Of a DNA stretch of 64,000 nucleotides, positions 1-64,000 are shown one piece after another. The stretch lies in NCBI GenBank assembly GCA_964035575.1, contig OZ037845.1, positions 1,612,001 through 1,676,000 on the forward strand, written 5' to 3'. Made by a program: the position numbers and the translations under genes. Under the pieces are notes generated by a model. That model had not been told where the DNA came from, made no database searches, and saw nothing but the letters and a program-made list of their open reading frames with translations. This DNA comes from Rhynchopus sp. YZ270_cl-10 (taxonomy: Eukaryota). Within the stretch, counting starts at the first letter, position 1. Every line of letters starts with the position of its first letter.

Positions 1-2
1 CT

Positions 3-2693
3 GACGCCACTGTGTTCACAAAGAACCCTGGTCTGTGCAAGGATGGCGGCTCACCTGCTGTGACACCCACAACTGCTCCTGCGACAGCCTCACCCGTTGT
101 TGTCACCTCAGCACCAGCAGGTGCGCCTGGTGGAGGCACACCACCTGCTGGTGGAGGTGGCAGCACGTGCCCTTTGACAGACTGGGAACAGGGTATCCTT
201 GACTCACACAACACATGGCGTGCAGCAACATCGCCACCTGCAAAGGACATGGTCCGCATCAGGTGGGACACGAACATCCAAGCCAACATGGCTGCACACC
301 TGAGCACCTGCGACAGTCAGTGGCCACACTCCGACCAGAATACACAGCGCAAAGATGTTGGTGGGTACGAGTGGCTTGGTGAGAACCTGGCGTACTGTGC
401 TGGCACTGGTTGTGCTGCAAAGCTGGCCAGCGGCACTCCTGGGTACATCGGGAAGGGGTGGTGGGACGAGAAGGATGACTACAACTACGCCACAGACACG
501 TCGAGCGGCATCACATCGCACTACACACAGATGGCATCCTCGAACATCTACGCAATGGGATGTGTGGCACAGAAGTGTGCTGGTCCTGGTCCTTACAACT
601 GGCAGGGAGAGTGGTGGTGGTTTGGCTGTCAGTACGGTGAGCGTGGTCGTGGGTACTGGTCTGGCACGAAGCCTTTCGATGAGGGGACAGGTGGTCTGAT
701 TGAGCCTGACGCCACTGTGTTCACAAAGAACCCTGGTCTGTGCAAGGATGCCAGCACTGCCGTGACCACTGCACCTGCTGTTGTCACACCGACGACAGCA
801 CCAACAACTACGGCACCTGACACAACAGCACCTGTGACCACCGCACCTACTGCGGCTGTTGTTACCTCTGCCCCTGGTGTCGTCGCACAGACGAATGCAC
901 CTGCTCTTGCGACAGCCTCACCCGTTGTTGTCACCTCAGCACCAGCAGGTGCGCCTGGTGGAGGCACACCACCTGCTGGTGGAGGTGGCAGCACGTGCCC
1001 TTTGACAGACTGGGAGCAGGGTATCCTTGACTCACACAACACATGGCGTGCAGCAACATCGCCACCTGCAAAGGACATGGTCCGCATCAGGTGGGACACG
1101 AACATACAAGCAAACATGGCTGCACACCTGCGCACCTGCGACAGTCAGTGGCCACACTCCGACCAGAATACACAGCGCAAAGACGTTGGTGGGTACGAGT
1201 GGCTTGGTGAGAACCTGGCGTACTGTGCTGGCACTGGTTGTGCTGCAAAGCTGGCCAGCGGTACTCCTGGGTACATCGGGAAGGGATGGTGGGACGAGAA
1301 GGATGACTACAACTACGCCACAGACACGTCGAGCGGCATCACATCGCACTACACACAGATGGCGTCTTCGAACATCTATGCAATGGGATGTGTGGCACAG
1401 AAGTGTGCTGGTCCTGGTCCTTACAACTGGCAGGGAGAATGGTGGTGGTTTGGCTGTCAGTACGGTGAGCGTGGTCGTGGGTACTGGTCTGGCACGAAGC
1501 CTTTCGATGAGGGGACAGGTGGTCTGATTGAGCCTGACGCCACTGTGTTCACAAAGAACCCTGGTCTGTGCAAGGATGCCAGCACTGCCGTGACCACTGC
1601 ACCTGCTGTTGTCACACCGACGACAGCACCAACAACTACGGCACCTGACACAACAGCACCTGTGACCACCGCACCTACTGCGGCTGTTGTTACCTCTGCC
1701 CCTGGTGTCGTCGCACAGACGAATGCACCTGCGACGGTGATGCCTGCTACGGACACTCCAGTTACCACTGCACCTACTGTGACAGCTGCACCTGTACCTT
1801 CTGTGTCACCTGAAACTTCTGTACCCGTGACTGCAGCACAAACTACTGCGCCTGTTACTATGGCTCCCAAGACGACTGCTCCTGTTACCCTAACCCCTGA
1901 GACTGTGGCACCTGTGACGATTGCACCTGTTTCTGTTGTCACAGCAACACCTGTTACTTCTGCACCAGTTCTAGTTTCCTCCCTACCTGCGACTTCTCCA
2001 CCAGTGACGATTCCTGCCACGACTCTGGTTCCAGTTACTTCTGCACCTCCTGCAACCGGTTCCAGACCGCCGGTTACCGCATCTCCAGTTACAGTAGCTG
2101 TGACGAGTGCACCTGCCACGTCTGTCACGATGTCTTCGGCACCACTGCGCAAAACGTCTGCGCCCTCTGTCGCAGGTCAGACCTTTGCTCCTGCCACTGC
2201 TGTCACAGACACGACGTCTCCGACAACGAGGTCTGTCACGAATGCTCCTGCCAGCACCCCACCTGCCACAGTCAGCCCAACGGTTTCAACGCGAACAATG
2301 TCACCTTCTGCATCCAGTACTGCACCTACTTCAGGGTTGACAGGAGGACCAGCAGCAGTGCTTGTGAACGCGACTGAGGTGCCTGCCGGAAGCAGCACAG
2401 CTGCACCGAGCACTGCAGTTTCGGACACCATTGTGCCTGGTACTGTGCGGACCCCTTCTCCAACAGGAGTGCTGACTGCCGCAGGGTCAGAGAGTGACGA
2501 CGAGGATGATGATGGAACGTTCCCGTGGCTGCTGTTTGTGCTTGGTGGTGTGTTCTTGCTGTTGTGTGGTTTGGCTGCTGCGTACTTCTACAGAAAAAGA
2601 GCTGCGGATCGTTCACTTAAGTTGGACGACTTCTTTGAAGACCTCGGACAGGACATGCCTCAGCAGAGCAGTGATCAGTACACCACGATTTGA
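3..2693 (+). CDS. CAP/SCP (PR-1-like) multi-domain mucin-like type I membrane protein, 5'-partial
   Basis: The frame is open from the window start (tail of one domain, DATVFTKNPGLC). Two full CAP domains follow (HNTWR, WPHS, GENL, WWDE, SHYTQM), as an ~828-bp tandem duplication, then a T/P/A/S stalk, TM segment FPWLLFVLGGVFLLLCGLAAAYFY and a tail ending YTTI. Confidence 0.9.
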   Translation, partial: DATVFTKNPGLCKDGGSPAVTPTTAPATASPVVVTSAPAGAPGGGTPPAGGGGSTCPLTDWEQGILDSHNTWRAATSPPAKDMVRIRWDTNIQANMAAHLSTCDSQWPHSDQNTQRKDVGGYEWLGENLAYCAGTGCAAKLASGTPGYIGKGWWDEKDDYNYATDTSSGITSHYTQMASSNIYAMGCVAQKCAGPGPYNWQGEWWWFGCQYGERGRGYWSGTKPFDEGTGGLIEPDATVFTKNPGLCKDASTAVTTAPAVVTPTTAPTTTAPDTTAPVTTAPTAAVVTSAPGVVAQTNAPALATASPVVVTSAPAGAPGGGTPPAGGGGSTCPLTDWEQGILDSHNTWRAATSPPAKDMVRIRWDTNIQANMAAHLRTCDSQWPHSDQNTQRKDVGGYEWLGENLAYCAGTGCAAKLASGTPGYIGKGWWDEKDDYNYATDTSSGITSHYTQMASSNIYAMGCVAQKCAGPGPYNWQGEWWWFGCQYGERGRGYWSGTKPFDEGTGGLIEPDATVFTKNPGLCKDASTAVTTAPAVVTPTTAPTTTAPDTTAPVTTAPTAAVVTSAPGVVAQTNAPATVMPATDTPVTTAPTVTAAPVPSVSPETSVPVTAAQTTAPVTMAPKTTAPVTLTPETVAPVTIAPVSVVTATPVTSAPVLVSSLPATSPPVTIPATTLVPVTSAPPATGSRPPVTASPVTVAVTSAPATSVTMSSAPLRKTSAPSVAGQTFAPATAVTDTTSPTTRSVTNAPASTPPATVSPTVSTRTMSPSASSTAPTSGLTGGPAAVLVNATEVPAGSSTAAPSTAVSDTIVPGTVRTPSPTGVLTAAGSESDDEDDDGTFPWLLFVLGGVFLLLCGLAAAYFYRKRAADRSLKLDDFFEDLGQDMPQQSSDQYTTI

Positions 2694-2813
2694 TGTCTGG
2701 AATGGACTTACGAATTGCGGTTACGAATCACGACACCGAAATGATAGAGTACACGCCATTAACTTGTTGTGTGCCCGTGAGTGAATCACATTCTTTGAAA
2801 CCTGGTTGTTTTA

Positions 2814-3124
2814 CAGTAAGTAGCAAAAGTCCCGCCTAGCAAGCGCAAGTCGCTGGCGCTTTTCTTGTTGATCCTCTTTTTCTTAGGCGGTACTTGATTT
2901 AGGATAACTTTTCTTTCACTTCGTCATGATTAATTTTTTGGGCCATCTTTTTTTTCTTTTTTCATACTCAAAAATGTAAGACATTGCACCGTATACGTGC
3001 TTCTTACATGGGAACTGACCCCCCTACCTAGGTAAAGATACCTCTGCAGATAATAAAGCTTCCGCCTAGCAAATGGGCAGCTTGTAAATCGACGCCGGTT
3101 AGGTGGGGCTTTTGCTACTTACTG
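2814..3124. mobile_element. MITE, Tc1/mariner-like
   Basis: Imperfect ~25-bp TIRs cagtaagtagcaaaagtcccgccta / taggtggggcttttgctacttactg. Left flank TA, right flank TT. Confidence 0.65.
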
Positions 3125-3345
3125 TTTGTTGCATGTTGAGCGCCACCTTTGTTCATGTCAGTGTGCTTTTTCACGTGACCGACCAGTCATTTGTTTGATA
3201 TGATGTTAGACGAACGTGTTTCGCAGACACGGTTCGTTTCTGTTCTTTTTTTTTCTTTTTTTTGCTACTGTCACAAGAGGGCTTTGTATATCAAGTCAAC
3301 TTTTTTTTTGCGATTTGTCTACACATTTTTTTTTTAACCCTTTAC

Positions 3346-5125
3346 CAGGGCTTCCCGCAGGATCTGGGGGTTTGGCCTCCCAGGGGGACCAGCCAAAAAA
3401 AGGTGAAAAAAATTTTTTTTTCGCGCCTTCAGGGTTTCCGCCAGGATTTGGGGTTTCAGAAATTGGGGGGGACCATCAAAAAGACCCCCCAAAATTTTTT
3501 TTCTCCCCGCAATAGCGGTCGTCGCGCGCTTCGCGCGCGCCTCCCTGCAGGCCACAGAGTGGAGAGGCGAAGGGTGTGACAACCGTGGGAGTCTCCTTCT
3601 TGACAGCAAAGACAAGTCTGCTCTGCCAGCTTTGGCACAACTTTTTTGCGCCAGGCTTTTTAGCACCAGGTTAGATAGCCGTGCTAAGCTTCACAGCTGC
3701 GTTGTCTGGTAGAGGTAGGTAAGGGGTCTTGTGAGAGTGGAGGGTGATGGTATTTGCTTTTTTCCTTGTATGGCGCCACACAGTGATTGCAGTGCTGCAG
3801 TTGGAACATGTAATGAAAGTGTATGTACTCGTCGCTTGCCGAAGCCTCCTTTTAAAAGGGGCAATGCTCGGAAGTATCAATGGTATCAATAATATCAACA
3901 TCAAAGAGCCAGCAACACAGCGCCGCAGGCGCACGGTACGCTACTTTTTTATTTTTTTAGAGTTCGCCATCCCCTTTTCTTCCACTCCTTTTGACACAGC
4001 GAGTCAAATGCTCTGCACGGTGGGGTCACATGACCACGGGGGGTCATCTACAACCTCCAAAACCCATTTTTCTTAGGGGGGACCATGGTACCCCCCAAAC
4101 CCCTGTAAAAATCCGGATTTTTCTGGGAAAAATATTGGGGGGGACCATGGTCCCCCCCGGTCCCCCTTGGCGGAAACCCTGGCCTTGTTGTGTGTGGTGT
4201 GTAGCACTAACGCTGACGCTACGTTACGTTACGTTACGCGCCTCTACGCACTTTAAGTGGTCAAAAATCATTTTTTCGCCTCCGGCGAAAATGTCCCGGT
4301 AAACCGTTAAAACTGCTGCATTCACTCGCATATTGCATATCATCTCACGTTCCCACCTTTGCGGGATAAGCAAAAAAATCATGTCAGGTCGGTAGCGTGC
4401 AGACGTTTCCTAGTATAGACATCTACAAAAAGAAACGACAGTCATGGCAAAGGTTCCTGGCGAAGCCACGGTACGCAACATTTTAAAAAAAAAATGTTGC
4501 GCACCGATCAAATGGCACTGTCGTTGGTCATTATCGTCAGTTCCCGTAAATGTTACTTCCATATTTTGCTGAACGAAAGTTTTTGGCGAAGCCACGGTAC
4601 GCAACATTTCAAAATATTGTGCTTAAAATTGCACTATTTTACAGCCAAACTATGTCATGCGTGGCTTGCAATCTTGCGCCGCAGGCGCACGGTACGCTAC
4701 TTTTTTCCTTTCGCCATGTTGCATGCTTCCTTTTCCTTCGGCGTTTGACCAATTGAGTCGCGTTCTGGCTGTGACGGGGTCACTTTGTTCATGAGGCATA
4801 CTCGTGGTTCTTTGCAACCGTTATATTCTGCCTCTTCCTGAGCAGATAACTTGGGACTCCGCCGGTCGCTTTGCAAATTCCATTATGGAAAGCTGTCTTG
4901 GTCCAGAGGACTTTTTTGGTGCCATCCTTTCCCCCTGTTAGTTGCCTGTATTTGGATGCGCGGGGACGGGAGGGTAGGAAAAAATTTAAAAAATGTGGAA
5001 AATTCCTAATAGGCAGCTTCGGAACACTCAACGGCAGGCTGGTCCCCCCTGGTCCCCCCTTATTTTTTTTTTTTTCCCCCAGGGGGACCAGTGGTCCCCC
5101 CTGGTCCCCCCTGTGGGAAGCCCTG
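3346..5125. mobile_element. CAGGG-terminated non-autonomous hAT-like element, 6-bp TSD
   Basis: TIRs cagggcttcccgcagg / cctgtgggaagccctg. TSD ctttac at 3340-3345 and 5126-5131. Inserted inside the piggyBac left TIR. Confidence 0.8.
3430..4181. mobile_element. CAGGG-terminated non-autonomous hAT-like element, 5-bp TSD (nested)
   Basis: TIRs cagggtttccgccagg / cttggcggaaaccctg. TSD gcctt at 3425-3429 and 4182-4186. Confidence 0.8.
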
Positions 5126-5499
5126 CTTTACGGACCACGACCGATTTTTTCGATTTGCTAGGATCTTCTCTCCCATAGGTAAAATGAGATCCGATGCATA
5201 TTTTTGATCGTACCTGGCCGCAATTGAAAGATTTTGAGCAGATCTTTCAAATGGAGCAGAAATCGAAATAAAATGAGAAAAATGGAAAATGGAAAATTGA
5301 GGAGAGCTGATATTTTTTTCTGAAAATTTTGAAGAAAAAAATTATTCCGGCTGCGCACCTGTTTTTTCGGTTTTCGAAAATGGCTTTATTTGAGAGATCG
5401 GTTCAAAATCTTTCAAAAGAAAAAAAAATCGATCAAAAAGTCCTAGTAGATAATGTCTCACTGCATGGAGAGAAGGTACCAACCAACTAAATATACCGT

Positions 5500-5700
5500 A
5501 ATTGTACAGAGGTTGGACAGTGCAAAAGTTGGGGCTTTTGGGACTTTTGGCCAACTTGGCATGGTGCTGACAAAGGTGAACGCCGCATCCCCCGCACATG
5601 TAATCTATTTTCAGACGCCTGTTTCCCAAGCAAGAAGAAGTTGTCGACCAACACCCTCCTGCCAGTGTCTCTGTACCTTGACCGTGTTGATATAGATTTT
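5500..5700 (-). pseudogene. piggyBac transposase C-terminal cysteine-rich domain remnant
   Basis: GCWSTTSSCLGNRRLKIDYMCGGCGVHLCQHH...FC resembles the piggyBac CRD (YxCxxCxxxLC) and lies inside the TTAA-flanked element. Boundaries are approximate. Confidence 0.6.
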
Positions 5701-7431
5701 CTGTACAATGTCCCTCAAAAGACAAAATGCAATAAATACACGGAGAAGAGGCACATCCAGTTCAGGGTCAGGAACTGCAACTACGCGTGTTACTTTGCCC
5801 AGTCGCGGGTATTTTCCATTATTTTAGTTTCGATCTGAAGACCGTACAAAATGGTTCACTGCACACCAAAGTTTGAATCCTCTGATGACTCAAGCGCGTC
5901 AGAATGGTACATTATTCCCAAAAAATGACCCAAAATACCCTATTATGTGATAATGCCGGGTGTGGATGAGAGGGGATGAGAGCGTCAAAAAAAATCGAAT
6001 CTTGCGTCTTTTGAAAGATTTCGCACAAAATCTTCTCATTAAAAAAAAAAATCTTCAAAAAGTCCTAGTGGAAGCCAATTTAGGTGGTTGCGTGGACATA
6101 TATGTCCCCTCTGGTCCTTAAAGGGTTAAATTTATATTCGCTTTGTTTGTACGTTCACGTGCATACTACGATTTGTGTAGTCAATGTGGGTGGTGTAGGT
6201 GTTGAACACGATATGACTTTTTTTTTTGTGTTTGATTGGTTGCACATCCACATTTCCTTAACTTTTGTTCGCGTCGAGGATGCTTTTCATGCACTAGGCC
6301 CAATTTATTACTTTGTTTATAATACCTGACCATTGTGTTGTCCGGCACATGGTTCTTCGTTTTTTTTGTACTTTGCTCATGTTCACGTGCACACTGCGAC
6401 TTGTGAGAGACAGTGTGTGTGATATGTGTTGAATGTGGTATATGACAACCATGCCCTGCTAAAAAGGCCTTTACTCAGGTCACCAGTCAGGAGCAAAACA
6501 CACACGCATGCCATTAGCTTGGCTTGCGGTAACGTTCTCGTGCAGTATGAATTCTACAATGGTGTCGTGCACTGCGTCCGTCACGGATCTGAGTATGAAA
6601 CAATCTTTCTTTGTAGGTATCTGTCCAGGATACAGATTGTTGCTTTCTTTTCACCGTTCTTGAATGAAGACGTGCACTTGATGTGCAGTCACCTTTCAGA
6701 TGTTTTCTCTTCGTCGCTCCATGACATTGGGAGCAAGTGCCTGGCGTGTATTGTGTTGGCATGAACATTTTTTGTGTTCCCACTAACCACCACTCTTGCT
6801 TCAGGTGTCCGAATACTGTGACCACCCAACTTTCCTTGCTTTGTTTTCGTTGCCTCGGTACGCATCCGTTTGCATCTATTATTTTTATTATTATCGCCCC
6901 TCCACCCTCCCAAAACGTTAAGCCGCTTTCGTCGCCTTTTTGCGCAGTGCGTATTTGGCGATGAAACGCAGTTTCCAATGATTCTGCTTTTCTTGCAGAT
7001 GTCTTTCGCTTCTTCTATGCTGCACCCTCCCCTCTCTCCACCCTCCCAGTTGGAAGGCCAACTCGTTTGCGACAAAGCAGGGGAAGTATTGTCTCAGTTG
7101 AATGCAGTAACTTCATCAGCTTCAACTGCGGTGTCAACAGGGACAAGCACTGCCCCTCACCTATTTGTCATTATCATAATGTGTCCCCTTCCCCCTGACG
7201 GCATTTGCAGCAATCCATCATTTCTTGGTTGTTTGCACAAGCACACCGCCGTGAATAATTACTACTGTGCAAAAGAAAAATCAAGAACGCGTCTTTTTGT
7301 TTATTGTTTGCTTGCTTCTCTGCCCACACCCACGTACACCATCCACCCACACAGATTGCTCTTTCGCATAACACAACGACCCTCTTGTCGGGTTGTCCTT
7401 TTCCAACCACTCCAAGTCGTTGCTTTCCATC

Positions 7432-10400
7432 ATGATTGTGATATCGATGCTCGCTCTTGCGGGGTGTCCCACTACAGACTGGGAGCAGGGTATCCTTGAC
7501 TCACACAACACATGGCGTGCAGCAACATCGCCACCTGCAAAGGACATGGTCCGCATCAGGTGGGACACGAACATCCAAGCCAACATGGCTAAACACCTGC
7601 GCACCTGTAACAAGGAATGGCCACACTCCGACCAGAATACAGAGCGCAAAGATGTTGGTGGGTATGAGTTGCTTGGCGAGAACCTGGCGTACTGTGCTGG
7701 TTCAGGTTGTGCTGCAAAGTTGGCCAGCGGCACTCCTGGGTACATCGGGAAGGGGTGGTGGGACGAGAAGGATGACTACAACTACGCCACAGACACGTCG
7801 ACCGGCATCACGTCGCACTACACACAGATGGCGTCCTCGAACATCTACGCAATGGGATGTGTGGCACAGAAGTGTGCTGGTCCTGGTCCTTACAACTGGC
7901 AGGGAGAGTGGTGGTGGTTCGGCTGTCAGTACGGTGAGCGTGGTCGTGCGTACTGGTCTGGCACGAAGCCTTTCGATGAGGGGACAGGTGGTTTGATTGA
8001 GCCTGATGCCACTGTGTTCACAAAGAACCCTGGTCTGTGCAAGGATGGCGGCTCACCTGCTGTGACACCCACAACTGCTCCTGCGACACCTTCACCAGTT
8101 GTTGTCACCTCAGCACCAGCAGGTGCACCTGGTGGAGGCACACCACCTGCTGGTGGAGGTGGTGGCAGCACGTGTGCTTTGACCGACTGGGAGCAGGGTA
8201 TCCTTGACTCACACAACACATGGCGTGCAGCAACATCGCCACCTGCAAAGGACATGGTCCGCATCAGGTGGGACACGAACATCGAGACCAACATGGCTAA
8301 ACACCTGCGCACCTGTAACAAGGAATGGCCACACTCCGACCAGAATACAGAGCGCAAAGATGTTGGTGGGTACGAGTTGCTTGGTGAGAACCTGGCGTAC
8401 TGTGCTGGTTCAGGTTGTGCTGCAAAGCTGGCCAGCGGCACTCCTGGGTATATCGGGAAGGGATGGTGGGACGAGAAGGATGACTACAACTACGCCACAG
8501 ACACATCGACCGGCATAACGTCTCACTACACACAGATGGCATCCTCGAACATCTACGCAATGGGATGTGTGGCGCAGAAGTGTGCTGGTCCTGGTCCTTA
8601 CAACTGGCAGGGAGAGTGGTGGTGGTTCGGCTGTCAGTACGGTGAGCGTGGTCGTGCGTACTGGTCTGGCACGAAGCCTTTCGATGAGGGGACAGGTGGT
8701 TTGATTGAGCCTGATGCCACTGTGTTCACAAAGAACCCTGGTCTGTGCAAGGATGGCGGCTCACCTGCTGTGACCACTGCACCTGCTGTTGTCACACCGA
8801 CGACAGCACCAACAACTACGGCACCTGACACAGTTGCTCCTGCAACCACACCACCTGCGACAGCAGCACCTGCGACAGCAGCACCTGCGACAGCAGCACC
8901 TGCGACAGCAGCACCTGCGACAGCAGCACCTGCGAGCATGGTACCAACAACTTCGGCATCTCTCACTGGAGCTCCGGTAACCACATCAGCTGCGACCACT
9001 TCACCGACAACGTCAGTTCCCTTTACTCCGGCACCTGGTACCACTTCATCACCAACAGCAATGCCAAGCACTCTTGCACCTGGTACCACTTCGTCACCAA
9101 CTGCAATGCCAAGCACACTTGCACCTGGCACCACAATGTCGCCAACTGCAATGCCAAACACCCTTGCACCTGGCGCCACGATGTCGCCAACACCAATGCC
9201 AAGCACTCTTGCACCTGGTACCACCATGCCGCCCACTGCAATGCCAAGCACACTTGCACCTGGTACCACTTCATCACCAACTGCAATGCCAAGCACTCTT
9301 GCACCTGGTACCACGCTGTCGCCAACTGCAATGCCAAACACCCTTGCACCTGGCGACACGATGTCGCCAACAGCAATGCCAAGCACACTTGCACCTGGTA
9401 CCACTTCGTCACCAACTGCAATGCCAAGCACACTTGCACCTGGTACCACGCTGTCGCCAACAGCAATGCCAAGCACTCTTGCACCTGGCACCACGATGTC
9501 GCCAACTGCAATGCCAAACACACTTGCACCTGGCACCACGATGTCGCCAACTGCAATGCCAAACACCCTTGCACCTGGCGCCACGATGTCGCCAACAGCA
9601 ATGCCAAGCACTCTTGCACCTGGCACCACAATGTCGCCAACAGCAATGCCAAGCACACTTGCACCTGGTACCACGATGTCGCCAACTGCAATGCCAAACA
9701 CACTTGCACCTGGTACCACTTCATCACCAACAGCAATGCCAAGCACTCTCGCACCTGGTACCACGATGTCGCCAACTGCAATGCCAAACACACTTGCACC
9801 TGGTACCACTTCATCACCAACAGCAATGCCAAGCACTCTTGCACCTGGCACCACTTCATCTCCCACTGCAATGCCAAGCACCCCTGCACCTGGTACCACA
9901 ATGTCTCCAACTGCAATGACAAACACTGTAGCACCTGGTACTACCATGTCGCAAACGGCAATGCCGAGCACTCTTGCACCTGGACCCACCATGTTGCCGA
10001 CTGCATTGCCAGACACACTTGCACCTGGCACCACGTCATTACCAACAGCAATGCCAAGCACCCTTGCACCAGGTACCACATTGTCTCCCACTGCAATGCC
10101 AAACACACTTGCACCTGGTACTACTTCATCGCCCACTGCAATGCCAGACACACTTGCGCCTGGTACAACCATGGCTCCCACTGCAATGACAAGCACACTT
10201 GCGCCTGGTGCAACCATGGCTCCGACTGCAATGCCAGACACTCTTGCACCTGGTAGCTCTGGAACAACAGAACCTGTGACAGTTTCCTCTGACACTGCTG
10301 CGCCTGGTACTGTGCGGACCCCTTCTCCAACAGGAGTGCTGACTGCCGCAGGGTCGGAGAGTGACGACAAGGATGATGATGCAAAGTTTCCGTGGCTGCC

Positions 10401-10557
10401 GTTGGTCCTTGGTGCTGTGTTCTTGCTGCTGTGTGCTTTGGCTGCTGCGTTCTACAGAAAGAGAGCTTCGGATGGTTCACTTAAGTTGGATGACTGCTGT
10501 CACGAGCTTTACGACGACGTGCCGCAGCAGAGGAATGATGAGTACATGTCAGTTTGA
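7432..10557 (+). CDS. CAP/SCP two-domain mucin-like type I membrane protein (1041 aa)
   Basis: First ATG at 7432 gives a short hydrophobic leader MIVISMLALAG, then 2 CAP domains, APATA and 15-aa TLAPGTTMSPTAMPS repeats, TM segment FPWLPLVLGAVFLLLCALAAAFY and a tail ending YMSV. Confidence 0.92.
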   Translation: MIVISMLALAGCPTTDWEQGILDSHNTWRAATSPPAKDMVRIRWDTNIQANMAKHLRTCNKEWPHSDQNTERKDVGGYELLGENLAYCAGSGCAAKLASGTPGYIGKGWWDEKDDYNYATDTSTGITSHYTQMASSNIYAMGCVAQKCAGPGPYNWQGEWWWFGCQYGERGRAYWSGTKPFDEGTGGLIEPDATVFTKNPGLCKDGGSPAVTPTTAPATPSPVVVTSAPAGAPGGGTPPAGGGGGSTCALTDWEQGILDSHNTWRAATSPPAKDMVRIRWDTNIETNMAKHLRTCNKEWPHSDQNTERKDVGGYELLGENLAYCAGSGCAAKLASGTPGYIGKGWWDEKDDYNYATDTSTGITSHYTQMASSNIYAMGCVAQKCAGPGPYNWQGEWWWFGCQYGERGRAYWSGTKPFDEGTGGLIEPDATVFTKNPGLCKDGGSPAVTTAPAVVTPTTAPTTTAPDTVAPATTPPATAAPATAAPATAAPATAAPATAAPASMVPTTSASLTGAPVTTSAATTSPTTSVPFTPAPGTTSSPTAMPSTLAPGTTSSPTAMPSTLAPGTTMSPTAMPNTLAPGATMSPTPMPSTLAPGTTMPPTAMPSTLAPGTTSSPTAMPSTLAPGTTLSPTAMPNTLAPGDTMSPTAMPSTLAPGTTSSPTAMPSTLAPGTTLSPTAMPSTLAPGTTMSPTAMPNTLAPGTTMSPTAMPNTLAPGATMSPTAMPSTLAPGTTMSPTAMPSTLAPGTTMSPTAMPNTLAPGTTSSPTAMPSTLAPGTTMSPTAMPNTLAPGTTSSPTAMPSTLAPGTTSSPTAMPSTPAPGTTMSPTAMTNTVAPGTTMSQTAMPSTLAPGPTMLPTALPDTLAPGTTSLPTAMPSTLAPGTTLSPTAMPNTLAPGTTSSPTAMPDTLAPGTTMAPTAMTSTLAPGATMAPTAMPDTLAPGSSGTTEPVTVSSDTAAPGTVRTPSPTGVLTAAGSESDDKDDDAKFPWLPLVLGAVFLLLCALAAAFYRKRASDGSLKLDDCCHELYDDVPQQRNDEYMSV
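9030..10255 (+). repeat. 45-bp coding minisatellite (~27 units)
   Basis: Units like gcacctggtaccacgatgtcgccaactgcaatgccaagcacactt encode the mucin stalk. Confidence 0.9.
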
Positions 10558-12639
10558 TATTTTTTTTTCAGTTACGAATCAAGACACCAAGAAGCAAGAA
10601 GGCATGCCATTAACTTGTTGTGTGCCCGTGAGTGAATCACATTATTTGCATCCGTATTATATTTTGTTGCTGCTGATTTCGTATGTCACTTTTCTTACTT
10701 TTCCGACCCCTGTTCGTGTCGAGTGTGCTATATTCACTTGACCGAATTTTATTGATTTGTTTGTATTGTATATAGACCCTCGTGTTGTCCGAGACATGGT
10801 TCTTGCTTTTCTTTTATTTTGCTCATGTTCACGTGCACACTGCGACTTGTGTATGGTCAGTGTGTGGGTAATATGCGTGTTGAATGTGGTATATGACAAC
10901 CAAGACTCGGCTAAGAGAAGGCCTTACTCAGGTCACCAGTCAGATATCAGCGGCGAACCGTTTACATGTGCCATTTGCTTGGATTGCGGTTTCTTGTGCA
11001 GAATGAATGTCTGCACAGTCGTTTGAGATCTTCGTATGAATCAACCTTTCTTTGGTAGACCTACTGACTCACAGTCAGGTAGGTATCTGTCCAGGACACA
11101 AATAATTTGTTCTCTCTTTTTACCGTTCTTGAATGAAGACGTGCAGTTGATGGGTGCAATCTAGTCAGCTTTCAGGTGTTTTCTCGCACCGTATCATTGG
11201 GAGCAAGTTCCTGGCGTGTCCTGTGTTTGCATCAACCTTTGTTGTGTGCCCACTAACCACCACGCTTGCTTTAGTGTCCCAATAGCTGTCGACTTTCCCC
11301 CCCTCCCCGGTACCTGCGTCTGCACTGCACTTTTTACATTCTTTTTGTCATGCGTCAAGGACAGACACTGCCCCTCCCGTATTTGTCACACTGTTTGCTT
11401 TTTTCGTAGTTATGTTACGTTAAGGTATTTATCTTTATCGAAAGACGACTAAGCACAACGAGGTTCGTTTTTTAGATGCGACCCAGTCATCTAACAATCT
11501 ATTTATGTCTGCGCTCCGCTGATGGTGAGGCGTTTGCACTTTCAACTCTTTATTTATTTTTGCATCCTTCCTTCATGTGACCAAGCACGCTTGGATCATC
11601 TTATTAACCCTTTTTCTTTCTTACCAGAGTAAACGAAATGGATGTGGACTGCATGGTTGGGCTCCACCCCCGGTACAGCCGGTCATTGTACCAACACTGT
11701 CACAGCGGGCTGTTGTATTTCATGGCAACTTTCTTTTGGCTGATTTTCGCTAGAGGCTCCGCCCCCCCCCCAGACCCGTTGGGTGTGCATAAGACCTCCA
11801 GCATAGTGCGCAATCTCATTATTAGCTCATCATAGTAACCACAGCTAGAGAAACGCGCATCATGCGCAACAATATGCCACGAGCATGTTTTGTTTTTGTG
11901 TTTTTTTTATATGTCGTGTGAGAGCTTGCGAGAGCTGAGAGAAAAGCTCATCCCGTTCAGAGGTGACCAAATATAGCACACTAGCGCATGATATGATGTT
12001 ATGTCTCATGATATCCGGTGATCTCATAATGGCGCGCATTGATTGTCATTTGCCACACGTGATAGATCTAGTTGGTCAGACTTAACCTGAAATTTTTCTT
12101 CTTCTTCGTTGATCCTTCCTCCTATGCTCTTACTATATTGAATGCATATGCAGGGGTCCTAAGAGTGGTAACTTTTACCACTTCCGAAGTGACCTTTTTT
12201 ATTTTTTTGAAATTCGAAGGTCACTTCGAAGTGACCTTCGAAAAGTGCCCTAAAAAGTGACCTTTTTTTTTATTTTTTGAAATCCGGTGTCACGAAGTGA
12301 CCTCGGATACTTAACATACACCGGGAGCACGTTGGAGGGTCTGGGATTTTTTTTCTTTTTTGTCAAGATCAGTGGTCTGCAGGGCGCAGGTTGCTACCAT
12401 GTACAATTTTAAGCGATTTTTTTTTTTTTTTGAAATGTTGCGTACCGTGGCTTCGCCAGAAACTTTCGTTTCAGCAAAATACGTAAGTAATTTACGGAAA
12501 CTTACGATAATTACCAACGATAGTGCCATTTTATGGCAACATTTTTTAGAAATGTTGCGTACCGTGGCTTCGCCAGGAACCAAAACGGTGACACAGACCG
12601 CTGCGAAAATTGCCTCACAAGAAAAAAATGTATCTAGTA

Positions 12640-13477
12640 TATGTGGTGTCCCGCGACCAGCCCACAATCGCCCCCCTAGAGCCCACCTGGGCCCACCTGT
12701 GCCCACCTGAACCCAATTTCACCCGATTTCGCCCGATTTCACCCGATTTCACCCGATTTCGCCCGGATTTCAAAAATTCCTTTTTTTGGGTTGGCGGTGG
12801 GGAGCTTGGGCGGGGTTTGACCAAAACCAAGAACTTGGCCATTTCGGCAAAGTGACCCCACCACAGCGCGGACGGATTCCGGAAACGCCAATCGCGGCAT
12901 GTTTTGGAGCCCACTTTTTTTCAGGGAAAATATTTGCTTCCAGATGTCGGAATTTTCCGGAAAATTTCCAGAATTAGGAAACAGCCTGGAAGAGCGGTAC
13001 TGTGTACTGTGTACTGTGTACTGTGTACTGTGTACTGTGTACTGTGTACTGTGTACTGTGTACTGTGTACTGTGTACTGTGTACTGTGTACTGTGTACTG
13101 TGTACTGTGTACTGTGTACTGTGTACTGTGTACTGTGTACTGTGTACTGTGTACTGTGTACTGTGTACTGTGTACTGTGTACTGTGTACTGTGTACTGTG
13201 TACTGTGTACTGTGTACTGTGTACTGTGTACTGTGTACTGTGTACTGTGTACTGTGTACTGTGTACAGTGAGTCACCTAAAGGGGTTCTGCTCAACGAAA
13301 GTGGCCGATTTTTTTTTTAGTTCACCCAGACCCAGCCCGGAAATCTCGAAAAGCGCGGTTTCTGGGTGTTTTACTGGGCCAAACCCTCACAGAAGCCAAA
13401 AAACCCTGTTTTTGCCCGATTTCGCCCGATTTCACCCGATTTCGCCCGGATTTCACCGGGGTTGGGGACACCCCATA
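12640..13477. mobile_element. Nested TIR element carrying a 7-mer satellite
   Basis: Imperfect TIRs tatgtggtgtcccgcgacc / ggttggggacaccccata, with subterminal (ttt)cgcccga/cacccga repeats at both ends. An internal segment recurs at ~34250-34560 and ~59818-59885. TSD uncertain (gta?). Confidence 0.5.
12997..13266. repeat. Perfect (GTACTGT)n microsatellite, ~38 copies
   Basis: Read directly from the sequence. Confidence 0.97.
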
Positions 13478-14029
13478 GTACCCTGTCCCTATGATACGGC
13501 GATCCAACGTCCAGTGTATGTCCGAGGATTTGCACCTTTTCAACTTCACTTGTGTTGTTGCCATACCGCCTCTGAGGGGGGAAAGTTTTTTTTTTTCCTC
13601 CCCAAAAAACGAGAAGTGACCTTGAAGTTACCATTTTAATTTTTTTTGAGAACAGCGTTAGGACCCCTGTGCATATGTTGAAATACTTATTTTCTTTTTT
13701 GCGCCGATTATTTTTATTTTATTTTTGTCGCAAAAGTCGGTCGGGGTCTCATATTTTCAGGAAACCCCAGCTGGCTCGACAGGACTACCATCTCTTCTTT
13801 CGGTGTAGTTTGTTGCTTTCTTTTTTATCATCGGAAAAGGACAGGCTTTTCTTTTTCACTAGACACTTTATCCTAGAGACCCCCCTACCGTAGCAAAGCT
13901 ACTTAAACAAGTTTACAGTACGTTGTTTGTGTTGTGTGTCTTTTCCCTCTGCATCTCATTTTTTTCGTTGCCTCGGTACACATCTGTTTGCATCTATTAT
14001 TCTTATTATTATCGCCCCTCCACCCTAGT

Positions 14030-14210
14030 CATACCTAGAAGGCGAATTTCGTATTCGCCCTACATTCGGATCCGAATATAGGCCGAATGTCATATTCGCC
14101 TATATTCGCCCTTTGTTCGGATCCGAATACGATCCGAATATAGGCTGGATATGGCCCAAGAATTTTCGGATCCGAATATAGGCCGAATATGTATTCGCCT
14201 TCTAGGTATG
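14030..14210. mobile_element. 181-bp MITE nested in the hAT left TIR
   Basis: TIRs catacctagaaggcgaat / attcgccttctaggtatg, internal ttcggatccgaa palindromes, flanks cctagt / cctagg. Confidence 0.8.
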
Positions 14211-14330
14211 CCTAGGCCTCCCCAACGTCTTTTAAGAAGAAGACTTCTTTACGTCTTTTACGGTCTTCTAAAATCTGGGGTTTTCAAGGATAAAAGACGT
14301 AAAAAAACTTGTTACTTAGGAAACCGTGGC

Positions 14331-14710
14331 AATATCCCTTTCAACCAAACCCGACACCCTTTTTTCAAGGCTTTTGTCCATGAATTGTCGGGGGCCGTGA
14401 AGCACATTGCGACCGAGGCCATGTTGCGAGGCCTGCTGCTGAATGCCGTCTACGACGAAGCAGGCAACACCCTCATGCAGCAGCTCGAAGAGGAGGAATA
14501 CACCGTCCTCCACGTCTAGGCTTGGTTGTCACGGCACAACAAAGACCACGTGATCTCGTTTACCGTAACGGCTCCGTGGCGCCTCAACCTTGAGACGGCG
14601 ACAACGGAAGAGAAGAGCTTCACCGCCCCCTGGCTTAAATACTTCCAGAAAGAAGGGTCGGAGAGGACAAGAGTCAAATGGGTGGCTGTGGTGGTTGACG
14701 GGGGGAATGT
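14331..14710 (+). pseudogene. hAT transposase fragment
   Basis: One frame reads NIPFNQTRHPFFKAFVHEL...TVLHV*AWLS...HVISF...VAVVVDGGN. The stop falls where the first catalytic Asp of the hAT DxW motif is expected. Confidence 0.65.
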
Positions 14711-15380
14711 GTGGTCAGTAGCGACACGGTGGGACGAGGTGAACGATTGTGTGTGTGTATTGTGGGCGTGTCCACCATGGTCTTTTATATGTCTTTTATG
14801 TCTTTTGCGTCTTCTATTTTTGGGGTAGACGATTTTGGGGAGGCCTACTCCACCCTCCCACAATGTTAAGCCGCTTTCGTCGCCTTTTTGCGCAGTGCGT
14901 ATTTGGCGATGAAACGCAGTTTCCAATGATTCTGCTTTTCTTGCAGATGTCTTTCGCTTCTTCTATGCTGCACCCTCCCCTCTCTCCACCCTCCCAGTTG
15001 GAAGGCCAACTCGTTTGCGACAAATCAGGGGAAGTATTGTCTCAGTTGAATGCGGTAGCTTCATTTAGCTTCAACTGCGGTGTCAACAGGGACAAACACT
15101 GCCCCTCCCTTATTTGTCATTATCATAACGTGTTCCCTTCCCCCTGACGGCATTTGCAGCAATCCATCATTTCTTGGTTGTTTGCACAAGCACAACGCCG
15201 TGAATAATTACTACTGTGCAAAAGAAAAATCAAGAACGCGTCTTTTTGTTTATTGTTTGCTTGCTTCTCTGCCCACACCCACGTACACCATCCACCCACA
15301 CAGATTGCTCTTTCGCATAACACAACGACCCTCTTGTCGGGTTGTCCTTTTCCAACCACTCCAAGTCGTTGCTTTCCATC

Positions 15381-18300
15381 ATGATTGTGATATCGATGCT
15401 CGCTCTTGCGGGGTGTCCCACTACAGACTGGGAGCAGGGTATCCTTGACTCACACAACACATGGCGTGCAGCAACATCGCCACCTGCAAAGGACATGGTC
15501 CGCATCAGGTGGGACACGAACATCCAAGCCAACATGGCTAAACACCTGCGCACCTGTAACAAGGAATGGCCACACTCCGACCAGAATACAGAGCGCAAAG
15601 ATGTTGGTGGGTATGAGTTGCTTGGCGAGAACCTGGCGTACTGTGCTGGTTCAGGTTGTGCTGCAAAGTTGGCCAGCGGCACTCCTGGGTACATCGGGAA
15701 GGGGTGGTGGGACGAGAAGGATGACTACAACTACGCCACAGACACGTCGACCGGCATCACGTCGCACTACACACAGATGGCGTCCTCGAACATCTACGCA
15801 ATGGGATGTGTGGCACAGAAGTGTGCTGGTCCTGGTCCTTACAACTGGCAGGGAGAGTGGTGGTGGTTCGGCTGTCAGTACGGTGAGCGTGGTCGTGCGT
15901 ACTGGTCTGGCACGAAGCCTTTCGATGAGGGGACAGGTGGTTTGATTGAGCCTGATGCCACTGTGTTCACAAAGAACCCTGGTCTGTGCAAGGATGGCGG
16001 CTCACCTGCTGTGACACCCACAACTGCTCCTGCGACACCTTCACCAGTTGTTGTCACCTCAGCACCAGCAGGTGCACCTGGTGGAGGCACACCACCTGCT
16101 GGTGGAGGTGGTGGCAGCACGTGTGCTTTGACCGACTGGGAGCAGGGTATCCTTGACTCACACAACACATGGCGTGCAGCAACATCGCCACCTGCAAAGG
16201 ACATGGTCCGCATCAGGTGGGACACGAACATCGAGACCAACATGGCTAAACACCTGCGCACCTGTAACAAGGAATGGCCACACTCCGACCAGAATACAGA
16301 GCGCAAAGATGTTGGTGGGTACGAGTTGCTTGGTGAGAACCTGGCGTACTGTGCTGGTTCAGGTTGTGCTGCAAAGCTGGCCAGCGGCACTCCTGGGTAT
16401 ATCGGGAAGGGATGGTGGGACGAGAAGGATGACTACAACTACGCCACAGACACATCGACGGGCATCACGTCGCACTACACACAGATGGCGTCTTCGAACA
16501 TCTACGCAATGGGATGTGTGGCACAGAAGTGTGCTGGTCCTGGTCCTTACAACTGGCAGGGAGAGTGGTGGTGGTTTGGCTGTCAGTACGGTGAGCGTGG
16601 TCGTGCGTACTGGTCTGGCACGAAGCCTTTCGATGAGGGGACAGGTGGTCTGATTGAGCCTGACGCCACTGTGTTCACAAAGAACCCTGGTCTCTGCAAG
16701 AGTGGCGGGTCACCTCCTGTTGTCACACCAACGACAGCACCAACAACCACAGCACCCGCGACAGCAGCACCCGCTACAGTAGCACCTGCGACAGCAGCAC
16801 CTGCAACTGCAGCACCCGCAACAGTATCACCCGCGACAGCAGCACCTGCAACAGGAGCACCTGCAACTGCAGCACCTGCAACAGCAGCACCTGCAACAGG
16901 AGCACCCGCAACAGCAGCACCTGCAACTGCAGCACCCGCAACAGCAGCACCTGCAACAGGAGCACCCGCAACAGCAGCACCTGCAACTGCAGCACCCGCA
17001 ACAGGAGCACCCGCGACAGCAGCACCTGCGACAGTATCACCCGCGACAGCAGCACCTGCAACTGCAGCACCCGCAACAGTATCACCCTCGACAGCAGCAC
17101 CTGCAACAGGAGCACCCGCAACAGCAGCACCTGCAACTGCAGCACCCGCAACAGGAGCACCCGCAACAGCAGCACCTGCAACTGCAGCACCCGCAACAGT
17201 ATCACCCGCGACAGCAGCACCTGCAACAGCAGCACCCGCGACAGCAGCACCTGCAACAGGAGCACCCGCAACAGCAGCACCTGCAACTGCAGCACCCGCA
17301 ACAGGAGCACCCGCAACAGCAGCACCTGCAACTGCAGCACCCGCAACAGTATCACCCGCGACAGCAGCACCTGCAACAGCAGCACCCGCGACAGCAGCAC
17401 CTGCAACAGTAGCTCCTGCAACAGCAGCACCTGCAACAGGAGCACCTGCAACAGCAGCACCCGCGACAGCAGCACCTGCAACAGTAGCACCTGCAACAGT
17501 AGCTCCTGCAACAGCAGCACCTTCAACAGTAGCACCCGCAACAGCAGCACCCGCGACAGCAGCACCTGCAACAGTAGCACCTGCAACAGTAGCTCCTGCA
17601 ACAGCAGCACCTTCAACAGTAGCACCCGCAACAGCAGCACCCGCGACAGCAGCACCTGCAACAGGATCACCTGCAACAGAAACACCCGTGTCAGCAGCGC
17701 TTGCAACAGCGGCACCTTCAACACAAGCACCCGTGACTGCAGCACCTGCAACTGACACACCTATTCCTTTGGTACCGGATACGACAGCACCTACAACATC
17801 ACCAACAGCAATGCCAAGCACTCTTACACCTGGTAGCACTTCATCTCCAACTGCAATGCCAAACACACTTGCGCCTGGTACCACAATGTCTCCAACTGCA
17901 ATGCCAAACACACTTGAACCTGGTACCACAATGTCTCCCACTGCAATGCCAAACACACTTGAACCTGGTACCACGATGTCGCCTACTGCAATGCCAAGCA
18001 CACTTGCACCTGGTGCAACCATGGCTCCGACTGCAATGCCAGCCACACTTGCACCTGGTACTACCATGTCGCCCACTGCAATGCCAGACACACTTGCACC
18101 TGGTACCACAATGTCGCCTACTGCAATGCCAAGCACACTTGCACCTGGTACCACCATGTCGCCTACTGCAATGCCAGACACACTTGCACCTGGTACCACG
18201 ATGTCGCCTACTGCAATGCCAGCCACACTTGCACCTGGTACTACCATGTCGCCCACTGCAATGCCAGACACACTTGCACCTGGTACCACAATGTCGCCTA

Positions 18301-20165
18301 CTGCAATGCCAAGCACACTTGCACCTGGTGCAACCATGGCTCCGACTGCAATGCCAGACACACTTGCGCCTGGTACCACCATGTCGCCCACTGCAATGCC
18401 AGACACACTTGCACCTGGTGCAACCATGGCTCCGACTGCAATGCCAGCCACACTTGCACCTGGTACCACGATGTCGCCTACTGCAATGCCAGCCACACTT
18501 GCACCTGGTACTACCATGTCGCCCACTGCAATGCCAGACACACTTGCACCTGGTGCAACCATGGCTCCGACTGCAATGCCAGCCACACTTGCACCTGGTA
18601 CCACGATGTCGCCCACTGCAATGCCAGACACACTTGCACCTGGTGCAACCATGGCTCCGACTGCAATGCCAGACACACTTGCACCTGGTACCACAATGTC
18701 GCCTACTGCAATGCCAAGCACACTTGCACCTGGTACTACCATGTCGCCCACTGCAATGCCAGACACACTTGCACCTGGTGCAACCATGGCTCCGACTGCA
18801 ATGCCAGCCACACTTGCACCTGGTACCACGATGTCGCCCACTGCAATGCCAGACACACTTGCACCTGGTGCAACCATGGCTCCGACTGCAATGCCAGACA
18901 CACTTGCACCTGGTACTACCATGTCGCCCACTGCAATGCCTAGCACACTTGCACCTGGTTCCACTTCAATGCCCACTGCAATGCCAGACACACTTGCACC
19001 TGGTACCACGATGTCGCCTACTGCAATGCCAGACACACTTGCACCTGGTGCAACCATGGCTCCGACTGCAATGCCAGACACACTTGCACCTGGTACTACC
19101 ATGTCGCCCACTGCAATGCCAGACACACTTGCACCTGGTGCAACCATGGCTCCGACTGCAATGCCTAGCACGCTTGTACCTGGTACCACTTCATCGCCCA
19201 CTGCAATGCCAGACACACTTGCACCTGGTGCAACCATGGCTCCGACTGCAATGCCTAGCACACTTGCACCTGGTTCCACTTCAATGCCCACTGCAATGCC
19301 AAACACACTTGCACCTGGTGCAACCATGGCTCCGACTGCAATGCCTAGCACGCTTGTACCTGGTACCACTTCATCGCCCACTGCAATGCCAGACACACTT
19401 GCACCTGGTGCAACCATGGCTCCGACTGCAATGCCTAGCACACTTGCCCCTGGTACCACTTCAATGCCCACTGCAATGCCAGCCACACTTGCACCTGGTA
19501 CTACCATGTCGCCCACTGCAATGCCAGACACACTTGCACCTGGTGCAACCATGGCTCCGACTGCAATGCCAGACACACTTGCACCTGGTACCACAATGTC
19601 GCCTACTGCAATGCCAAGCACACTTGCACCTGGTACTACCATGTCGCCCACTGCAATGCCAGACACACTTGCACCTGGTGCAACCATGGCTCCGACTGCA
19701 ATGCCTAGCACACTTGCACCTGGTTCCACTTCAATGCCCACTGCAATGCCAAACACACTTGCACCTGGTGCAACCATGGCTCCGACTGCAATGCCTAGCA
19801 CGCTTGTACCTGGTACCACTTCATCGCCCACTGCAATGCCAGACACTATTGCACCTGGTAGCACTGGAACAACAGAACCTGTGACAGTTTCCTCTGACAC
19901 TGCTGCGCCTGGTACTGTGCGGACCCCTTCTCCAACAGAAGTTCTGACTGCCGCAGGGTCGGAGAGTGATGAAGAGGATGATGATGCAAAGTTTCCGTTG
20001 ATACCGTTGATCCTTGGTGCTGTGTTCTTGCTGCTGTGTGTTTTGGCTGCTGCGTACTACAAAACAAAAAGAACTGCTGCTGATGAAGTTACTTTGGATG
20101 ACTGCTATCAAGAGCTCTACGACAATGTGCCTCTGCAGAGGAATGATGAGTACATGTCAGTTTGA
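15381..20165 (+). CDS. CAP/SCP two-domain mucin-like type I membrane protein (1594 aa)
   Basis: N-terminal CAP region nearly identical to the 7432 gene, with greatly expanded APATA and 15-aa repeats, TM segment FPLIPLILGAVFLLLCVLAAAYY and tail YMSV. Confidence 0.92.
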   Translation: MIVISMLALAGCPTTDWEQGILDSHNTWRAATSPPAKDMVRIRWDTNIQANMAKHLRTCNKEWPHSDQNTERKDVGGYELLGENLAYCAGSGCAAKLASGTPGYIGKGWWDEKDDYNYATDTSTGITSHYTQMASSNIYAMGCVAQKCAGPGPYNWQGEWWWFGCQYGERGRAYWSGTKPFDEGTGGLIEPDATVFTKNPGLCKDGGSPAVTPTTAPATPSPVVVTSAPAGAPGGGTPPAGGGGGSTCALTDWEQGILDSHNTWRAATSPPAKDMVRIRWDTNIETNMAKHLRTCNKEWPHSDQNTERKDVGGYELLGENLAYCAGSGCAAKLASGTPGYIGKGWWDEKDDYNYATDTSTGITSHYTQMASSNIYAMGCVAQKCAGPGPYNWQGEWWWFGCQYGERGRAYWSGTKPFDEGTGGLIEPDATVFTKNPGLCKSGGSPPVVTPTTAPTTTAPATAAPATVAPATAAPATAAPATVSPATAAPATGAPATAAPATAAPATGAPATAAPATAAPATAAPATGAPATAAPATAAPATGAPATAAPATVSPATAAPATAAPATVSPSTAAPATGAPATAAPATAAPATGAPATAAPATAAPATVSPATAAPATAAPATAAPATGAPATAAPATAAPATGAPATAAPATAAPATVSPATAAPATAAPATAAPATVAPATAAPATGAPATAAPATAAPATVAPATVAPATAAPSTVAPATAAPATAAPATVAPATVAPATAAPSTVAPATAAPATAAPATGSPATETPVSAALATAAPSTQAPVTAAPATDTPIPLVPDTTAPTTSPTAMPSTLTPGSTSSPTAMPNTLAPGTTMSPTAMPNTLEPGTTMSPTAMPNTLEPGTTMSPTAMPSTLAPGATMAPTAMPATLAPGTTMSPTAMPDTLAPGTTMSPTAMPSTLAPGTTMSPTAMPDTLAPGTTMSPTAMPATLAPGTTMSPTAMPDTLAPGTTMSPTAMPSTLAPGATMAPTAMPDTLAPGTTMSPTAMPDTLAPGATMAPTAMPATLAPGTTMSPTAMPATLAPGTTMSPTAMPDTLAPGATMAPTAMPATLAPGTTMSPTAMPDTLAPGATMAPTAMPDTLAPGTTMSPTAMPSTLAPGTTMSPTAMPDTLAPGATMAPTAMPATLAPGTTMSPTAMPDTLAPGATMAPTAMPDTLAPGTTMSPTAMPSTLAPGSTSMPTAMPDTLAPGTTMSPTAMPDTLAPGATMAPTAMPDTLAPGTTMSPTAMPDTLAPGATMAPTAMPSTLVPGTTSSPTAMPDTLAPGATMAPTAMPSTLAPGSTSMPTAMPNTLAPGATMAPTAMPSTLVPGTTSSPTAMPDTLAPGATMAPTAMPSTLAPGTTSMPTAMPATLAPGTTMSPTAMPDTLAPGATMAPTAMPDTLAPGTTMSPTAMPSTLAPGTTMSPTAMPDTLAPGATMAPTAMPSTLAPGSTSMPTAMPNTLAPGATMAPTAMPSTLVPGTTSSPTAMPDTIAPGSTGTTEPVTVSSDTAAPGTVRTPSPTEVLTAAGSESDEEDDDAKFPLIPLILGAVFLLLCVLAAAYYKTKRTAADEVTLDDCYQELYDNVPLQRNDEYMSV
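16745..17680 (+). repeat. 15-bp coding repeat (APATA), ~60 units
   Basis: gcacctgcaacagca-type units. Confidence 0.9.
17810..19860 (+). repeat. 45-bp coding minisatellite (~45 units)
   Basis: TLAPGTTMSPTAMPD-type units. Confidence 0.9.
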
Positions 20166-20428
20166 TGTCTTGACAGTTACGCATCAAGACGAGGAAGCAA
20201 AAGGCACATCATTAACTTGTTGTGTGTCCGTGAGTGAATCACATTATTTGCATCCGTATTATATATTGTTGCTGCTGAATTCGTATTTCAGTTTTCTTAC
20301 TTTTCCGACCCCTGTTCGTGGCGAGTGTGCTATATTCACTTGACCGAATTTTATTGCTTTGTTTGTATTGTATATAGACCCTCGTGTTGTCCGAGACACG
20401 GTTCTTGCTTTTTTTTTTTATAGGTGAC

Positions 20429-21264
20429 CAGGGTTTTTTCTAGGATTTTTTTTTTCAGATCTGGGGGGGGACGCAAAAAAACCACCCAAAAAAATTTTTT
20501 TTTCGCAGGTGCAAGCAGGGTTTCCGCTTATCTTCATGGAAAAATTTTCCAAAACCGTGAAGATATGTCCAAAAAGGGGTCTATAGTTTTCGCGCTCCGC
20601 GCAAAAAAGCCCGTTCATTTCACGTAAATACGTGATAACGTGGGATGGTAACGAACATCAAGAACCAAACCAACCCTTTTTCTCATGTTCCACGGAACCT
20701 TCCCTCAGTACAAGAAGAAACGGCGGTCATGATATCAGAACTTTCTGGCGAAGCCACGGTACGCAACATTTCAAAAAATTGTGACCTAAAATTGAACATT
20801 TGTACAGCCAAACTATGGTAGAGGGCTGTGGTATTCCGCATAAGTTTTGAGTTGCGCCGCAGGCGCACGGTACGCTACTTTTTTATTTTTGCCCATCCCT
20901 TATTCTCACTCTTTTGTTCGGTCTGTCATGCAAAGATTGAGTGAATTGGGGGCGCGGTCTGAAACTTCACCTCGCTATATCCTCTTCACAATGATGCCAG
21001 GAAGGGGATAAGACGCGCTTCGCGTCTTATCCCCTTCCTGCCTCCCTGCCTCCCTGCCTCCCTGCCTCCCTGCCTCCCCTTTTTTTTCTGGTGCGGGTTA
21101 CGTACGTTGTGTCCCAAATGGGGGTCTGTGCGGGTGACCCCCAACCACCCCCCACATCCTTTTTTCCCAAGTCAAAATGCGTCCCCCCCCGGGGGGGGAC
21201 GCGTTTCCCCCCAAAATCTGGGGGGGGACGCCGTCCCCCCCCGCTCCCCCTAGAAAAAACCCTG
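20429..21264. mobile_element. CAGGG-terminated MITE, 5-bp TSD
   Basis: TIRs cagggttttttctagg / cctagaaaaaaccctg. TSD gtgac (alternatively CCAGG ends with TSD tga). Absent from the paralogous region near 10805. Confidence 0.85.
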
Positions 21265-22808
21265 GTGACTAAGCAGAAGAGGCTTGGAATCATCTTATAA
21301 AATTTTCTTTTATTTTGCTCATGTTCACGTGCACACTGCGACTTGTGTATGGTCAGTGTGTGGGTAATATGCGTGTTGAATGTGGTATATGACAACCAAG
21401 ACTCGGCTAAGAGAAGGCCTTACTCAGGTCACCAGTCAGATATCAGCGGCGAACCGTTTACATGTGCCATTTGCTTGGATTGCGGTTTCTTGTGCAGAAT
21501 GAATGTCTGCACAGTCGTTTGAGATCTTCGTATGAATCAACCTTTCTTTGGTAGACCTACTGACTCACAGTCAGGTAGGTATCTGTCCAGGACACAAATA
21601 ATTTGTTCTCTCTTTTTACCGTTCTTGAATGAAGACGTGCAGTTGATGGGTGCAGTCACCTTTCAGGTGTTTTCTCATGGCTCCCACACCATTGGGAGCA
21701 AGTTCCTGTGTTTGCGCTGTAGTCTTTTTTTTCTCGGTGTCTGCGTCCGCACTGCACGATTTACATTCTTATATCATTTCACTTCTGGTTGGCCATGGCG
21801 CTGTCATCACTCCCTGTTCCCGCCCCTCCACCCTCCCACAATGTTAAGCCGCTTTCGTCGCCTTTTTGCGCAGTGCGTATTTGGCGATGAAACGCAGTTT
21901 CCAATGATTCTGCTTTTCTTGCAGATGTCTTTCGCTTCTTCTATGCTGCACCCTCCCCTCTCTCCACCCTCCCAGTTGGAAGGCCAACTCGTTTGCGACA
22001 AATCAGGGGAAGTATTGTCTCAGTTGAATGCGGTAGCTTCATTTAGCTTCAACTGCGGTGTCAACAGGGACAAACACTGCCCCTCCCTTATTTGTCACGG
22101 TGCGTGCTTTTTTCGTAGTTATGTTACGTTAAGGTATTTCTATGTATCAGCAGGTGACTAAGCACTTTATGATTACCAATGTTCAAAAAATTAAAGTAAT
22201 CTATTCAGACTAAGCACAACGAGGTTCGCGTTCACCTTTTGTTAATTATTGTGTTCTGTGATGAGACGTATTCATCTTACAATCTATTTATGTCTGCGCT
22301 CCGCTGGTGGTGAGGCGTCTGCACTTTCAACTTCCCTTTATTTTTTGCATCCTTCCTTCATGTGACCAAGCTCGCTTGGGATCATCTTATAAACCCCTTT
22401 TTCTTTTTGGCCAGATCCCTTACCACGCCTCCCAGCAGATGCAAAGGGGAAAACCCCCTCTGTTCTTTATTTTACCCGCAGTTTTAGTTACGTCGTGCTT
22501 CACACGGCGTATATTTTTACATGATTCCCCTACTCCCCCAACACTGTTTTTTTTTTTTCTAAACTTCTAACTTTTGAGGACGAGCTGCCGATCTGTTATA
22601 TGGAACACTGCTGAATTCGACGCCATGCAGACTTTTTTTATACCATTTTTTTCTTGTTTTGGTACAGCATGCACATTCTTACCCCTTAGGATGGTTTGAT
22701 AGGTGGCCTCAGTTTTCCGCGCAAAAAAACACCCCTTTCCTTTTCAGACAAAAAGAGACTTTACACAACATTCTTTTTAAAAAGGCGTTTGAACTAAGAC
22801 GTTGAACG

Positions 22809-23075
22809 ATGACGTACAGCACCAACATCGCTGTGATTGGTCTGTTGTCGCTGGTGGCTTTGAGCACAGATCGCCCTGGGAAGAGACACCGTAAAAGCAA
22901 GAAGGCGAAGAAGGGCGCGCTTGATAGCTCATCGAGCGTGCTCTCCGACTACTCCGCCTCGACACGCACGAGCCTCAGCACAGACACCTCCTCCTCCTCT
23001 TCTGAGCGCGTTCTCCGAAGCTCGCTTCGATCCGCAGATTCAAAATCAAACAAACGCGTCAGAATCATCGCCTAA
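22809..23075 (+). CDS. Possible small protein or orphan terminal exon (hydrophobic N-terminus, Lys/Ser-rich tail)
   Basis: GC-rich island with host-like codons (aag aag gcg aag aag) in AT-rich surroundings. No recognisable domain. Confidence 0.3.
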   Translation: MTYSTNIAVIGLLSLVALSTDRPGKRHRKSKKAKKGALDSSSSVLSDYSASTRTSLSTDTSSSSSERVLRSSLRSADSKSNKRVRIIA

Positions 23076-24660
23076 ACACACCTCAAAACCTCACATTGTA
23101 ATGCAGCATGAGTGGGCGGGTCTACCTGGAATGGTGTAGTAGGCCCCCCTATAATGCAGGAGAAGGGGAGAGACTTTTGTGTTGTCTTAAAAAGTGAGTT
23201 TTTTCTCCTGGTTGGGTGAGTGTTGCAGAAGGGGTGTATGTGGTGCGTTGCCTAATTGGTTGTATCTTCATCTTGACATGCTTCTGTGCACGGAGGTGGT
23301 GCGCGATACGTGAATTTCAATAATTTCTGATTTTTTTTCATTTTTGGGTGGACCAAGGCCACTACGGGATGGCATTGTAGGGTGGTCTCACCTATCTTGT
23401 CTTTTGCATTGCGCTGGCAAAAAGCAGACTGCTGAGGATACGTATCGAGGTGCGAAGTCTGTTCTGCAGTAATAGCCTTACGTTCGTTAGGTGGTGTAGA
23501 GAAGTGAGAGAGAGAGCTGAGAGATATATTCACCAAATTCTCGATCTTTTTGTGTCTTTTTTTTATGTAACATTGCAACAAAAAAAAAGGAGCATTTTTT
23601 TTTTTTTGTGTGATTTAGTAATACGATACGTCTTAGGCAAGAAATGCGTTTGGTTAAAAAGAGCGCATTTTTTGCCTTCATTTTTTGTATCGTTTTTTTG
23701 TGTCGTGTGTTGCGTTATGGAGAACGAGAAAGAAAATGGCTATAAATGCTTTTGGGGAGGGCTTATCTTAACTTATCTTTTTTTTATTTCGATTTTTTTG
23801 CGTTTTATTTTTGTTTTTCGCTATTGCCTTTTTTAGCACATAGCCCCTTTTCTCTCCCCCACGTATTGCCCATATATTATTTTCCCCCCAGAAGTGTGAA
23901 CCAGGCTTATTAGTTTGCCTGAATATTTTACTGGAAAAAAAAATAATTCTCCTCTTCTTTTGAGCTGACTAAGCAGAGTGTAGCTTAGAGTTCATTAGTA
24001 CCAACTTTTCTTTTTTTCTTTTTTTTTTGCTGAAACCGAAATAATCCAAAACCCCCGTGGAAAAAATAAAGTAAACCTCCTCGGATAAAAATAATTTTTA
24101 TCCTCCCCCTCCTCCTCCTCCCCCCCCCCACCATCCCCAGTTACTCACAGCAGACAGCAGCAGTATTAAAGTAGGTAAAAGCTCTTGATCGGGAGAAAAA
24201 AAAAGGCGGGAAATTTCTCTTTTTGTTCTTCTTTATTTTCTTTTCTTTTTGTGTGTGTGTGTGTTTTCATAGGTGACTAAGCATGTGAAGCTCGAGATCA
24301 TCTTACAAAAACTGTTCTTAACATTTTTGTTGATTTTTTTAAAGCAAAATGGTATCCAAATTGTATTGCTCCCAATGTTTTTCATGGGGTAAAAGATGAT
24401 TACTGTTAGCTCTTTGAAAGACAGATGGGATTGTCCATCAGCTCTCCTTTTTGATTTAAAAAAAAAAACATTGAAAAGCACGTTGTGGGGTCACGCTGAT
24501 TGATTTGTGTATTATTTTCCTTCCGGCTGATCACTGAGGAAGCATTACGCTTGGCAACCTATCTTTTCAACAACACAAAAAAAAAGGAGAGAGCATCACA
24601 GAGGCCGACATTGTTGAGTGAGAGGAATCTACCTCTCTGTGGGCAATTTTTGATACAGTG

Positions 24661-24832
24661 CAAGGTACAAGGTACAAGGTACAAGGTACAAGGTACAAGG
24701 TACAAGGTACAAGGTACAAGGTACAAGGTACAAGGTACAAGGTACAAGGTACAAGGTACAAGGTACAAGGTACAAGGTACAAGGTACAAGGTACAAGGTA
24801 CAAGGTACAAGGTACAAGGTACAAGGTACAAG
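24661..24832. repeat. Perfect (GTACAAG)n microsatellite, ~24 copies
   Basis: Read directly from the sequence. Confidence 0.97.
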
Positions 24833-24910
24833 CACCATGATTGGAGTTTTATGTTGTGTTTTTATTATTATTTTGTGTTTTTATGTACTGAGCTTTACTG
24901 TTCATCTTTA

Positions 24911-25396
24911 CTGGGGGGGGCCGAATAGTAGACCCCGGGTCCACTATTAGGCGAACCGACGGGTATAAATCGGGGGTCTCAGAAAAAAAAATTTTTTTTT
25001 CCAAGTTGAATAGTAGACCCCCCCTAAATAGTAGACCCCCCCAAAAATTTTTTTCTGTATTTTTACTAAACCCCTCCTGTCGATGAGGCTGATAGGGTGT
25101 GTCAAAATATACTGATTTTTGCTTCTTTGGAAAGATTTGTCACAAAATCTATCCAAAGAAAGAAAAATCAATTTGAAATTTGTAGTTGATCCCCTCTAAA
25201 ATTTTTCCGTGACTTCCGCAAAAAGTCAAAAAAAACGAAAACCTGGGGGGGGTCCACTATTCAACGGAAAAAAAAAAAATTCCCCGGAATTTCTCAGGGG
25301 GGGTCCACTATTCAAAGGAAAAAAAATTTAAAAAAACCCAGAATTCCCAGGGGGGGTCTACTATTCAGGGGGGGTCCACTATTCGCCCCCCCCCAG
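24911..25396. mobile_element. MITE with TA TSD (Tc1/mariner-like)
   Basis: ta|ctggggggggccgaatagtagacccc ... ggggtccactattcgcccccccccag|ta, with multiple subterminal aatagtagacccc motifs. Confidence 0.8.
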
Positions 25397-25624
25397 TAAA
25401 AAAAAAGACCAAAAAAAAAATTTTTTTTGCTTACACGCAGTGTTATTAGAAACTGAACTTGATTAGCCAACGGTAAATTTGTCCTCACGCCTTTTCCTTT
25501 TGAATCATTCCCCTCCCCCAATCAATTATCATGTGCGCCACCCAGGGTAAGAGCCTAAATGGCTTCCTAAAATGGCTGCGGTCAACGAAAAATATTTTTC
25601 GACTACAGCTTCCAAAGCTACACT

Positions 25625-27526
25625 ATGGCACGAAGGGGGAGGACCCGTGTGCGAGGTGGCAGAGGATGCGGAGGTGGACGGATTGTTCGATCCGTTCCGT
25701 TCGTCGCGGGCAACGTTGGGCTCTCGCAGACGAACCCGCCAGTACAGGGTAGCCTAAGACCCTGTGTGTGGGTGCGACGCTGGCGACGAGCGCGAGCGCC
25801 CCCACTTCGCCCTGCTTTCCCGACGGTGATGGGGCCGCCGAAGTACGCGCCGCCTCCGCCGCCGCTTCCAAGACGCGAGCTGATGGACGACGGACCGGAC
25901 ATTGCTATCCTGTACGGAACTGAGGCAACTGTCGTGCTGGACCGCCGGTTTGTGTCTGCGCCTGCGGAACGGGCTGAAGGGGAGTTGGCGAACATTTCGC
26001 GTGCGAGGCTGGATCTTGATGCGCTCATGGCCATGGATACGAAGGGATTGCTCACCGGTATCCTTGATGTCATCAGGTCTCGTGAAGCCTTCACGGCGAA
26101 CCTTACCGATGAGGGTAGGAAAGTCCTGGATTCCTCTGTTCCTCTCAGGAGGGGAACCTCCAGGCACATGCTGCGCCACTGGGGAAACCTGCTGCAGTGG
26201 GGTGTGATGTCTCGGTCCAAGGTGCAGAAGGTGGTGCTTCCCGCCTTCACCGTCCCTAAGAAGGTGCATGGACTGAGGCTTGTGTGCGACGGCCGAAAGC
26301 TGAATCGCTTAATGCGTGCACCCCCGCCAATGCTGTTACCGTCTATACACCAGGTGGTACGGCGATTCATGGACAATGCGTACGTGGTGCAGGCAGACGG
26401 GCGGAGCTGGTTCTACCAGTTCCCGCTGGCGGATGGTGTGGACGACTTCTTCGGAGTGAACCTGTCAGGTGCACGTGGCCCCTTCGTGAGGGCAAAGCTC
26501 AACGTGCTCTGTATGGGCTGGAGTTGGGCGCCGTGCATCGCACACCGCTCGGCGATGGTGTTACTCCCGGAGGATGACGGACTCGCTTGGGTGGACAACT
26601 TCTTTGTCGTAGGCAAAACTCTCCCTGAGGCGGAGAAGCGTTACTCTTCGTTCCTCCGACGAGCAGAGCGAGTGGGCGCCGAACTGAATGACGATGAAGG
26701 AGAGGGTGTGCCCCGTGCAAACTTCTGTGCGTTGGGCCTGGAGTTCGATCTGGCGAGCTCCCCGAGACGGTACCGTGCTGCCCCTGATTGGATTGAGAAG
26801 TGTGTGGATTCTCCCGTACTGAATGAGGTGTTGAAAAACTCATGTACTGCGAGGGACTTTTATAAAGTGTTGGGTGGGTTTGTGTGGTTTTTGTACTGCA
26901 CTAAACGCAGACTTTGTTATTTCCGTGTTTCTCTTTCTTTTTTGCGGCGCACTGCGTCTGTTCTTGCAATTGACCCACAGAAGTGGGATGTTAAACTAGA
27001 AATCCCCCCATCTGTTATATCTGAATTCGCAGGCATCGTGTCTGTGATGAGGAGCAACGACTGGATTGAGGACCAGCCAGAGAGGCCCACCGTGGTAGCG
27101 TGGTCAGACGCTTCCGACCGCGAGTGGGCTGCTTTAATAGAGTCTGAGGTCTTTGAACCGGTCACTCAGGGTGTGTTTTCAAACCCTGAGCAACATCATA
27201 TTTATCTAAAAGAGCTATACGCTGCTTGGCGTGCCGTTAGGCTGGCGGCCGCTGAGAACACAGACCATGAAGTGTCCCTTCAGGTCGATAACGCTGCTGC
27301 TGTGGCGGCGATAAACAAAGGACACAGTAAGAATTTTTTGGCTAATGAGCTGCTGTGTGCCATTTTTGACACTGCAAAGGCTGCCAACATGAGTGTGTCT
27401 GCCTCGTGGGTGGACACCTTAAGTCAGCGGGCTGATGAGTTTACTCGCGGAACAGTGGCCCCCTCGTTGGCATCACTTCCTCCAGTACTCACGGAGTACG
27501 AAAGAGTAGAAGCTATGTTTTGTTAA
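25625..27526 (+). CDS. Reverse transcriptase-RNase H, YR-retrotransposon (DIRS-like) type
   Basis: RT motifs FTVPKK..GLRLVCDGRKLN, ADGRSWFYQFPL, LCMGWSWAP, WVDN, ALGLEFD. RNase H motifs WSDAS, HIYLKEL, VDN, QRADEFTR. Intact 633-aa ORF. Confidence 0.92.
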   Translation: MARRGRTRVRGGRGCGGGRIVRSVPFVAGNVGLSQTNPPVQGSLRPCVWVRRWRRARAPPLRPAFPTVMGPPKYAPPPPPLPRRELMDDGPDIAILYGTEATVVLDRRFVSAPAERAEGELANISRARLDLDALMAMDTKGLLTGILDVIRSREAFTANLTDEGRKVLDSSVPLRRGTSRHMLRHWGNLLQWGVMSRSKVQKVVLPAFTVPKKVHGLRLVCDGRKLNRLMRAPPPMLLPSIHQVVRRFMDNAYVVQADGRSWFYQFPLADGVDDFFGVNLSGARGPFVRAKLNVLCMGWSWAPCIAHRSAMVLLPEDDGLAWVDNFFVVGKTLPEAEKRYSSFLRRAERVGAELNDDEGEGVPRANFCALGLEFDLASSPRRYRAAPDWIEKCVDSPVLNEVLKNSCTARDFYKVLGGFVWFLYCTKRRLCYFRVSLSFLRRTASVLAIDPQKWDVKLEIPPSVISEFAGIVSVMRSNDWIEDQPERPTVVAWSDASDREWAALIESEVFEPVTQGVFSNPEQHHIYLKELYAAWRAVRLAAAENTDHEVSLQVDNAAAVAAINKGHSKNFLANELLCAIFDTAKAANMSVSASWVDTLSQRADEFTRGTVAPSLASLPPVLTEYERVEAMFC

Positions 27527-27539
27527 CTGAAATTTTTAT

Positions 27540-28400
27540 TATGATGTGTGCTGACTATGCTTGGCACTTCATATGCGCTTACGGCGCCCCTTATCCACTC
27601 CTCGTGACGGCGAATGGGTAAACTTTATTTGTAATTTTCATTTTTTGTCTTCTTTGTATTTTATTTTTATTTTTTATCATGTCTGTGCAGAGGCCGATCG
27701 CGTGTCCGTTATTGTCGTGTATTCAGTGATTTGGTTGCCTGTCTTATTGTATGTGCATATGCGCTTATTCGCAATGTCTGCATGGTTCTCTCCTGCAAAG
27801 TGTGGGTTATTCCAGTGGTCAAGGGCCACTGTGACATGGTCAAGGACCGTGTCTTTTGTACCAAGCTGGGTTGTTTTTCAAGTGTGCGCTGCTCGTAGAT
27901 GGACATGGTGTACCTCGCGGTCGAGGATACTATACGGTACCGTAGTGCCCGCTGTCTTGGTGATGGCGCGTGCAAGAAATGTTTATCTTTATGATGTGTG
28001 CTGACTATGCTTGGCACTTCATATGCGCTCACGGCGTCCCCTTATCCAGTGTCCTGTCCTCGTGATAGCGAATGGATATAAACCTTTTATTTTATTTTAT
28101 TTTTTTGTATGATGTGTGCTGACTATGTTTGGTACTTCATATGCGCTCACAGCGCCCTTTATCCAGTGTCCACGTGATACCGAATGGATGCAAACTTTTT
28201 TATTTTTGTTATGATGTGTGCTGACTATGCTTGGTACTTCATATGCGCTTACAGCGCCCTTATCCAGTGTCCACGTGATGCCGAATGGATACAACCCTTT
28301 TTATTTTTGTATGATGTGTGCTTGGCACTTCATATGCGCTTGCAGCGCCCCTTATCCAGTGTCCTGTCCTCGCGATAGCGAATGGATATAAACCTTTTTA
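27540..28400 (+). repeat. Array of five ~95-nt structured units separated by T-tracts
   Basis: Units start at ~27540, 27990, 28108, 28210 and 28310: tatgatgtgtgctgactatgcttggcacttcatatgcgcttacagcgccc(c)ttatcca...cgaatggata..aaac(c)tttt. A partial sixth starts at ~28408. Confidence 0.92.
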
Positions 28401-29049
28401 TTTTTTGGTGAGTGCTGACTTCTCAGTGCCCCATTCGCTTCGGCGTACCTGTCTCTACACTGCTCCCGAGGCGGCGGTAGAACAGTTTTGTTTTGATCAG
28501 TTGTTCGGTTTGTGCAGTTTTGATCAGTACTGGTTCTCCTCTCAATCGGTTTGGATGGACAGGGCCAGTGGGGTTTTTGTACCCATCTAGAGGGTTCTCG
28601 TGGCTGTGCGTTCCGCCCTCCCCCGCAGAAGCTGCGAGGTTGACGGCGGATGCCGTGTTTACAGGTTTCTCTCTTTTCCCACCTTCCCTCCCTTTTCTCC
28701 CCCTTAAACTCCATACTCTGCTACCTTTCCGCTACGCGGTCCCTTTGGGCTATGCTGCGGTCAACGAAAAAAGACTCAGTAGTAGATTAGTGAGGACAAA
28801 TCAAGTGGCAAAATGTTAGTTTAGTTTTTTTTGAGCATTTATTTTGAAATCGATGCTCTCTTTTTCTCTCCCTGTTGTGTACGCTATATGGCACATTCAT
28901 CTTTTTTAAAGTTTTCTTCTTCTTCTCATTTGTTTTCAAAGACATGCATGCTACCCTTAGTAGGGTCACATTCATTCTTTTCAGTGCTTATGCCTAGACA
29001 TTTGCACTATCCATTTATTTAGTTTTTCAAAGGTGACGGTCAACTGTTG

Positions 29050-29176
29050 CCACCTGATTTTTACTCCGCGTATAGGCGCGTAAAGGTGTGTATAGGGCCG
29101 TATAGGTCCGTAAAGGCATATACGGACCGTTCGTACACGCCTTTACGCGCCTATACGCGGGGTAAAAATCAGGTGG
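29050..29176. mobile_element. 127-bp palindromic MITE, 5-bp TSD tgttg
   Basis: ccacctgattttta...taaaaatcaggtgg near-complete fold-back. TSD at 29045-29049 and 29177-29181. Confidence 0.85.
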
Positions 29177-32060
29177 TGTTGGGTCATCTTCAATTTTCTT
29201 GTTTTATTTTGTCAGTTTTGTGTAATCCTTTTTTGCGACAGTAAGGCTAAAAGCCAAAAAGACACTACCAAGGTAGTGTGCTCTATTATGTGATGGAGTT
29301 CCTCCATTGTGAGTCCATTCACAGAAAAACGAAACAAAAAAAAAAAACGCATTGGGTAGCGAGTGACCCAGTATAATTCAATAGCTGTTCTTGCCAGTTT
29401 CTTTTTATTATTATTTGTTCTGTTCTTAAAATGGGACATTTTTTTTCTTTTTTCTTTGCGTGAATTTGCAACAAAACACAATGCGTGATTTCTGGTTTTG
29501 CACCTTTTTTTTTTTTTTTTTCTTTCTTCTTTTCTTCAAAGTAAAGATGTGCAATGAATACGTCTCCTCCCTGTGAGACGCATATTCATTTCACATTTCT
29601 TTTAGGATAGCTAAGCTACCTTCTGAGGCTTAGCTTCATCTCCATTTTATAATGCGACTAAGCACGAGAGGCTTAGGATCATCTTATAAACTTTTCCTTT
29701 ATTTTTTTTTTCCTCTTTTTTTCAGATGTGCACATGAGACTTCATCCTTAAAACACATAATTATTTTGCGTGATCAAGACAGGTAATGGGGTGGCGCCTG
29801 GTGGTTATTCCGGTGTAGAATGAAAAATAAAACCACCAGCCACTCCACAAGGTATCTCGTCTTATTTGTTGCACCTCAACAAAAAAAAACTACAAATCAC
29901 TATTTTCTGATAGTTCTGCGAGAAGGCGTTGACGACTTCGTTCCCCTTTTAGTTTCTAGATATTGGCTAAATACGGGAGGCTTGGGCTGGGTTCAAACGT
30001 GGTACGCGGCTTTTACGTAGTACATACGTAGTAGTTACATCGTATTGTGAAAACTTTTCTCTTGTGCTTTCATCCGGATGGCTGGCATCGTACGTGGGTC
30101 AGTCGGAGGTGCCTGCATTAATAACTTCACTTTCTCTTGTTTTCCCTTCTCTCCACCCATTTGTGCAAACAATTCTCGTGGAAGGGGGGGGCGAAGATGA
30201 GAGAGAGGGATCAGAGTCATCGCTGCTTTAAATTTTGCGCTCCAAAAATATTTAAAAACCAGATTTCAAAAAAAAAAAAAAAAAGGGAACTAATACAAAA
30301 ACCCACCTCAAAGTGGGTAATTTTCGAGAACGGGGCGATCTTTCAATTTATCTTATCAATTTTGTGTGTGTGTGTGTTTTTTTTTTTCTCTCTTTTTTTT
30401 TGGAGAAAAAAATCTTTCAGGGTGAGCACTACAAGGCTTTTGCTCATCTTCATCGCCAAAAAAAGATTTTTTTTTGGCAATAAATGTTTTTGTGGGCTTT
30501 TTATTTTATTATGAAAGTGTCCCACAATGTGTCCAGATATGCATAAATGCATCGTTTTTGTACCCAACATTACCCCACTCTCTTCCACCCCCTTTTTTTA
30601 CTGTGATTTCCTCTTATATGTTTTTTTTGTCCAAGGTACACCTTTTTTTCGTACCCTGTTAGTAAACACGTAGTATTTGACAAAATGCTCGAGACCCTCG
30701 TGAAGAGTGGAAGCGAACAACAAACAACCTTAAATTTTCCTCTTCCCCGTTTTCAGCCTTTTGAGCAACAAGCAAAGAGTAACGAGTCTCTCGAGCATTT
30801 TTTTTTTTGTATGGCAAATAGATAAAAATGACAGTGGAGAGTGCACAACTGTGGCAACACAACCGAGGCAACTACACTACTCCAACAATTTATCAAAAAA
30901 AACATGGAGATCACGCACAAGCAAGGTGACTACACGTTGTCAATTTATCAAAAACAAATGAAATGGCGATTATCTTGCTGTCTCTGTAGAGAGACGTGAA
31001 GAGAGGGACGATTTTTTTTTTGTTCTTTTTTAAAAAATATTTGAAATTGGATTTCCGATTGTTGTGCTTTTTTTTTTTTACATAGAGAATGTAGTGTGAG
31101 TTAACCTCTTCTCTCCCCCCCTGCCCCCCTTTAACCCCCCTGGTTCTCGGTCCAGAGCTCTTCCTGCTAGTTCTGTTGCTGTCTTTGCTGTGCAAACACT
31201 TTCCCCTCATTTTCCCCTCCCTTTTGAATACGTAAAAAAAACAAAACAAAACAAAAATAGTGGAATGGTGAACAACACCCCCCGGATGTGCGGCTACCAG
31301 AGACACACATTTTCCAGATGTAAACCACGAAATGGATTGTAGGACTGCATGGTTGGGTGTCCACCCCCCGGTACAGCCGGTCATTGTACCAAGGTACACT
31401 GTGTTCACGAGAGGGCTTCTGGATTTCAACTCTACTTTTTCCTCCAGATGTCATATGAGTGATATGAGTGAGTCACACCCCTCTGAGGTGAGCGTGGTCC
31501 GTCCTTTTCAGGAGTGTTTTTTTTTCTCTCTTCTTCTTCGGTACTTCAGGTTCTTTTTGTTTGCCTTTTTTTTTTAGGTGACTGAGCACTGTGGCTTAGG
31601 GTTGTCTTACAAACTTTATCAAAAAAAAAAAAAAAGACTACTCCGGGGTTCGGTAACCCTCGGAGCGTCAGTGCACTGCATTCCCTGTGCCTTGCACTAC
31701 CAACTTCACCCTTTTTCTTTTTGTTTCACATCTATTGCAAAGCTCTAACTCCTTCTATTTGCTTTAAAAAAAGGATCTTGAAGAAAAATCTGTGGCTGCT
31801 ATCCTGTAGTCGGAAAATCAAACAATTTTTTTTTTGTTTCTCATCAAACAGTTTTTCGCCGTGAATTTTGTTTCTGGGGTTCCATAACCCGCGGAGAACC
31901 AGTGCCCGCGTCTGCCGATGAACGGTGAGTCGTTTTCACTTTCAACTTTTCTTTGGTTTGACCCAATCTGATCTTCGCGTAGGACGGTGGGTAGCGTACC
32001 AACTAAACAAAAGACGAACGGGGTTTTTATTATTTTTGTTTTTTGTTTCTCTTTCATCAA

Positions 32061-32187
32061 CCACCTGATTTTTACCCCGGGTACAGGCGCATAAAGGCGT
32101 GTACAGACGGTCCGTATATGCCTTTACGGACCTATACGGCCCTATACACACCTTTACGCGCCTATACGCGGGGTAAAAATCAGGTAG
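32061..32187. mobile_element. Second copy (inverted) of the 127-bp palindromic MITE, 5-bp TSD atcaa
   Basis: Near reverse complement of 29050-29176. TSD at 32056-32060 and 32188-32192. Confidence 0.85.
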
Positions 32188-35100
32188 ATCAAACAGTTTT
32201 TCGCCATATTTGAATTTGTTTTTTTGTCCCATCTTATCTTCTACTCTAACTTATAGGGCGCTTGTCCCCCCGAGCTCGGGGGGGTATATTCTCCAGAAAA
32301 AAAAAAAATAAACGAAAAAAAAAGGCTGAATTTGAGAGATCAGATCATTCGTGAATTGATACTCACTTTTCGCTCTTTTTTTTTGGAATGATGTGTTTTC
32401 CTGATGCTTATTTATCACAAAAAAAAAAAATACTGTGGGGGGTACATACCAGATTAAATCCCGCATGATGAATAAAAGAACGGAAAAGAGTTAGGGAAGG
32501 TGGTTTCCACCAGTGGGAACTACATCATTTCTAACAATTTATTTCAAAAAAAGGAAAAAGAAAAAATGGCGAATTTTCGCTGAGGGGGAAATAAATGAAA
32601 TATTGCACACAAACAAAGTGTCTGCTTTATTTTGCTATCATGTTTTGTTTTTATTTTTTGTTTTTACTATCAACTTCACTTTCTCTCTTATTTTGGCAAA
32701 CGGGGGAACACAAACGCGAACCCGTAAAAAAATTTTATTGCATTGATGACCTTTTTTTGGGGGTCATACCAAGGTACACTGTCACAAGAGGGCTTTGTGT
32801 TTCAAGTCTTATGTACCTGTATACAATCTCTCTCGTGGTACCCGTATTATGTCAATGAAGTGCTCTCTGGGGTTCGATACCCCGCAGAGAATCAGTGCAT
32901 GCGTCCGTCGATGAACGGTACGTCGTTTTTGCGCTTTCAACTTCTCTCGAAACCTATTTTTTTCTTGTTTTTTGCACCTCCACCCCGAAAAAACAACAAA
33001 AAAAAAAAACTCGAAGTCGGACTGAATGCGAGCCCCGAGAGGCCCGTTCGACCCTTTAATGTGAAAAAGAAAACCGAGGCAGGAGCTTTTAAGTTTTTCT
33101 TATGCATTTCTCCTCATTTTCAAGGTGACTACGCAATTGTTATGATGAGGCTTAAGTTCATCTTATAAACTTTTCTTTCTTTATTTTTGACCATTTTTAT
33201 AACCATGTCTGTTGACAAGGCGTCATCATTCGACACTATCTCCCGCAAGCTAACTTTACCATTTCTAAAAAAAAATGCCCATTCCCCTCCCCTTTCCCCC
33301 AAAAAAAAAAATCAGAGTTATTTTTTGGTTATCCCATGTCAAGGTCACGAAAGTTGAAAGCAGCTGAACACTGATTTATCAAAAAAGAAAAAAATGTGAA
33401 AAATCACAAAAAATGGCTGCATCAATCTTTCAACAAAAGGGGGCTGCAGGGTATTTGTGCTTTCATCCAGATAGCTGGCATCGTACGTGGGTCAGTCGGA
33501 GGTGCCTGCACCAACTACCATTTCATTTCAATCTTCCCACCTATCCCCCCTAACACAATTATACTAGAGTTTTGTTATGTACTTTATGTAATGTCTAAAA
33601 AAATACAGTAGCGACTGTCCATGTGACAGCTTACACTAATACAGCAAATTATTTTGTTTGTGCGTAAAGTGTGTAATAAATATTCTGTGGTGATTATTAT
33701 TACTGCAATACGCTCCCACTGACTACCTGGGCCGTGAAGAGGAAACTTCTTTGAGGCCAAAAAAGGGTGCACAGACCATCTGCGTGATAGCTGGCCATTT
33801 TAAGATTATTCAATAAGAGGTGGTCATCTTTTCAATGATTTCTGGTCTCCTGAATTGAAAATTATTTGAAATTTAGCAAAAAAAAAAAAAAAAAAAAAAA
33901 GGAAAAAAAAAAAACACATGGCATAATTGCAGAGCTCGCGCTAAAGTCCATCCCTCATCCCGGGATTTTTGGGGGTTTTGGTAGGAACGTTTTTTTTTTG
34001 CAGTACGGGGATTTCATTAAGAAACCAGAAGTTCTAATATTGTTGAGTAAGACCACCACATAGTGGGCTTGCATATACATGTGACCCCGCCGTGGAACGC
34101 AATTGGCTCGGAAAGTCAAAAGAAAGAGGAGAAAAAAGAAAAGGAAAAAAAAAAAAAAAAAAGTTGGTTACCGTGCGCCTGCGGCGCTGCCTGTTCCCTT
34201 CCAGTTTCTACAGGCAAACACTTGCCCCCTTTACCTTACACTGACGGGTTTTGACCAAAACCAAGAACTTGTCCATTTCGGCAAATTGACCCCACCACAG
34301 AACGGACGAATTCCGGAAATGCAAATGCCGGTGTTTTCGCGCATTTTCATGTTGCAAGACGTCAGGATCAGGGAGAGAAAATCTGGTTGTGGGATTTACA
34401 TTGGCCCTCTTTACCCACATGGATTTTGACCAAAACCAAAAAAATGGCCATTTCGGCAAAGTGACCCCACCACAGCGCGGACGGATTCCGGAAATTCCAA
34501 TCGCGGTATGTTTTGGGGCTGAAAACCCACTGATTTTCAGGAGAAAAATTGCTTCCAAATCTCGGAATTTTCCGAATTTTCCTGAAAATGACCCTTGTTT
34601 ACGAGTATGGGTTCATATTTTGCGAAAATTTAAGTCACTAAAATTTTGTCCATTTTTCCGTATATACCCCACCACAAGCCGGGATTGGCCCGGAAATGCC
34701 ACAAAACGGGGTTTCCGGGCCTCCCCAGCTAACCTTTTCAAGGAACGTTTTTCCGTACCCGAAATCCATTTTTTCCCCATTTTTCCCCATAATTAGCGCG
34801 ACCACTGCATAATTGGTACAAACAAAACAAACCAAAGCAAACCAATATCCCCTGATACAGCATCTCAAAGCAATGTCTTTTTATTTGGTTTATTATGGCC
34901 CTCGGGATACCCAAAAACCGACCTTCAGGGGCAGGGCGTGTCTAGCTGCGGTCTTCATCGATCCCAGAGCCAAGACATCCACCGATAAGTGCAGTTTGTT
35001 GTCGCCTGCAGTAGACAGCGCTACAGTACTATTTTCTTGTAAAAAAAAAACAAAAAACAAAAATGGCTGGGGATATGAAGAGGCCACGTGGCTTGCCGAG

Positions 35101-36739
35101 CGGTTGTGAACCGCCTCCGTTCTCTTACGGTACGGACCACTCACTTTTCTTCCCTTTTGCCTAAGCTCGACTGAGATGTGTTTTAGCACATCTCAACTCC
35201 TTTAGTTCTGATGTAATCATTCAATTCTTTGGATAGCAGCCTTTTGTGGCATGATGCTGTCTTTGTAGGATTGTTTGATTGTCATTACGCGGGGATAGGG
35301 AGAGATGGAGAAGGTAAAAAGAGAAATGATACAGTCAGTCGTCTTCAAAACTGCAAAGAAAAAGAAGAAAAAAAGTAAAAAAAATAATGGGGGAAAAAAT
35401 ACCAATACCAATCGTGTATCCCTCCACTGTCCTCAAAAATCTGTTTTTAGTTCTGGTTTTTTCCCCTCAACTTTTAGTGAATCTCCTTTTTTACACCCCC
35501 CTTTTTTTTTAATCCCCCTTTTGATGCATTCGTCCTGCGTTTGCATATTTTAGTGTTTTTTTGTTTTGTTTTGTTTCAGCAAATAAAGAATGTTCTCTGC
35601 TCCTTCCTGTTCCCAGCGCCCCTCTTTTAGTTTCGAATCAGCTCTGCAATAACAGAGGGCCTTTTTTTTTAGATGATGGCAGATGAACATGCGCGTAAGG
35701 TATATTCATCTTCCAAGGTCCAAGGCTTGGTACACATTTAACGCCCGATGTAGGTTTTTATTTCCCCCTAAAAAAAATAGTTGTACTTAGCGTGACATCT
35801 GATTTGTACCCTCAGTTTGTTGATGTTTACCGGTGTTTGCCGGCCGGTCATGGCAAACACCGGGAAAAACTCAGGGTCCAAATTAGGTGATAATCTGATG
35901 AAGCTGGAGGAGAAAAGATTTTTTTAAAACTCCAGCGTATTCCGGCGAGATAACGATAGTGATACATGATGTATGTGTGCACGAGAGGCACGATTCATCT
36001 TACAAGCAAGTTTCCCTTTTTGCTTTTTTTTTGTTTTTCCTTTGTGTGCCATTAGACGACGAACCTTTGCAAAAATTTCTCGCCGTTTTTTTTTCTTCTT
36101 CTCGCACGAAACTCCCCCCATTTTTAGATTGACCAAACAAAACACTCACTGCTTAGGTTCATCTTATCAACATTTTCTCCCCCCCACTTATTGATTTTGT
36201 GCACGGCAATGCACACATTTTTTTTTCATTTTTACTTTTTCAATTTCCCTCTTTTTCCTTTTCAAATTCTCTTCAACCTTCAAAAAATTGTGCTTCACTC
36301 TATAGCACAGAGGGTTTTTCCCCCTCTCAACTGTTTTTTTCCTTTTTTTCTTTTTTTGTTTTCGTTTCTTTCAACGAAGACAGGCAAATAAACAAACAAA
36401 TAACAAGGACATTTGACAGTGGCTGAGAAAGAGGATAAGTCGTAATCTCATACAAAGTAACGCGCCCTTCCTCTCCAACTCCACGTCTACAAAACTATCA
36501 AGCAAAATTAAACAGAGCACAAAAGCACTTTCAAAACATACAAAAAACATTTTCAAACCCCCCTATCAACTGTTGGTTGTTTTCCCCACAAACCAAAGAT
36601 TTCTCCCGACGTTTTCCCTATAGGTACCTCATGAGTTTTCCCTCATGTTCAAAGCCTTTCATCCCCCACCCACGAAACAAACCCCATTATATGCAAAAAC
36701 CCTCTTGTGAACCACTGGCTGGGGTGGTTGTTTACGACT

Positions 36740-36875
36740 AATAGTGGCAGTATTGTGATGGGAGCCCATTGGAATACGCAAAATACATCAAAATGCATCA
36801 CAATACACGTATTGTGATGCATTTTTATGTATTTTGCGTATTCCAATGGGCTCCCATCACAATACTGCCACCATT
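36740..36875. mobile_element. Near-perfect ~135-bp fold-back element, ~9-bp TSD (MULE-like)
   Basis: gtggcagtattgtgatgggagcccattgg...ccaatgggctcccatcacaatactgccac, with gtttacgac on both flanks. Confidence 0.7.
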
Positions 36876-37086
36876 GTTTACGACCCCCTCTTTATCATAA
36901 CGTGCCCTTTCCTCTCACGACTTCACGTCAACACCGCTAATCAAAAAAATTAACAGAGCACAAAGCACAAAGCACTTTCACAACAAACACCATTTTTTTA
37001 AAACCCCTTATCATGTTGGCGCCTAATAGGGTACTGTGTTTTTAACCCCACCGGCATTTTTTTTTTTTTTTTTTTTGTGGCTTACT

Positions 37087-37720
37087 CAGGGTATTAGGGT
37101 GAAAATCCAAAATTCCGGAAAAAACTGGTTTTTCTGGTTTTCTCTCCTGGGTGGCGAAAACTAGTGTTTCCGGCGAAAACATCCACCGTTGACGGACACA
37201 GTCACCTTTTTCGGGTTTTTCGGGGGTGGGGTCAGTGTCTTATCCAGGAATCCAGATTCGAAATATTTTTCGGCGCTGCTGACCCAGGGTAGACATTGGG
37301 AACATAGGGACTGTATTTTTTTGCGGGGCAAACAAATAATATAAAATGGCGCCGCAGGCGAAAATTTTTGAGGGTACGGTGTAAAAATCTAGCTTTTTAC
37401 ACCACAGAGCCACTCAAACGAACCCTTTTTTGCGGAGCAAAAAATGAAAAATGGCGCCGCAGGCAAAAAAAAAATCAAGGAACAGCCATTTCCCAAAGGC
37501 ACTCCCGTGGTTCAACCACGGTTCTACCAGGCGGGGAAAAAATGCGGGGGAAAAAATCGAGTCCGCCCTAATCTGGGGACGACATTTACAGAAAGTCCTG
37601 GTGAAAAGTGTCGGTTTTTTTTTCCCCTCCAGATTTCTCTGTTTTTTTTTTTTTTTTGAAAACCAGTTTTTGGAAAAACTGGTTTTCAAAACCAGTTTTT
37701 TTAACCACCCTAATACCCTG
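37087..37720. mobile_element. Non-autonomous hAT element, 8-bp TSD
   Basis: TIRs cagggtattagggtg / caccctaataccctg. TSD ggcttact at 37079-37086 and 37721-37728. Confidence 0.88.
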
Positions 37721-40700
37721 GGCTTACTGTTTGTGTTATAAATAGTAAGTATATGAATGTATTTTTTTGTGCTTTCATCGGGGCTGGCATCGTACGTGGG
37801 TCAGTCGGAGGTGTTTGCATCAAAAACTACAGTATTTTTTTTTTCCTCTTTTTTTTTCGGTTTGCAGAAATGGGTAGTGTTTTTTTTTTCTTCTTCTTCC
37901 CATTTCTGCAATACAAAGCTACCCCTTTCCGCAGTTAACCCCAATACAAATATTACTCCGAACAAGCAATACCTTATATGTCCCCCTCCCCCGCCCCTAG
38001 CGGGTCGACTGTATTGTGATAGTGGCCCATCACAATACATAATGCACATCGTCACATCGTCACATCACATCAACTGTGTTGTGACGTGTATCATGTATTG
38101 CGATGGGCAATTATCATACAGTTCACCCCCTTTCCATGCGATACACGAAGAGAATGGAAAAAAAAAAAAAAATAATTTGATGCTCGTTTCAGACAACAAC
38201 TTTTAGCAGAACTGTACTGTTGCGAGGTTTCGTCCCTCCCCATACCTTTTTCCCTCTCAGGGTGAGTTGCCATTTTTTGAGGCTCATAATCACCATTAAA
38301 CAACTTTATATTTCAAAGGTGGCATTCGCATAATAGCTCATCTTATCAATCTTTTGTATTTTTGTTTTTTTGTTTTTTTTTTAAATGCGCCCGCACCTTA
38401 AAAAGGTGTGGGCTGTCAAAAACTTCACCCCATCTTTTTTTTTTTTTCCTGTGGATTTGCTCTTTTTTTGTCTCATACAAATGCCCCCTGTACCTCAGGG
38501 GAGGTGTCTTGTGTGTTTCAAAGAAATATTCATTTTTTCCCTTTCTTCTGAATTTGAAAATAACTCATGGTTTGTCCATATACGATGATCCAGAAAAGAC
38601 AGTGGACAGCTTGTACAGGTTGCAACTACACTATTTCAACAATTCTGTTTTAAAAAAAAAAAAATTATGGAACTTATGGACAGTGGAGATTGCACAACTG
38701 TGCGCAACACAACCGAGGCAACTACACTACTCCAACAATTTATCAAAAAAAAAAAATTAAAAACAACGGGAAAAAAAAACTAAGGTGGCTTCTTTGAGAT
38801 TCCCCACCCCTGCGTTGTGTTAGAGGCGTCTGTGCTCATTGCCTTGTTAGTTTCTGCTTAAATAAAGAGCTCACCACAACACACCCGGGGCCCCAACCAA
38901 CCCTCACTGACTGTCAGTCCCCACCCTGCTTTCCTCATACTCCCACTCTGTTCTTCTGGAAGAAGAAAAATATAGTGGAGCGCACTAGGGTGGCTACACT
39001 GATACAAGTTTTCAAGAAAAGAAATAGTGGAGCGCATCCTGTGTCTACACTAATACAATGATTGATGACAACCAACAACGACAAGAAAAAAGTGTAAACA
39101 CTCTCCTATCAGTGTACACTAACACAGTACGTGGCAAAGTGTCGAAAAAAAATATTTGATATTTACCCAAGTTCTGTTATCCCAGCTGTAGCAAAATGGG
39201 TAAATGTGTTGCATATTTTGCACGTTTTCATTTGCATATTGCGAGGCAGGCCAGATTATTTAGGAAAAGGGAGATAAAAAGGGGGGGAAACCTGCAGTAC
39301 CCTCAAAAGTCTGAAATTGAAGTTGAAATTAAAATTAACCAAAAAAGAAAGCGAAATAATGTTGTAGCGCGAGCACACTCGCCTTTGTCCACACTGCAAT
39401 GCGCCAAATGTTTTTCAATGTTTCAACATTCAAACAAAATGTGGTCATTGTACGACGTGGCAACACAAAGAGAACAATTTTTCAACAATAAAAACCCCCC
39501 CTTTTTTTGTGCGTCAATCGAAACTGGTTTTTATTTGTTTTGTTTTGTTTTGTTTGTTGTTTTTAGGTGACTCCGACGTCAGGTGACTAAACGTTCTTCG
39601 GTTCATCTTACATTTTTTTTTTTAAAAATTGCATCAGGGAGTCCTTTTGTGGCACTTGCTCCTGAAACTCTATGAAGGTCTACCTGAGGGTGAAAGGTGC
39701 TGGGACGGGCTTCCACACACAGTGATAAGGCCGTAGTGGGAAAATGGTTAAGTGTCTCCGTAATGACAAAGCCACTCCCAAAAGGAGAGAAACGGTACCA
39801 CAGGTATCATGGATATCTGACTTTCCTCGTGGAGCTACCACAGCACTAAGAAGCAAGGAAAGTCCCCAACTACAAAGCAGTGGCAGGTCTCCTGTCTATA
39901 ACTCAACATTTTTTGTTTTGTTTTTTTTTTGTATCCTTTTGTGTGCTTTCTCTCATGGAAAGTATATGAAATCGATTTATTTATTTTTTGCTCCACCAGT
40001 ACTCGACAGCACACAGCACACCCACTGTTGGCACCGCCATCCATTCTCTTCATAAAATGTGGCATGTACAGGTGACCCTCTTGATGACAGCATTTTTCAT
40101 TAGCTTTTCCCTAAAACGCTGTTTTTGAAGGGTTTGCTTTTTGCCTATACTACCGACGATTGAAACGGGTGGGGTCCCTTAGTGACTTTTTTTTTTTCCT
40201 TCATTCCTTTATTCCATGATTTCTGTTCTCTTTGAATAGAAAGATTGAAATTTTTATGATTACGTTCCCTTTCCCCCCCGTGTTTTCTTTCACCCCGTAT
40301 TGCACAGACCATATTTTTTACACCCTCGTTTCGTGTGGTTCCCGTTAAAATGACGTTTTTTTTCCCCCCCACTTCCACTCGATTCGTGATAACATTTTCC
40401 ACACAGCTTTTTTGGGCGAAAAATTAGCCCTTTTTTAAAAGCATTGCCAGGTCTCACCTAATTTTGACCCACATTTGCCGGTGTTTACCGTTAAATGGCT
40501 GGCAAACACCGGCAAATGGGTCGAAATCAGGTGGTCTTCTGTCCACTACGTAACTCAAACAAAAAAAAAATTCATCCAGGGGCTGGTCGTCGTAGGTCAG
40601 TCGAAGGTGTTTGTATCAACTACCCTGTTATTGTGCACGCCTTCTGACGTGGCAGTGGGGCTACGTAGTGTACTCAAGATAGCTACGCATTCAAAAAAAA

Positions 40701-42241
40701 AATGGTTTTCGTTTTATTCTGAATGATTAAAATTAATCTGCGAACGTCGAGCTGAAAGAACGCAAAGAAGAGCGGGGCGGTTGGGTAATAACAATACCAC
40801 TGCAAAAAGCCCCCACTTTCCACACACAAAAAAAAAGGAGCTGATTGCAAAGGGGTTCCGTCAATAATACCCCCTCCTCTTTAGTCTTGTCTTCTTTTTA
40901 GTCGATTTTTTTTTTTTGTCTGTTGAGTGTTTTTAGGCGAGTCGCAGGCAAACAGAAACTCACATAGGTAACAACCCTGTTTTTTTTATAGCGAACTTTT
41001 TACCACAACATTTTTTTTTCTCTTCAACTTCAACCTGTTCTTCATGACGGCCTTGTTACCAGTGTAACAAGGTCACCGTCTATTTCCCCTTCCCCTCTCC
41101 CGAACGACTTCTCTTTTTCTTCTGCTCGTTTGCAAAGAGATGTAAAGGTTCTGATGGAGATTTTGCTATCATTTGGACATTTTAGTCGCACACTATTTCA
41201 ATCATTCGATCCGAAAGAGCCCCGATATTTCGGTTTGTATTATTTCCTTACAACTGTAAGCGTACCGCTTCTGTTGTATACAAACAAAAAACAAAAAAAA
41301 CGATTAAAAAAACGAAAAATGCGTCTTTTGTTATATCGACAAAAAAAACGCATATCCCCTTTAAGGTGACTATGCAAAGCATAGTTTCATCTTCCCAACT
41401 TTTTCCCCTTTAGTTGCTGTTTTAGTTTATCTTTTTTGAGTACCATTTTGGTAACACCAAAACACTGCCTCCTTCCCCCCCCCCCCCCCAGAAGTTGTAT
41501 TTTTTTTATTGTGATTCACACCTTTCCCAAAGCCTTTTCCTTGCTTTTGCTTTTGTTGCTGAGGTTCCTGAGCATGAAGCTGTGCCTCATTTATGCCAAC
41601 AAAAGGTATCATTCTGTTTCGAAGTGCAGGCATTGTGCCTCATGAGATCTCCCCTCTTCTTTCGAAACAGTCCACTACCCCACACCCCGCCCACGGCCTC
41701 AGATGCTAGCGTTGTTGATACTTTTGCCGCTCATTATTTGTCTTTACGGAATCTGTGCTTGCAGCCTCAAAGGCACTTGCACTTACAACTTCCAGTTTCT
41801 TTCTGACCGCACCCCCACCCCATATCCCCACAAATTCCTCTATATTCTTTTGTTCAGCTGCATGAAATAACAGCGGGTACAAAACATAACAATAACATTG
41901 TGTCAGATGAGGGTCCTAATGTGTCTCATCTCTGTCACACTCATGGATGAGGTGTGCCCTCTGTGCGTATCCTAGCCCGTTTCTAAGATGTGCAGGCAGA
42001 GGCATGTTCATCTTACAAGTGTTTTTCTTTTTTTTTTTTGGTGGGTGACAATTGAGTCGTCAGAGTACAGGTGGGTGATTGTTGCTGCAACAAAAGAGCT
42101 TCCCCGTACTCAGATGCAAACATAACAAAGAAAAGTGAATAATTAAAAAAAAAAAGCCCTCCCGCATCCCCGTTGGTGTCCACCACAGCCCTATTCTGCA
42201 TACCCCCTCCATCACACCCTCCAGATACTTCAGCGCCAACA

Positions 42242-45200
42242 ATGAACCCTCTCCGTGCTCTCACGCTCCTCACTGTGTATGCGGTGAGCGCCACCAGTCT
42301 TGTAATCCCTACGTACTGCTCGGTCCAGGGACCGCTCTGTGACTTGGAACTGACCGAGTGCAAGCAGGGATACACCTGCACGAAGGACCCCACATGCGCC
42401 CCTGGTGACAAGTGTGAGGCGTGCTGTGTGCTTGACACCCCTGTGCCTGCTCCCACTTTCTGCACCAACCAGGGACCTACCTGTGGACACGGACTCCCCG
42501 ACTGCAAGCTCGGCTACACCTGCACTGTTGACCCCAACTGCCGTGACCTTGAGTGCGAGAGGTGCTGTGTCCTCGACACCCCTGTGCCTGCTCCCACTTT
42601 CTGCACCAACCAGGGACCCACCTGTGGACACGGACTCCCCGACTGCAAGCTCGGATACACCTGCACTGTTGACCCCAACTGCCGCGACCTTGAGTGCGAG
42701 AGATGCTGTGTGCTTGACACCCCTGTGCCTGCTCCCACTTTCTGCACCAACCAGGGACCTACCTGTGGACACGGACTCCCCGACTGCAAGCTCGGCTACA
42801 CCTGCACTGTTGACCCCAACTGCCGCGACCTTGAGTGCGAGAGATGCTGTGTGCTTGACACCCCTGTGCCTGCTCCCACTTTCTGCACCAACCAGGGACC
42901 CACCTGTGGACACGGACTCCCCGACTGCAAGCTCGGCTACACCTGCACTGTTGACCCCAACTGCCGTGACCTTGAGTGCGAGAGGTGCTGTGTCCTCGAC
43001 ACCCCTGTGCCTGCTCCCACTTTCTGCACCAACCAGGGACCCACCTGTGGACACGGACTCCCCGACTGCAAGCTCGGTTACACCTGCACTGTTGACCCCA
43101 ACTGCCGCGACCTTGAGTGCGAGAGGTGCTGTGTGCTTGACACCCCTGTGCCTGCTCCCACTTTCTGCACCAACCAGGGACCCACCTGTGGACACGGACT
43201 CCCCGACTGCAAGCTCGGATACACCTGCACTGTTGACCCCAACTGCCGCGACCTTGAGTGCGAGAGATGCTGTGTGCTTGACACCCCTGTGCCTGCTCCC
43301 ACTTTCTGCACCAACCAGGGACCTACCTGTGGACACGGACTCCCCGACTGCAAGCTCGGCTACACCTGCACTGTTGACCCCAACTGCCGTGACCTTGAGT
43401 GCGAGAGATGCTGTGTGCTTGACACCCCTGTGCCTGCTCCCACTTTCTGCACCAACCAGGGACCCACCTGTGGACACGGACTCCCCGACTGCAAGCTCGG
43501 CTACACCTGCACTGTTGACCCCAACTGCCGTGACCTTGAGTGCGAGAGATGCTGTGTGCTTGACACCCCTGTGCCTGCTCCCACTTTCTGCACCAACCAG
43601 GGACCCACCTGTGGACACGGACTCCCCGACTGCAAGCTCGGCTACACCTGCACTGTTGACCCCAACTGCCGCGACCTTGAGTGCGAGAGGTGCTGTGTGC
43701 TTGACACCCCTGTGCCTGCTCCCACTTTCTGCACCAACCAGGGACCTACCTGTGGACACGGACTCCCCGACTGCAAGCTCGGCTACACCTGCACTGTTGA
43801 CCCCAACTGCCGTGACCTTGAGTGCGAGAGGTGCTGTGTGCTTGACACCCCTGTGCCTGCTCCCACTTTCTGCACCAACCAGGGACCTACCTGTGGACAC
43901 GGACTCCCCGACTGCAAGCTCGGCTACACCTGCACTGTTGACCCCAACTGCCGTGACCTTGAGTGCGAGAGGTGCTGTGTCCTCGACACCCCTGTGCCTG
44001 CTCCCACTTTCTGCACCAACCAGGGACCCACCTGTGGACACGGACTCCCCGACTGCAAGCTCGGCTACACCTGCACTGTTGACCCCAACTGCCGTGACCT
44101 TGAGTGCGAGAGATGCTGTGTGCTTGACACCCCTGTGCCTGCTCCCACTTTCTGCACCAACCAGGGACCTACCTGTGGACACGGACTCCCCGACTGCAAG
44201 CTCGGATACACCTGCACTGTTGACCCCAACTGCCGCGACCTTGAGTGCGAGAGATGCTGTGTGCTTGACACCCCTGTGCCTGCTCCCACTTTCTGCACCA
44301 ACCAGGGACCCACCTGTGGACACGGACTCCCCGACTGCAAGCTCGGCTACACCTGCACTGTTGACCCCAACTGCCGCGACCTTGAGTGCGAGAGATGCTG
44401 TGTGCTTGACACCCCTGTGCCTGCTCCCACTTTCTGCACCAACCAGGGACCCACCTGTGGACACGGACTCCCCGACTGCAAGCTCGGCTACACCTGCACT
44501 GTTGACCCCAACTGCCGTGACCTTGAGTGCGAGAGGTGCTGTGTCCTCGACACCCCTGTGCCTGCTCCCACTTTCTGCACCAACCAGGGACCCACCTGTG
44601 GACACGGACTCCCCGACTGCAAGCTCGGCTACACCTGCACTGTTGACCCCAACTGCCGTGACCTTGAGTGCGAGAGATGCTGTGTGCTTGACACCCCTGT
44701 GCCTGCTCCCACTTTCTGCACCAACCAGGGACCTACCTGTGGACACGGACTCCCCGACTGCAAGCTCGGCTACACCTGCACTGTTGACCCCAACTGCCGC
44801 GACCTTGAGTGCGAGAGGTGCTGTGTGCTTGACACCCCTGTGCCTGCTCCCACTTTCTGCACCAACCAGGGACCTACCTGTGGACACGGACTCCCCGACT
44901 GCAAGCTCGGTTACACCTGCACTGTTGACCCCAACTGCCGCGACCTTGAGTGCGAGAGGTGCTGTGTGCTTGACACCCCTGTGCCTGCTCCCACTTTCTG
45001 CACCAACCAGGGACCTACCTGTGGACACGGACTCCCCGACTGCAAGCTCGGCTACACCTGCACTGTTGACCCCAACTGCCGCGACCTTGAGTGCGAGAGG
45101 TGCTGTGTGCTTGACACCCCTGTGCCTGCTCCCACCTTCTGTTCCGCTCAGGGACCTACCTGCGACGTGGAACTGACCGAGTGCAAGCAGGGCTACACCT

Positions 45201-45583
45201 GCACGAAGGACCCCACCTGTGCCCCTGGCGACAAGTGTGAGGCGTGCTGTGTGCGTGACGACGTGCCCGCACCCACCACCTACTGCAGCAACCAGGGCCC
45301 GACCTGTGGTCTGTCGCACGACGCATGCAAGGAGGGCTACACCTGCACTGCCGACCCCACCTGCGACAAGAGCCCTGAGCAGTGTGAGAGCTGCTGTGTG
45401 AGGGACACGACCACGCCGTGCTGTGCTGCTGTGCCGACGTGCAAGGAGGGCTTCAAGCAGAAGAAGCGCCCTGTGTGCCACTCGCAGAACCCTGAGCGCT
45501 GCTACGTGACCGAGCTGTGCTGCACGAAGATTGCGTGCAAGCACATTAAGCTCAGCAGCACCGACGCTGACGATGAGGAGTAG
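42242..45583 (+). CDS. Secreted cysteine-rich tandem-repeat protein
   Basis: Signal-peptide-like MNPLRALTLLTVYAVSATS, ~22 eight-Cys modules and a Cys-rich C-terminus ending DADDEE. No TM segment. Variation among repeats is synonymous in this frame. Confidence 0.88.
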   Translation: MNPLRALTLLTVYAVSATSLVIPTYCSVQGPLCDLELTECKQGYTCTKDPTCAPGDKCEACCVLDTPVPAPTFCTNQGPTCGHGLPDCKLGYTCTVDPNCRDLECERCCVLDTPVPAPTFCTNQGPTCGHGLPDCKLGYTCTVDPNCRDLECERCCVLDTPVPAPTFCTNQGPTCGHGLPDCKLGYTCTVDPNCRDLECERCCVLDTPVPAPTFCTNQGPTCGHGLPDCKLGYTCTVDPNCRDLECERCCVLDTPVPAPTFCTNQGPTCGHGLPDCKLGYTCTVDPNCRDLECERCCVLDTPVPAPTFCTNQGPTCGHGLPDCKLGYTCTVDPNCRDLECERCCVLDTPVPAPTFCTNQGPTCGHGLPDCKLGYTCTVDPNCRDLECERCCVLDTPVPAPTFCTNQGPTCGHGLPDCKLGYTCTVDPNCRDLECERCCVLDTPVPAPTFCTNQGPTCGHGLPDCKLGYTCTVDPNCRDLECERCCVLDTPVPAPTFCTNQGPTCGHGLPDCKLGYTCTVDPNCRDLECERCCVLDTPVPAPTFCTNQGPTCGHGLPDCKLGYTCTVDPNCRDLECERCCVLDTPVPAPTFCTNQGPTCGHGLPDCKLGYTCTVDPNCRDLECERCCVLDTPVPAPTFCTNQGPTCGHGLPDCKLGYTCTVDPNCRDLECERCCVLDTPVPAPTFCTNQGPTCGHGLPDCKLGYTCTVDPNCRDLECERCCVLDTPVPAPTFCTNQGPTCGHGLPDCKLGYTCTVDPNCRDLECERCCVLDTPVPAPTFCTNQGPTCGHGLPDCKLGYTCTVDPNCRDLECERCCVLDTPVPAPTFCTNQGPTCGHGLPDCKLGYTCTVDPNCRDLECERCCVLDTPVPAPTFCTNQGPTCGHGLPDCKLGYTCTVDPNCRDLECERCCVLDTPVPAPTFCTNQGPTCGHGLPDCKLGYTCTVDPNCRDLECERCCVLDTPVPAPTFCSAQGPTCDVELTECKQGYTCTKDPTCAPGDKCEACCVRDDVPAPTTYCSNQGPTCGLSHDACKEGYTCTADPTCDKSPEQCESCCVRDTTTPCCAAVPTCKEGFKQKKRPVCHSQNPERCYVTELCCTKIACKHIKLSSTDADDEE
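42458..45136 (+). repeat. 141-bp coding tandem repeat, 19 copies
   Basis: FCTNQGPTCGHGLPDCKLGYTCTVDPNCRDLECERCCVLDTPVPAPT x19 (2679/141 = 19). Confidence 0.95.
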
Positions 45584-46788
45584 GTGTTTTGACTTTGTCC
45601 CTGCCCTGCTCCGTCCTTTGGATGATTGAATATGCCCTCCCACCTTCACCTTCACATTCCCATCCCGATCACCCATTTCAGATATTGGCACACCTGCTGT
45701 GTCACGACTCTGAATTGCCCCAGAATAGGCCTGACTGAAAATGTCTACGTTTGAGACGTGCAATATCTACGCAGAAGGAAGTGACTCAAATCTGCACCTT
45801 TCGTGCATCTTTTTTGGGTGAACCCTATTAACGCGGAGTTGCGACGTCACTGTCATCAGATGCAGGCTTCAGTAAGTACTTATTCGCTTTCATTTTATTG
45901 TCATTATTTTTTTTGTTTTGTTTCCCCCCTCTTCGCATGCCTTTATCATTTTACGGAGTGGGCACCGTGCACACAGTCTGAGTGATGATTTTCTACAATG
46001 CCTTGGGTGCCTTGGCCCTGAACATTGCATTTTTTTTTTTTTGAGTACGCGAGTCTTTGGGTACTCTTATTCAAACCCCCTTTTTTCATCAGATGTAAAC
46101 CACGAAATGGATGTACCAAAGTACACTGTTCACAAGAGGGCTTTACCTTTTTTTTTTTTTTTTTTTTTTTTGCTCGACTGATGTGCACGACCCTGTCTCC
46201 TTAGTTTTTGTTTATAGAAAAGAACGCGTTTAAAATACTCATTTTTTCATGAATTCATTGGACAGATTGCAATAACAATTTGAATACGTACACATTACGC
46301 CACATGCACAGTGTTGTGTGTCGTTATGTTGTTCAAATGTTTTGCACCTTTCTGAAGCTTCCTCCTACTCATATTCATTAAAGTCGTATATGAGACGCGA
46401 ATCTTTTCTCGGTGAGCATGAGAGTCTTGTGTTCATCTTACCTGCGGTTTTTTTTATTTTTATTTGTTGCCTTTTATGAATTTATTCCTTTAGTAGAAGC
46501 CATTCCGGATGTTATTTACTCCAGACAACGCGCTTCGATGTTGCAGAAAACAGATTTGAAAACGATGTGTGCTAGAATCATGCATTTTCCAAACCTTTTT
46601 CACTGAATACTAAAAAAGCAACGCACCCCATCCCCCTCATGATTTTCCCTACCAATTTCCCCGATTTTCCCCGAACCCAACTCAACCTTCCCCCCTAAAT
46701 TACGCCTTCTCCTTCTCCTTCTTCCATCCATAGTACAGAGGGCTACGGCCAAGAGAGGGCATTGACTGCCCCTTAGCAACACTACAAG

Positions 46789-49700
46789 ATGATGGGCGCG
46801 TTGAGCGAGCGGATCGCGGCAGAGTTCCAGAAGCGGACGAAGAAGACGGACGGAAAGTACTTCAACAACCCTAAGCGTGGAACCAAGCGCGACGAGCAGA
46901 GCGAGCTGAAGGAGGACCTGAACAGCAACGACATCTCCCGGCAGAAGGACGCCGTGAAGCGCATCATTGCGAACATGACTGTGGGGCGCGACGTGAGCCC
47001 GCTCTTCACGGATGTGGTGATGGTGTCACGCACAACGAACATGGAGCTCAAGAAGCTTATCTATCTCTACATCATGGCAAACGCGAAGTTGAAGCCCGAA
47101 ACAGCAATCCTCGCTGTCAACACCTTCATCCAGGACAGCCAGCCCAGCAGCCCTGTCATCATCCGTGCCCTTGCGATCCGCACGATGCTTTGCGTCAGGG
47201 TCGAGAACATGGACCAGCACTGCTCCCTCCCCCTCCGTGCCGCGCTCAAGGACGAAAGCGAATACGTCCGCAAGACGGCTTGCATCGCCGTGCTGAAGCT
47301 CTTCCACGCAAACCCAAAGTCCTGCGAAGACCAAGGCTTCATCGACATCCTCAAATCGCTGCTGACCGACAAGTCGCCGATGGTTGTCGCCAACGCAGTG
47401 GTGGCGCTCAATGAGATACGAGAGAACTCCTCCTTCGACACAGAGCTCACCCCTGCCCTCGTGTCGCGCCTCATGAGCACCATGGGGAAGTGTGCAGAGT
47501 GGGGGCAGGTCAGCATCCTCGACTTCGTGTCGAAGCATGTGACAGATGCGACCGGTGCAGAGAGCATCATCGAACGCATCCTGCCGCGCCTGCAGCACAG
47601 CAACCATGCGGTGGTGCTCAGTGCCTTCAGGTGCATCGTCGCCAACCTCGATGTGCTTCCGGAGGAGCGCAAGCGGGCGGTGCTGTCGAAGCTGACACCG
47701 TCGTTTGTGTCGCTCATGAACGCGCCCGGTGAGACACAGTACGTCGCGCTGCGCAACATCCAGCTGCTCATGCAGAAGTACACCGGCCTCTTCACGAACA
47801 AGGACGTGAAGGTGTTCTTCTGCCACTACACAGACCCCACCTGCGTCAAGCTTGAGAAGCTCAACATGCTCCTCCGTCTCTTCAACGAACGCAACGCGCA
47901 GGTCATCCTCCGCGAGCTGCGAGAGTACTGTGAGGAGTGCGAGCCCGTCTTCGTGTCCAAGAGCATTGAGGCGCTTGGGTCTTGCGCCGTGCGCATGGAG
48001 TCGGCAGCAGTCAATGTGGCAGAGATTCTTGTGAACCTGGCGCAGAAGCAGCACCTTGTGCAGCCGACGCTTGGAGCCGTCAAGGACGTGCTCAGGAAGG
48101 TTTGTCCCAAAAAAATACCATACCCATACCATATCCCAACCAAAGGGCACTTTGTATCCCTTCAATAAAAAGGACCCCTCAACACCACACCATCTCACAT
48201 CACACCACAGTACCCCGACATGTTCCTCGACATCCTCCCCCCCATCCTGGAGGCCATCGAGGTGGACGCAATGGAGGACACAGAGGCAAAGTGTTCGCTC
48301 ATCTGGTGCATGGGCGAGTTTGGCGAACAGCTGCCCGAGGTGAAGGAGAAGCTGCTCTACTTCGTGGAGACGTTCGAAGACCACCCGACACAGACGCAGG
48401 TATGGCATAGCGTTGCTCACACCACTGCACCACCTCACCACAGCTGGCGACGCTCACGTCCACGGTGAAGTTCTTCCTCCGTGACGGAGTCAACAACGAG
48501 GAGATGCTCAATGTATGTGAAACACCATAGTGCACGCAGACACCATACGCCATACACCATACACAGGACGTGCTGCGTAAGGCAACCGCGAACGGCAACC
48601 CCGACCTGCGCGACCGTGCCTACATGTACTGGCGCATGGTGTCGAACGAGAAGAACGCAACCAAGCTCAGCTCCTTCGTCATCGGTAAGAAGCCGCCGAT
48701 CCGTGCGGAGGGCGCAGACGAGCTGGACCCCAGCCGCCTGAACGAGCTGCTTGCGAACTTCAACACTGTGTCCGCGGTGTACCACAAGGCACCGGCAGCC
48801 TTCCTGCGTCGCTACGGACTGGAGGACGAGCCCGTGGATGAGGAGGATGACGACGATTTCAACGAGACGGAGGAGCTCACTGCCGCAGACGACACCTCGC
48901 CCACAGTCATCACGACGCCCACAGACCTCAGCGGCACAGCCTCCTCGCAGCCCAGCACCTACACACCCACGCCCTACGCAGAGAAGAAGCCTGCACTCGA
49001 CTTCTTCGACTTCGGCCCCTCCACAGCAGCACCCACACCAGGTGAGCTCCCGCAACTGCTCGACCCCGCACAGTGCGACGGCCTGCGCCTCTGCGGTCGC
49101 TTCGACGCAGATGAGGACAAAGCCGTGCTGCGCCTAGAGTTCACCAACACTACGAACGCACCTATGAGTAACTTCGCCATCCAGTTCAACACAAACCTGC
49201 ACGGTCTGAAGCCTACGCCGCTTGGCTTCCAGCAGATCGACGCACACATGACGCAGCCCACGACTCTTGGTCTTGTGCACGTCCCCGAGCACGTCAACAA
49301 GGCGACAGCAGACGTCCAGATCGCCTTCAAGAACTCCTCAGGGACGTACTACTGCACGCTTGAGTCGCCGCTAGACGGGTGCCTCGCAAAGGGAGGTGGC
49401 ATGAGCAAGGCAGACGGCTTCATCCCCCGCTGGAAGGAGCTCACGCACATGCAGAAGTACGAGGTGAACGTGCCGAACCCACAATCCCTGCAGGCATCCA
49501 TGCAGGCAGCGTGCTTCGCGCTCGTGGGTGCCAAGGCGCCGTGTGCGTACTACTCTGCACGGACACTGGCGGGTGGCAACATCTTGGTAGAGAGCTGTGA
49601 AAAGCCTGGTTCTCAAATGGTCACTTTCACCGTCAAGTCGGAAGACCCGTATGTCATTCACAGCTTATATTACGTTATCTTTTTACGACCGTATCGTCAT

Positions 49701-49863
49701 CAGTGTACACCACGGTCTCTTGGATACGAGCATTCCGTTGCACGAGGGGGGGTTTTTTTTTTGTCAACACGTTTATCTTTTTACTGACTACAACACCACA
49801 CCACACCACAGTATCTACACCGCGAAGTGGGTTGCCGCAGGGCTGCAGAACGCCACAAGCTGA
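46789..49863 (+). CDS. Beta-adaptin (AP-1/AP-2 beta subunit), 5 exons
   Basis: Motifs KRIIANMTVGRDVS, ELKKLIYLY, IRALAIRTM, YVRKTA, YVALRNI, NPDLRDRAYMYWR, plus an ear domain. Exons 46789-48099, 48211-48399, 48444-48512, 48567-49648 and 49812-49863 join in frame via GT-AG introns. Confidence 0.93.
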
Positions 49864-51659
49864 CGAAGACGCTTTGAGGTAGAGCGGAGTTAGGTTTGAG
49901 AATGGAAAGGGGTGAAAATGGGGTGGGAAGGGGCGAGGGGAAGAGTTGTGTGTTTTTTCTTTCTTTTTATGATGTGTGCACCAGCGGCACATTCATCTTT
50001 GTTTTCGTTATTTTGTGATGCCACGTGTACCATTTTGTTATGTGTTCTCCCCCCCCGCTTCGCTGTGTTCGTTGGTCGAACATAAGCAAAAAACGTTTAA
50101 AAAACACACACACACACACACACTAACATCGATCCTAGAAATTGCCACACCCGCCCTACCACAGGGCAGCTGTGTGTGGCAACGTTCCCTGCGTCCCGTG
50201 AGGTGTCTTCACGTTATTAACTTCCCCTTTTAGATGGGTGTGCAAGAAAAGCATATTCCATCAAGATTTTCTTTCGGAATATTTGCTGGCGGCGGAATGG
50301 CTCCATCTTTCATTCTTTTTTGGACGCTAAACCCTACCTTCACCAACCCCATTACCTCGGAACACTTTCTCCTTCCCCCCGCCCTTGAAACAGCATTTCA
50401 TCTAGCTTTTGTGCTTTCCCCCCCTCCCGTCTTGAGATTCTCTCTTGTGTGGCTTGGTTTTGTCTTTATATGTCTTGTGGTTCATGAGCCACGAAGTTCG
50501 CGTAGAACGAAAAATAAGGAAAAGAAAAAAATCTGGTAGAGTATTGTTTTGCGTTTTGTGTTGCGTTGTCAGCAGAGTAACACAATGGCACTTGTCATGA
50601 CATGGTAAACACATGTTGCAAGCACAGTAACAAACATAAAGCGTTAACGAGAACTTCTTGTCAAATGTGCTTGTCATGTCAGGACAGGTGTCGTCGTGAA
50701 GTTGAATAAGGAGCGGTGGGGGTGTGGTCTGGACGTGGGGTGCCAAACATAAACCCCTTCTTTGAGTGCCTGCGTCCTCTGGTGCCCTGTGAGGCGTTTG
50801 CATTTTCAACTTTCCCCCCTTTTTGTGCCAACACGTTGTTAAACCAACGACCAAAAAGGCAGCAAAAACAAAAACAAAATAATCTTGGGACAGTGACAAC
50901 TGTGGGGGGTAGCAATAGAAGGGTTTGCTACCTCTTTTTTTTGTGTGTGGATTATGGATGGCACAGAATGGAGAAGGCGAGGGAGGAGGGGGGGGACGCC
51001 CACTGAAGGTGGCGTTTGAGACAAAAAAACGCAAACAAAAACGAGACAAAGCATTTTCAGAAAAAAAAAACAAAAAAACGTCACCAAAAAAGGACGGAAA
51101 AAAATGCGACAGTTATAACAACCAAAACAAAGCACCGTTGTCGACCACATCATTCTGCATACACATTCCTCTTCCTGCAGCCCGCTCCTTTCTGTGACTC
51201 AAGCGTGCTCCCACACGATAACGATAGTGGTACGTACATATGTGTACACGAGAGTGACATTCATCTTGTTTCTTTCCAAGATGACTCAACACGAGACGCT
51301 TGGGTTCTGTTAATTGAGCAATCAACGAAAAAGCATTTTTTTCCTTTTACTTCTATGAGAGTTACTATTTACTATTACTATTCTGCCGCCACTTGACACC
51401 ACAGTGCCACAACGCTACTAAGATTGCACCACCACACCACACCAAGGGCCATATTCTGCGCAAGAATTACCCTCACTAGGCATCCTCCACACCACACCAC
51501 GTACCTTGCAGAGATCCAACGGGTTGCAACACATCCACATACGCTCCTATACCACCCACACCCCTACTCCCACACCCCTTCCCTCCCCTTCGCCTCTCCA
51601 CTTCTCACTTCCCACCCTTCCCTCCCCCAACCCCTCTGCCCCTCTGCCCCCCTAAATGA

Positions 51660-52427
51660 ATGTCGGATCAGAGCAGCAGCGCTGAGTTTGAGGAACGAGA
51701 AGAGCGTCTGAAGGAGCGTTTCCTGGAGCTTGAGGATGTGACGGACAGCGATGGGTGGGAGGCGCACGTCATCGGTGAGGAGGACGAGGAGGAGCGCGCA
51801 CAGCGTGAGTCGCGCGAACGGAGCCGTCAGCGTGAGGAGGAGCAACGCGCTGCAGAGCTGGCTGCGATTCAGGAGATCTACAAGCGTGCGAGCAAACGCG
51901 CCTTCCGCAGACTCAAAAACCTTCCGGAACCTGGTCCTGGCTGCCACGACACCGGCACCGGTGAAGAAGAAGAGGAACGCCGTGCACACTTCCCCGGCGA
52001 GGTCGAAGAAACCAACGACATCCCCCACTACGCCACCTCCAAACAGACCTTCGCTGCAGGCAACAGCGGTGGTGCATACACCTCAGGTGTAACCTGCCCT
52101 CTCGCTGCGAGCGGCGCTGGGATGCTGAAACGCTCCTATCGACGCCGCAGGCGACGTGGCATCGCAGCACTCATGCGAGCACGCACACGATGCGGCACAG
52201 AAAATGCCTCAGGTGACTCCCACTTCGACATCACCCCGTACCCAGACAGGGAGGAGGAGGAGGATGACGAAGACGTCTACGGTGGTGGCGTGCGCAAAGA
52301 GGCAGGGCTCGCACGCCCGTATCATACAGACACAATACCACCCCCGTCGCCGGCAACGTTGATGTGTTCTGCAGCTGTGCCCCACCCACCAAAGGAGGCA
52401 GACGCAATAGCAGCGCTGTTGCTTTAA
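51660..52427 (+). CDS. Hypothetical charged protein (255 aa)
   Basis: ATG-initiated GC-rich ORF with host-like codon usage and an acidic, coiled-coil-like N-terminus. No family recognised. Confidence 0.6.
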   Translation: MSDQSSSAEFEEREERLKERFLELEDVTDSDGWEAHVIGEEDEEERAQRESRERSRQREEEQRAAELAAIQEIYKRASKRAFRRLKNLPEPGPGCHDTGTGEEEEERRAHFPGEVEETNDIPHYATSKQTFAAGNSGGAYTSGVTCPLAASGAGMLKRSYRRRRRRGIAALMRARTRCGTENASGDSHFDITPYPDREEEEDDEDVYGGGVRKEAGLARPYHTDTIPPPSPATLMCSAAVPHPPKEADAIAALLL

Positions 52428-53127
52428 AGGGAGAAATGGAACCATGGGGTGGGCTGGGGTGGCAAATACGTAGTATACATGATACGCAGCGGTTTTACGT
52501 ACAATGCGTATAATACGCGATACGTGGGGGGGCACTAGCCAGGGGGGTAGTCACGTATTTGCCACTACAGGTGGTGGGAGGGGGGAAGTAGTTAGGAATT
52601 GTACATAACAGTAGTGGAGGATGGGGTAGGAGGTGGTGGTTGGAGTTGGTGATCTGTGCCTAGCTTTGTATGGGGTGACAAGTGCAGGGGTCTAGGTTCA
52701 TATGACCAACTTCTATCTCTTTTGTTGAGTGTGTCATAGAAAGTGGTGCGTTTCTGTGCATCATTTCTCGCCTTTTAAGGGTGATACTGTCTGCACAGAA
52801 CGGAAATAGTGATGACTTTTTGCTTCAAGCAAAAATATAATATGCCCAGTTTTTTTTCTTCGCCGGTGCAACAAAAAAAAGTTTGAGTTACGGTTTTGAG
52901 GTTTTCCCCAACCCCCACCCTCACAATTTGCTCTTGCATTTCTATGTATTTTGCAACGTGAGGGGAGGGCGGGGGGTGCAAAAAAAAAAGATATGCAGAA
53001 GAACTCCGAAATTTAGGGAAAATAGGGGAAATGGAAGCAACAGCACTTTGCCAATTGTTGGCACCTCACTCGGCCTTCCCCCTGCTCACTACCCTCACAC
53101 CTTACACCTTACAGACAAACCCACACC

Positions 53128-55336
53128 ATGTCGGTCGCGTTCATCAAAGAAGAAGCGAAGCAGGCCCTGCGTGCGGGCAAGGCAGAGGAGGCAGCAAAAC
53201 TGTACACCGACGCGATGGAAGCGTCTGAGGAGAAGAGCCACATCCTGCACGGCAACAGGGCCGAATGCTACCTGCGTCTGAAGCGCTGGGACGAGGCCCT
53301 CGCAGATGCGACCGCAAGTGAGACGCTGAAGCCCGACTGGTCGAAGGCGCACTACCGCAAGGCGCAGGCGCTCGCAGGCATGGAGGACTTCGCAGGCGCG
53401 TACAACAGCTACCTCACGTGCCTCTGCTGTGAGGACACAGACGAAGAGGCCGTGTCAGAGAAGCTTGAGGCCACAGAGGAAAAGGCGTGGCACCTTGCGC
53501 TGAAAGCGTTCCCCACCATGGGACGTTCCCTTGTGGCGACGCTGCCGATGCAGCCCGGTCACACTGTGTTGAATGAGGTGCCCATCGTGTACTGGAGCAG
53601 AAACGAGGCCGACTACGACCCGCTTGTGGTGGAGGCCTGTAAGAAGCACGGCGTCTCGGCAGTGACGGGTGCGGCAGGCATCCTGTCGATCATTGGCGGC
53701 ATGACGCGCTACCAGTCGCGCATTGTGGGTGACATGTCGACGCCAGGCGTGGACCTCACAAACGCAACGTCGATAGCATGGATCAACGCTGCCTGCGACA
53801 TCGCTGCCAGCGGGAGTGAGGCAGTCGAGAGCCTGGGCAAGGACCCCTACCACACAACAGGGCTGCTGCTTGCGGTGAAGACGAACTGCCACCACTGCGC
53901 GCTCATGCGGGATGGGGTGGAGTACGGCGGGCTCTTCCGCTTGGGGTCAAAGTTCGCACACTCGTGCTCGCCGAACATTGTGTACCAGCCGCTGAAGGGG
54001 ACAGTGCACTTCACAGCACTGACGCTGATCCCGCAGGACTCGCTGGTGACGTTCAGCTACCGTGGCGAGCTGGACTTCTTGGCACGTTCGACGCTGCAGA
54101 GACAGAAGGAGCTGTACGCGACGTTCATGTTCTGGTGTGGGTGCGACCGTTGCAAAGGCGACGACCTGTGCAGGCAGATCAAGTGTTCCTGTGGCACGGA
54201 GGGTGTGCGCACGTGGCGTGGTGCGTACTCCGCGCCTGGGTCGGACTGCCCTCACACAGCAGGGTGGCGATGCGACGCATGCGGGCGGACCTTCACCGAC
54301 GAGCAGATGCCCCTCGAAGAAGAAGCACGCCTCGAAGCGCTTGTCATTGAGTTGGAGGACACAAAGGCGAAGTACGCAGCACTCAAGGAGGCACTTCTGC
54401 AGGTCCTTGACACGCTCGGGAGCCGCCACTGGACGTTCGGTGCGCTGTGCAAACGCCTCTGCATGTACTTCAGGGGCATGGCGAAGGCGAACAACAGCGT
54501 GTCCGCAGTGCAGATGGCCATCGCCTTTGGTGCGCACTACCTGCGCTTCCTCTCGCACACCCGCCTCTACGCCGACTCGCCGCTGGTATGTACCTTTCAC
54601 ACTTCGTGTCAAAGAAAATAGGGCAGCAAAAGACCGCTGCACTATCTAAAAAGAAGGCCAACTGTTGCAACACTTTGCCAACACCAACACCTCCCAACAG
54701 CTTGCCTGCCACTTCAGTGCCGCACTCTGCAGCAGCATCCCTGCAGACTCCGCAGAACCCATCTACCAAACAGATGAAAGCAAAATCATGAACTTTGGCG
54801 AGGTATGAAAGAAAGACGCAAACAAACCCTGGCCCTGGGAACACTGAGTACAGAACCTCGGGGATATGATGATTACTAACAACAAAAACACCTCCTCCAC
54901 CTTCAGGCACGTGTTGCGCTTTTGCAGTATTCGCTCCCACTTTTGTCGGCAGTCTACACAGAAGAGAACAGCGTTGTGCGTACTGTATGTTTCCTTTACT
55001 CCCCCCTTCCCACTTCCCCCTTCCCCATTCCCCCTTACGAACGTTCAAAAAACCTTAGAATTTATCTTTGACCGTATCTGTTATTTTAGAACGTCATCTC
55101 TTCTTTGATTGGAAAACATGTGGGTGGCTTTTGTGAAAACAATAAGCATTATTCTTCTTCTTCTACAGGCCCTGCAGCTGTGGAAAGACTCTTCCCTTGG
55201 TGACATGCCCATCGCACCTAAACACCCACGTGACCCGATGAGATTGCTCCCTAACCCACCCGCAGAGGTAGGTTTGTTTGCACAGTGGGAAGCGAAGGTG
55301 GTGCAGATGATGACAAACGGAGGCACGGAAAGTTAG
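53128..55336 (+). CDS. TPR + SET-domain (SMYD-like) protein, 4 exons
   Basis: TPRs (HGNRAECYLRL, KPDWSKAHYRKAQAL), SET motifs GRSLVAT, FAHSCSPN, VTFSY and post-SET FWCGCDRC. Exons 53128-54585, 54701-54802, 54907-54984 and 55169-55336 are in frame. Confidence 0.88.
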
Positions 55337-55510
55337 AAAAAAAATATGTCGACACAACAAAAAATGAACCATAAAAAACCGCTCAGAAGAACAGTCGAGT
55401 TTGTTGCAAACACCCGCTTATTCTAACTAACAAAAAAAATGCAAAGTATAGTGGAGCGCATCCTCAGGTGCCCACATTATCTGGGTGATCTATGAACGGG
55501 GTGACCTTTT

Positions 55511-55560
55511 TAAGGTGACTAAGCACGAGAGGCTTAGGATCATCTTATAAACTTTTCTTT
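55511..55560 (+). repeat. Dispersed ~45-nt hairpin element (consensus copy)
   Basis: taaggtga ctaagc acgagag gcttag ga tcatctta taaacttttcttt. Identical at 57780 and near-identical at 29656 and 61495. Confidence 0.9.
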
Positions 55561-56448
55561 TTTTTTTTTCTGTAGGTCTCAGTAGACTGTTGTTGTGTCT
55601 CACGGAGACAATCATAGATCACCCACTTCATGCAACGAAAAATTTCAAATGCCGCAAATATTACTTTGCGGAAAAATGCAAAAACAAACGATTTTTTTTT
55701 CCTGTGTCTCATAGAAGGACTGCCCAACAATCCAGCATAGAAATGTAAAGGGAAATGGTTTTGATACTTTTTTTTTTTGTGCGTTTCAGCACGTTTCAAC
55801 TACTTTTTTTTGTATCACACCAAGACTGTCCTCTACCAGCAATATCACCACAACCCCCAAAACCCCCCAAAACCCCCTTTAGATGATATAGGCTAGTTGC
55901 ATAGCGCCTAGTAGGTTGGCTAGCTTCTTGTTGTCCCATGTTTGATTCAGAGAAACACTCTCGGTTTCTAAACCAAGAGAAAGTAAAAAAAACAAAACAA
56001 AAGAGACAGACCAGAGCGAGAAAGAGAAACGAGAGAAAGAAAAAAGACACACTTTCCTCTTACATGAAAGTGTGATTAGAAATCCAGATAAAAGAAAAGC
56101 GACTTTTTTTTTTTAGGTTTTCGCGCTTAGCATTCGGCCCTTCTTTTTATCTTTTGTACAACACAAAAACTCCAGGAATACGCGTACACAAAAAAGGCGC
56201 CCAGAGAAGGCTTGTTTTTATATTGTCCTTTGCTCTTGTTTTGCCTCTCCGTTTTCTGCCACCTTTTTCTCTTCTTTTTTGCCGCGTTCCCCCCCCCTTT
56301 CCCCCTTCCCCCTCCGTCGTTCTTTCTCTACACTTAACACCGCTAATCACTCCCAACCACCCGCACTGTTTTGTGCGCGCCCCCAGCTGGTGTGGCAGCA
56401 CGGCGACTGACGCCCGTAGCGGAGTGCATCAAACCACGGTTTGCAGAT

Positions 56449-58028
56449 ATGTCCGATGAAAAGGGTCAGAAGACAAACACGCAGGCATTCATGTCTGCGC
56501 TGGCGCAGTTCTGCTTCTCGTCTGTGGGGATGATGATAGGGAACAAAATGGCCATGGACTACCTGCGCGACCCTGTGACGGAGAAGGCACTCCCCAGTAC
56601 CCTTGTTGTGATCCAAGTGCTCGGCACGCTGTTGCTCCTCTTCGTCTTCCGTGAAAAGATCGACCACGACAAACTCACCAAAGAAACGGCCGTCTCCTGG
56701 GCACCCATAGTGACGCTCTTCGCAGGCATGGTGTACACATCGGCAAAGACCTTCCAGTACGTCCACGTCTCGTTTGTGATCATTGTGCGGAATGTTGGTG
56801 CAATTATCACAACATGTATGTCATCTGGATGATATAAAAACCACAACACATCAAAACAGTTGTCGAGTACTTCGTGCGGCACACTACCGTGAACGTCCAA
56901 ATCCTTGCCTCGGAACTCATTATTGGTATGTAACAGAAATGTTGCGGGGATACTTCAAGTTTCCCTGGCTCCCTTTTGCATTTTTTTTTTCTACAGTTCT
57001 CGGAACGGTGCTGTACAGCCACGGTGGTGTGACGTACTTCAAGGACTTCTGGCCAGGGATGTTCTGGTGTCTCGTGAACGTTGTCTGCCAGACGCTTTAC
57101 GGTGTGACCTTGAAGTGGAAGATGGACAACGACGAGAACATCAAGGACATGTCGAAGTATGTGTCCCTCCTCTCCTCCTCTCCCCCTCTTCCCTCACCTC
57201 GGGGTCTTCACTCCCGCAACATTCCCCTTCACCCACCCTCAGGTACACAATGTCGCTGTACAACAACGCACTGTGCCTGCCGTACCTGGTGGTGGTCGCA
57301 GTGTTGTCGGGCGAGCCGCAGCAGTACGAGAAGATGCTGCCGCACGTACCGACCACGGGGTGGGTTGTGATTGCAGCGACGTGCGTGATCGGGTTCATGA
57401 TCAGCACTGCTGGGTTTGGCCTGCAGCGTCTTGTCTCTGCCACGACGTTCCTCGTCATCAACAACATGACCAAGGTGCTGAACATCATCCTCGGTGTCGT
57501 CTTCCTCCACGACAAGCTCCCAGGCAAGATGAGCGTCATTGGGTGCGCCATCAGCCTGGGGGGTGGCTTCTGGTACTCCTTTGAGATGATGCGGGTATGT
57601 CTCTCCTATCTTCTCCTCTATCTCTTTGCATTCTTTTCTGGTCTGGTAATTTTTGTGATGTCGCATTTCCTCATATGGGTCACTCACACTAGGTCATGCC
57701 ACTGCGGCATCTGGGTATACCTTTCTGGTGTTTTCTACTTTCATCTGCCTGCATCAACAAAACTACAATTTTCTTTAACTAAGGTGACTAAGCACGAGAG
57801 GCTTAGGATCATCTTATAAACTTTTCTTTCTTTTTAGGATGTCTCACAAAATGCTTACATTCATCCACTATTATTCATCACAAACTTTCATATCAAAACA
57901 AACAGCTGAGAGACAAGAAGAAGGAGGAAGTGCCCAGCCCCACCTCCATCCGCACCCACTCCGACTCCCGAAACGACGAGCTCAACGTTAGAGTTTCTTC
58001 TAGCCGTACCCTAACCGAAGACAAATAG
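56449..58028 (+). CDS. Nucleotide-sugar transporter (GDP-mannose transporter, LPG2/VRG4/GONST-like), 5 exons
   Basis: Multi-TM protein with SVGMMIGNK, MSLYNN and SATTFLVINNMTK. Exons 56449-56815, 56860-56925, 56997-57156, 57243-57594 and 57906-58028. Substrate is inferred. Confidence 0.85.
57780..57830 (+). repeat. Dispersed hairpin element, intronic copy
   Basis: Identical to the 55511 copy. Lies in the last intron of the transporter gene. Confidence 0.9.
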
Positions 58029-59523
58029 ACAGCCATCACATGGCACCCCCCCCTCCTGTCTTCTTCTGTTTCTCCCCACGAAAAACAACACAACAAAAAA
58101 AAATATAGTGAGCTTCATCCTCTGGGTGTCTACACTAATTATACAAACCGAGTTTTCAAAAAAAAAATATGTATGGGTGGTCAACAGCACGACTGTGATC
58201 ACGAAGGGTTTTCTTGTTCAAGGATAACGCCTGTTTGGCGATGGTTTGGAGGTGAAGAGTCAGCGGGGTGATGTCACCAAAGCCGTCCTATGACCAAAAC
58301 CTACAGGGAAGAGGGAGGGGGGGGTCAGGGCGAGGGTGGGGGGGGAAAGTCAGGGAATGGTATGGGGTTTATTGGTCTTTCAATAAATATTAAGAAAAGG
58401 CGTCATAATTGCCTTGTAAGAAACAACGGCAGGGTCTTTTTTCTGTTTGTGTTAATTGTTCTTTTTACACCGTTTTCAAAAAAAAAAAAAATGTGCTTTT
58501 TTTTAGGCAAACAATTTCTACTCCACTGATCTAATCGAGTAAAAATATGGTGGACTCAACGGAGGTCAGGTCCAGCGGGCAAAATGAAGAAATCAGCAAA
58601 ATGGTGCCTTTGTGAGGGATTTAAATGCAAAAGGGGACTATTTTTTGGAGGGGTCACAACTGGGGACGTGATTGTGACGTGAAATTTGTTGTCAAAAAAA
58701 GGGGACTAAATTTGGGTAGGTTTTGTGGTTTGCAGGTTCAGAATTTTGCCTAACTCGCACAATTTTTTTTTTGGAAACGGTGTTGATTCTTTTTAGGAGG
58801 GCTTCGATATGGTCTACCGCGTACTTTTTTTCCGGTGACTAAGTACAGAGAGGCTTAGATTCATCTTACAAAAAAATCTCTCTTTTTTCTTCTTTTTTTT
58901 CTCTAAAAACCCCTGGGAAAATGGTCAAATCAGGCCATTTCCTGTGAGGGGTTTATGTATGGTTTTGCTTTTTTCCTCTTTTCTTCTGCAATTTTCTTCG
59001 AATAGGGGGGTTGTTTGGGGCAAGAACTCCTTGAAAAGCATATTTTTCATTGAATTTCTTCGTTTTTTTCTCCATTTTTTCCCCCTCTTTCATTTTTCAC
59101 ATTTTGCAACGGAAATGATATTGGATGTATCGTGGTATAGTGCGTCCTTTTGTACTTTCGAAGAAAGTTGGGAACATTTTTTGATCCCTATACCTATACC
59201 TTACCTGTGTTATCAATTTATTGAGTGCATATGTGGTGTTCCTGAAACCCCTTGTAAAAGACATGTCAATATAGGCCCCCTCCAGAACACCAATACATAG
59301 AAATACTTTCTGTTCTTTGATGGTAAAGTACACGCAACGAATTCATTCATTCTTTTTTTGTTCTCGAAGAACACTTCGCCTGCATAAGGCTTTCGTGTGG
59401 ACGAGACTGTTGCCCAAACAAGAAAGCCTCTCTCCCACAGCAACACACTTTTAAGATGTTAAACTGACAGACTTGTAGAGAAAATTGGCACGATTTAACG
59501 TTACTAGTAAAAAGTAACAAAAT

Positions 59524-59991
59524 TGGTGCTTCCCGGGGGGTGTGCATTTCACAAATTTTCACAAAATGTGACAAGTTTTCACAAATTTTCACAACACGAA
59601 AACCGCTACAAAATTGTGAAGGCTGGTGAAAAATTGTGAAAAAATGTGAAAAGTTGTGAATAGTTGTGAAAAGTTGTGAATTGATTTTTTTTTTTTGTGT
59701 GCTTTTTTTTTGGGCGGGGTGGTGACCCACCCATTGAGGGGTACGCTGGGATTCACAAGATAGAACGTGATGTGGTGTACCTGTGTACCTGTGTACTGTG
59801 TGATGTGCGGAAATGACGAGAACTTGTCCATTTCGGCAAATTGACCCCACCACTGGCCGTACGGATTCCGGAAATGCAAATGCCGGCGTTTAAGAGCTTC
59901 ACCAACGAGAGAAAAAAGGGTAGTGAAAAGTTGTGAAAAGTTGTGAATTGAATTGAAAATTTGTGAAATGCATACCCCCCGGGAAGCACCA
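59524..59991. mobile_element. MITE, probable 5-bp TSD aaaat
   Basis: ~37-bp TIRs tggtgcttcccggggggtgtgcatttcacaaattttca / tgaaaatttgtgaaatgcataccccccgggaagcacca, with internal ttgtgaa repeats. Confidence 0.8.
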
Positions 59992-61494
59992 AAAATTAAA
60001 ATGAAAAAAATGCAAAAAATGCAAACATTGTGTCAGATGATGAGACATAACCAATCTGACCAGATCAAAATTACCCCTTTCGAGATGAGCAAATGAAACA
60101 CAAAATATTGACAGTGGAGATTGCACGACTGTGGCAACACAACCGAGGCAACTACACTACTCCAACAATTTATCAAATAAAAGCGAAGACTGCAACAGAT
60201 GCGCCAATACGAATCTTAGGGATTTTGACACCATTTTTTTTTTGTCATTCCTAACACGTTTGCATATCACACAGCAAACAACCCCGTGTGCAGGCTTATG
60301 TTATCAAACCACTATGTCTCAGCACTATGCGTGTAGAAGCGCAGATCGCTCTCTCAGAAAATATCCCCCCCTTTTTTCAGTGCTTGCACATTCCAACTTT
60401 TCACTTTACGTTAAAAAGACTGATCACAGCGTAGCTTCGAGTTTCACCAGTCTTTATCAGGTGACTAAGCATGTTGCCGTGCTTAGATTCCAAGGTTTCT
60501 TCTAATGAAGTACAGTTTGGATTGTGTTTTTATTGTGCCGTTTTTGCTCCTGTACGTCACGTTCTATTTGTTGTGACATTCGACAAATAAAATGGGGCAC
60601 CCCTTTTAAAAAAAAAAACAAAATATTGTTCAAAGACGGCACGTTGTTGATGTTAGCTCCTGGAGATAAGCTCTTCTTAAAGGAAAAGACGTCTTCGTGC
60701 ATGTGTCTGTCAAAAAAGAAAAAAAAATGCATGAGGATACTGGACTGCATCATTGCAACCGGTTTTCAAGAAAAAAACAAACAAACAACAACAACAACAA
60801 CAAAATCAATACTGCTGTTCTACTGTTGAAAACGCTTGAATCGGCTTTTCTTATCAGTAGATGTGTGCGGTATGCAACAAAAACAACAAAACGACAAAAA
60901 ACAAAAGCAAAGAAAAACAGGGGGAAGGAGTTTCCCCACATGGAATGTTTTATTTTTTTTTTAATTTTTTTTTTAATAAAAAAGCCCCTAAAAAACACCC
61001 CAGTCCATTTGCTGTCACTAACCAAAAAGGGTAACAACAACAAAGGTTTGGCCCTTTTCTCCCCCATTAAATTTTATATTCGTCTTTTTTTAACTCAAAA
61101 AAAACGCCCAAAAAAAAAGTAGAACGAAACATAACAACAGCTAAAACGCGAAGAAACCATACAAGCACCGTTTCCCTCCAAATTTAGAAATCTTTACGCA
61201 ACAACAAAAAAGCCCCCTCCTCCCTACTCCCTACTCCCTACTCCCCACTTTGAAATCCCCCCTTCCCCATCTACCATAAGCCCAAACCCGTCGGGGAGTC
61301 CTTGATACCTCATGACTGTGCACGAGCAACCTTTTGTTCATCATAGTGTTGACACCCGAGGGACGAACACCACCCTTTATTGCTGTACTTTCGTGTCCGA
61401 TGCCTGCTATGACTACCATTTTTCATCATCCCTGACAACAAACTTGTGGAAGCCAGCGCAGCGTGATGCTGATGTTGTGCGATAACGAATATGA

Positions 61495-61545
61495 TAAGGT
61501 GACTAAGCACAAGAGGCTTAGGGTCATCTTATAAACTTTTCTTTC
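61495..61545 (+). repeat. Dispersed hairpin element
   Basis: taaggtgactaagcacaagaggcttagggtcatcttataaacttttctttc. Confidence 0.88.
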
Positions 61546-61653
61546 TTTTTTCTTCTCCACACACAAAACCTCTACCCCACATCCACAGAAGCTACCTCCC
61601 TATCTCGGATCAAATTCCGCTGTGTGCTGTTCACATTTTTTTTTTCAAACCCC

Positions 61654-63423
61654 ATGGCAGCCAACGTGGCTAAGATATGTCGATCCGCTTTGGCAGAGAG
61701 TAGACGGCATCCTGAGCGCAGTGCAGCCTGTTTGGGACGTGTAGAGGAGGTGCTATGCCGTGCAGAGGAGGCGTGTGTGGACTACAGATTCCTCTCTGTG
61801 GCGGATGTGGCTGGGTGTCTGGATGCGTTTGCCGCACTGCGTGTGGACCCGAATGGGGTGTATGCAGACGCACCACAGCAGCTGCTGCAGCAGGCAGGTG
61901 CACAGTCAAGGCAGCTCTCCCTGCGCGACCTCTCCCCCATCCTAAATGCAATAGCCACAGACACCCCCGCCCGCCACACCCGCATCCTCTCCCGCGCTGC
62001 ACACCTCCTCTCCACAACACCCCTCCACACACACAACATCCCCCTCGCCATTGAAGTCGTCTCCAAACTAACCCGTCTCCGCCAGCCCATACCACCGCAG
62101 CTCTGGCCGCCTCTGTGCGCATTCCTCTCTGCCAACGGGCACGGCCCTATCACAGTGAAAGCACTTCGCGCAGCGTATGAGGCCAACTCCGATGCAGTCG
62201 TGCCTCTCATCTCCTTATGTGGGCACCGTGATCTGAGTGACGTTGTGACCGGGTCGTTGGTTTGGCTGCTGGGTGCCTTATGCAAGATGGTGCACCCTAC
62301 AGCGGCCGTGCTGCGACAGCGTGTCTCGGAAGTGTTGCTGCAGAGGGTTGCGAATGTGGGAAGAGAGGTGCCTGCGCACAAGGCCATGTCGTGGGAGCAG
62401 CTGCTTGGGGTGATGGGCATACGGCATGCAGGTGAGGGGTCGCTGCATCGTGCGGCTGAGCCGGTGTGTCTGCGGCTTATAAAGGCTGCGGAAGTGGGCG
62501 AGGCTGTGCGGTGTTTGTACACACTCTCGCGGTCGAGGTTGGGGGAGAGACTGGCCGTTGCGGTGCAGAGGAAAGTGTTCGCCACTGCAGGGACGCTGCC
62601 CGCACAGCAGACGTACGAACTGCTGCGTGGGCTGCGTCTTGCGCATGTTGTGCACGCAGATAACGTACGTCTCTTCGCACGGCTTCACCGCAGCTGCTGT
62701 ACTGCTCTCAGTTCGCCCGTCACCACGCCCACCCTTATCGTAGGCATCGCAGACGAAGCGAGTCTGCTCCCGGACAGTGCAGCTGCACTCCGCCACATCG
62801 CAACCGCCGCTGTTGCACGGATGGACCTCTCACAGCTCTACACCCTCATGCGGTGCTATGTCAGGGCGCAGATGCGCAGCCCGCAGGACTCAGTCGCATG
62901 CCTCGAAGCCATCAAACTGCAAAAGACCGCTCCCAGCAGTGTCGCAGACCTGAGCGGCATTGTGATGTGCATGCGGCAGCTCAACATCGTTGAGGAGGGG
63001 CGGTGTGGGAAGGCAGGCACGGCAGTGGTCAACAGACTTGCTTTGGAGGCGCGTTTGGCAGACAAGATGGACCCCCAGGTGTACGTCCGAATGTTGAAGC
63101 TGGCGGTCTTTGTGCGCAGAAGCTGTAATTTGAAGGGACTGCTGAGGTCCCTACCGGAGCACGCGAAGATGATGGGGCCACAGCAGATCTGCTCCTGTGT
63201 TGACACCCTTGCTAACGACCCTCTGGGTGGGCTTGCTGAGGGGCAGCTGGACCACCGCTGCCATGTGGAGCAGCTCATGGACACACTCGTCACGCAGCTT
63301 GAGACGCCTCTGCCTGCAGAGGTGCACAGCAGACTCCTGCAGAACCTGGCCCGTCCAAGCCTTGCAGGCGTCGCGTACGATGCCTACAGTGGTTATGTGG
63401 CTGCTACTGCGAGGGCAGCGTAG
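61654..63423 (+). CDS. Hypothetical Leu/Ala-rich, probably alpha-helical protein (589 aa)
   Basis: Long intronless ORF from ATG 61654. Its composition suggests helical repeats, but no family is recognised. Confidence 0.75.
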   Translation: MAANVAKICRSALAESRRHPERSAACLGRVEEVLCRAEEACVDYRFLSVADVAGCLDAFAALRVDPNGVYADAPQQLLQQAGAQSRQLSLRDLSPILNAIATDTPARHTRILSRAAHLLSTTPLHTHNIPLAIEVVSKLTRLRQPIPPQLWPPLCAFLSANGHGPITVKALRAAYEANSDAVVPLISLCGHRDLSDVVTGSLVWLLGALCKMVHPTAAVLRQRVSEVLLQRVANVGREVPAHKAMSWEQLLGVMGIRHAGEGSLHRAAEPVCLRLIKAAEVGEAVRCLYTLSRSRLGERLAVAVQRKVFATAGTLPAQQTYELLRGLRLAHVVHADNVRLFARLHRSCCTALSSPVTTPTLIVGIADEASLLPDSAAALRHIATAAVARMDLSQLYTLMRCYVRAQMRSPQDSVACLEAIKLQKTAPSSVADLSGIVMCMRQLNIVEEGRCGKAGTAVVNRLALEARLADKMDPQVYVRMLKLAVFVRRSCNLKGLLRSLPEHAKMMGPQQICSCVDTLANDPLGGLAEGQLDHRCHVEQLMDTLVTQLETPLPAEVHSRLLQNLARPSLAGVAYDAYSGYVAATARAA

Positions 63424-63523
63424 GATGGTGGTGCTGGTAGTTCATTTTTGCCCCTCCCCCATCCCACAAATGACCTACATGTTCCCAACAGGAGTGCCGT
63501 ACACAAATAATGCACTCATAACC

Positions 63524-64000
63524 ATGAGCAAGGCTAAGATACAGGCCGTGGCAAGCATCGCCTTGTCGAAGAGGGGCTCCAACGTGAACGATGCCCCAGA
63601 GCTGTCAGGGGAGGGGCGCTACCATGAGCTTACGCGGCAGCTGCAGAACCTTGTGATAGACAAGGCCGCGAAGAAGTCGCTGCCGCTGCTGGAGGAGCTG
63701 GTGGTGCTGGACAAGCATGCAAGCCCGCAGCTGATGCCGGTGCTGAAGGACATCATGCGGTGTGAGAAGGCGGGCGTGCATGAGTTCCTTCCTGTCCTGA
63801 TGTGGCGAGCGTTTTCCACACAGCGCGACGCCTTTGTGGAGGGGCGCTCCTTCGAGGCTGCGGTCAAGGCGGCAACGGAGTTTTGCTGCGACGTCGACAC
63901 GCCCGACGCACGCCGTACAGGGTTCCTCTGCGTGCTCATGCACTGCATCATGCAGCAGACATCGGAGCTGCCACTCCTCCTTGACATCCCCAACGCCTTC
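63524..64000 (+). CDS. Hypothetical protein, 3'-partial
   Basis: MSKAKIQAVASIALSKRGS... stays open to the window end with host-like codons, preceded by a cccaacag acceptor-like site. Confidence 0.75.
   Translation, partial: MSKAKIQAVASIALSKRGSNVNDAPELSGEGRYHELTRQLQNLVIDKAAKKSLPLLEELVVLDKHASPQLMPVLKDIMRCEKAGVHEFLPVLMWRAFSTQRDAFVEGRSFEAAVKAATEFCCDVDTPDARRTGFLCVLMHCIMQQTSELPLLLDIPNAF

Follow-up and report, generated by a model that had tools for sequence, protein, structure and literature searches.

A dispersed 42-nt hairpin of a diplonemid genome, found in one orientation only and probably mobile

Results

The window, i.e. the whole 64,000-nt stretch of DNA that was analysed, comes from one gene cluster of a marine diplonemid and holds TPR/SET-like and transporter-like genes, a reverse transcriptase (25625-27526) and repeats of several kinds. 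Dispersed through it is a hairpin element of 41-42 nt. An earlier note had listed 18 coordinates for such a hairpin, and each of them corresponds to a copy or half-copy. A covariance model run on the window gave 19 hits at E<1e-4, which include 16 of the 18 coordinates; 18 of these hits were rows of the training alignment and only the divergent copy at 46409..46445 (28.2 bits, E 5.5e-5) lay outside it. The other two coordinates (20421/21265 and 29030) are interrupted copies, and three copies absent from the earlier note (30416, 36123 and 51275) also passed the model at E<1e-4.

All copies lie on the + strand. The young ones are a full copy of consensus type between the TPR/SET-like and transporter-like genes (55512..55552, 69.6 bits), a full copy within a GT-AG intron of 311 nt, 57595-57905 (57781..57821, 65.8 bits), a full copy ∼50 nt upstream of what by eye is a likely splice acceptor (61496..61536, 62.7 bits) and a copy immediately 3' of an older hairpin variant at 29604-29644 (29651..29691, 61.4 bits). 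The copy at 20421..21302 (3' half, 52 bits) is split by a nested 835-bp inverted repeat (20430-21264) that ends in CAGGG/CCCTG and has GTGAC on both sides; its empty paralogous site, a T-rich target recognised from flank identity, lies at 10790..10825 (+). The other interrupted copy, at 29029..29193, is divergent, and its loop is occupied by a palindromic element of ∼127 bp; this copy was identified by eye, outside the set scored by the model.

Several further copies vary in stem or loop: 33122..33170 (52.2 bits) has a 15-nt loop and TTTTC on both sides, 41363..41399 (49.3 bits) has a CTATGC/GCATAG stem, a 3-nt loop and a surrounding 9-nt direct repeat, TCCCCTTTA, 31575..31614 (47.6 bits) has three derived G-U pairs, 24270..24310 (45.6 bits) has a partly disrupted inner stem, and 60458..60496 (30.5 bits) has an extended inner stem and lacks the 3' arm. 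The copies at 22359..22394 (45.5 bits; CCAAGC/GCTTGG stem, 2-nt loop) and 11574..11608 (45.2 bits) are paralogues that stem from the same insertion event. Two more are at 58832..58873 (51.5 bits) and 23962..24005 (38.7 bits). Decayed copies are found at 36126..36171 (41.2 bits) and 30419..30456 (30.3 bits), both previously unlisted, at 39564..39612 (38.4 bits), where the 5' arm is duplicated, and at 51236..51316 (37.2 bits), where a decayed copy comes directly after the 3' hairpin belonging to a longer family (∼75 nt). That longer family (35927..36003 on the + strand, also 51194-51272, with weaker variants at 41985 and 49970) ends in a related hairpin whose ACGAGAG loop and TTCATCTT arm are those of the element but whose inner stem differs.

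The element is a single nested hairpin, with just a 2-nt bulge on the 3' side between its stems. Its inverted termini, AAGGTGA/TCATCTT (arms of 7-8 bp), contain a conserved G-T mismatch, and an AYAAAC tail is present on one side only; among 27 sites TCATCTT is followed by ATA in seven, ACA in six and AGA in none. The TTTT that had been placed at the end of the consensus is at least partly target DNA. The predicted fold was borne out, at -14.5 kcal/mol (z -5.0) on the + strand and -9.2 kcal/mol on the - strand; for the copy at 46409..46445 the values were -13.1 versus -5.2 kcal/mol. RNA folding was better on the + strand in 23/26 copies (mean -2.9 kcal/mol), DNA folding in just 19/26 (mean -0.6 kcal/mol), and the G-T pair, which is ancestral (14/17 rows), is the sole pair that favours the + strand.

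The arguments from compensatory and G-U changes, which had been made for a single-stranded (RNA) structure, did not hold. Compensatory, i.e. double-sided, changes occurred in 2 of 14 pairs, a level reached by 124 of 500 shuffles, and the covariation score was reached by 87 of 500 (18 sequences, hence low power); the copies at 11577 and 22362 are paralogous duplicates and thus one event. Derived G-U and A-C pairs numbered 13 and 12, i.e. there was no excess of G-U. The copies drift as if neutral.

The claim that the hairpin occurs only in the sense orientation was upheld. With nhmmer, 29/29 hits in the window down to E=10 were on the + strand. The covariance model, again to E=10, placed 35 of its 39 hits in the window on that strand; of the four minus-strand hits, three were the reverse side of + copies and the remaining one scored 10.5 bits (E 5.2). 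Counts of k-mers in non-coding DNA were equally one-sided (+ to -, 17:0 for TCATCTTA and 12:0 for GACTAAG). Relative to transcription, 19/19 model hits at E<1e-4 lie on the transcribed strand, in a sample that consists of one window, one gene cluster and 18 independent insertions. Models of target composition predicted a + share of 0.47-0.69 (0.52-0.67 at score thresholds), a share too low to give the observed 19-20 of 19-20 (P ∼1e-3 or less); composition was therefore rejected as the cause, and T-tract asymmetry cannot account for the strand lock. Six other short families, one of them A-tailed, were each found in a single orientation (26/26 hits), whereas two other repeat families (6+, 3-) and two more repeat pairs were mixed; these control families were selected by eye, with paralogous and tandem copies among them. 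In the same window, palindromic and inverted-repeat families are found in either orientation.

Several observations show that the element inserts as a unit. The flanks of the filled site at 20421/21265 match those of its empty paralogue at 221/240 and 397/411 positions (92-97%), and the insertion is missing from two paralogous sites, near 10807 and 6361; judged from these alignments, this copy was gained recently, at a single one of the three paralogues. The copies at 55511 and 57780 are identical over 42/42 nt within unrelated flanks, and that at 61495 matches 55511 at 40/42. None of 19 copies lies in coding DNA, which makes up 38% of the window as roughly mapped (P 1e-4); the coding mask is approximate because the joined TPR/SET exons are out of frame. 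The copies have no fixed position relative to genes, and two are interrupted by other elements.

The element is flanked by T-rich DNA on both sides, and its young copies carry just 2-7 A, with T tracts on both sides and no constant poly(A) tail. At the empty/filled pair the 11 Ts on the left are compatible with no target duplication and also with a slipped duplication of 9-11 nt. Across 18 sites the best direct repeats measured 1-9 nt, with 5-9 nt at several copies, and a flank permutation for target duplication gave p=0.096, although this test would miss a fixed target motif. Insertion as an antisense poly(A) retroposon was discarded, as it fits the empty site and not the copies that have no 5' T run (57780, 61495); 5' truncation was also dropped, since apparent truncations were substitutions.

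Contigs from public runs were placed on 56150-58060 only, around the 57780 copy; the runs are possibly the source of the window and so are not independent of it. The numbers placed were 8830 (X4), 5610 (X5), 3322 (X6) and 187 (X1), with depth concentrated on 57750-57877. X1 hardly covers the gene beyond its 187 element contigs, and hence no cross-species claim is made. More than 1000 contigs in each of X4-X6 fitted only in part. Loose contig ends were sharp, at 57780-82 and 57825-35, with unrelated flanks of T-rich consensus beyond, and among the ends listed the best-supported fall within 3 nt. The commonest 5' junction was TTTTC, and head-to-tail joints of the element were present in three runs. 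No empty allele of 57780 was found among these contigs. Summed depth on the element was 2000-4000x that of its flanks, which is not a copy number; a few thousand copies genome-wide are likely. X6, judged RNA-like from its behaviour only, contains a spliced contig that skips the intron 57595-57905 together with the 57780 copy and has zero depth in part of that intron, yet it holds 3322 element contigs and keeps the element with long flanks.

Discussion

The exact element pattern had no match in metagenome and viral contigs, and no description of the element was found in the literature searched. Its motifs were absent from seven supplements of PMC10161547, a set outside which lies Additional file 1 of that paper (repeats, UTRs, structural RNAs). 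No tRNA was found in the element and Rfam gave no match at the gathering score, nor anything relevant at E<=5 over 20000-42200. Against general consensus motifs, an A-box-like 12-mer with one mismatch was present in 2 of 5 copies tested, and the best B-box, which starts 22 nt after it, had 2-3 mismatches.

The hairpin lacked testable features of SINEs, MITEs, HINEs, SIDERs, H/ACA RNAs and introners alike. The analogy that had been drawn with Leishmania SIDERs survives for sense bias and not for the rest. In the available text of PMC2689281, SIDER1 and SIDER2 are likewise euglenozoan, non-coding, dispersed across polycistronic clusters and sense-biased (∼4:1, with antisense copies enriched in spacers); they are, however, degenerate retroposons of several hundred nt whose consensus extends past position 545. 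The element is 42 nt long, shorter even than the 79-nt SIDER/ingi retroposon signature, and it is young, forms one hairpin and is sense in 19/19, with a regulatory role that is putative at most.

Trypanosomes and Euglena have H/ACA-like (AGA) RNAs of one hairpin, and the consulted sections of PMC2613932 describe a layout similar to that of the element, in whose sense-only copies the hairpin is followed by A(C/T)A and then by 3 nt up to the insertion end. Those RNAs are about 70 nt long, with the AGA box placed 3 nt before the 3' end and a 5-11-nt pocket between stems I and II, whereas the element has ATA or ACA, never AGA, and just its 2-nt 3' bulge in place of a pseudouridylation pocket.

Bacterial REP sequences and the GC clusters of yeast mitochondria are imperfect 20-60 bp hairpins, dispersed and mobile in trans. 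The likeness to them is one of description; the element sits in nuclear eukaryote DNA with T-rich flanks.

The earlier suggestion of a micro-retroposon holds for mobility, which the empty paralogue, the identical copies in unrelated flanks and the sharp-ended contigs make very probable; the RNA route is the best guess. We give about an even chance to the reading that the 42-nt hairpin is a minimal non-autonomous mobile element that spreads via an RNA copy, and the same even chance to the RNA-mediated route as such. Host read-through transcripts would carry a U-tract, the hairpin and a second U-tract, so that, as we propose, the element would need no promoter. A borrowed non-LTR reverse transcriptase might bind the stem-loop, as the enzymes of stringent LINEs do with 3' tails; priming could occur at a nicked A/T tract through pairing of tail and target, and the second junction would be closed in the upstream T-tract. 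Because target asymmetry alone is insufficient, the strand lock would need a second step: either one strand is made accessible through coupling to transcription or the fork, or antisense copies are lost. Dispersed copies would later decay neutrally, with the structure probably kept in source copies only.

This RNA route is favoured by the + preference of RNA folding over that of DNA folding, by the six other single-orientation families, and by the element contigs of the RNA-like run. Precedents, as given in the partial texts of both sources, are the sense-biased SIDERs (PMC2689281) and the tails of stringent LINEs and SINEs, which form stem-loops (PMC3747384), the SINEs being likewise non-autonomous, with a stem-loop beside a short tail and many near-identical copies. 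In contrast to these SINEs, the element would consist of the tail alone: a tRNA, 7SL or 5S head is missing, as are A and B boxes at the proper spacing and a constant poly(A), and no partner LINE was found in the sequence examined. The lack of a constant poly(A) tail, of ragged 5' truncation and of an established target duplication counts against the RNA route, and the fixed ends, T-rich targets and tandems suit rolling-circle DNA elements equally.

Spread as a single-stranded-DNA rolling-circle mini-element of Helitron/Helentron (HUH) type is the strongest competitor, although we consider it unlikely. The hairpin would fold on the exposed non-template strand or lagging-strand template and be pasted into T tracts of the same strand, from which the strand lock follows directly; fixed ends, head-to-tail tandems, the T-rich target, the extra Ts at the single empty/filled pair and the absence of a proven duplication would all fit. 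The portion of PMC4067079 consulted describes HINE/DINE-1 elements (non-autonomous Helentrons) that enter T-rich DNA with no clear duplication and have variable terminal Ts and a palindrome, and Helitron-like ORFs are reported for D. papillatum in the accessible text of PMC10161547. HINEs, however, carry 12-15-bp subTIRs that lie 38-60 bp before the 3' end and, as a separate feature, a 3' palindrome (same part of PMC4067079), whereas here the whole element is one strand-locked hairpin and has no TC...CTRR ends. DNA folding barely favours the + strand, and the same lock is seen in an A-tailed family.

The earlier note had also considered a cis-regulatory element. An RNA stem-loop of this kind, selected by the host in UTRs and pre-mRNA, spread by gene conversion and retained in sense by its function, is improbable. 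It would explain the sense-only copies, the strong + fold and the thousands of element contigs in the RNA-like run, but the covariation does not exceed shuffles, G-U changes are no commoner than A-C, position relative to genes is not fixed, one copy lies in an excised intron, one is a recent gain at a single paralogous site, and copies are broken by other elements and drift as if neutral.

Equally improbable is a very small MITE that depends on a DDE (cut-and-paste) transposon and whose antisense copies were purged later. Its 7-8-bp inverted ends are fixed around a variable interior, and the 5-9-nt direct repeats at several copies would suit it, but the ends are asymmetric (the G-T mismatch, the one-sided tail) and the direct repeats point to no constant duplication length. 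MITE insertions are generally expected in both orientations, as the palindromic and inverted-repeat families of the window are found. In the part of PMC7789003 at hand, MITEs and the introner elements of Amoebophrya resemble the hairpin in short inverted ends that fold together and in direct repeats at some copies; they differ from it in that the element has asymmetric ends with a one-sided tail, is never in coding exons, is not spliced as a unit and is never seen both ways round.

Less probable still is a non-autonomous derivative of a DIRS/TATE-type tyrosine-recombinase retroelement, represented by the reverse transcriptase at 25625-27526. The relatives of this protein are Diplonema RT and RT-recombinase proteins, and the five tandem hairpin units 3' of it mostly end in AAAC(C)TTT, as the element does, and have 16 nt in common with the variant at 49970; however, the tandem-unit profile matches a hairpin variant at E 2.8 only, so that the link is not significant, and neither units nor hairpins occur at eight distant RT loci. 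An HDV-like reading of these tandem units had no Rfam support. An introner or non-canonical paired-end intron removed from RNA is largely refuted, for in spite of paired ends, an AG|GTGA start, sense-only copies and the paired-end introns known in hemistasiid diplonemids (PMC12621601, available part), 0/19 copies are in coding DNA, no AG is fixed downstream, host introns are GTATG...CAG, and contigs of the RNA-like run still contain the element together with long flanks.

A bolder extension of the RNA route, which we regard as doubtful, is a new class of element, i.e. a promoter-less 42-nt stem-loop copied from U-tract to T-tract in a transcription-coupled way, with other families and a co-optable regulon included. 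Every insertion would then take the sense orientation within polycistronic clusters; the route, together with a 3' end of hairpin, AAC and pyrimidines, would be common to several unrelated short families of this genome, and thousands of transcripts would gain an identical RNA structure open to co-option by the host as a regulon.

To our knowledge, 42 nt is unusually small for a nuclear mobile element. If the copy estimate holds, such an element would be present in thousands of copies in an abundant, little-studied marine lineage in which gene regulation is likely post-transcriptional. The all-or-none lock makes a general question testable, i.e. whether short elements of polycistronic genomes insert in sense or survive in sense only; SIDERs are too old to separate landing from survival, which a young family whose copies are identical makes possible. 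One RNA structure placed in many transcripts would also be raw material for regulation, as is thought for SIDER-type regulons.

The hairpin repeat lies on one strand

The repeat unit (AAGGTGA-CTAAGC-loop-GCTTAG-NN-TCATCTT-AYAAAC) is 41-42 nt long, and a copy or half-copy was found at all 18 of the places where the earlier note had reported a dispersed hairpin. The sense-only orientation described there also stood, as three approaches agree on it. An nhmmer search of the window with 13 seed copies returned 29 matches to E=10, every one on the + strand (29/29). A covariance model of 18 copies, scanned over the window with filters off, gave 19 matches at E<1e-4, 18 of them training rows and all 19 on +; to E=10 it gave 39, including four on the minus strand, three of these being the back side of + copies and the fourth having a score of 10.5 bits. 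Model-free k-mer counts in non-coding DNA gave +/- ratios of 17:0 for TCATCTTA and 12:0 for GACTAAG. The fold is predicted at -14.5 kcal/mol on + (z -5.0) vs -9.2 kcal/mol on -. None of the 19 copies lies inside an approximate coding mask covering 38% of the window. Copies adjoin each other in clusters, and other elements have been inserted into copies.

The element is an insertion

The three CAP-domain genes have paralogous 3' regions, one of which carries the element at 20421-21302, split by an 835-bp inverted-repeat element. The paralogue at 10807 lacks the hairpin element, its flanks being identical to the filled site at 221/240 and 397/411 positions, and a more distant paralogue near 6361 lacks it too. 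Two copies with unrelated flanks, those at 55511 and 57780, share all 42 nt. The element is an insertion and, whatever its route, the empty paralogous site and the identical copies in unrelated flanks make the mobility proposed in the earlier note very probable. The TTTT assigned to its tail is, however, at least partly target, as the T tract 3' of the 20421-21302 copy is already in the empty site; 11 Ts precede that copy. The ends of the splitting element (20430-21264) are inverted over 16 bp (CAGGG...CCCTG), with a duplication of 3-5 bp; similar ends occur near 3337-4180.

Contigs from four of six listed public sequencing runs, which may be the window's own source, were aligned to 56150-58060, giving 8830 records for X4, 5610 for X5, 3322 for X6 (which behaves as RNA) and 187 for X1. 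Depth was concentrated in the two bins containing the element (57780 region): summed depth, which is not a copy number, reached 1.54 million in X4 vs about 420-710 in most flanking bins, and 508,000 in X5 vs about 126-207. X4, X5 and X6 each held >1000 contigs with a partial fit only, and all three contained head-to-tail joints of the element. Among the loose ends listed, the best supported were at 57780-57782 and 57825-57835, with a T-rich consensus, and the commonest sequence was TTTTC ahead of AAGG. None of these aligned contigs showed an empty allele at 57780. The element is probably high-copy; summed depth, not being a copy number, suggests only the order of a few thousand copies genome-wide.

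Host genes and direction of transcription

The recognizable host genes of the window, which comes from an intron-bearing genome, all lie on +: three CAP-domain genes, one for beta-adaptin, one TPR/SET-like and one transporter-like. At 60% identity, the top named match of the beta-adaptin is the Diplonema papillatum protein; the host is therefore another diplonemid. Introns in the window read GTATG...CAG with C/A-rich ends, the pattern described for Diplonemidae (PMC12621601). One spliced X6 contig skips four GT..AG introns on +, which fixes the transcription direction of that gene. In D. papillatum, according to part of PMC10161547, genes lie in unidirectional arrays that are probably co-transcribed; scattered rRNA pieces are also reported there. 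In our window a 5.8S rRNA-like fragment (34879-34993, minus strand; E 9.4e-5) falls under the gathering score.

The CAP-domain genes are tandem (1-20165). Each has a pair of CAP domains and, with a 45-nt period, long Thr/Ala/Pro mucin-like repeats; the first has a likely membrane anchor at its end. An ORF at 42243-45583, likely to encode a signal peptide, contains many Cys-rich repeats of 39 aa that are near-identical, and there is no Pfam match in that frame.

Other short families share the strand lock

T runs in the window favor + by only about 60:40, and models of target composition predicted + shares of 0.47-0.69 (0.52-0.67 in a second set), under which 19-20 of 19-20 copies on + has P about 1e-3 or less. 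The lock therefore needs a cause of its own, beyond T-run or target asymmetry. Eight other repeat families were picked by eye from a window self-BLAST. Six are single-orientation (26/26 matches at E<0.01, some of them paralogous or tandem), among them one that is A-tailed and one of 75 nt that ends in a related hairpin; two are mixed (6+, 3-), as are two further self-BLAST pairs. The lock therefore belongs to a class of short repeats in this window and is not peculiar to the hairpin.

Five single-orientation families of 55-115 nt have members at 30828, 38675, 60106 and 38598; at 30062, 33455, 37767 and 40569; at 11621, 31311, 32763 and 46088; at 12816, 34250, 34425, 34638 and 59812; and at 31873, 32866, 50765, 11509, 22300 and 31643. 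One of the five carries an A tail, and several form hairpins that end in AAC and pyrimidines. AAC followed by a run of pyrimidines is the ending of several of the short families; on +/- this motif is distributed 50:14, with about ten instances coming from the element itself.

The window holds further repeats. Long palindromic or inverted-repeat MITE-like elements lie at 29050-29176 and 32060-32185, at 35826 and 40455, and at 36740-36875, 14024-14216 and 59523-59992, two families occurring in both orientations. About 14 kb (28400-42200) is densely tiled by nested short repeats and has no recognizable protein gene, and long microsatellites occupy 12995-13270 and 24660-24835 (TGTGTAC-type and TACAAGG-type 7-mers). 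At 25625-28420, a DIRS/TATE-type RT-RNaseH ORF with a likely splice acceptor before it shares 45-56% identity with RT and RT-recombinase proteins of D. papillatum. Behind it stand five three-hairpin units of ~100 nt, which end in GAATGG and AAC plus a T tract; these look HDV-like, with no Rfam support. By eye, an 18-bp sequence is directly repeated near 25576 and 28755, on either side of the region.

Stem changes show no excess of covariation

The compensatory stem changes claimed earlier were not borne out: 2/14 pairs are altered on both sides, a result matched by 124/500 shuffles in a test of 18 rows with low power. As 11577 and 22362 lie within one duplicated block, the changes represent two events, both accompanied by a loop shrunk to 2-3 nt; fold-back template switching could be an alternative source. 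Derived wobble-type changes, excluding an ancestral G-T pair, number 13 G-U vs 12 A-C, so in these 18 rows, at low power, the dispersed copies give no sign of selection for the + fold.

Possible routes of spread

We give about even chances to spread through RNA. Read-through transcripts would supply the hairpin flanked by U tracts, a borrowed non-LTR reverse transcriptase would recognize the stem-loop, and both junctions would be made by pairing within T/A tracts; such pairing and supply would account for the variable Ts, the tandems and the absence of a promoter. The lock might come from strand-coupled access or from loss of antisense copies, for which RNAi is a candidate because a passage of PMC10161547 points to an RNAi pathway. 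In favor of RNA, RNA folding prefers + in 23/26 copies and DNA folding does so weakly, the lock extends to the A-tailed family, and SIDERs show a sense bias of about 4:1 (part of PMC2689281). Against it, no partner was found, a constant tail is absent, the ends are fixed and target duplication is unproven (permutation p=0.096). A rolling-circle single-stranded DNA route, compatible with T-rich targets, variable Ts and tandems (part of PMC4067079), is unlikely.

Host-selected regulation, the function suggested in the earlier note, is more doubtful still: the 57780 copy lies within a 311-nt intron that is spliced out in X6, and the distance of copies to stops or acceptors is not fixed. Equally doubtful is a MITE, since the element's ends are asymmetric and it has one orientation. 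Derivation from the DIRS/TATE-type retroelement is slightly less probable again, and an introner (part of PMC7789003) is highly improbable, the element being absent from exons and retained in X6.

Among other families, a SINE is rejected by the lack of a tRNA and of properly spaced A/B boxes, a SIDER by size, and a HINE by the lack of subTIRs and a separate palindrome. An H/ACA-like guide is resembled in that the insertion ends 3 nt past an ATA/ACA triplet; however, ATA or ACA occurs in 13/27 TCATCTT sites and AGA in 0/27, and there is no pocket. The open (non-subscription) literature searched held no description of the element, and its motifs were absent from seven of the supplements to the genome paper on D. 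papillatum (PMC10161547), a set that excludes the main repeats supplement. The element is real, young and very small, with a strand lock that is unexplained, and it behaves like a non-autonomous interspersed element, yet stands outside all of the families compared.

Follow-up and report, generated by a model that had tools for sequence, protein, structure and literature searches.

A short hairpin family confined to one strand of a 64-kb stretch of diplonemid DNA and its presence at one of four paralogous sites

Genes in diplonemids are thought to be regulated mainly post-transcriptionally. In the 64,000 nt of Rhynchopus sp. YZ270_cl-10 analysed here (contig OZ037845.1, positions 1,612,001 to 1,676,000; "the window"), a short hairpin sits in a T-tract behind one of three tandem CAP-domain genes and is missing from the paralogous tracts, which raises the question of whether so small a hairpin can move as a unit. 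If it can, a hairpin of ~50 nt would, to our knowledge, count as one of the smallest dispersed eukaryotic elements, its alignment with transcription would offer a direct way to ask how long diplonemid UTRs are built, and with thousands of look-alikes of different ages a single assembly would be enough to test the mechanism. Were it just a UTR motif that is copied passively, it would still be a candidate cis-regulatory element in diplonemids, none being mapped in the portions of the literature examined.

All of the ORFs that we read as genes in the window are on the + strand, and unidirectional gene clusters are reported for Diplonema papillatum. The CAP-domain genes (1-2693, 7432-10557 and 15381-20165; the Pfam CAP hit was tested on the third) encode proteins in which long stalks of Thr/Pro-rich repeats are accompanied by a hydrophobic stretch at the C-terminus. 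A beta-adaptin gene lies at 46789, its best named relative being an EukProt 'Sspe' protein (56%); 'Sspe' is among the columns of a table of diplonemid gene families in PMC10161547, which points to a diplonemid.

One filled and three empty paralogous sites

The first-pass annotation of this DNA had described three paralogous regions downstream of the CAP genes, with empty sites at ~10799 and ~6351 and, in the third copy, a hairpin inside the T-tract that was later split by another element. Both empty sites are present in the sequence and the regions are indeed paralogous, although there are four sites rather than three, since the one at 6351 is a duplicate in the spacer and the one at 3230 has to be added (Table 1). 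One of the four is filled, with 11 T and a 42-nt hairpin (a net gain of 53 nt without the nested element), and the remaining three have no hairpin. At 20.4 kb the filled state is that of the assembly sequence. Behind the GC that it shares with the empty site, it continues with 11 T, the hairpin and all of the empty site's T-tract; with the nested element included, the order is flank, 11 T, 9 nt of hairpin, the 836-bp element, GTGAC, the remainder of the hairpin and the whole T-tract. The 836-bp element, with its terminal inverted repeats (TIRs), splits the hairpin with a 5-bp duplication, therefore the hairpin was there first, as had been proposed, and the TIR element inserted into it later.

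Between 10799 and 20400, 142 of 149 positions are identical in the left flank and 329 of 329 in the right, and a tree of the flanks groups these two sites, while the distant paralogs at 3230 and 6351, both empty, share blocks of 77-88% identity. The presence/absence difference at 20.4 kb is real, and at least one gain is needed unless there were three losses. Because one gain suffices where three losses would otherwise be required, we consider it likely from the comparison of paralogs that the hairpin was gained here, in agreement with the earlier reading of a single gain as the most parsimonious history; both distant sites are among the three empty ones. The window contains one clean filled/empty pair of the hairpin.

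A tract of ~350 bp is perfectly identical between the two closest paralogs (10808-11158 and 21303-21654) and begins exactly at the right junction of the insertion, in a wider region that is 90% identical, which suggests that gene conversion may have occurred between them. Because this tract looks like conversion, the age of the insertion cannot be read from flank identity. The filled copy matches the four youngest copies in the window at 35-37 of 42 positions. The identical copies at 55511 and 57780, which had been cited in support of the gain, are identical to each other over 50 nt, but the filled copy matches them at only 36 of 42 positions and, as it differs at 6/42, the young pair was not its source. 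The exact junction is ambiguous through TTTT microhomology: the site can be read with a T-rich target duplication of 4-5 nt, or with none and insertion between TTTT and C, so the earlier claim that the unit lacks a duplication holds at this site for only one of the two readings.

A second small presence/absence difference, of a different unit, distinguishes 22152-22237 from 11442-11505, with a 9-nt duplication around a 44-nt insert that sits inside a long-loop relative of the hairpin and is absent from the paralog. A ~100-nt module at 11621-11720 (also at 31311 and 46080) lies behind the second CAP gene and is missing behind the third (compare 22405).

Table 1. Hairpin copies and paralogous sites in the window
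Feature	Position	Strand	Detection or remark
Young copy	55511..55560	+	3'UTR of TPR-domain gene
Young copy	57780..57829	+	identical to 55511 over 50 nt, likely intronic
Young copy	61494..61544	+	ends ~45 nt upstream of likely trans-splice acceptor 61588
Young copy	29649..29699	+	directly behind diverged partial copy 29611-29641
Diverged copy	58834..58872	+	profile and covariance model
Diverged copy, longer loop	33122..33178	+	profile and covariance model
Diverged copy	24271..24319	+	profile and covariance model
Diverged copy behind 10-T run	31576..31617	+	profile
Diverged copy	41361..41403	+	two-sided inner-stem change, candidate 8-bp flanking duplication
Diverged copy	11575..11615	+	profile; paralog of 22360 (not independent)
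Diverged copy	22360..22404	+	two-sided inner-stem change
Diverged copy	23963..24013	+	profile and covariance model
Diverged copy	39581..39612	+	profile and covariance model
Diverged copy, inner stem kept	60459..60500	+	covariance model
Diverged copy	36115..36181	+	covariance model; sole E<0.001 match outside training set
11-T run left of inserted hairpin	20409..20419	+	empty paralog ~10799 has 4 T there, then C
Filled site, left piece of hairpin (first 9 nt)	20420..20428	+	ends in first GTGAC copy
Nested 836-bp element inside hairpin	20429..21264	.	perfect 16-bp terminal inverted repeats
Second GTGAC copy	21265..21269	+	5-bp duplication made by nested element
Filled site, right piece of hairpin	21270..21302	+	
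T-tract identical to empty site	21303..21318	+	start of ~350-bp tract identical to second gene's flank
Empty paralogous site	10798..10826	+	behind second CAP gene
Empty paralogous site	6351..6382	+	duplicated segment in spacer between first and second CAP genes
Empty paralogous site (fourth)	3230..3265	+	directly behind first CAP gene

A dispersed family in one orientation

The hairpin belongs to a dispersed family with at least 16 copies in the window; neither the size of the family nor its strict strand lock was part of the first-pass annotation. The unit is a bulged hairpin with an 8-bp outer stem that includes a G-T pair, a 2-nt bulge, a 6-bp inner stem and a variable loop; a short (CTTT)n-like tail comes after the hairpin, and the whole measures ~50 nt. 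A pattern of the two arms has four exact matches in the window against 0.00 in 100 shuffles, and the 9-mer of the 3' arm has 17 matches on the + strand and 0 on the - strand, where 0.47 would be expected. With a profile from four copies we obtained 26 hits at E<=5, 26/26 on the + strand, and with a profile of the core alone 29 hits, 28 of them on the + strand. With a covariance model trained on 15 copies there were 33 matches at E<=5. Of these, 16 reached E<0.001, 15 of which were the training copies, and two, with E values of 1.3 and 2.9, were on the - strand.

In the 15-row alignment, two rows of which are paralogs, 86% of the cells pair, two of the 14 pairs have a two-sided change and there are several G-U-compatible changes. 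The covariation score was reached by 9 of 500 shuffles and relatedness alone can give such a signal, so that covariation lends the stem weak support. Fold energy favours the + strand in 16/17 copies as RNA and in 13/17 as DNA, but since T/G-rich strands fold better in any case we gave this difference no weight. At 35960, 41985, 49967, 51235 and 28880 there are hairpins with a different inner stem and the same 3' 7-mer, and this sharing suggests that the family may be part of a wider superfamily; sites of the 7-mer pair fully with upstream sequence in 7 of 27 cases, family copies included, versus 5.5% in controls.

The 5' extension shared by 61495, 35960 and 51235 comes to 8-9 nt (p 0.02-0.05), too weak to establish a longer parent element, and we rejected a SECIS or kink-turn because the bulge letter at 55539 varies in more than half of the depth. 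The 21 Rfam matches at E<=1 in the window include none on a hairpin copy, a search for tRNAs on the copies found none, and simple patterns for Pol III A and B boxes found none near 13/13 copies. Neither a GTAG foot nor conserved sequence beyond the tail was found in the aligned copies, and an exact-pattern scan for the hairpin had 0 matches in viral contigs, metagenome contigs and prokaryotic genomes. A degenerate 5.8S rRNA-like piece lies at 34879-34993 on the - strand (E 2.7e-4, under the Rfam gathering score).

At a covariance-model E<0.001, all 16 copies are on the + strand, which is the strand of the genes. Away from the copies, 47-78% of T or pyrimidine tracts are on that strand, depending on which of seven tract definitions is used, and given this bias the probability that 15 independent copies would all be on the + strand ranges from 1e-5 to 0.024; the strand lock therefore exceeds the strand bias of the T-tracts. 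Four other short families, including one with A-rich flanks, likewise occur only on the + strand (7/0, 4/0, 5/0 and 4/0); for two motifs that belong to larger repeats the counts are 3/2 and 3/1. The non-coding DNA resembles a patchwork of cassettes in sense orientation.

The 7/0 family is a second short hairpin, mostly with A-rich flanks, at 30833, 38601, 38682, 38974, 39026, 58107 and 60113, and depth is very high at 59.9-60.2 kb in all four public runs described below. The three short modules are at 30098, 33491, 37800 and 40596; at 11537, 13536, 22322, 31937 and 50801; and at 3272, 31406, 32783 and 46131.

Copies in public runs and in transcripts

We compared contigs of four public runs (X3, X4, X5 and X6) with 53-62 kb of the window; 53.1-58 kb is present in 6 of the 10 runs listed, and the runs may all come from one strain, which limits the scope of the comparison. 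Summed contig depth at 55539, which is not a copy number, is ~2,000-2,700x that of unique sequence in X3, X4 and X6 and suggests thousands of look-alikes of the hairpin. Contigs leave the window at 55507-55512 (77 in X3, 65+52 in X5), at 55566 (30 in X5) and at 61551 (28 in X5), and beyond the edges of the hairpin their sequence is T-rich with an agreement of 0.36-0.5. Since the contigs depart at the hairpin edges into unlike T-rich sequence, the unit is sharp-edged and its flanks are unlike, and the many copies with unrelated flanks bear out the earlier description of a very small dispersed unit. X3, X4 and X6 have contigs linking the 57780 copy with a flank, and no removal of any copy occurs among the rows listed (15 of 417 joints and 12 of 27 indel rows). 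There is good support for dispersal of the hairpin as a discrete unit, and we regard its mobility as likely.

We take X5 to be RNA from its contigs rather than from the run record: these are exactly spliced, with a 181-nt gap equal to exons of 102+78+1. Record 17 of this run is spliced across three GT-AG introns with base precision and extends 174 nt past the stop codon into the 55511 copy, which places this copy in a 3'UTR. Record 18, read up to its last 262 nt, departs from the window at a GT donor upstream of 57780, where an intron is predicted: this copy is likely mid-intron, ~80 nt before the AG. Record 22 begins with 22 foreign letters at the AG of 61588, which is likely a trans-splice acceptor, with the 61494 copy ~45 nt before the AG. 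The depth ratio of X5 to X3 is 0.99 in the hairpin bin, 0.29 in the exon bin and 0.009 in the TIR-repeat bin, so that, relative to X3, the hairpin bin is ~100-fold better represented in X5 than the TIR-repeat bin. The three mapped copies have no fixed position (3'UTR, likely mid-intron, before a likely trans-splice site), and we therefore rejected a dedicated splice or branch-point signal.

Junctions, known elements and mode of spread

The association with T-tracts that was suggested earlier is supported in the family. With junction boundaries set by eye, a TTT-rich 4-mer is directly left of 9 of 14 copies and within 3 nt of 11, against a background of 10% (p 1e-6). On the right, the first four T are followed by C at 7 of the 9 junctions listed. 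Seven of 13 copies have repeated CTTT(T) units behind them and an eighth row has a single unit; a 9-nt CTTTT-CTTT run is common to the empty site and the tail, and tail and target are indistinguishable. In 13 copies, locus-specific duplications sum to 65, compared with 65.7 for permuted flanks (p=0.59, with low power as the copies are T-rich and partly old). The best single candidate is 8 bp at 41361, and no target duplication of fixed length was found across the copies. The hairpin had been described as having neither terminal inverted repeats nor a target duplication of MITE type; this may hold, but the arms themselves are an imperfect inverted repeat and the filled site can be read with or without a duplication.

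The hairpin acts like a short non-autonomous interspersed element that departs in a defining feature from each of SINEs, SIDERs, HINEs, MITEs and REPs. T-tailed SINEs such as Au-like SINEs and Sauria SINE are also non-autonomous and of high copy number, and in those of the RTE clade a microsatellite-like tail matches the insertion site, as the T-rich tail matches T-rich sites here; in contrast, our unit is ~50 nt long and strictly sense, with no tRNA or 5S head and no Pol III boxes found, and has no demonstrated duplication and no known partner LINE (PMC6007223). The Leishmania SIDER1/2 repeats are likewise short euglenozoan repeats of intergenic regions and 3'UTRs in unidirectional clusters and are sense-biased (~4:1), but they carry the 79-bp ingi signature, an A-rich tail and 11-19-bp duplications and are called extinct, whereas the hairpin is set apart by a length below that of the signature and by its T-tail, and has identical copies and a 16/16 sense orientation (PMC2323293, PMC2689281). 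Bacterial REPs are also very short, high-copy, bulged imperfect palindromes in non-coding DNA; unlike them, the hairpin is eukaryotic and lacks the GTAG foot, and we found no linked HUH nuclease and 0 prokaryotic matches (PMC8266576). Tailless retropseudogenes are short pieces of RNA integrated without a poly(A) tail, but they have known parent RNAs and were selected for clear duplications (PMC5322556), while Rfam and tRNA searches found no parent for the hairpin. Unlike a MITE, the hairpin occurs in one orientation only, with imperfect arms and no fixed duplication, and the MITE-like features at the filled site (perfect TIRs, 5-bp duplication) are those of the nested 836-bp element.

In the literature on diplonemid repeats there is no such element among the matches listed. 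The word 'hairpin' is absent from the main text of PMC12621601 and from the main text and seven supplements of PMC10161547, the main supplement of which may describe such motifs. We found no confirmation in the literature of insertion of the T. cruzi SIRE into pyrimidine tracts.

We tentatively prefer, at somewhat less than an even chance, a minimal T-tailed retroposon that is copied from RNA and mobilised in trans by a LINE-type reverse transcriptase. A short hairpin RNA would be released from transcripts, its U-rich 3' end would anneal to the A-rich strand where a pyrimidine tract is nicked, and reverse transcription at that spot would produce hardly any recognisable duplication or none. We favour retroposition because tail and target agree, as they do in RTE-type SINEs, because the hairpin is abundant in transcripts, because the strand lock extends to unrelated short families, including one in A-rich flanks, but not to the two motifs from larger repeats, and because retroelements and scattered pieces of RNA prevail in D. 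papillatum, which has ~2500 retroelement gene models versus >60 DNA-transposon-like ORFs as well as ~3600 scattered rRNA pieces (PMC10161547). Of the possible signatures of retroposition, a (CTTT)n-like run follows 7/13 copies but may be tail or target; neither an excess of duplications nor a Pol III promoter pattern was found (13 copies), and no partner LINE was seen in the window. Priming from the T-tail alone predicts 47-78% sense copies, versus the all-sense orientation observed, and an extra step would be needed, likely a nicking preference for the template strand or selection against antisense copies. None of the mechanisms that we considered explains the strand lock without an added assumption.

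The junction is fitted best by a minimal or one-ended non-autonomous Helitron2/Helentron, in which an HUH Rep/helicase would recognise the bulged hairpin and move it as single-stranded DNA, inserting it between TTTT and C or T with no duplication and a variable number of terminal T. We regard this reading, which had been proposed for comparison, as less likely than retroposition; it fits the T-rich target and the junctions but not the anatomy. The filled site reads exactly as a TTTT/C insertion with 7 extra T and no duplication, the TTT-rich 4-mers on the left, the C after TTTT on the right and the lack of a duplication excess all agree, and Helitron-like ORFs are reported for D. papillatum (PMC10161547). 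Helitron2 inserts between TTTT and T or C without duplication and has truncated copies with an intact 3' end (PMC3627910), and HINEs (HINE, DINE-1) prefer T-rich sites with variable T and have a hairpin with compensatory changes (PMC4067079, PMC3627910). However, our unit is a single hairpin without the separate pair of subterminal repeats and the 3' palindrome of these elements (PMC4067079, PMC3627910) and is far shorter than two small Helitron2 families of 657 and 673 bp (PMC3627910), no Rep/helicase was found among the five window proteins scanned, and the mechanism itself explains neither the strand lock nor the sense-locked family in A-rich flanks.

The strand lock is fitted best by templated copying of a selected UTR element. 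Here the hairpin would be a protein-binding host RNA element of long UTRs and introns, spread passively by templated repair or ectopic gene conversion among pyrimidine tracts that have CTTTT-CTTT in common and kept in sense by selection, and we think this rather improbable. Strict sense orientation is common to the other short families, the paired cells, two-sided pairs and G-U-compatible changes of the alignment are what such an element would have, hairpins with other inner stems retain the 3' 7-mer and pair fully at 7/27 sites versus 5.5% in controls, and the ~350-bp identical tract beside the site points to possible conversion between paralogs. Diplonema 3'UTRs are long (section 7 of PMC10161547), and the SIDERs are a precedent for sense-biased UTR repeats (PMC2323293, PMC2689281). 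Against it, a discrete unit accounts better than conversion for the sharp edges of the family and the unlike flanks beyond them, the copies have no fixed place relative to processing sites, the covariation is weak (9/500 shuffles) and would also follow if the hairpin were needed for mobility, and copies are broken by insertions at 20429, 22152 and probably 29050.

Far less probable than any of these is that the hairpin was ancestral at 20.4 kb and was lost by deletion between TTTT runs elsewhere, so that the difference would not bear on mobility, an event that could produce the state at 10799 taken by itself, and exactly its sequence, and that is compatible with a filled copy which is diverged, already interrupted, not necessarily recent and not datable by its flanks, since the sites at 3230 and 6351 (77-88% blocks) are also empty and would require three losses in place of one gain, and identical copies with unrelated flanks show dispersal anyway.

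Beyond the preferred retroposon reading, a broader picture, which we hold to be speculative and improbable as a whole, is that structured micro-elements of ~50-100 nt, well under the sizes known for SINEs, MITEs or Helitrons, colonise diplonemid genomes by transcription-coupled insertion that follows only the sense direction of polycistronic clusters (T-tailed ones into T-tracts, A-flanked ones into A-tracts) and build the long UTRs as modular protein-binding cassettes, as a eukaryotic counterpart of bacterial REPs.

Other elements in the window include a 633-aa ORF in 25470-28800, by eye a DIRS/Ngaro-type RT-RNase H with no Pfam hit and with short repeats at both ends. Behind it are about five tandem units of ~110 nt containing a hairpin, with a motif resembling the 3' end of HDV-like ribozymes, and Rfam gave no such hit. 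A link between the hairpin family and the RT-like ORF at 25625 was set aside, the covariance-model hits behind it being weak (E 0.56 and 3.6). A 127-bp palindromic element with 15-bp perfect terminal repeats is present at 29050-29176 and 32060-32185, and the copy at 29050 has a 5-bp duplication and splits an apparent copy of the hairpin family.

Follow-up and report, generated by a model that had tools for sequence, protein, structure and literature searches.

The six-copy repeat array at 27540-28491 of the window (the whole stretch of 64,000 nt of DNA that was analysed) lies in the 3′ non-coding part of an apparently mobile element that encodes a reverse transcriptase (RT). From its sequence, this 3.18-kb element is best read as a recombinase-less, RT-only derivative of VIPER/TATE-like elements with an amplified structured 3′ module. 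The array is real, and its predicted fold is probably selected. The earlier note on this DNA had overlooked both the surrounding RT element and the diverged sixth unit (28400-28491), and had taken the array for a repeated functional RNA of about 95 nt rather than a neutral minisatellite. The functional part of this claim gains modest support from the five helices of unit 6 and from seven of seven variable stem positions, while the discrete RNA of that length is not supported, the units occupying the 3′ non-coding part of a larger element.

The RT element and its boundaries

The left boundary of the unit is formed by an 18-bp direct repeat at 25575-25592 (+ strand) and the right boundary by its second, exactly matching copy at 28754-28771 (+). 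The window holds two exact matches of this repeat, with 0.10 expected by chance. The left flank (25430-25592, left edge approximate) and the right flank (28754-28905, right edge approximate) are two parts of a repeat found at many genomic places. Each has matches in many diverged contigs. In some contigs the two flanks are joined across the unit, mostly in X6 and in one case also in X1; two X8 contigs carry a left-flank-like stretch ahead of the right core. Together with the high summed depth in X1 and X6, values that are not taken as copy number or expression, these matches suggest that the left flank is a target or terminal repeat. The loose ends of X6 and X7 contigs coincide with GATC, TTAA or CTNAG sites; they were treated as probable library chimeras. 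Each copy of the 18-bp repeat also appears, by eye, to begin a hairpin (25575-25608 and 28754-28779) whose differing 3′ arms still pair, and the left copy recurs in the fold of the 3′ region; these hairpins are a possible recombination-site structure.

The left repeat is followed by a leader of 32 nt (25593-25624, +) with a pyrimidine run and an AG at 25607-25608, a possible trans-splice acceptor. An intact ORF of 633 amino acids (25625-27526, +) is identified by its motifs and homologues as an RT-RNase H: it has WVDN at the YxDD position and the RNase H motifs WSDAS, KEL and VDN, and its Arg/Gly-rich N-terminus is common to a sister family (family B, see below). Pfam at E 0.01 gave no match for this RT copy; the search for homologues returned 38 at E <= 0.001, with the motifs aligned and PF00078 in many of them. 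The named relatives are from Diplonema papillatum (38-52% identity), which makes a euglenozoan host, a diplonemid or something close to one, probable. Two RT relatives, P0013 and P0032, carry PF00589. The window is eukaryotic, with a split beta-adaptin gene and CAP-domain genes.

No tyrosine recombinase was found, since tblastn with the YR-bearing P0013 and P0032 matches only the RT part of the window. For a gag-like ORF1, just 32 nt separate the left repeat from the RT start, and 24928-25618 contains no ORF of at least 100 amino acids. A1-B1-A2-B2 split repeats were not found in 25400-28960, which yielded the 18-bp direct repeat only. VIPER and TATE are described as having three ORFs and split direct repeats (PMC6681497), and TATE-like ORFs have been reported from D. 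papillatum (PMC10161547). The present element resembles them in its RT-RNase H ORF, whose relatives follow a recombinase in the order ORF1-YR-RT, but it is without the recombinase, the gag-like ORF and the split repeats, and it has 1.2 kb of hairpins, including the six-unit array, behind the ORF. As recombinase, room for gag and split repeats are all missing, it would be a derivative of VIPER/TATE and not a full member, the VIPER/TATE-like label itself being one that we infer from these likenesses. SIRE, the non-coding A2+B2 piece of VIPER (PMC6681497), offers a partial parallel: the flanks here seem to occur joined, in many copies and without the RT unit, whereas SIRE has no RT insert. DIRS1-like elements have inverted terminal repeats with internal complementary regions (PMC3266345); in contrast, inverted terminal repeats do not rise above shuffle level in this element (33 for flank against reversed flank; shuffles with a mean of 25 and a maximum of 43), and the comparison of its ends gave one 12-bp inverted match and no ICR-like match.

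Anatomy of the array

The five related units of about 95 bases described earlier are real; they start at 27540, 27990, 28108, 28210 and 28310 on the + strand, each preceded by a U-rich linker. Unit 1 (27540-27623) begins 13 nt past the RT stop codon and has a damaged H3 inner stem, in which 2 nt of the inner 5′ arm are missing and two of the five inner pairs are lost. Units 2 (27990-28084), 3 (28108-28196), 4 (28210-28297) and 5 (28310-28394) stand head to tail, unit 1 lying about 360 nt upstream. Unit 2 has a 5-nt internal duplication in H3, and a 9-nt deletion shortens H1 of unit 5, where a hairpin remains. The AAAC said to end each unit is not found in unit 4, which ends in ACAACCC. With the diverged unit 6 (28400-28491, +), recognised by covariance model, fold and identity, the array comprises six copies. 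Tandem Repeats Finder reports a period of 102 with 3.1 copies and 85% matches at 28095-28405; head-to-tail units of 10-100 bp give the array the form of a minisatellite, which says nothing on neutrality.

The spacer between units 1 and 2 (27626-27985, +) contains a U-rich linker, twin AAG-loop hairpins and probable decayed remnants of units, H1/H2-like near 27754-27767 and H3-like near 27949-27978 (both +). These remnants are weak model matches (E 1.8, 7.3 and 9.2, individually not significant) and suggest older rounds of duplication. The twin hairpins (27813-27831 and 27833-27853, +), seen in the fold of the 3′ region, have a common 9-nt core and differing outer stems, with 8-9 pairs kept, and constitute a second small duplicated module in this part of the element. 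Downstream of unit 6, the segment 28492-28753 (+) contains further hairpins and a pyrimidine tract (about 28666-28706).

Over the array, contigs from four public runs agree with the window and show no variant letters at the 1% level: an X1 contig matches 28000-28500 with 0 differences, and the X8 contigs reach 28195 only. This agreement indicates that the array is no assembly error, with the proviso that one of the four runs may itself be the source of the window's sequence.

Predicted fold of units 1 to 5

RNAalifold analysis of units 1-4 returns the three hairpins that had been paired by hand. H1 consists of 5 bp, a 3x1 internal loop and 7 bp, H2 of 5 bp, and H3 of 6 bp, a CGAA bulge and 5 bp. 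Folded individually, units 1-5 give H1-H3 except for H3 of units 1 and 4, the own fold of unit 4 containing 17 of the 28 pairs; the folding z-scores are weak (-1.94, -1.54, -1.33, -1.33 and -2.75 for units 1 to 5). That every unit shares one fold thus holds for the most part, the exceptions being the damaged inner stem of unit 1 and the 9 nt missing from H1 of unit 5. In each of the six units, folding favours the + over the - strand. When the whole 3′ region is folded, its 1.2 kb becomes a chain of hairpins in which adjacent units often pair with one another instead.

The inner-stem variants reported before, ctgtc/gatag in units 2 and 5, gtgtc/gatac in unit 3 and gtgtc/gatgc in unit 4, are confirmed. 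Among the 28 pairs of units 1-4, 21 are invariant, six vary on one side and one on both. The changes among units 1-5 are mostly transitions, and nearly all of the variation is one-sided G-U change. The claim that changes fall in loops or preserve pairing stands by hand count, all seven variable stem positions of units 1-5 keeping the pair where a partner exists; it gains nothing from covariation in units 1-4, which 243 of 500 shuffles match. As 59% of random transitions in these stems keep pairing (0.59 expected per transition), the chance that all seven positions do so is roughly 0.025.

In each of the six units the H2 loop could alternatively pair with the region of the H3 loop, with duplex energies of -4.4 to -14.7 kcal/mol; the two substitutions private to unit 5 are partners in this pairing, a coincidence noticed after the fact. 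Of the 514 A/T position pairs of unit 2, 16 belong to helices at least 6 bp long. By eye, the 5′ U run and the 3′ AAAC of units 1-5 can pair into a closing stem, which was rejected, being absent from the consensus fold and from unit 6. Kissing through self-complementary H3 loops was likewise rejected, its register differing among the units.

Unit 6 and probable selection on the fold

In a search of the 64 kb with a covariance model of units 1-4, unit 6 is the top match after unit 5 (20.7 bits, E 0.033), and the match ranking below it reaches only 12.0 bits. A sequence-only model gives unit 6 6.6 bits, as against 20.7 with the structure model. It has 54-61 identical letters of 92 with units 1-5, and at most 2 of 1000 shuffles attain its likeness to units 1-4. 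Folded alone, its + strand forms H1-H3, and its - strand shows no notable fold. H1 keeps the 3x1 internal loop, H2 is a UUCG hairpin, and H3 is without CGAA. Its minimum-energy fold contains 22 of the 28 reference pairs and all five helices. Compared with unit 2, 19 stem positions have changed and 23 of 28 pairs are retained, three of them through double-sided changes, and the five lost pairs are all at helix ends.

Copies of units 2 and 3 were mutated neutrally under 18 settings, with two positions of slack granted to the mutated copies. Between 3 and 35 of 700 copies (0.4-5%) retained 22 pairs, and 0 to 17 of 700 (at most 2.4%) retained five helices. The pair-count test for unit 6 is less steady and depends on the share of transitions, with P of 0.006-0.013 at a share of 0.6, 0.07-0.10 at 0.8 and 0.4-0.45 at 1.0. 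Alignment A7 contains seven double-sided pairs, but it was fitted to the model. Because the hand mapping of unit 6 was guided by the expected structure, its retention of the fold is read as modest support, with P of about 0.01-0.05, for selection on the predicted + strand fold.

The strongest competitor of a selected fold is a neutral minisatellite within a young retroelement, whose fold would be incidental and in which tolerance of G-U pairs mimics structure-preserving variation. The 59% of random transitions that keep a pair, the weak z-scores and the shuffle-level covariation of units 1-4 are all in keeping with it, and Diplonema has tandem gene-end copies that are absent from mature mRNA, as described in PMC10161547. 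However, 23-36 substitutions have left the five helices of unit 6 in place, an outcome seen in at most 2.4% of neutral copies, its H1 retains the 3x1 loop, and a hairpin survives the deletion in unit 5. We consider a neutral array unlikely, though it deserves serious weight. If the fold were neutral, the element would still be an undescribed derivative, lacking a recombinase, within a known class.

Copies, sister family and distant relatives

A full-length RT of family A, the cluster to which the RT of this element belongs, is present on 14 contigs and one of family B on 24 (contigs may span more than one assembly), which speaks for mobility. The two families have about 83% nucleotide and 85-87% amino-acid identity, a relation that fits purifying selection. 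Family B has the same start codon region as family A, and its X1 contig begins at about the same left boundary. Past the stop codon it shows a similar U-rich linker and, at the same distance, a unit-like start of which 12 letters are visible, with one stem A-to-G change and two bulge changes relative to the H1 start. Since 10 of these 12 letters also match 27962-27971, their assignment to a unit rests on position; among the contigs at 80% likeness, no family B unit aligned to the array.

Related RTs were found at 32 metagenome loci, with 24-47% amino-acid identity to this RT. The recombinase adjoins the RT in 10 of the 32, many loci are ORF1-YR-RT units of 4.3-4.7 kb, and pyrimidine tracts with an AG precede ORF1. 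For 12 of the 32, on contigs of 3.6-4.7 kb, the first bases recur at the very end of the contig (L005, L006, L009, L010, L012, L013, L016, L018, L023, L024, L027 and L028); these contigs may represent complete YR retroelements with little intergenic sequence, either circular or assembled from tandem arrays that collapsed. A tree places families A and B in one clade (SH-aLRT 100) nested among YR-bearing relatives; it is a quick search over homology-search matches, with no named VIPER/TATE references. With default filters, the unit model matched none of the 32 loci, and the module is thus no general need of this RT clade. Rfam found nothing relevant in the 32 loci, the RT alignment found no relative among viral contigs, and the exact unit motif gave 0 matches in viral and prokaryote contigs.

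A possible role in loading the RT

The proposal that we favour, with belief and doubt evenly balanced, is that the 3′ modules are a cis-acting signal loading the element RNA onto the RT, or onto Gag from complete relatives. The + strand would be transcribed through the ORF and the array, and the RT would bind the modules in cis, more modules providing more binding sites. The 3.18-kb unit would form a DNA circle, and the tyrosine recombinase of a complete relative would insert this circle at the 18-bp core of the multi-copy repeat, leaving the core on either side. Closing the circle would bring the pyrimidine tract at about 28666-28706 ahead of the AG at 25607 and of the start codon, an order similar to that of pyrimidine tract, AG and ORF1 in the distant relatives. 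The U-rich linkers may have allowed the array to grow through slippage or template switching between them, recently for units 2-5 and long ago for unit 6.

The position of unit 1 right behind the RT stop, the copy numbers, the YR-bearing relatives and the fold retained by unit 6 speak for this reading; the shuffle-level covariation of units 1-4, the damaged H3 of unit 1 and the absence of the module from the 32 distant relatives speak against it. The flank-joining contigs and the 12 end-repeating relatives argue for the circle, and this support for circle and insertion is weakened by the origin of most flank joints in X6, with its probable chimeras.

We know of no account of how RTs of the DIRS order, and especially VIPER-like ones, choose and prime their RNA. 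The DIRS replication model concerns terminal repeats (PMC3266345), and the word "primer" is absent from PMC6681497. Elsewhere, LINE RTs are reported to recognise 3′ stem-loops (PMC5814959), and the RNase H of VIPER-like elements groups with hepadnaviral RNase H (PMC6681497), a link that gives the element wider interest. The likeness to LINE 3′ stem-loops and to hepadnaviral epsilon is a functional analogy only, in that the element's RNA would itself carry the bulged stem-loop proposed to load the RT. Epsilon is a bulged stem-loop onto which the hepadnaviral RT loads, whereas here there are six three-hairpin copies, no endonuclease and no recognised terminal-protein domain. TOC1 and kangaroo-1, PAT-like elements of green algae, have internal tandem repeats of 76 bp and 89 bp, and would thus be arrays of similar unit size inside DIRS-order elements; we know of no fold or function reported for these arrays, and a literature search did not confirm the repeats. 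Within the search listings and article passages that it covered, the literature search found no structured array or ribozyme in a VIPER/TATE-like element and no RT-only form.

A bolder extension, which we hold to be rather unlikely, is that of a satellite retroelement cut down to its RT from a VIPER/TATE-like ancestor, its gag replaced by the Arg/Gly-rich RT arm and the module array and its recombinase borrowed. Epsilon-like or catalytic modules would select and prime the template, and the borrowed recombinase would insert the circle site-specifically into a non-coding repeat. Were this true, the module would be, as far as we know, the first RNA signal to be defined for an RT of the DIRS order. 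In any case the element is a small test system for RNA choice by such RTs, being 3.2 kb long with a single intact ORF, a six-unit structured module, near-identical copies and a sister family.

Other possible roles of the structured array

The fold may instead be selected for control of the mRNA (stability, 3′-end formation, binding of host proteins to the RNA or escape from silencing) and not for reverse transcription. The location behind the stop codon, the U-rich linkers and the organisation of the whole 1.2-kb 3′ part as a chain of hairpins fit such a role; D. papillatum has RNAi genes, and its long 3′-UTRs are thought to bind regulatory proteins (PMC10161547). We find this doubtful; nothing observed speaks directly against it, but mRNA control alone leaves unexplained why the module is present in the lineage that has lost gag and recombinase.

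Less probable again is that each unit is a discrete RNA of about 95 nt, or a self-cleaving ribozyme of a class not yet described that would cut the element from longer transcripts. The units are bounded by U runs, and the H2-loop/H3-loop pairing described above, with its partner changes in unit 5, is a lead towards a ribozyme or switch. Catalytic cores keep their unpaired nucleotides, but few of these are common to units 1-5 and unit 6, and several cuts behind the ORF are hard to reconcile with copying of the whole array. The Infernal check that the earlier note had proposed gave 0 Rfam matches at gathering score in the window and hence no ribozyme; in 25400-29100, Rfam returned two unrelated matches (E 1.2 and 2.4). 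Neither Rfam nor ARAGORN matched a snoRNA or a tRNA-derived RNA, and a PDB sequence search gave five matches (E 0.17-0.7), none relevant. A hammerhead, whose core motifs are CUGANGA and GAAA, was rejected: this core does not occur within the units, one CUGANGA-like match lying near 28640 (+) and none on the - strand.

It is very improbable that the structure acts in single-stranded + DNA, as a replication or recombination intermediate, and not in RNA. The element would pass through cDNA, and the strand bias is equal for + DNA and RNA; the many G-U/G-T pairs and the UUCG loop of unit 6 nevertheless suit RNA better than DNA.

The earlier note had also seen a likeness to the HDV ribozyme, and this comes down to two short motifs. 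All of units 1-5 carry UCCHCGY, a heptamer resembling the L3 motif, followed by CGAA ahead of a strand that pairs like P2. HDV-like ribozymes form a nested double pseudoknot in which P1 stacks with P1.1 and P4 and P2 stacks on P3, and they cleave at the first nucleotide of P1 (PMC4908430). In all five units exactly 5 nt separate the L3-like motif from CGAA, a gap that would have to accommodate the 3′ strands of P3, P1 and P1.1, so that the HDV topology cannot be built. The L3-like loop of units 1-5 is closed by a 5-bp stem, which is not P3 geometry, and CGAA is absent from unit 6. An HDV descriptor run on both strands of 25400-29000 gave 0 strict matches, and the best-scoring loose matches shown used U-rich linkers as L3. 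Compared with L1TcRz, CPEB3 and R2, the units share L3-like and J4/2-like motifs and a P2-like helix but are without P1, P1.1 and P4, and they follow the ORF, in contrast to the 5′-terminal L1TcRz. Membership of the HDV-like family is refuted for an intact cis ribozyme, as judged from sequence, and descent of the units from such ribozymes is barely credible in spite of the two motifs and of the HDV-like ribozymes that occur in trypanosomatid retroelements (PMC5814959).

Other features of the window

Long ORFs occupy 12-2693, 7393-10557 and 15342-20165, with CAP domains in the first two and mucin-like repeats of 15, 30 and 45 bp in the last two. At 42421-45204, a 141-bp unit is repeated 19.7 times at 97% identity within long ORFs, and Pfam gave no match for the 1136-aa ORF of this region. 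Near-perfect 7-bp satellites are located at 12997-13270 (39 copies) and 24661-24832 (25 copies). Directly left of the flank repeat lies a MITE-like element (24910-25398) with G-rich terminal inverted repeats and internal repeats. Two related inverted-repeat elements with arms of about 43-78 bp, at 29026-29176 and 32061-32214, may be separate MITEs or mark the two ends of a single element of 3.2 kb.

Follow-up and report, generated by a model that had tools for sequence, protein, structure and literature searches.

The 64,000-nt stretch of Rhynchopus sp. YZ270_cl-10 DNA analysed here (contig OZ037845.1, positions 1,612,001 to 1,676,000; hereafter the window) carries a retroelement with a tandem array of structured units in its 3' region and, separately, a very abundant dispersed repeat of ~45 nt that folds into a hairpin and occurs about once per 2 kb. 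We found that the first hairpin of the array units agrees in both arms with a solo hairpin at 49968. Comparison of these sequences supports a common origin of the array first hairpin and the 49968-type hairpins, a link that is real but narrow and depends on this one copy. We consider the chances about even that the array first hairpin is a captured copy of the separate abundant repeat and not a substrate signal of the window reverse transcriptase (RT).

The retroelement and its 3' array

The element consists of an A repeat, an RT ORF, the array and a B repeat (Table 1). The ATG of the RT ORF lies 32 nt downstream of A, with no gag-like ORF between them. The final 17 nt of A reappear at the start of B, and two stretches at A, 25457-25464 and 25477-25488, form an inverted repeat with the B end; no A2 follows B at this locus, which has A1 and a single B with a 17-nt overlap. 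One contig record (X8 record 26) covers exactly the A repeat at 2.4x ORF depth, and the A-to-B junction appears as a loose end in the X8 contigs. An extension of B to the 28873 hairpin was dropped, as contig depth ends B near 28806.

The best solved relative of the window RT is the Ty3 RT (E 4e-9), which places it among LTR-class RT/RNase H proteins; RVT_1 was matched in relatives, the window protein itself reaching only E 0.035. Those relatives that carry a name come from Diplonema, and some of these proteins have a PF00589 recombinase; no relatives were found in viral contigs. Three metagenome relatives (L011, L016 and L031) have the order ORF1, recombinase, RT, with A1..B1-A2-B2 repeats and a 14-31-nt overlap. 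A tyrosine recombinase probe that matches 13 of 54 related loci gave no tblastn match in the window. The window element is likely a multi-copy derivative of a VIPER-type tyrosine-recombinase retrotransposon without gag and recombinase. Because the tyrosine recombinase ORF is absent from the window, we class the element as a deletion derivative and not as an autonomous member.

The RT was intact in at least 15 and at least 24 contigs for two subfamilies, which have the Arg/Gly-rich N-terminus in common and lack gag and recombinase. Among the RT differences listed, 16 of 18 are third-position changes: selection on the RT is purifying despite the loss of gag and recombinase, so that a role in trans is conceivable. 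The depth of A was 2.4-11x that of the ORF in all four runs; short clients of the element family therefore seem to carry A/B.

The array occupies the 1.2-kb 3' region between the split direct repeats and comprises five tandem units (U1-U5), each with three hairpins plus a tail. The stretch 25563-28783 was recovered (X6) in three equal-depth contigs with one difference, showing that the array belongs to the element family. All five units fold better on the + strand than on the -, with modest single-unit z scores (-1.2 to -2.2), and the variant stem states among U1-U5 retain pairing on + in five of five cases. A probable sixth unit is not significant alone (fold z -1.1; E 0.99 with the array covariance model, R2). 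Depth bins over the array are 1.1-3.6x the ORF and the hairpin bin is about 70-560x, in a comparison that covers 24900-33800 only and leaves the 49968 subtype outside the abundance figures; array depth being near ORF depth and the hairpin bin far above it, the long unit as such is not a dispersed repeat. On the 54 related metagenome loci, R2 gave no match and the dispersed model R1 one (E 0.31); these loci share 24-41% identity and are mostly element-only contigs, and so are unable to show host hairpins.

Several structured RNA classes were considered for the units, of which the HDV-like ribozyme and the K-turn or SECIS readings were rejected. The motifs TCCTCG and CGAATGG in the unit 3' half are HDV-like, but an HDV-like descriptor (nested double pseudoknot, 6-7-bp P1, P3, L3, P1.1, J4/2) had no match on either strand of 25300-28900, even with one P1 mismatch, and Rfam gave none. 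The GA bulge on which a K-turn or SECIS reading would depend is not conserved in alignment A2. An H/ACA guide pocket lies about 14-16 nt from the ANA box, which directly follows the stem; no such pocket is present in the hairpins and units, whose sole bulge is of 2 nt and sits at a distance of 7-9 nt.

Table 1. Positions of the retroelement parts, array units and dispersed hairpins in the window.
Feature	Position	Strand	Basis or remark
A repeat (5' split direct repeat)	25461..25592	+	contig depth, 17-mer match to 28755, sequence
RT/RNase H ORF, intact, 633 aa, WVDN motif, Arg/Gly-rich N-terminus	25625..27526	+	
Array unit U1	27540..27623	+	
Array unit U2	27990..28088	+	
Array unit U3	28108..28200	+	
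Array unit U4	28210..28301	+	
Array unit U5	28310..28399	+	first-hairpin loop deleted
Probable sixth, diverged unit	28404..28492	+	three-hairpin layout predicted from different sequence; aligned to U2
B repeat (element 3' end)	28755..28806	+	right end set by inverted repeat and binned contig depth
Hairpin split by 835-nt inverted-repeat element	20422..21302	+	hairpin insertion; site empty in paralogous copies near 10800 and 6355
Hairpin with C-rich tail at 22388	22361..22398	+	paralogous copy at 11577
Hairpin just outside element	28873..28903	+	runs second to 49968 in the two-arm comparison with array hairpin 1 (score 17, in the null range)
Hairpin split by 127-nt inverted-repeat element	29031..29194	+	5-nt duplication
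Young-subfamily hairpin	29652..29695	+	168 (X2) and 166 (X5) contigs run off into T-rich flanks
Young-subfamily hairpin	33123..33174	+	
Hairpin, TGTGC/GCACA subfamily	35968..36001	+	
Hairpin with TGACTATGC as stem arm	41364..41399	+	exact 9-nt duplication on flanks
Hairpin, TGTGC/GCACA subfamily	41985..42014	+	
Linking solo hairpin	49968..49999	+	same left arm as array hairpin 1, dispersed-family right end
Hairpin, TGTGC/GCACA subfamily	51236..51267	+	
Young-subfamily hairpin	55513..55556	+	fold z -3.6 on +, -2.0 on -
Young-subfamily hairpin	57782..57825	+	likely within intron
Young-subfamily hairpin	61497..61540	+	

The dispersed hairpins

The dispersed family has 28 matches with E<1, all of them in T-rich tracts and on the gene strand (+), which carries 57% of the T-runs (P about 1e-7). 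A one-strand bias was also seen in six other short families. The hairpins matched neither A nor B, which match only each other's 17-mer. One insertion (20422..21302) provides a filled/empty pair compatible with a duplication of 11 nt that bears one mismatch. Across the family, target-site duplications were not above the null: an exact 9-mer flanks one of 20 copies, and among 380 mismatched flank pairs a length of 9 is attained by 13. Outside one founder column, G-T pairs are as frequent as A-C pairs (21 vs 21), and covariation among double-change pairs did not exceed the control (3 vs 4.3 shuffled). The young hairpin pattern had no match in viral and prokaryote contigs.

The hairpins have a one-sided tail and a G-T pair in the terminal stem and are found 28/28 on +, and we therefore did not retain them as MITEs, which would have symmetric inverted repeats at their termini, a duplication of fixed length and copies in both orientations; a tRNA origin was likewise discarded, no tRNA having been found.

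The stem and tail of array and solo hairpins

The strings quoted in the preliminary description are all present at their positions, and its statement that the solo hairpin at 49968 shares 12 nt with the array unit holds: TATGATGTGTGC has six matches, all on +, namely the five array starts and 49968, with an expectation outside the array of 0.015-0.018 (Markov orders 2-4). Twelve is also the length of the longest word common to U2 and the 28 hairpin matches, equalled in 14 of 5000 shuffles; with 49968 removed it falls to nine, which is chance level. The right arm agrees as well. A two-arm pattern matched only 27540, 27990 and 49968, and nothing in 100 shuffles, and the two-arm score was 20 for 49968 and 17 for the runner-up at 28871. 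In 300 shuffles that preserved the hairpin, no score exceeded 19. The 49968 copy is a true member of the dispersed family, scoring 28 bits (E 0.002) with a model trained without it. Cross-scoring of covariance models, the check proposed earlier, was negative. In a scan of the window, neither of the dispersed models (R1, R3) matched the array at E<=10, and on the array by itself they scored about 4 bits; R2 gave E 0.48 at 49963, within background.

The common end, stem plus (T)AAAC(C)TTTT, is specific to both families but present in a minority of copies. TAAAC(C)+T4 precedes none of 993 T-runs outside the families, and AAAC(C) three of them; within the families, the tail occurs in two of five array units (U2 and U5) and six of the 25 listed hairpins, and it is absent from the hairpins whose stems come closest to the array (49968, 35968, 41985, 51236 and 28873). 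The tail matches the young subfamily and the stem the other one, so that a single captured copy explains both only with a chimeric donor or convergence. The array nine-mer noted in the 41362 copy, TGACTATGC, is indeed present at 41367, but at chance level (0.15-0.29 expected). In the 41367 hairpin it forms the stem arm of the family, with one compensated change, whereas in the array it is the loop. Its sharing is no evidence of an array-hairpin link.

Proposed capture and its alternatives

The preliminary description had proposed that this RT mobilises short structured RNAs or that the element mimics a host RNA-processing signal. Neither could be established, and it missed a third option, in which the retroelement captures a copy of the repeat. 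In the capture reading, a 49968-type copy would have entered the T-rich 3' region of the element and become part of a three-hairpin module, which would then have been duplicated in tandem and may have been retained as an RNA structure that stabilises the element RNA or serves its 3' processing within polycistronic transcripts. The RT would copy the module only as part of the element, via the A/B repeats, with gag and recombinase from full-length helpers. In the weakest step, the solo hairpins would spread by target-primed insertion into T-rich tracts, through another, endonuclease-bearing retroposon; none was seen in the window, and target duplications are at null level.

If instead the window RT lineage mobilises the hairpins, stem plus AUAAAC-U4 would be its recognition signal, the array its own copies and the solo hairpins parasites reduced to the minimum, much as the tails of SINEs resemble those of LINEs. 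The family-specific tail (0/993 other T-runs), the two-arm match to 49968, the retained pairing of the unit stems and the RT kept intact in both subfamilies with its Arg/Gly-rich N-terminus and without gag or recombinase would all suit this reading, which we nevertheless regard as unlikely. The RT is LTR-class, its family moves via A/B split repeats plus a recombinase, and the element has neither endonuclease nor recombinase; the hairpins lack the A/B repeats that such elements are thought to need, the covariance models fail to cross-detect, the array is in none of 54 relatives, and RT copies number in tens against hairpins in thousands. Moreover, the account of VIPER/TATE given in PMC12278014 is of elements without target duplication, yet two hairpin sites look duplicated. 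In a fuller version, which we find quite doubtful, an RT-only offshoot of the recombinase retrotransposons whose Arg/Gly-rich RNA-binding head replaces Gag would reverse-transcribe ~45-nt stem + AUAAAC-U4 RNAs excised from polycistronic transcripts and insert them strand-specifically into transcribed T-tracts, SINE-like, in thousands of copies, through an LTR-class RT that has no endonuclease, the array being a multiplied recognition signal. Another rather improbable reading makes the hairpins functional host RNA signals, for 3' processing or stability or as H/ACA-like small RNAs, which the retroelement would mimic or have co-opted. The gene-strand orientation of the hairpins (28/28 vs a 57% T-run share) would agree with it, as would the ACA or ATA after the stem in 13 of the 25 listed copies, which belong to one inherited family and are not independent; PMC2689281 describes how Leishmania SIDER retroposons lying in sense orientation affect mRNA. 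The strand bias is common to six other short families, however, and so is not special to the hairpins, G-T pairs equal A-C pairs in number outside the founder column, covariation is not above its shuffled control, Rfam gave no match, and two copies are transposon-split and one is missing at both of its paralogous sites.

Movement of the solo hairpins as single-stranded DNA, by a Helitron-type or other HUH route without RT and with the array match as a passenger copy, we judge very unlikely. Asymmetric ends, a terminal hairpin, T-run insertion and the lack of a consistent target duplication would fit it; the filled/empty pair with its 11-nt duplication, the lack of such a transposase in the window and the strict gene-strand bias, which it leaves unexplained, would not. 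The solo hairpins may resemble Helentron-associated short elements. Helitron ORFs are reported in D. papillatum in PMC10161547. Chance resemblance among short GT- and T-rich hairpins appears the least probable reading: every model-level cross-score equals background, the plain local alignment score of hairpin 1 is equalled in one of 40 shuffles, the tests were chosen after the match had been noticed, and the link depends on one copy, but four controls (14/5000, 0/300, 0/100 and 0/993) speak against it.

If capture is the true reading, short repeats and retroelements swap RNA modules in a polycistronic genome; if the window RT mobilises the hairpins, this would be a new retroposition route, and the unknown priming step of recombinase retrotransposons could be put to the test with a 45-nt RNA. 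The RT-only VIPER-like element with its RT under purifying selection and the ~45-nt gene-strand repeat are two undescribed pieces, with no report of either found in the literature searched, subscription papers lying outside its scope. PMC10161547 describes diplonemid repeats as largely unclassified; none of its seven supplementary text files contains either of two hairpin words or any of four terms, and its non-text files may list such repeats.

The arrangement of the window element recalls the VIPER/TATE elements of kinetoplastids as outlined in PMC6681497 and PMC12278014, with an RT/RNase H ORF, A, B and a shared overlap, and its relatives add ORF1, a recombinase, an overlapping RT and A1..B1-A2-B2. 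Unlike VIPER/TATE as presented there, it lacks gag and recombinase, has its own ATG, an Arg/Gly-rich N-terminus and a 1.2-kb 3' region with a tandem array, and is without A2 in the window copy. The SIRE of Trypanosoma cruzi, which PMC6681497 identifies with the A2+B2 terminal repeats of VIPER, is likewise short, dispersed and sequence-linked to a retrotransposon with a recombinase, and its host genome too is polycistronic. The hairpins match an internal 3' module and neither A nor B, and are about ten times shorter; not being built of A and B, they were ruled out as a SIRE-type element.

The partners in SINE/LINE pairs are endonuclease-bearing non-LTR elements, and what they share is the extreme 3' end; the window element has an LTR-class RT, and the part it shares with the hairpins lies internally. 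As in the pairs with a shared 3' stem-loop treated in PMC3747384, a short element and an RT element have stem and tail in common. The SIDER of Leishmania, in the descriptions of PMC2323293 and PMC2689281, is about 540 nt long, with a 79-nt signature and an A-rich tail, unlike the ~45-nt hairpins, which end T-rich and have no tRNA head, no 79-nt ribozyme (HDV-like) signature or Rfam match and no known LINE partner. Like SIDER, the hairpins are abundant, intergenic and sense-enriched, with a T-rich upstream flank and what may be vestigial target duplications in a minority of copies.

Sequence link between the array and the dispersed hairpins

The link between the tandem array in the 3' region of the RT element (units U1-U5) and the ~45-nt hairpins scattered over the window is real but narrow, resting on one dispersed copy, at 49968, and a short tail. 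All strings quoted in the preliminary description were found where it placed them. The common start that it describes for 49968 held, and the match extends from the opening 12-mer to the right arm. The 12-mer is the longest word common to U2 and the 28 hairpin hits (14 of 5,000 shuffles reach 12), and with 49968 left out this length falls to 9, the chance level. All six occurrences of the 12-mer in the window are on the + strand, five in the array and one at 49968, with 0.015-0.018 copies expected outside the array. A two-arm pattern matched U1, U2 and 49968, and none of 100 shuffled windows. Free-loop scoring of the two arms, in which the right arm was one base out of register, gave 20 at 49968 and 17 at 28871, the maximum in 300 hairpin-preserving shuffles being 19; plain local alignment gave weaker support than these tests, its score being equalled in 1 of 40 shuffles. 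The controls on this match were picked after it had been seen. Because R3, a covariance model of the dispersed hairpins trained without 49968, finds that copy at E 0.002, it is a genuine member of the family.

The proposed common (T)AAAC(C)TTTT end proved specific, TAAAC(C) preceding 0 of 993 T-runs outside the array and hairpin families, but only 2 of 5 array units end with it, as do 6 of 25 listed hairpins, each a member of the CTAAGC-type subfamily. The copies nearest the array in the stem end differently; the stem points to one subfamily and the tail to another, which a single captured copy would not account for. Two further ties were not borne out. The nine-mer at 41367 has a chance expectation of 0.15-0.29 copies, and in the cross-scoring that the preliminary description proposed neither R3 nor R1, the other hairpin model, found an array unit at E<=10, while R2, the array model, ranked 49963 at E 0.48, among background. 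When the array was searched alone, R3 gave about 4 bits and R1 no match. For hairpins 2 and 3 of the unit, nothing comparable turned up elsewhere, 11 of 40 shuffles scoring as well.

The dispersed hairpins as a family

The dispersed hairpins are discrete, abundant units. R1 made 34 hits in the window at E<=10, 32 of them on the + strand and both others overlapping + copies; the 28 hits with E<1, including 24 training copies, are all on +. Model-free counts on + and - were 15 to 0 for TTCATCTT and 7 to 0 for GGTGACTAAGC, the T-run share for comparison being 57%. At 29656, within a hairpin, 168 and 166 contigs run off into T-rich flanks. Binned hairpin depth points to 70-560 times that of the RT ORF; since depth is not copy number, we infer, rather than count, thousands of copies.

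One site is filled by a hairpin copy (20422-21302) and empty at two paralogous positions, a comparison supplied by duplicated spacers of tandem CAP-domain genes. Target duplications at hairpin copies were not above the null. Outside one founder column of the model-fitted alignment, G-T and A-C pairs are equally frequent (21 vs 21), and double changes in the stems were not above control, as expected of copies decaying after insertion. Inverted-repeat elements interrupt two copies, with duplications of 5-6 nt, and hairpins may be their preferred targets. The hairpins matched nothing in Rfam, no tRNA and no HDV-like ribozyme. Upstream of three hairpins, drawn from both subfamilies, lies a shared GATAACGA extension, which hints at a longer parent element. 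Other short repeat families in the window comprise six of single orientation, several ending in a GCAC-TTCAAC-like word that resembles the hairpin end, and two of mixed orientation.

Features of the RT element, the repeats and their surroundings
Feature	Position	Basis or remark
A repeat	25461-25592	contig and depth evidence
B repeat	28755-28806	contig and depth evidence
Inverted blocks, A start and B end	25457-25488, 28791-28806	8 and 12 nt
CGAAA word in A/B overlap	25576-25592, 28755-28771	window
CGAAA word in A/B overlap	L011 97-127, L016 4282-4295, L031 95-112	three distant relatives
Possible diverged sixth unit	28404-28492	same three hairpins predicted
Second variant in run X6	28697-28771	at family depth
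Single-orientation short repeat families	30062-30133, 31315-31418, 31873-31950, 30826-30902, 22288-22335, 34250-34340	six families
GATAACGA extensions	35950-35967, 51216-51235, 61480-61496	ahead of hairpins
Inverted-repeat elements	20428-21262, 29050-29176	inside hairpin copies
CAP-domain genes	12-20165	three in tandem, long Pro/Thr-rich repeats
7-nt satellites	12997-13270, 24661-24832	perfect
5.8S rRNA-like fragment	34879-34993	- strand, E 2e-4

The RT element and its array

The array belongs to the RT-element family, because three contigs of run X6 cover 25563-28783 at a depth of 9.5-10.6, with one difference. Three hairpins are predicted in each unit, + folds beat - folds in 5/5 (z -1.2 to -2.2), and pairing is kept in 5/5 variant stem states. 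A diverged sixth unit, for which the same three hairpins are predicted, may follow U5; its positions 28428-28436 can also pair with the U5 end (z -3.7). The three-hairpin module was not found in related metagenome loci, which are distant relatives.

The 633-aa ORF encodes an RT/RNase H whose closest solved relative is the Ty3 RT (E 4e-9) and whose named relatives are Diplonema papillatum proteins (38-52% identity), which makes a diplonemid the likely host. The catalytic motif reads WVDN in 51 of the 55 proteins in which the pattern was found, and the VIPER-like RT family is large (797 representatives at E<=1e-30). Some relatives have a recombinase domain; a recombinase probe matched 13 of 54 related metagenome loci and nothing in the window. 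Complete loci combine a short ORF1 with a recombinase ORF and an RT ORF that overlaps it, and L011, L016 and L031 have A1..B1-A2-B2 repeats with overlaps of 14-31 nt, the same layout as that of VIPER/TATE (PMC6681497). Exact terminal overlaps of 81-123 nt occur in 7/54 loci (L015, L017, L030, L038, L039, L045 and L046), metagenome contigs of ~4-4.5 kb that are circular or tandem VIPER-like elements with a WVDN-type RT.

In the window element A and B have 17 nt in common and an A2 copy is absent. The RT ATG starts only 32 nt after A, so gag and recombinase are gone. The second variant in X6 means that the 3' repeats may exceed A1..B in complexity. The CGAAA word is possibly a conserved strand-transfer signal. 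Two blocks at the end of B repeat the start of A in inverted form, and a similar GGACAAATCAA word lies in B of L031. At least 15 contigs carry one of two RT subfamilies, 87% identical, and at least 24 the other; an Arg/Gly-rich N-terminus is common to both. For one contig, third codon positions account for 16 of 18 listed differences. A literature search including supplements found no description of the hairpin family or of an RT-only VIPER-like element, and both fit known kinds. The RT-only element at 25461-28806, with its intact ORF, tens of copies and purifying selection, merits separate study.

Origin, spread and setting

The most likely origin, at about even odds, is capture. A 49968-type copy would have entered the T-rich 3' region of the retroelement and become hairpin 1 of a module, since amplified and kept as RNA structure; the RT would copy the array solely along with the element, through A/B, with full-length elements helping in trans. 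Relative to the RT ORF, binned depth is 2.4-11 times for A and 1.1-3.6 times, or uncovered, for array bins, and short clients of the family therefore seem to carry A/B. The hairpins themselves might spread by target-primed insertion by a LINE-type enzyme, our guess by analogy with SIDERs, which PMC2323293 and PMC2689281 describe as sense-enriched with T-rich upstream flanks.

Mobilisation of the hairpins by the window element's own RT, which the shared tail would suit, is unlikely. For the recombinase, integration as double-stranded DNA meets a size limit, a 45-bp circle being too small. SIRE, the known short form of VIPER/TATE, consists of A2+B2 (PMC12278014), whereas the dispersed hairpins have neither repeat; target duplication is reportedly not made by VIPER/TATE (PMC12278014). 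A host signal we hold slightly less likely still, the Rfam result and the empty paralogous sites speaking against it. Single-stranded DNA transposition would suit hairpins that sit in T-rich flanks and lack excess target duplications; it is improbable. Chance resemblance would cover the nine-letter match left without 49968, the 12-mer and two-arm counts standing against it, and is the most improbable reading.

Gene content is eukaryotic: CAP-domain genes, one beta-adaptin gene interrupted by GT-AG introns and one TPR gene, every one on + (Pfam). The two 7-nt satellites are near reverse complements of one another, each adjoining an inverted-repeat element, and the 5.8S rRNA-like fragment lies under the Rfam cut-off.
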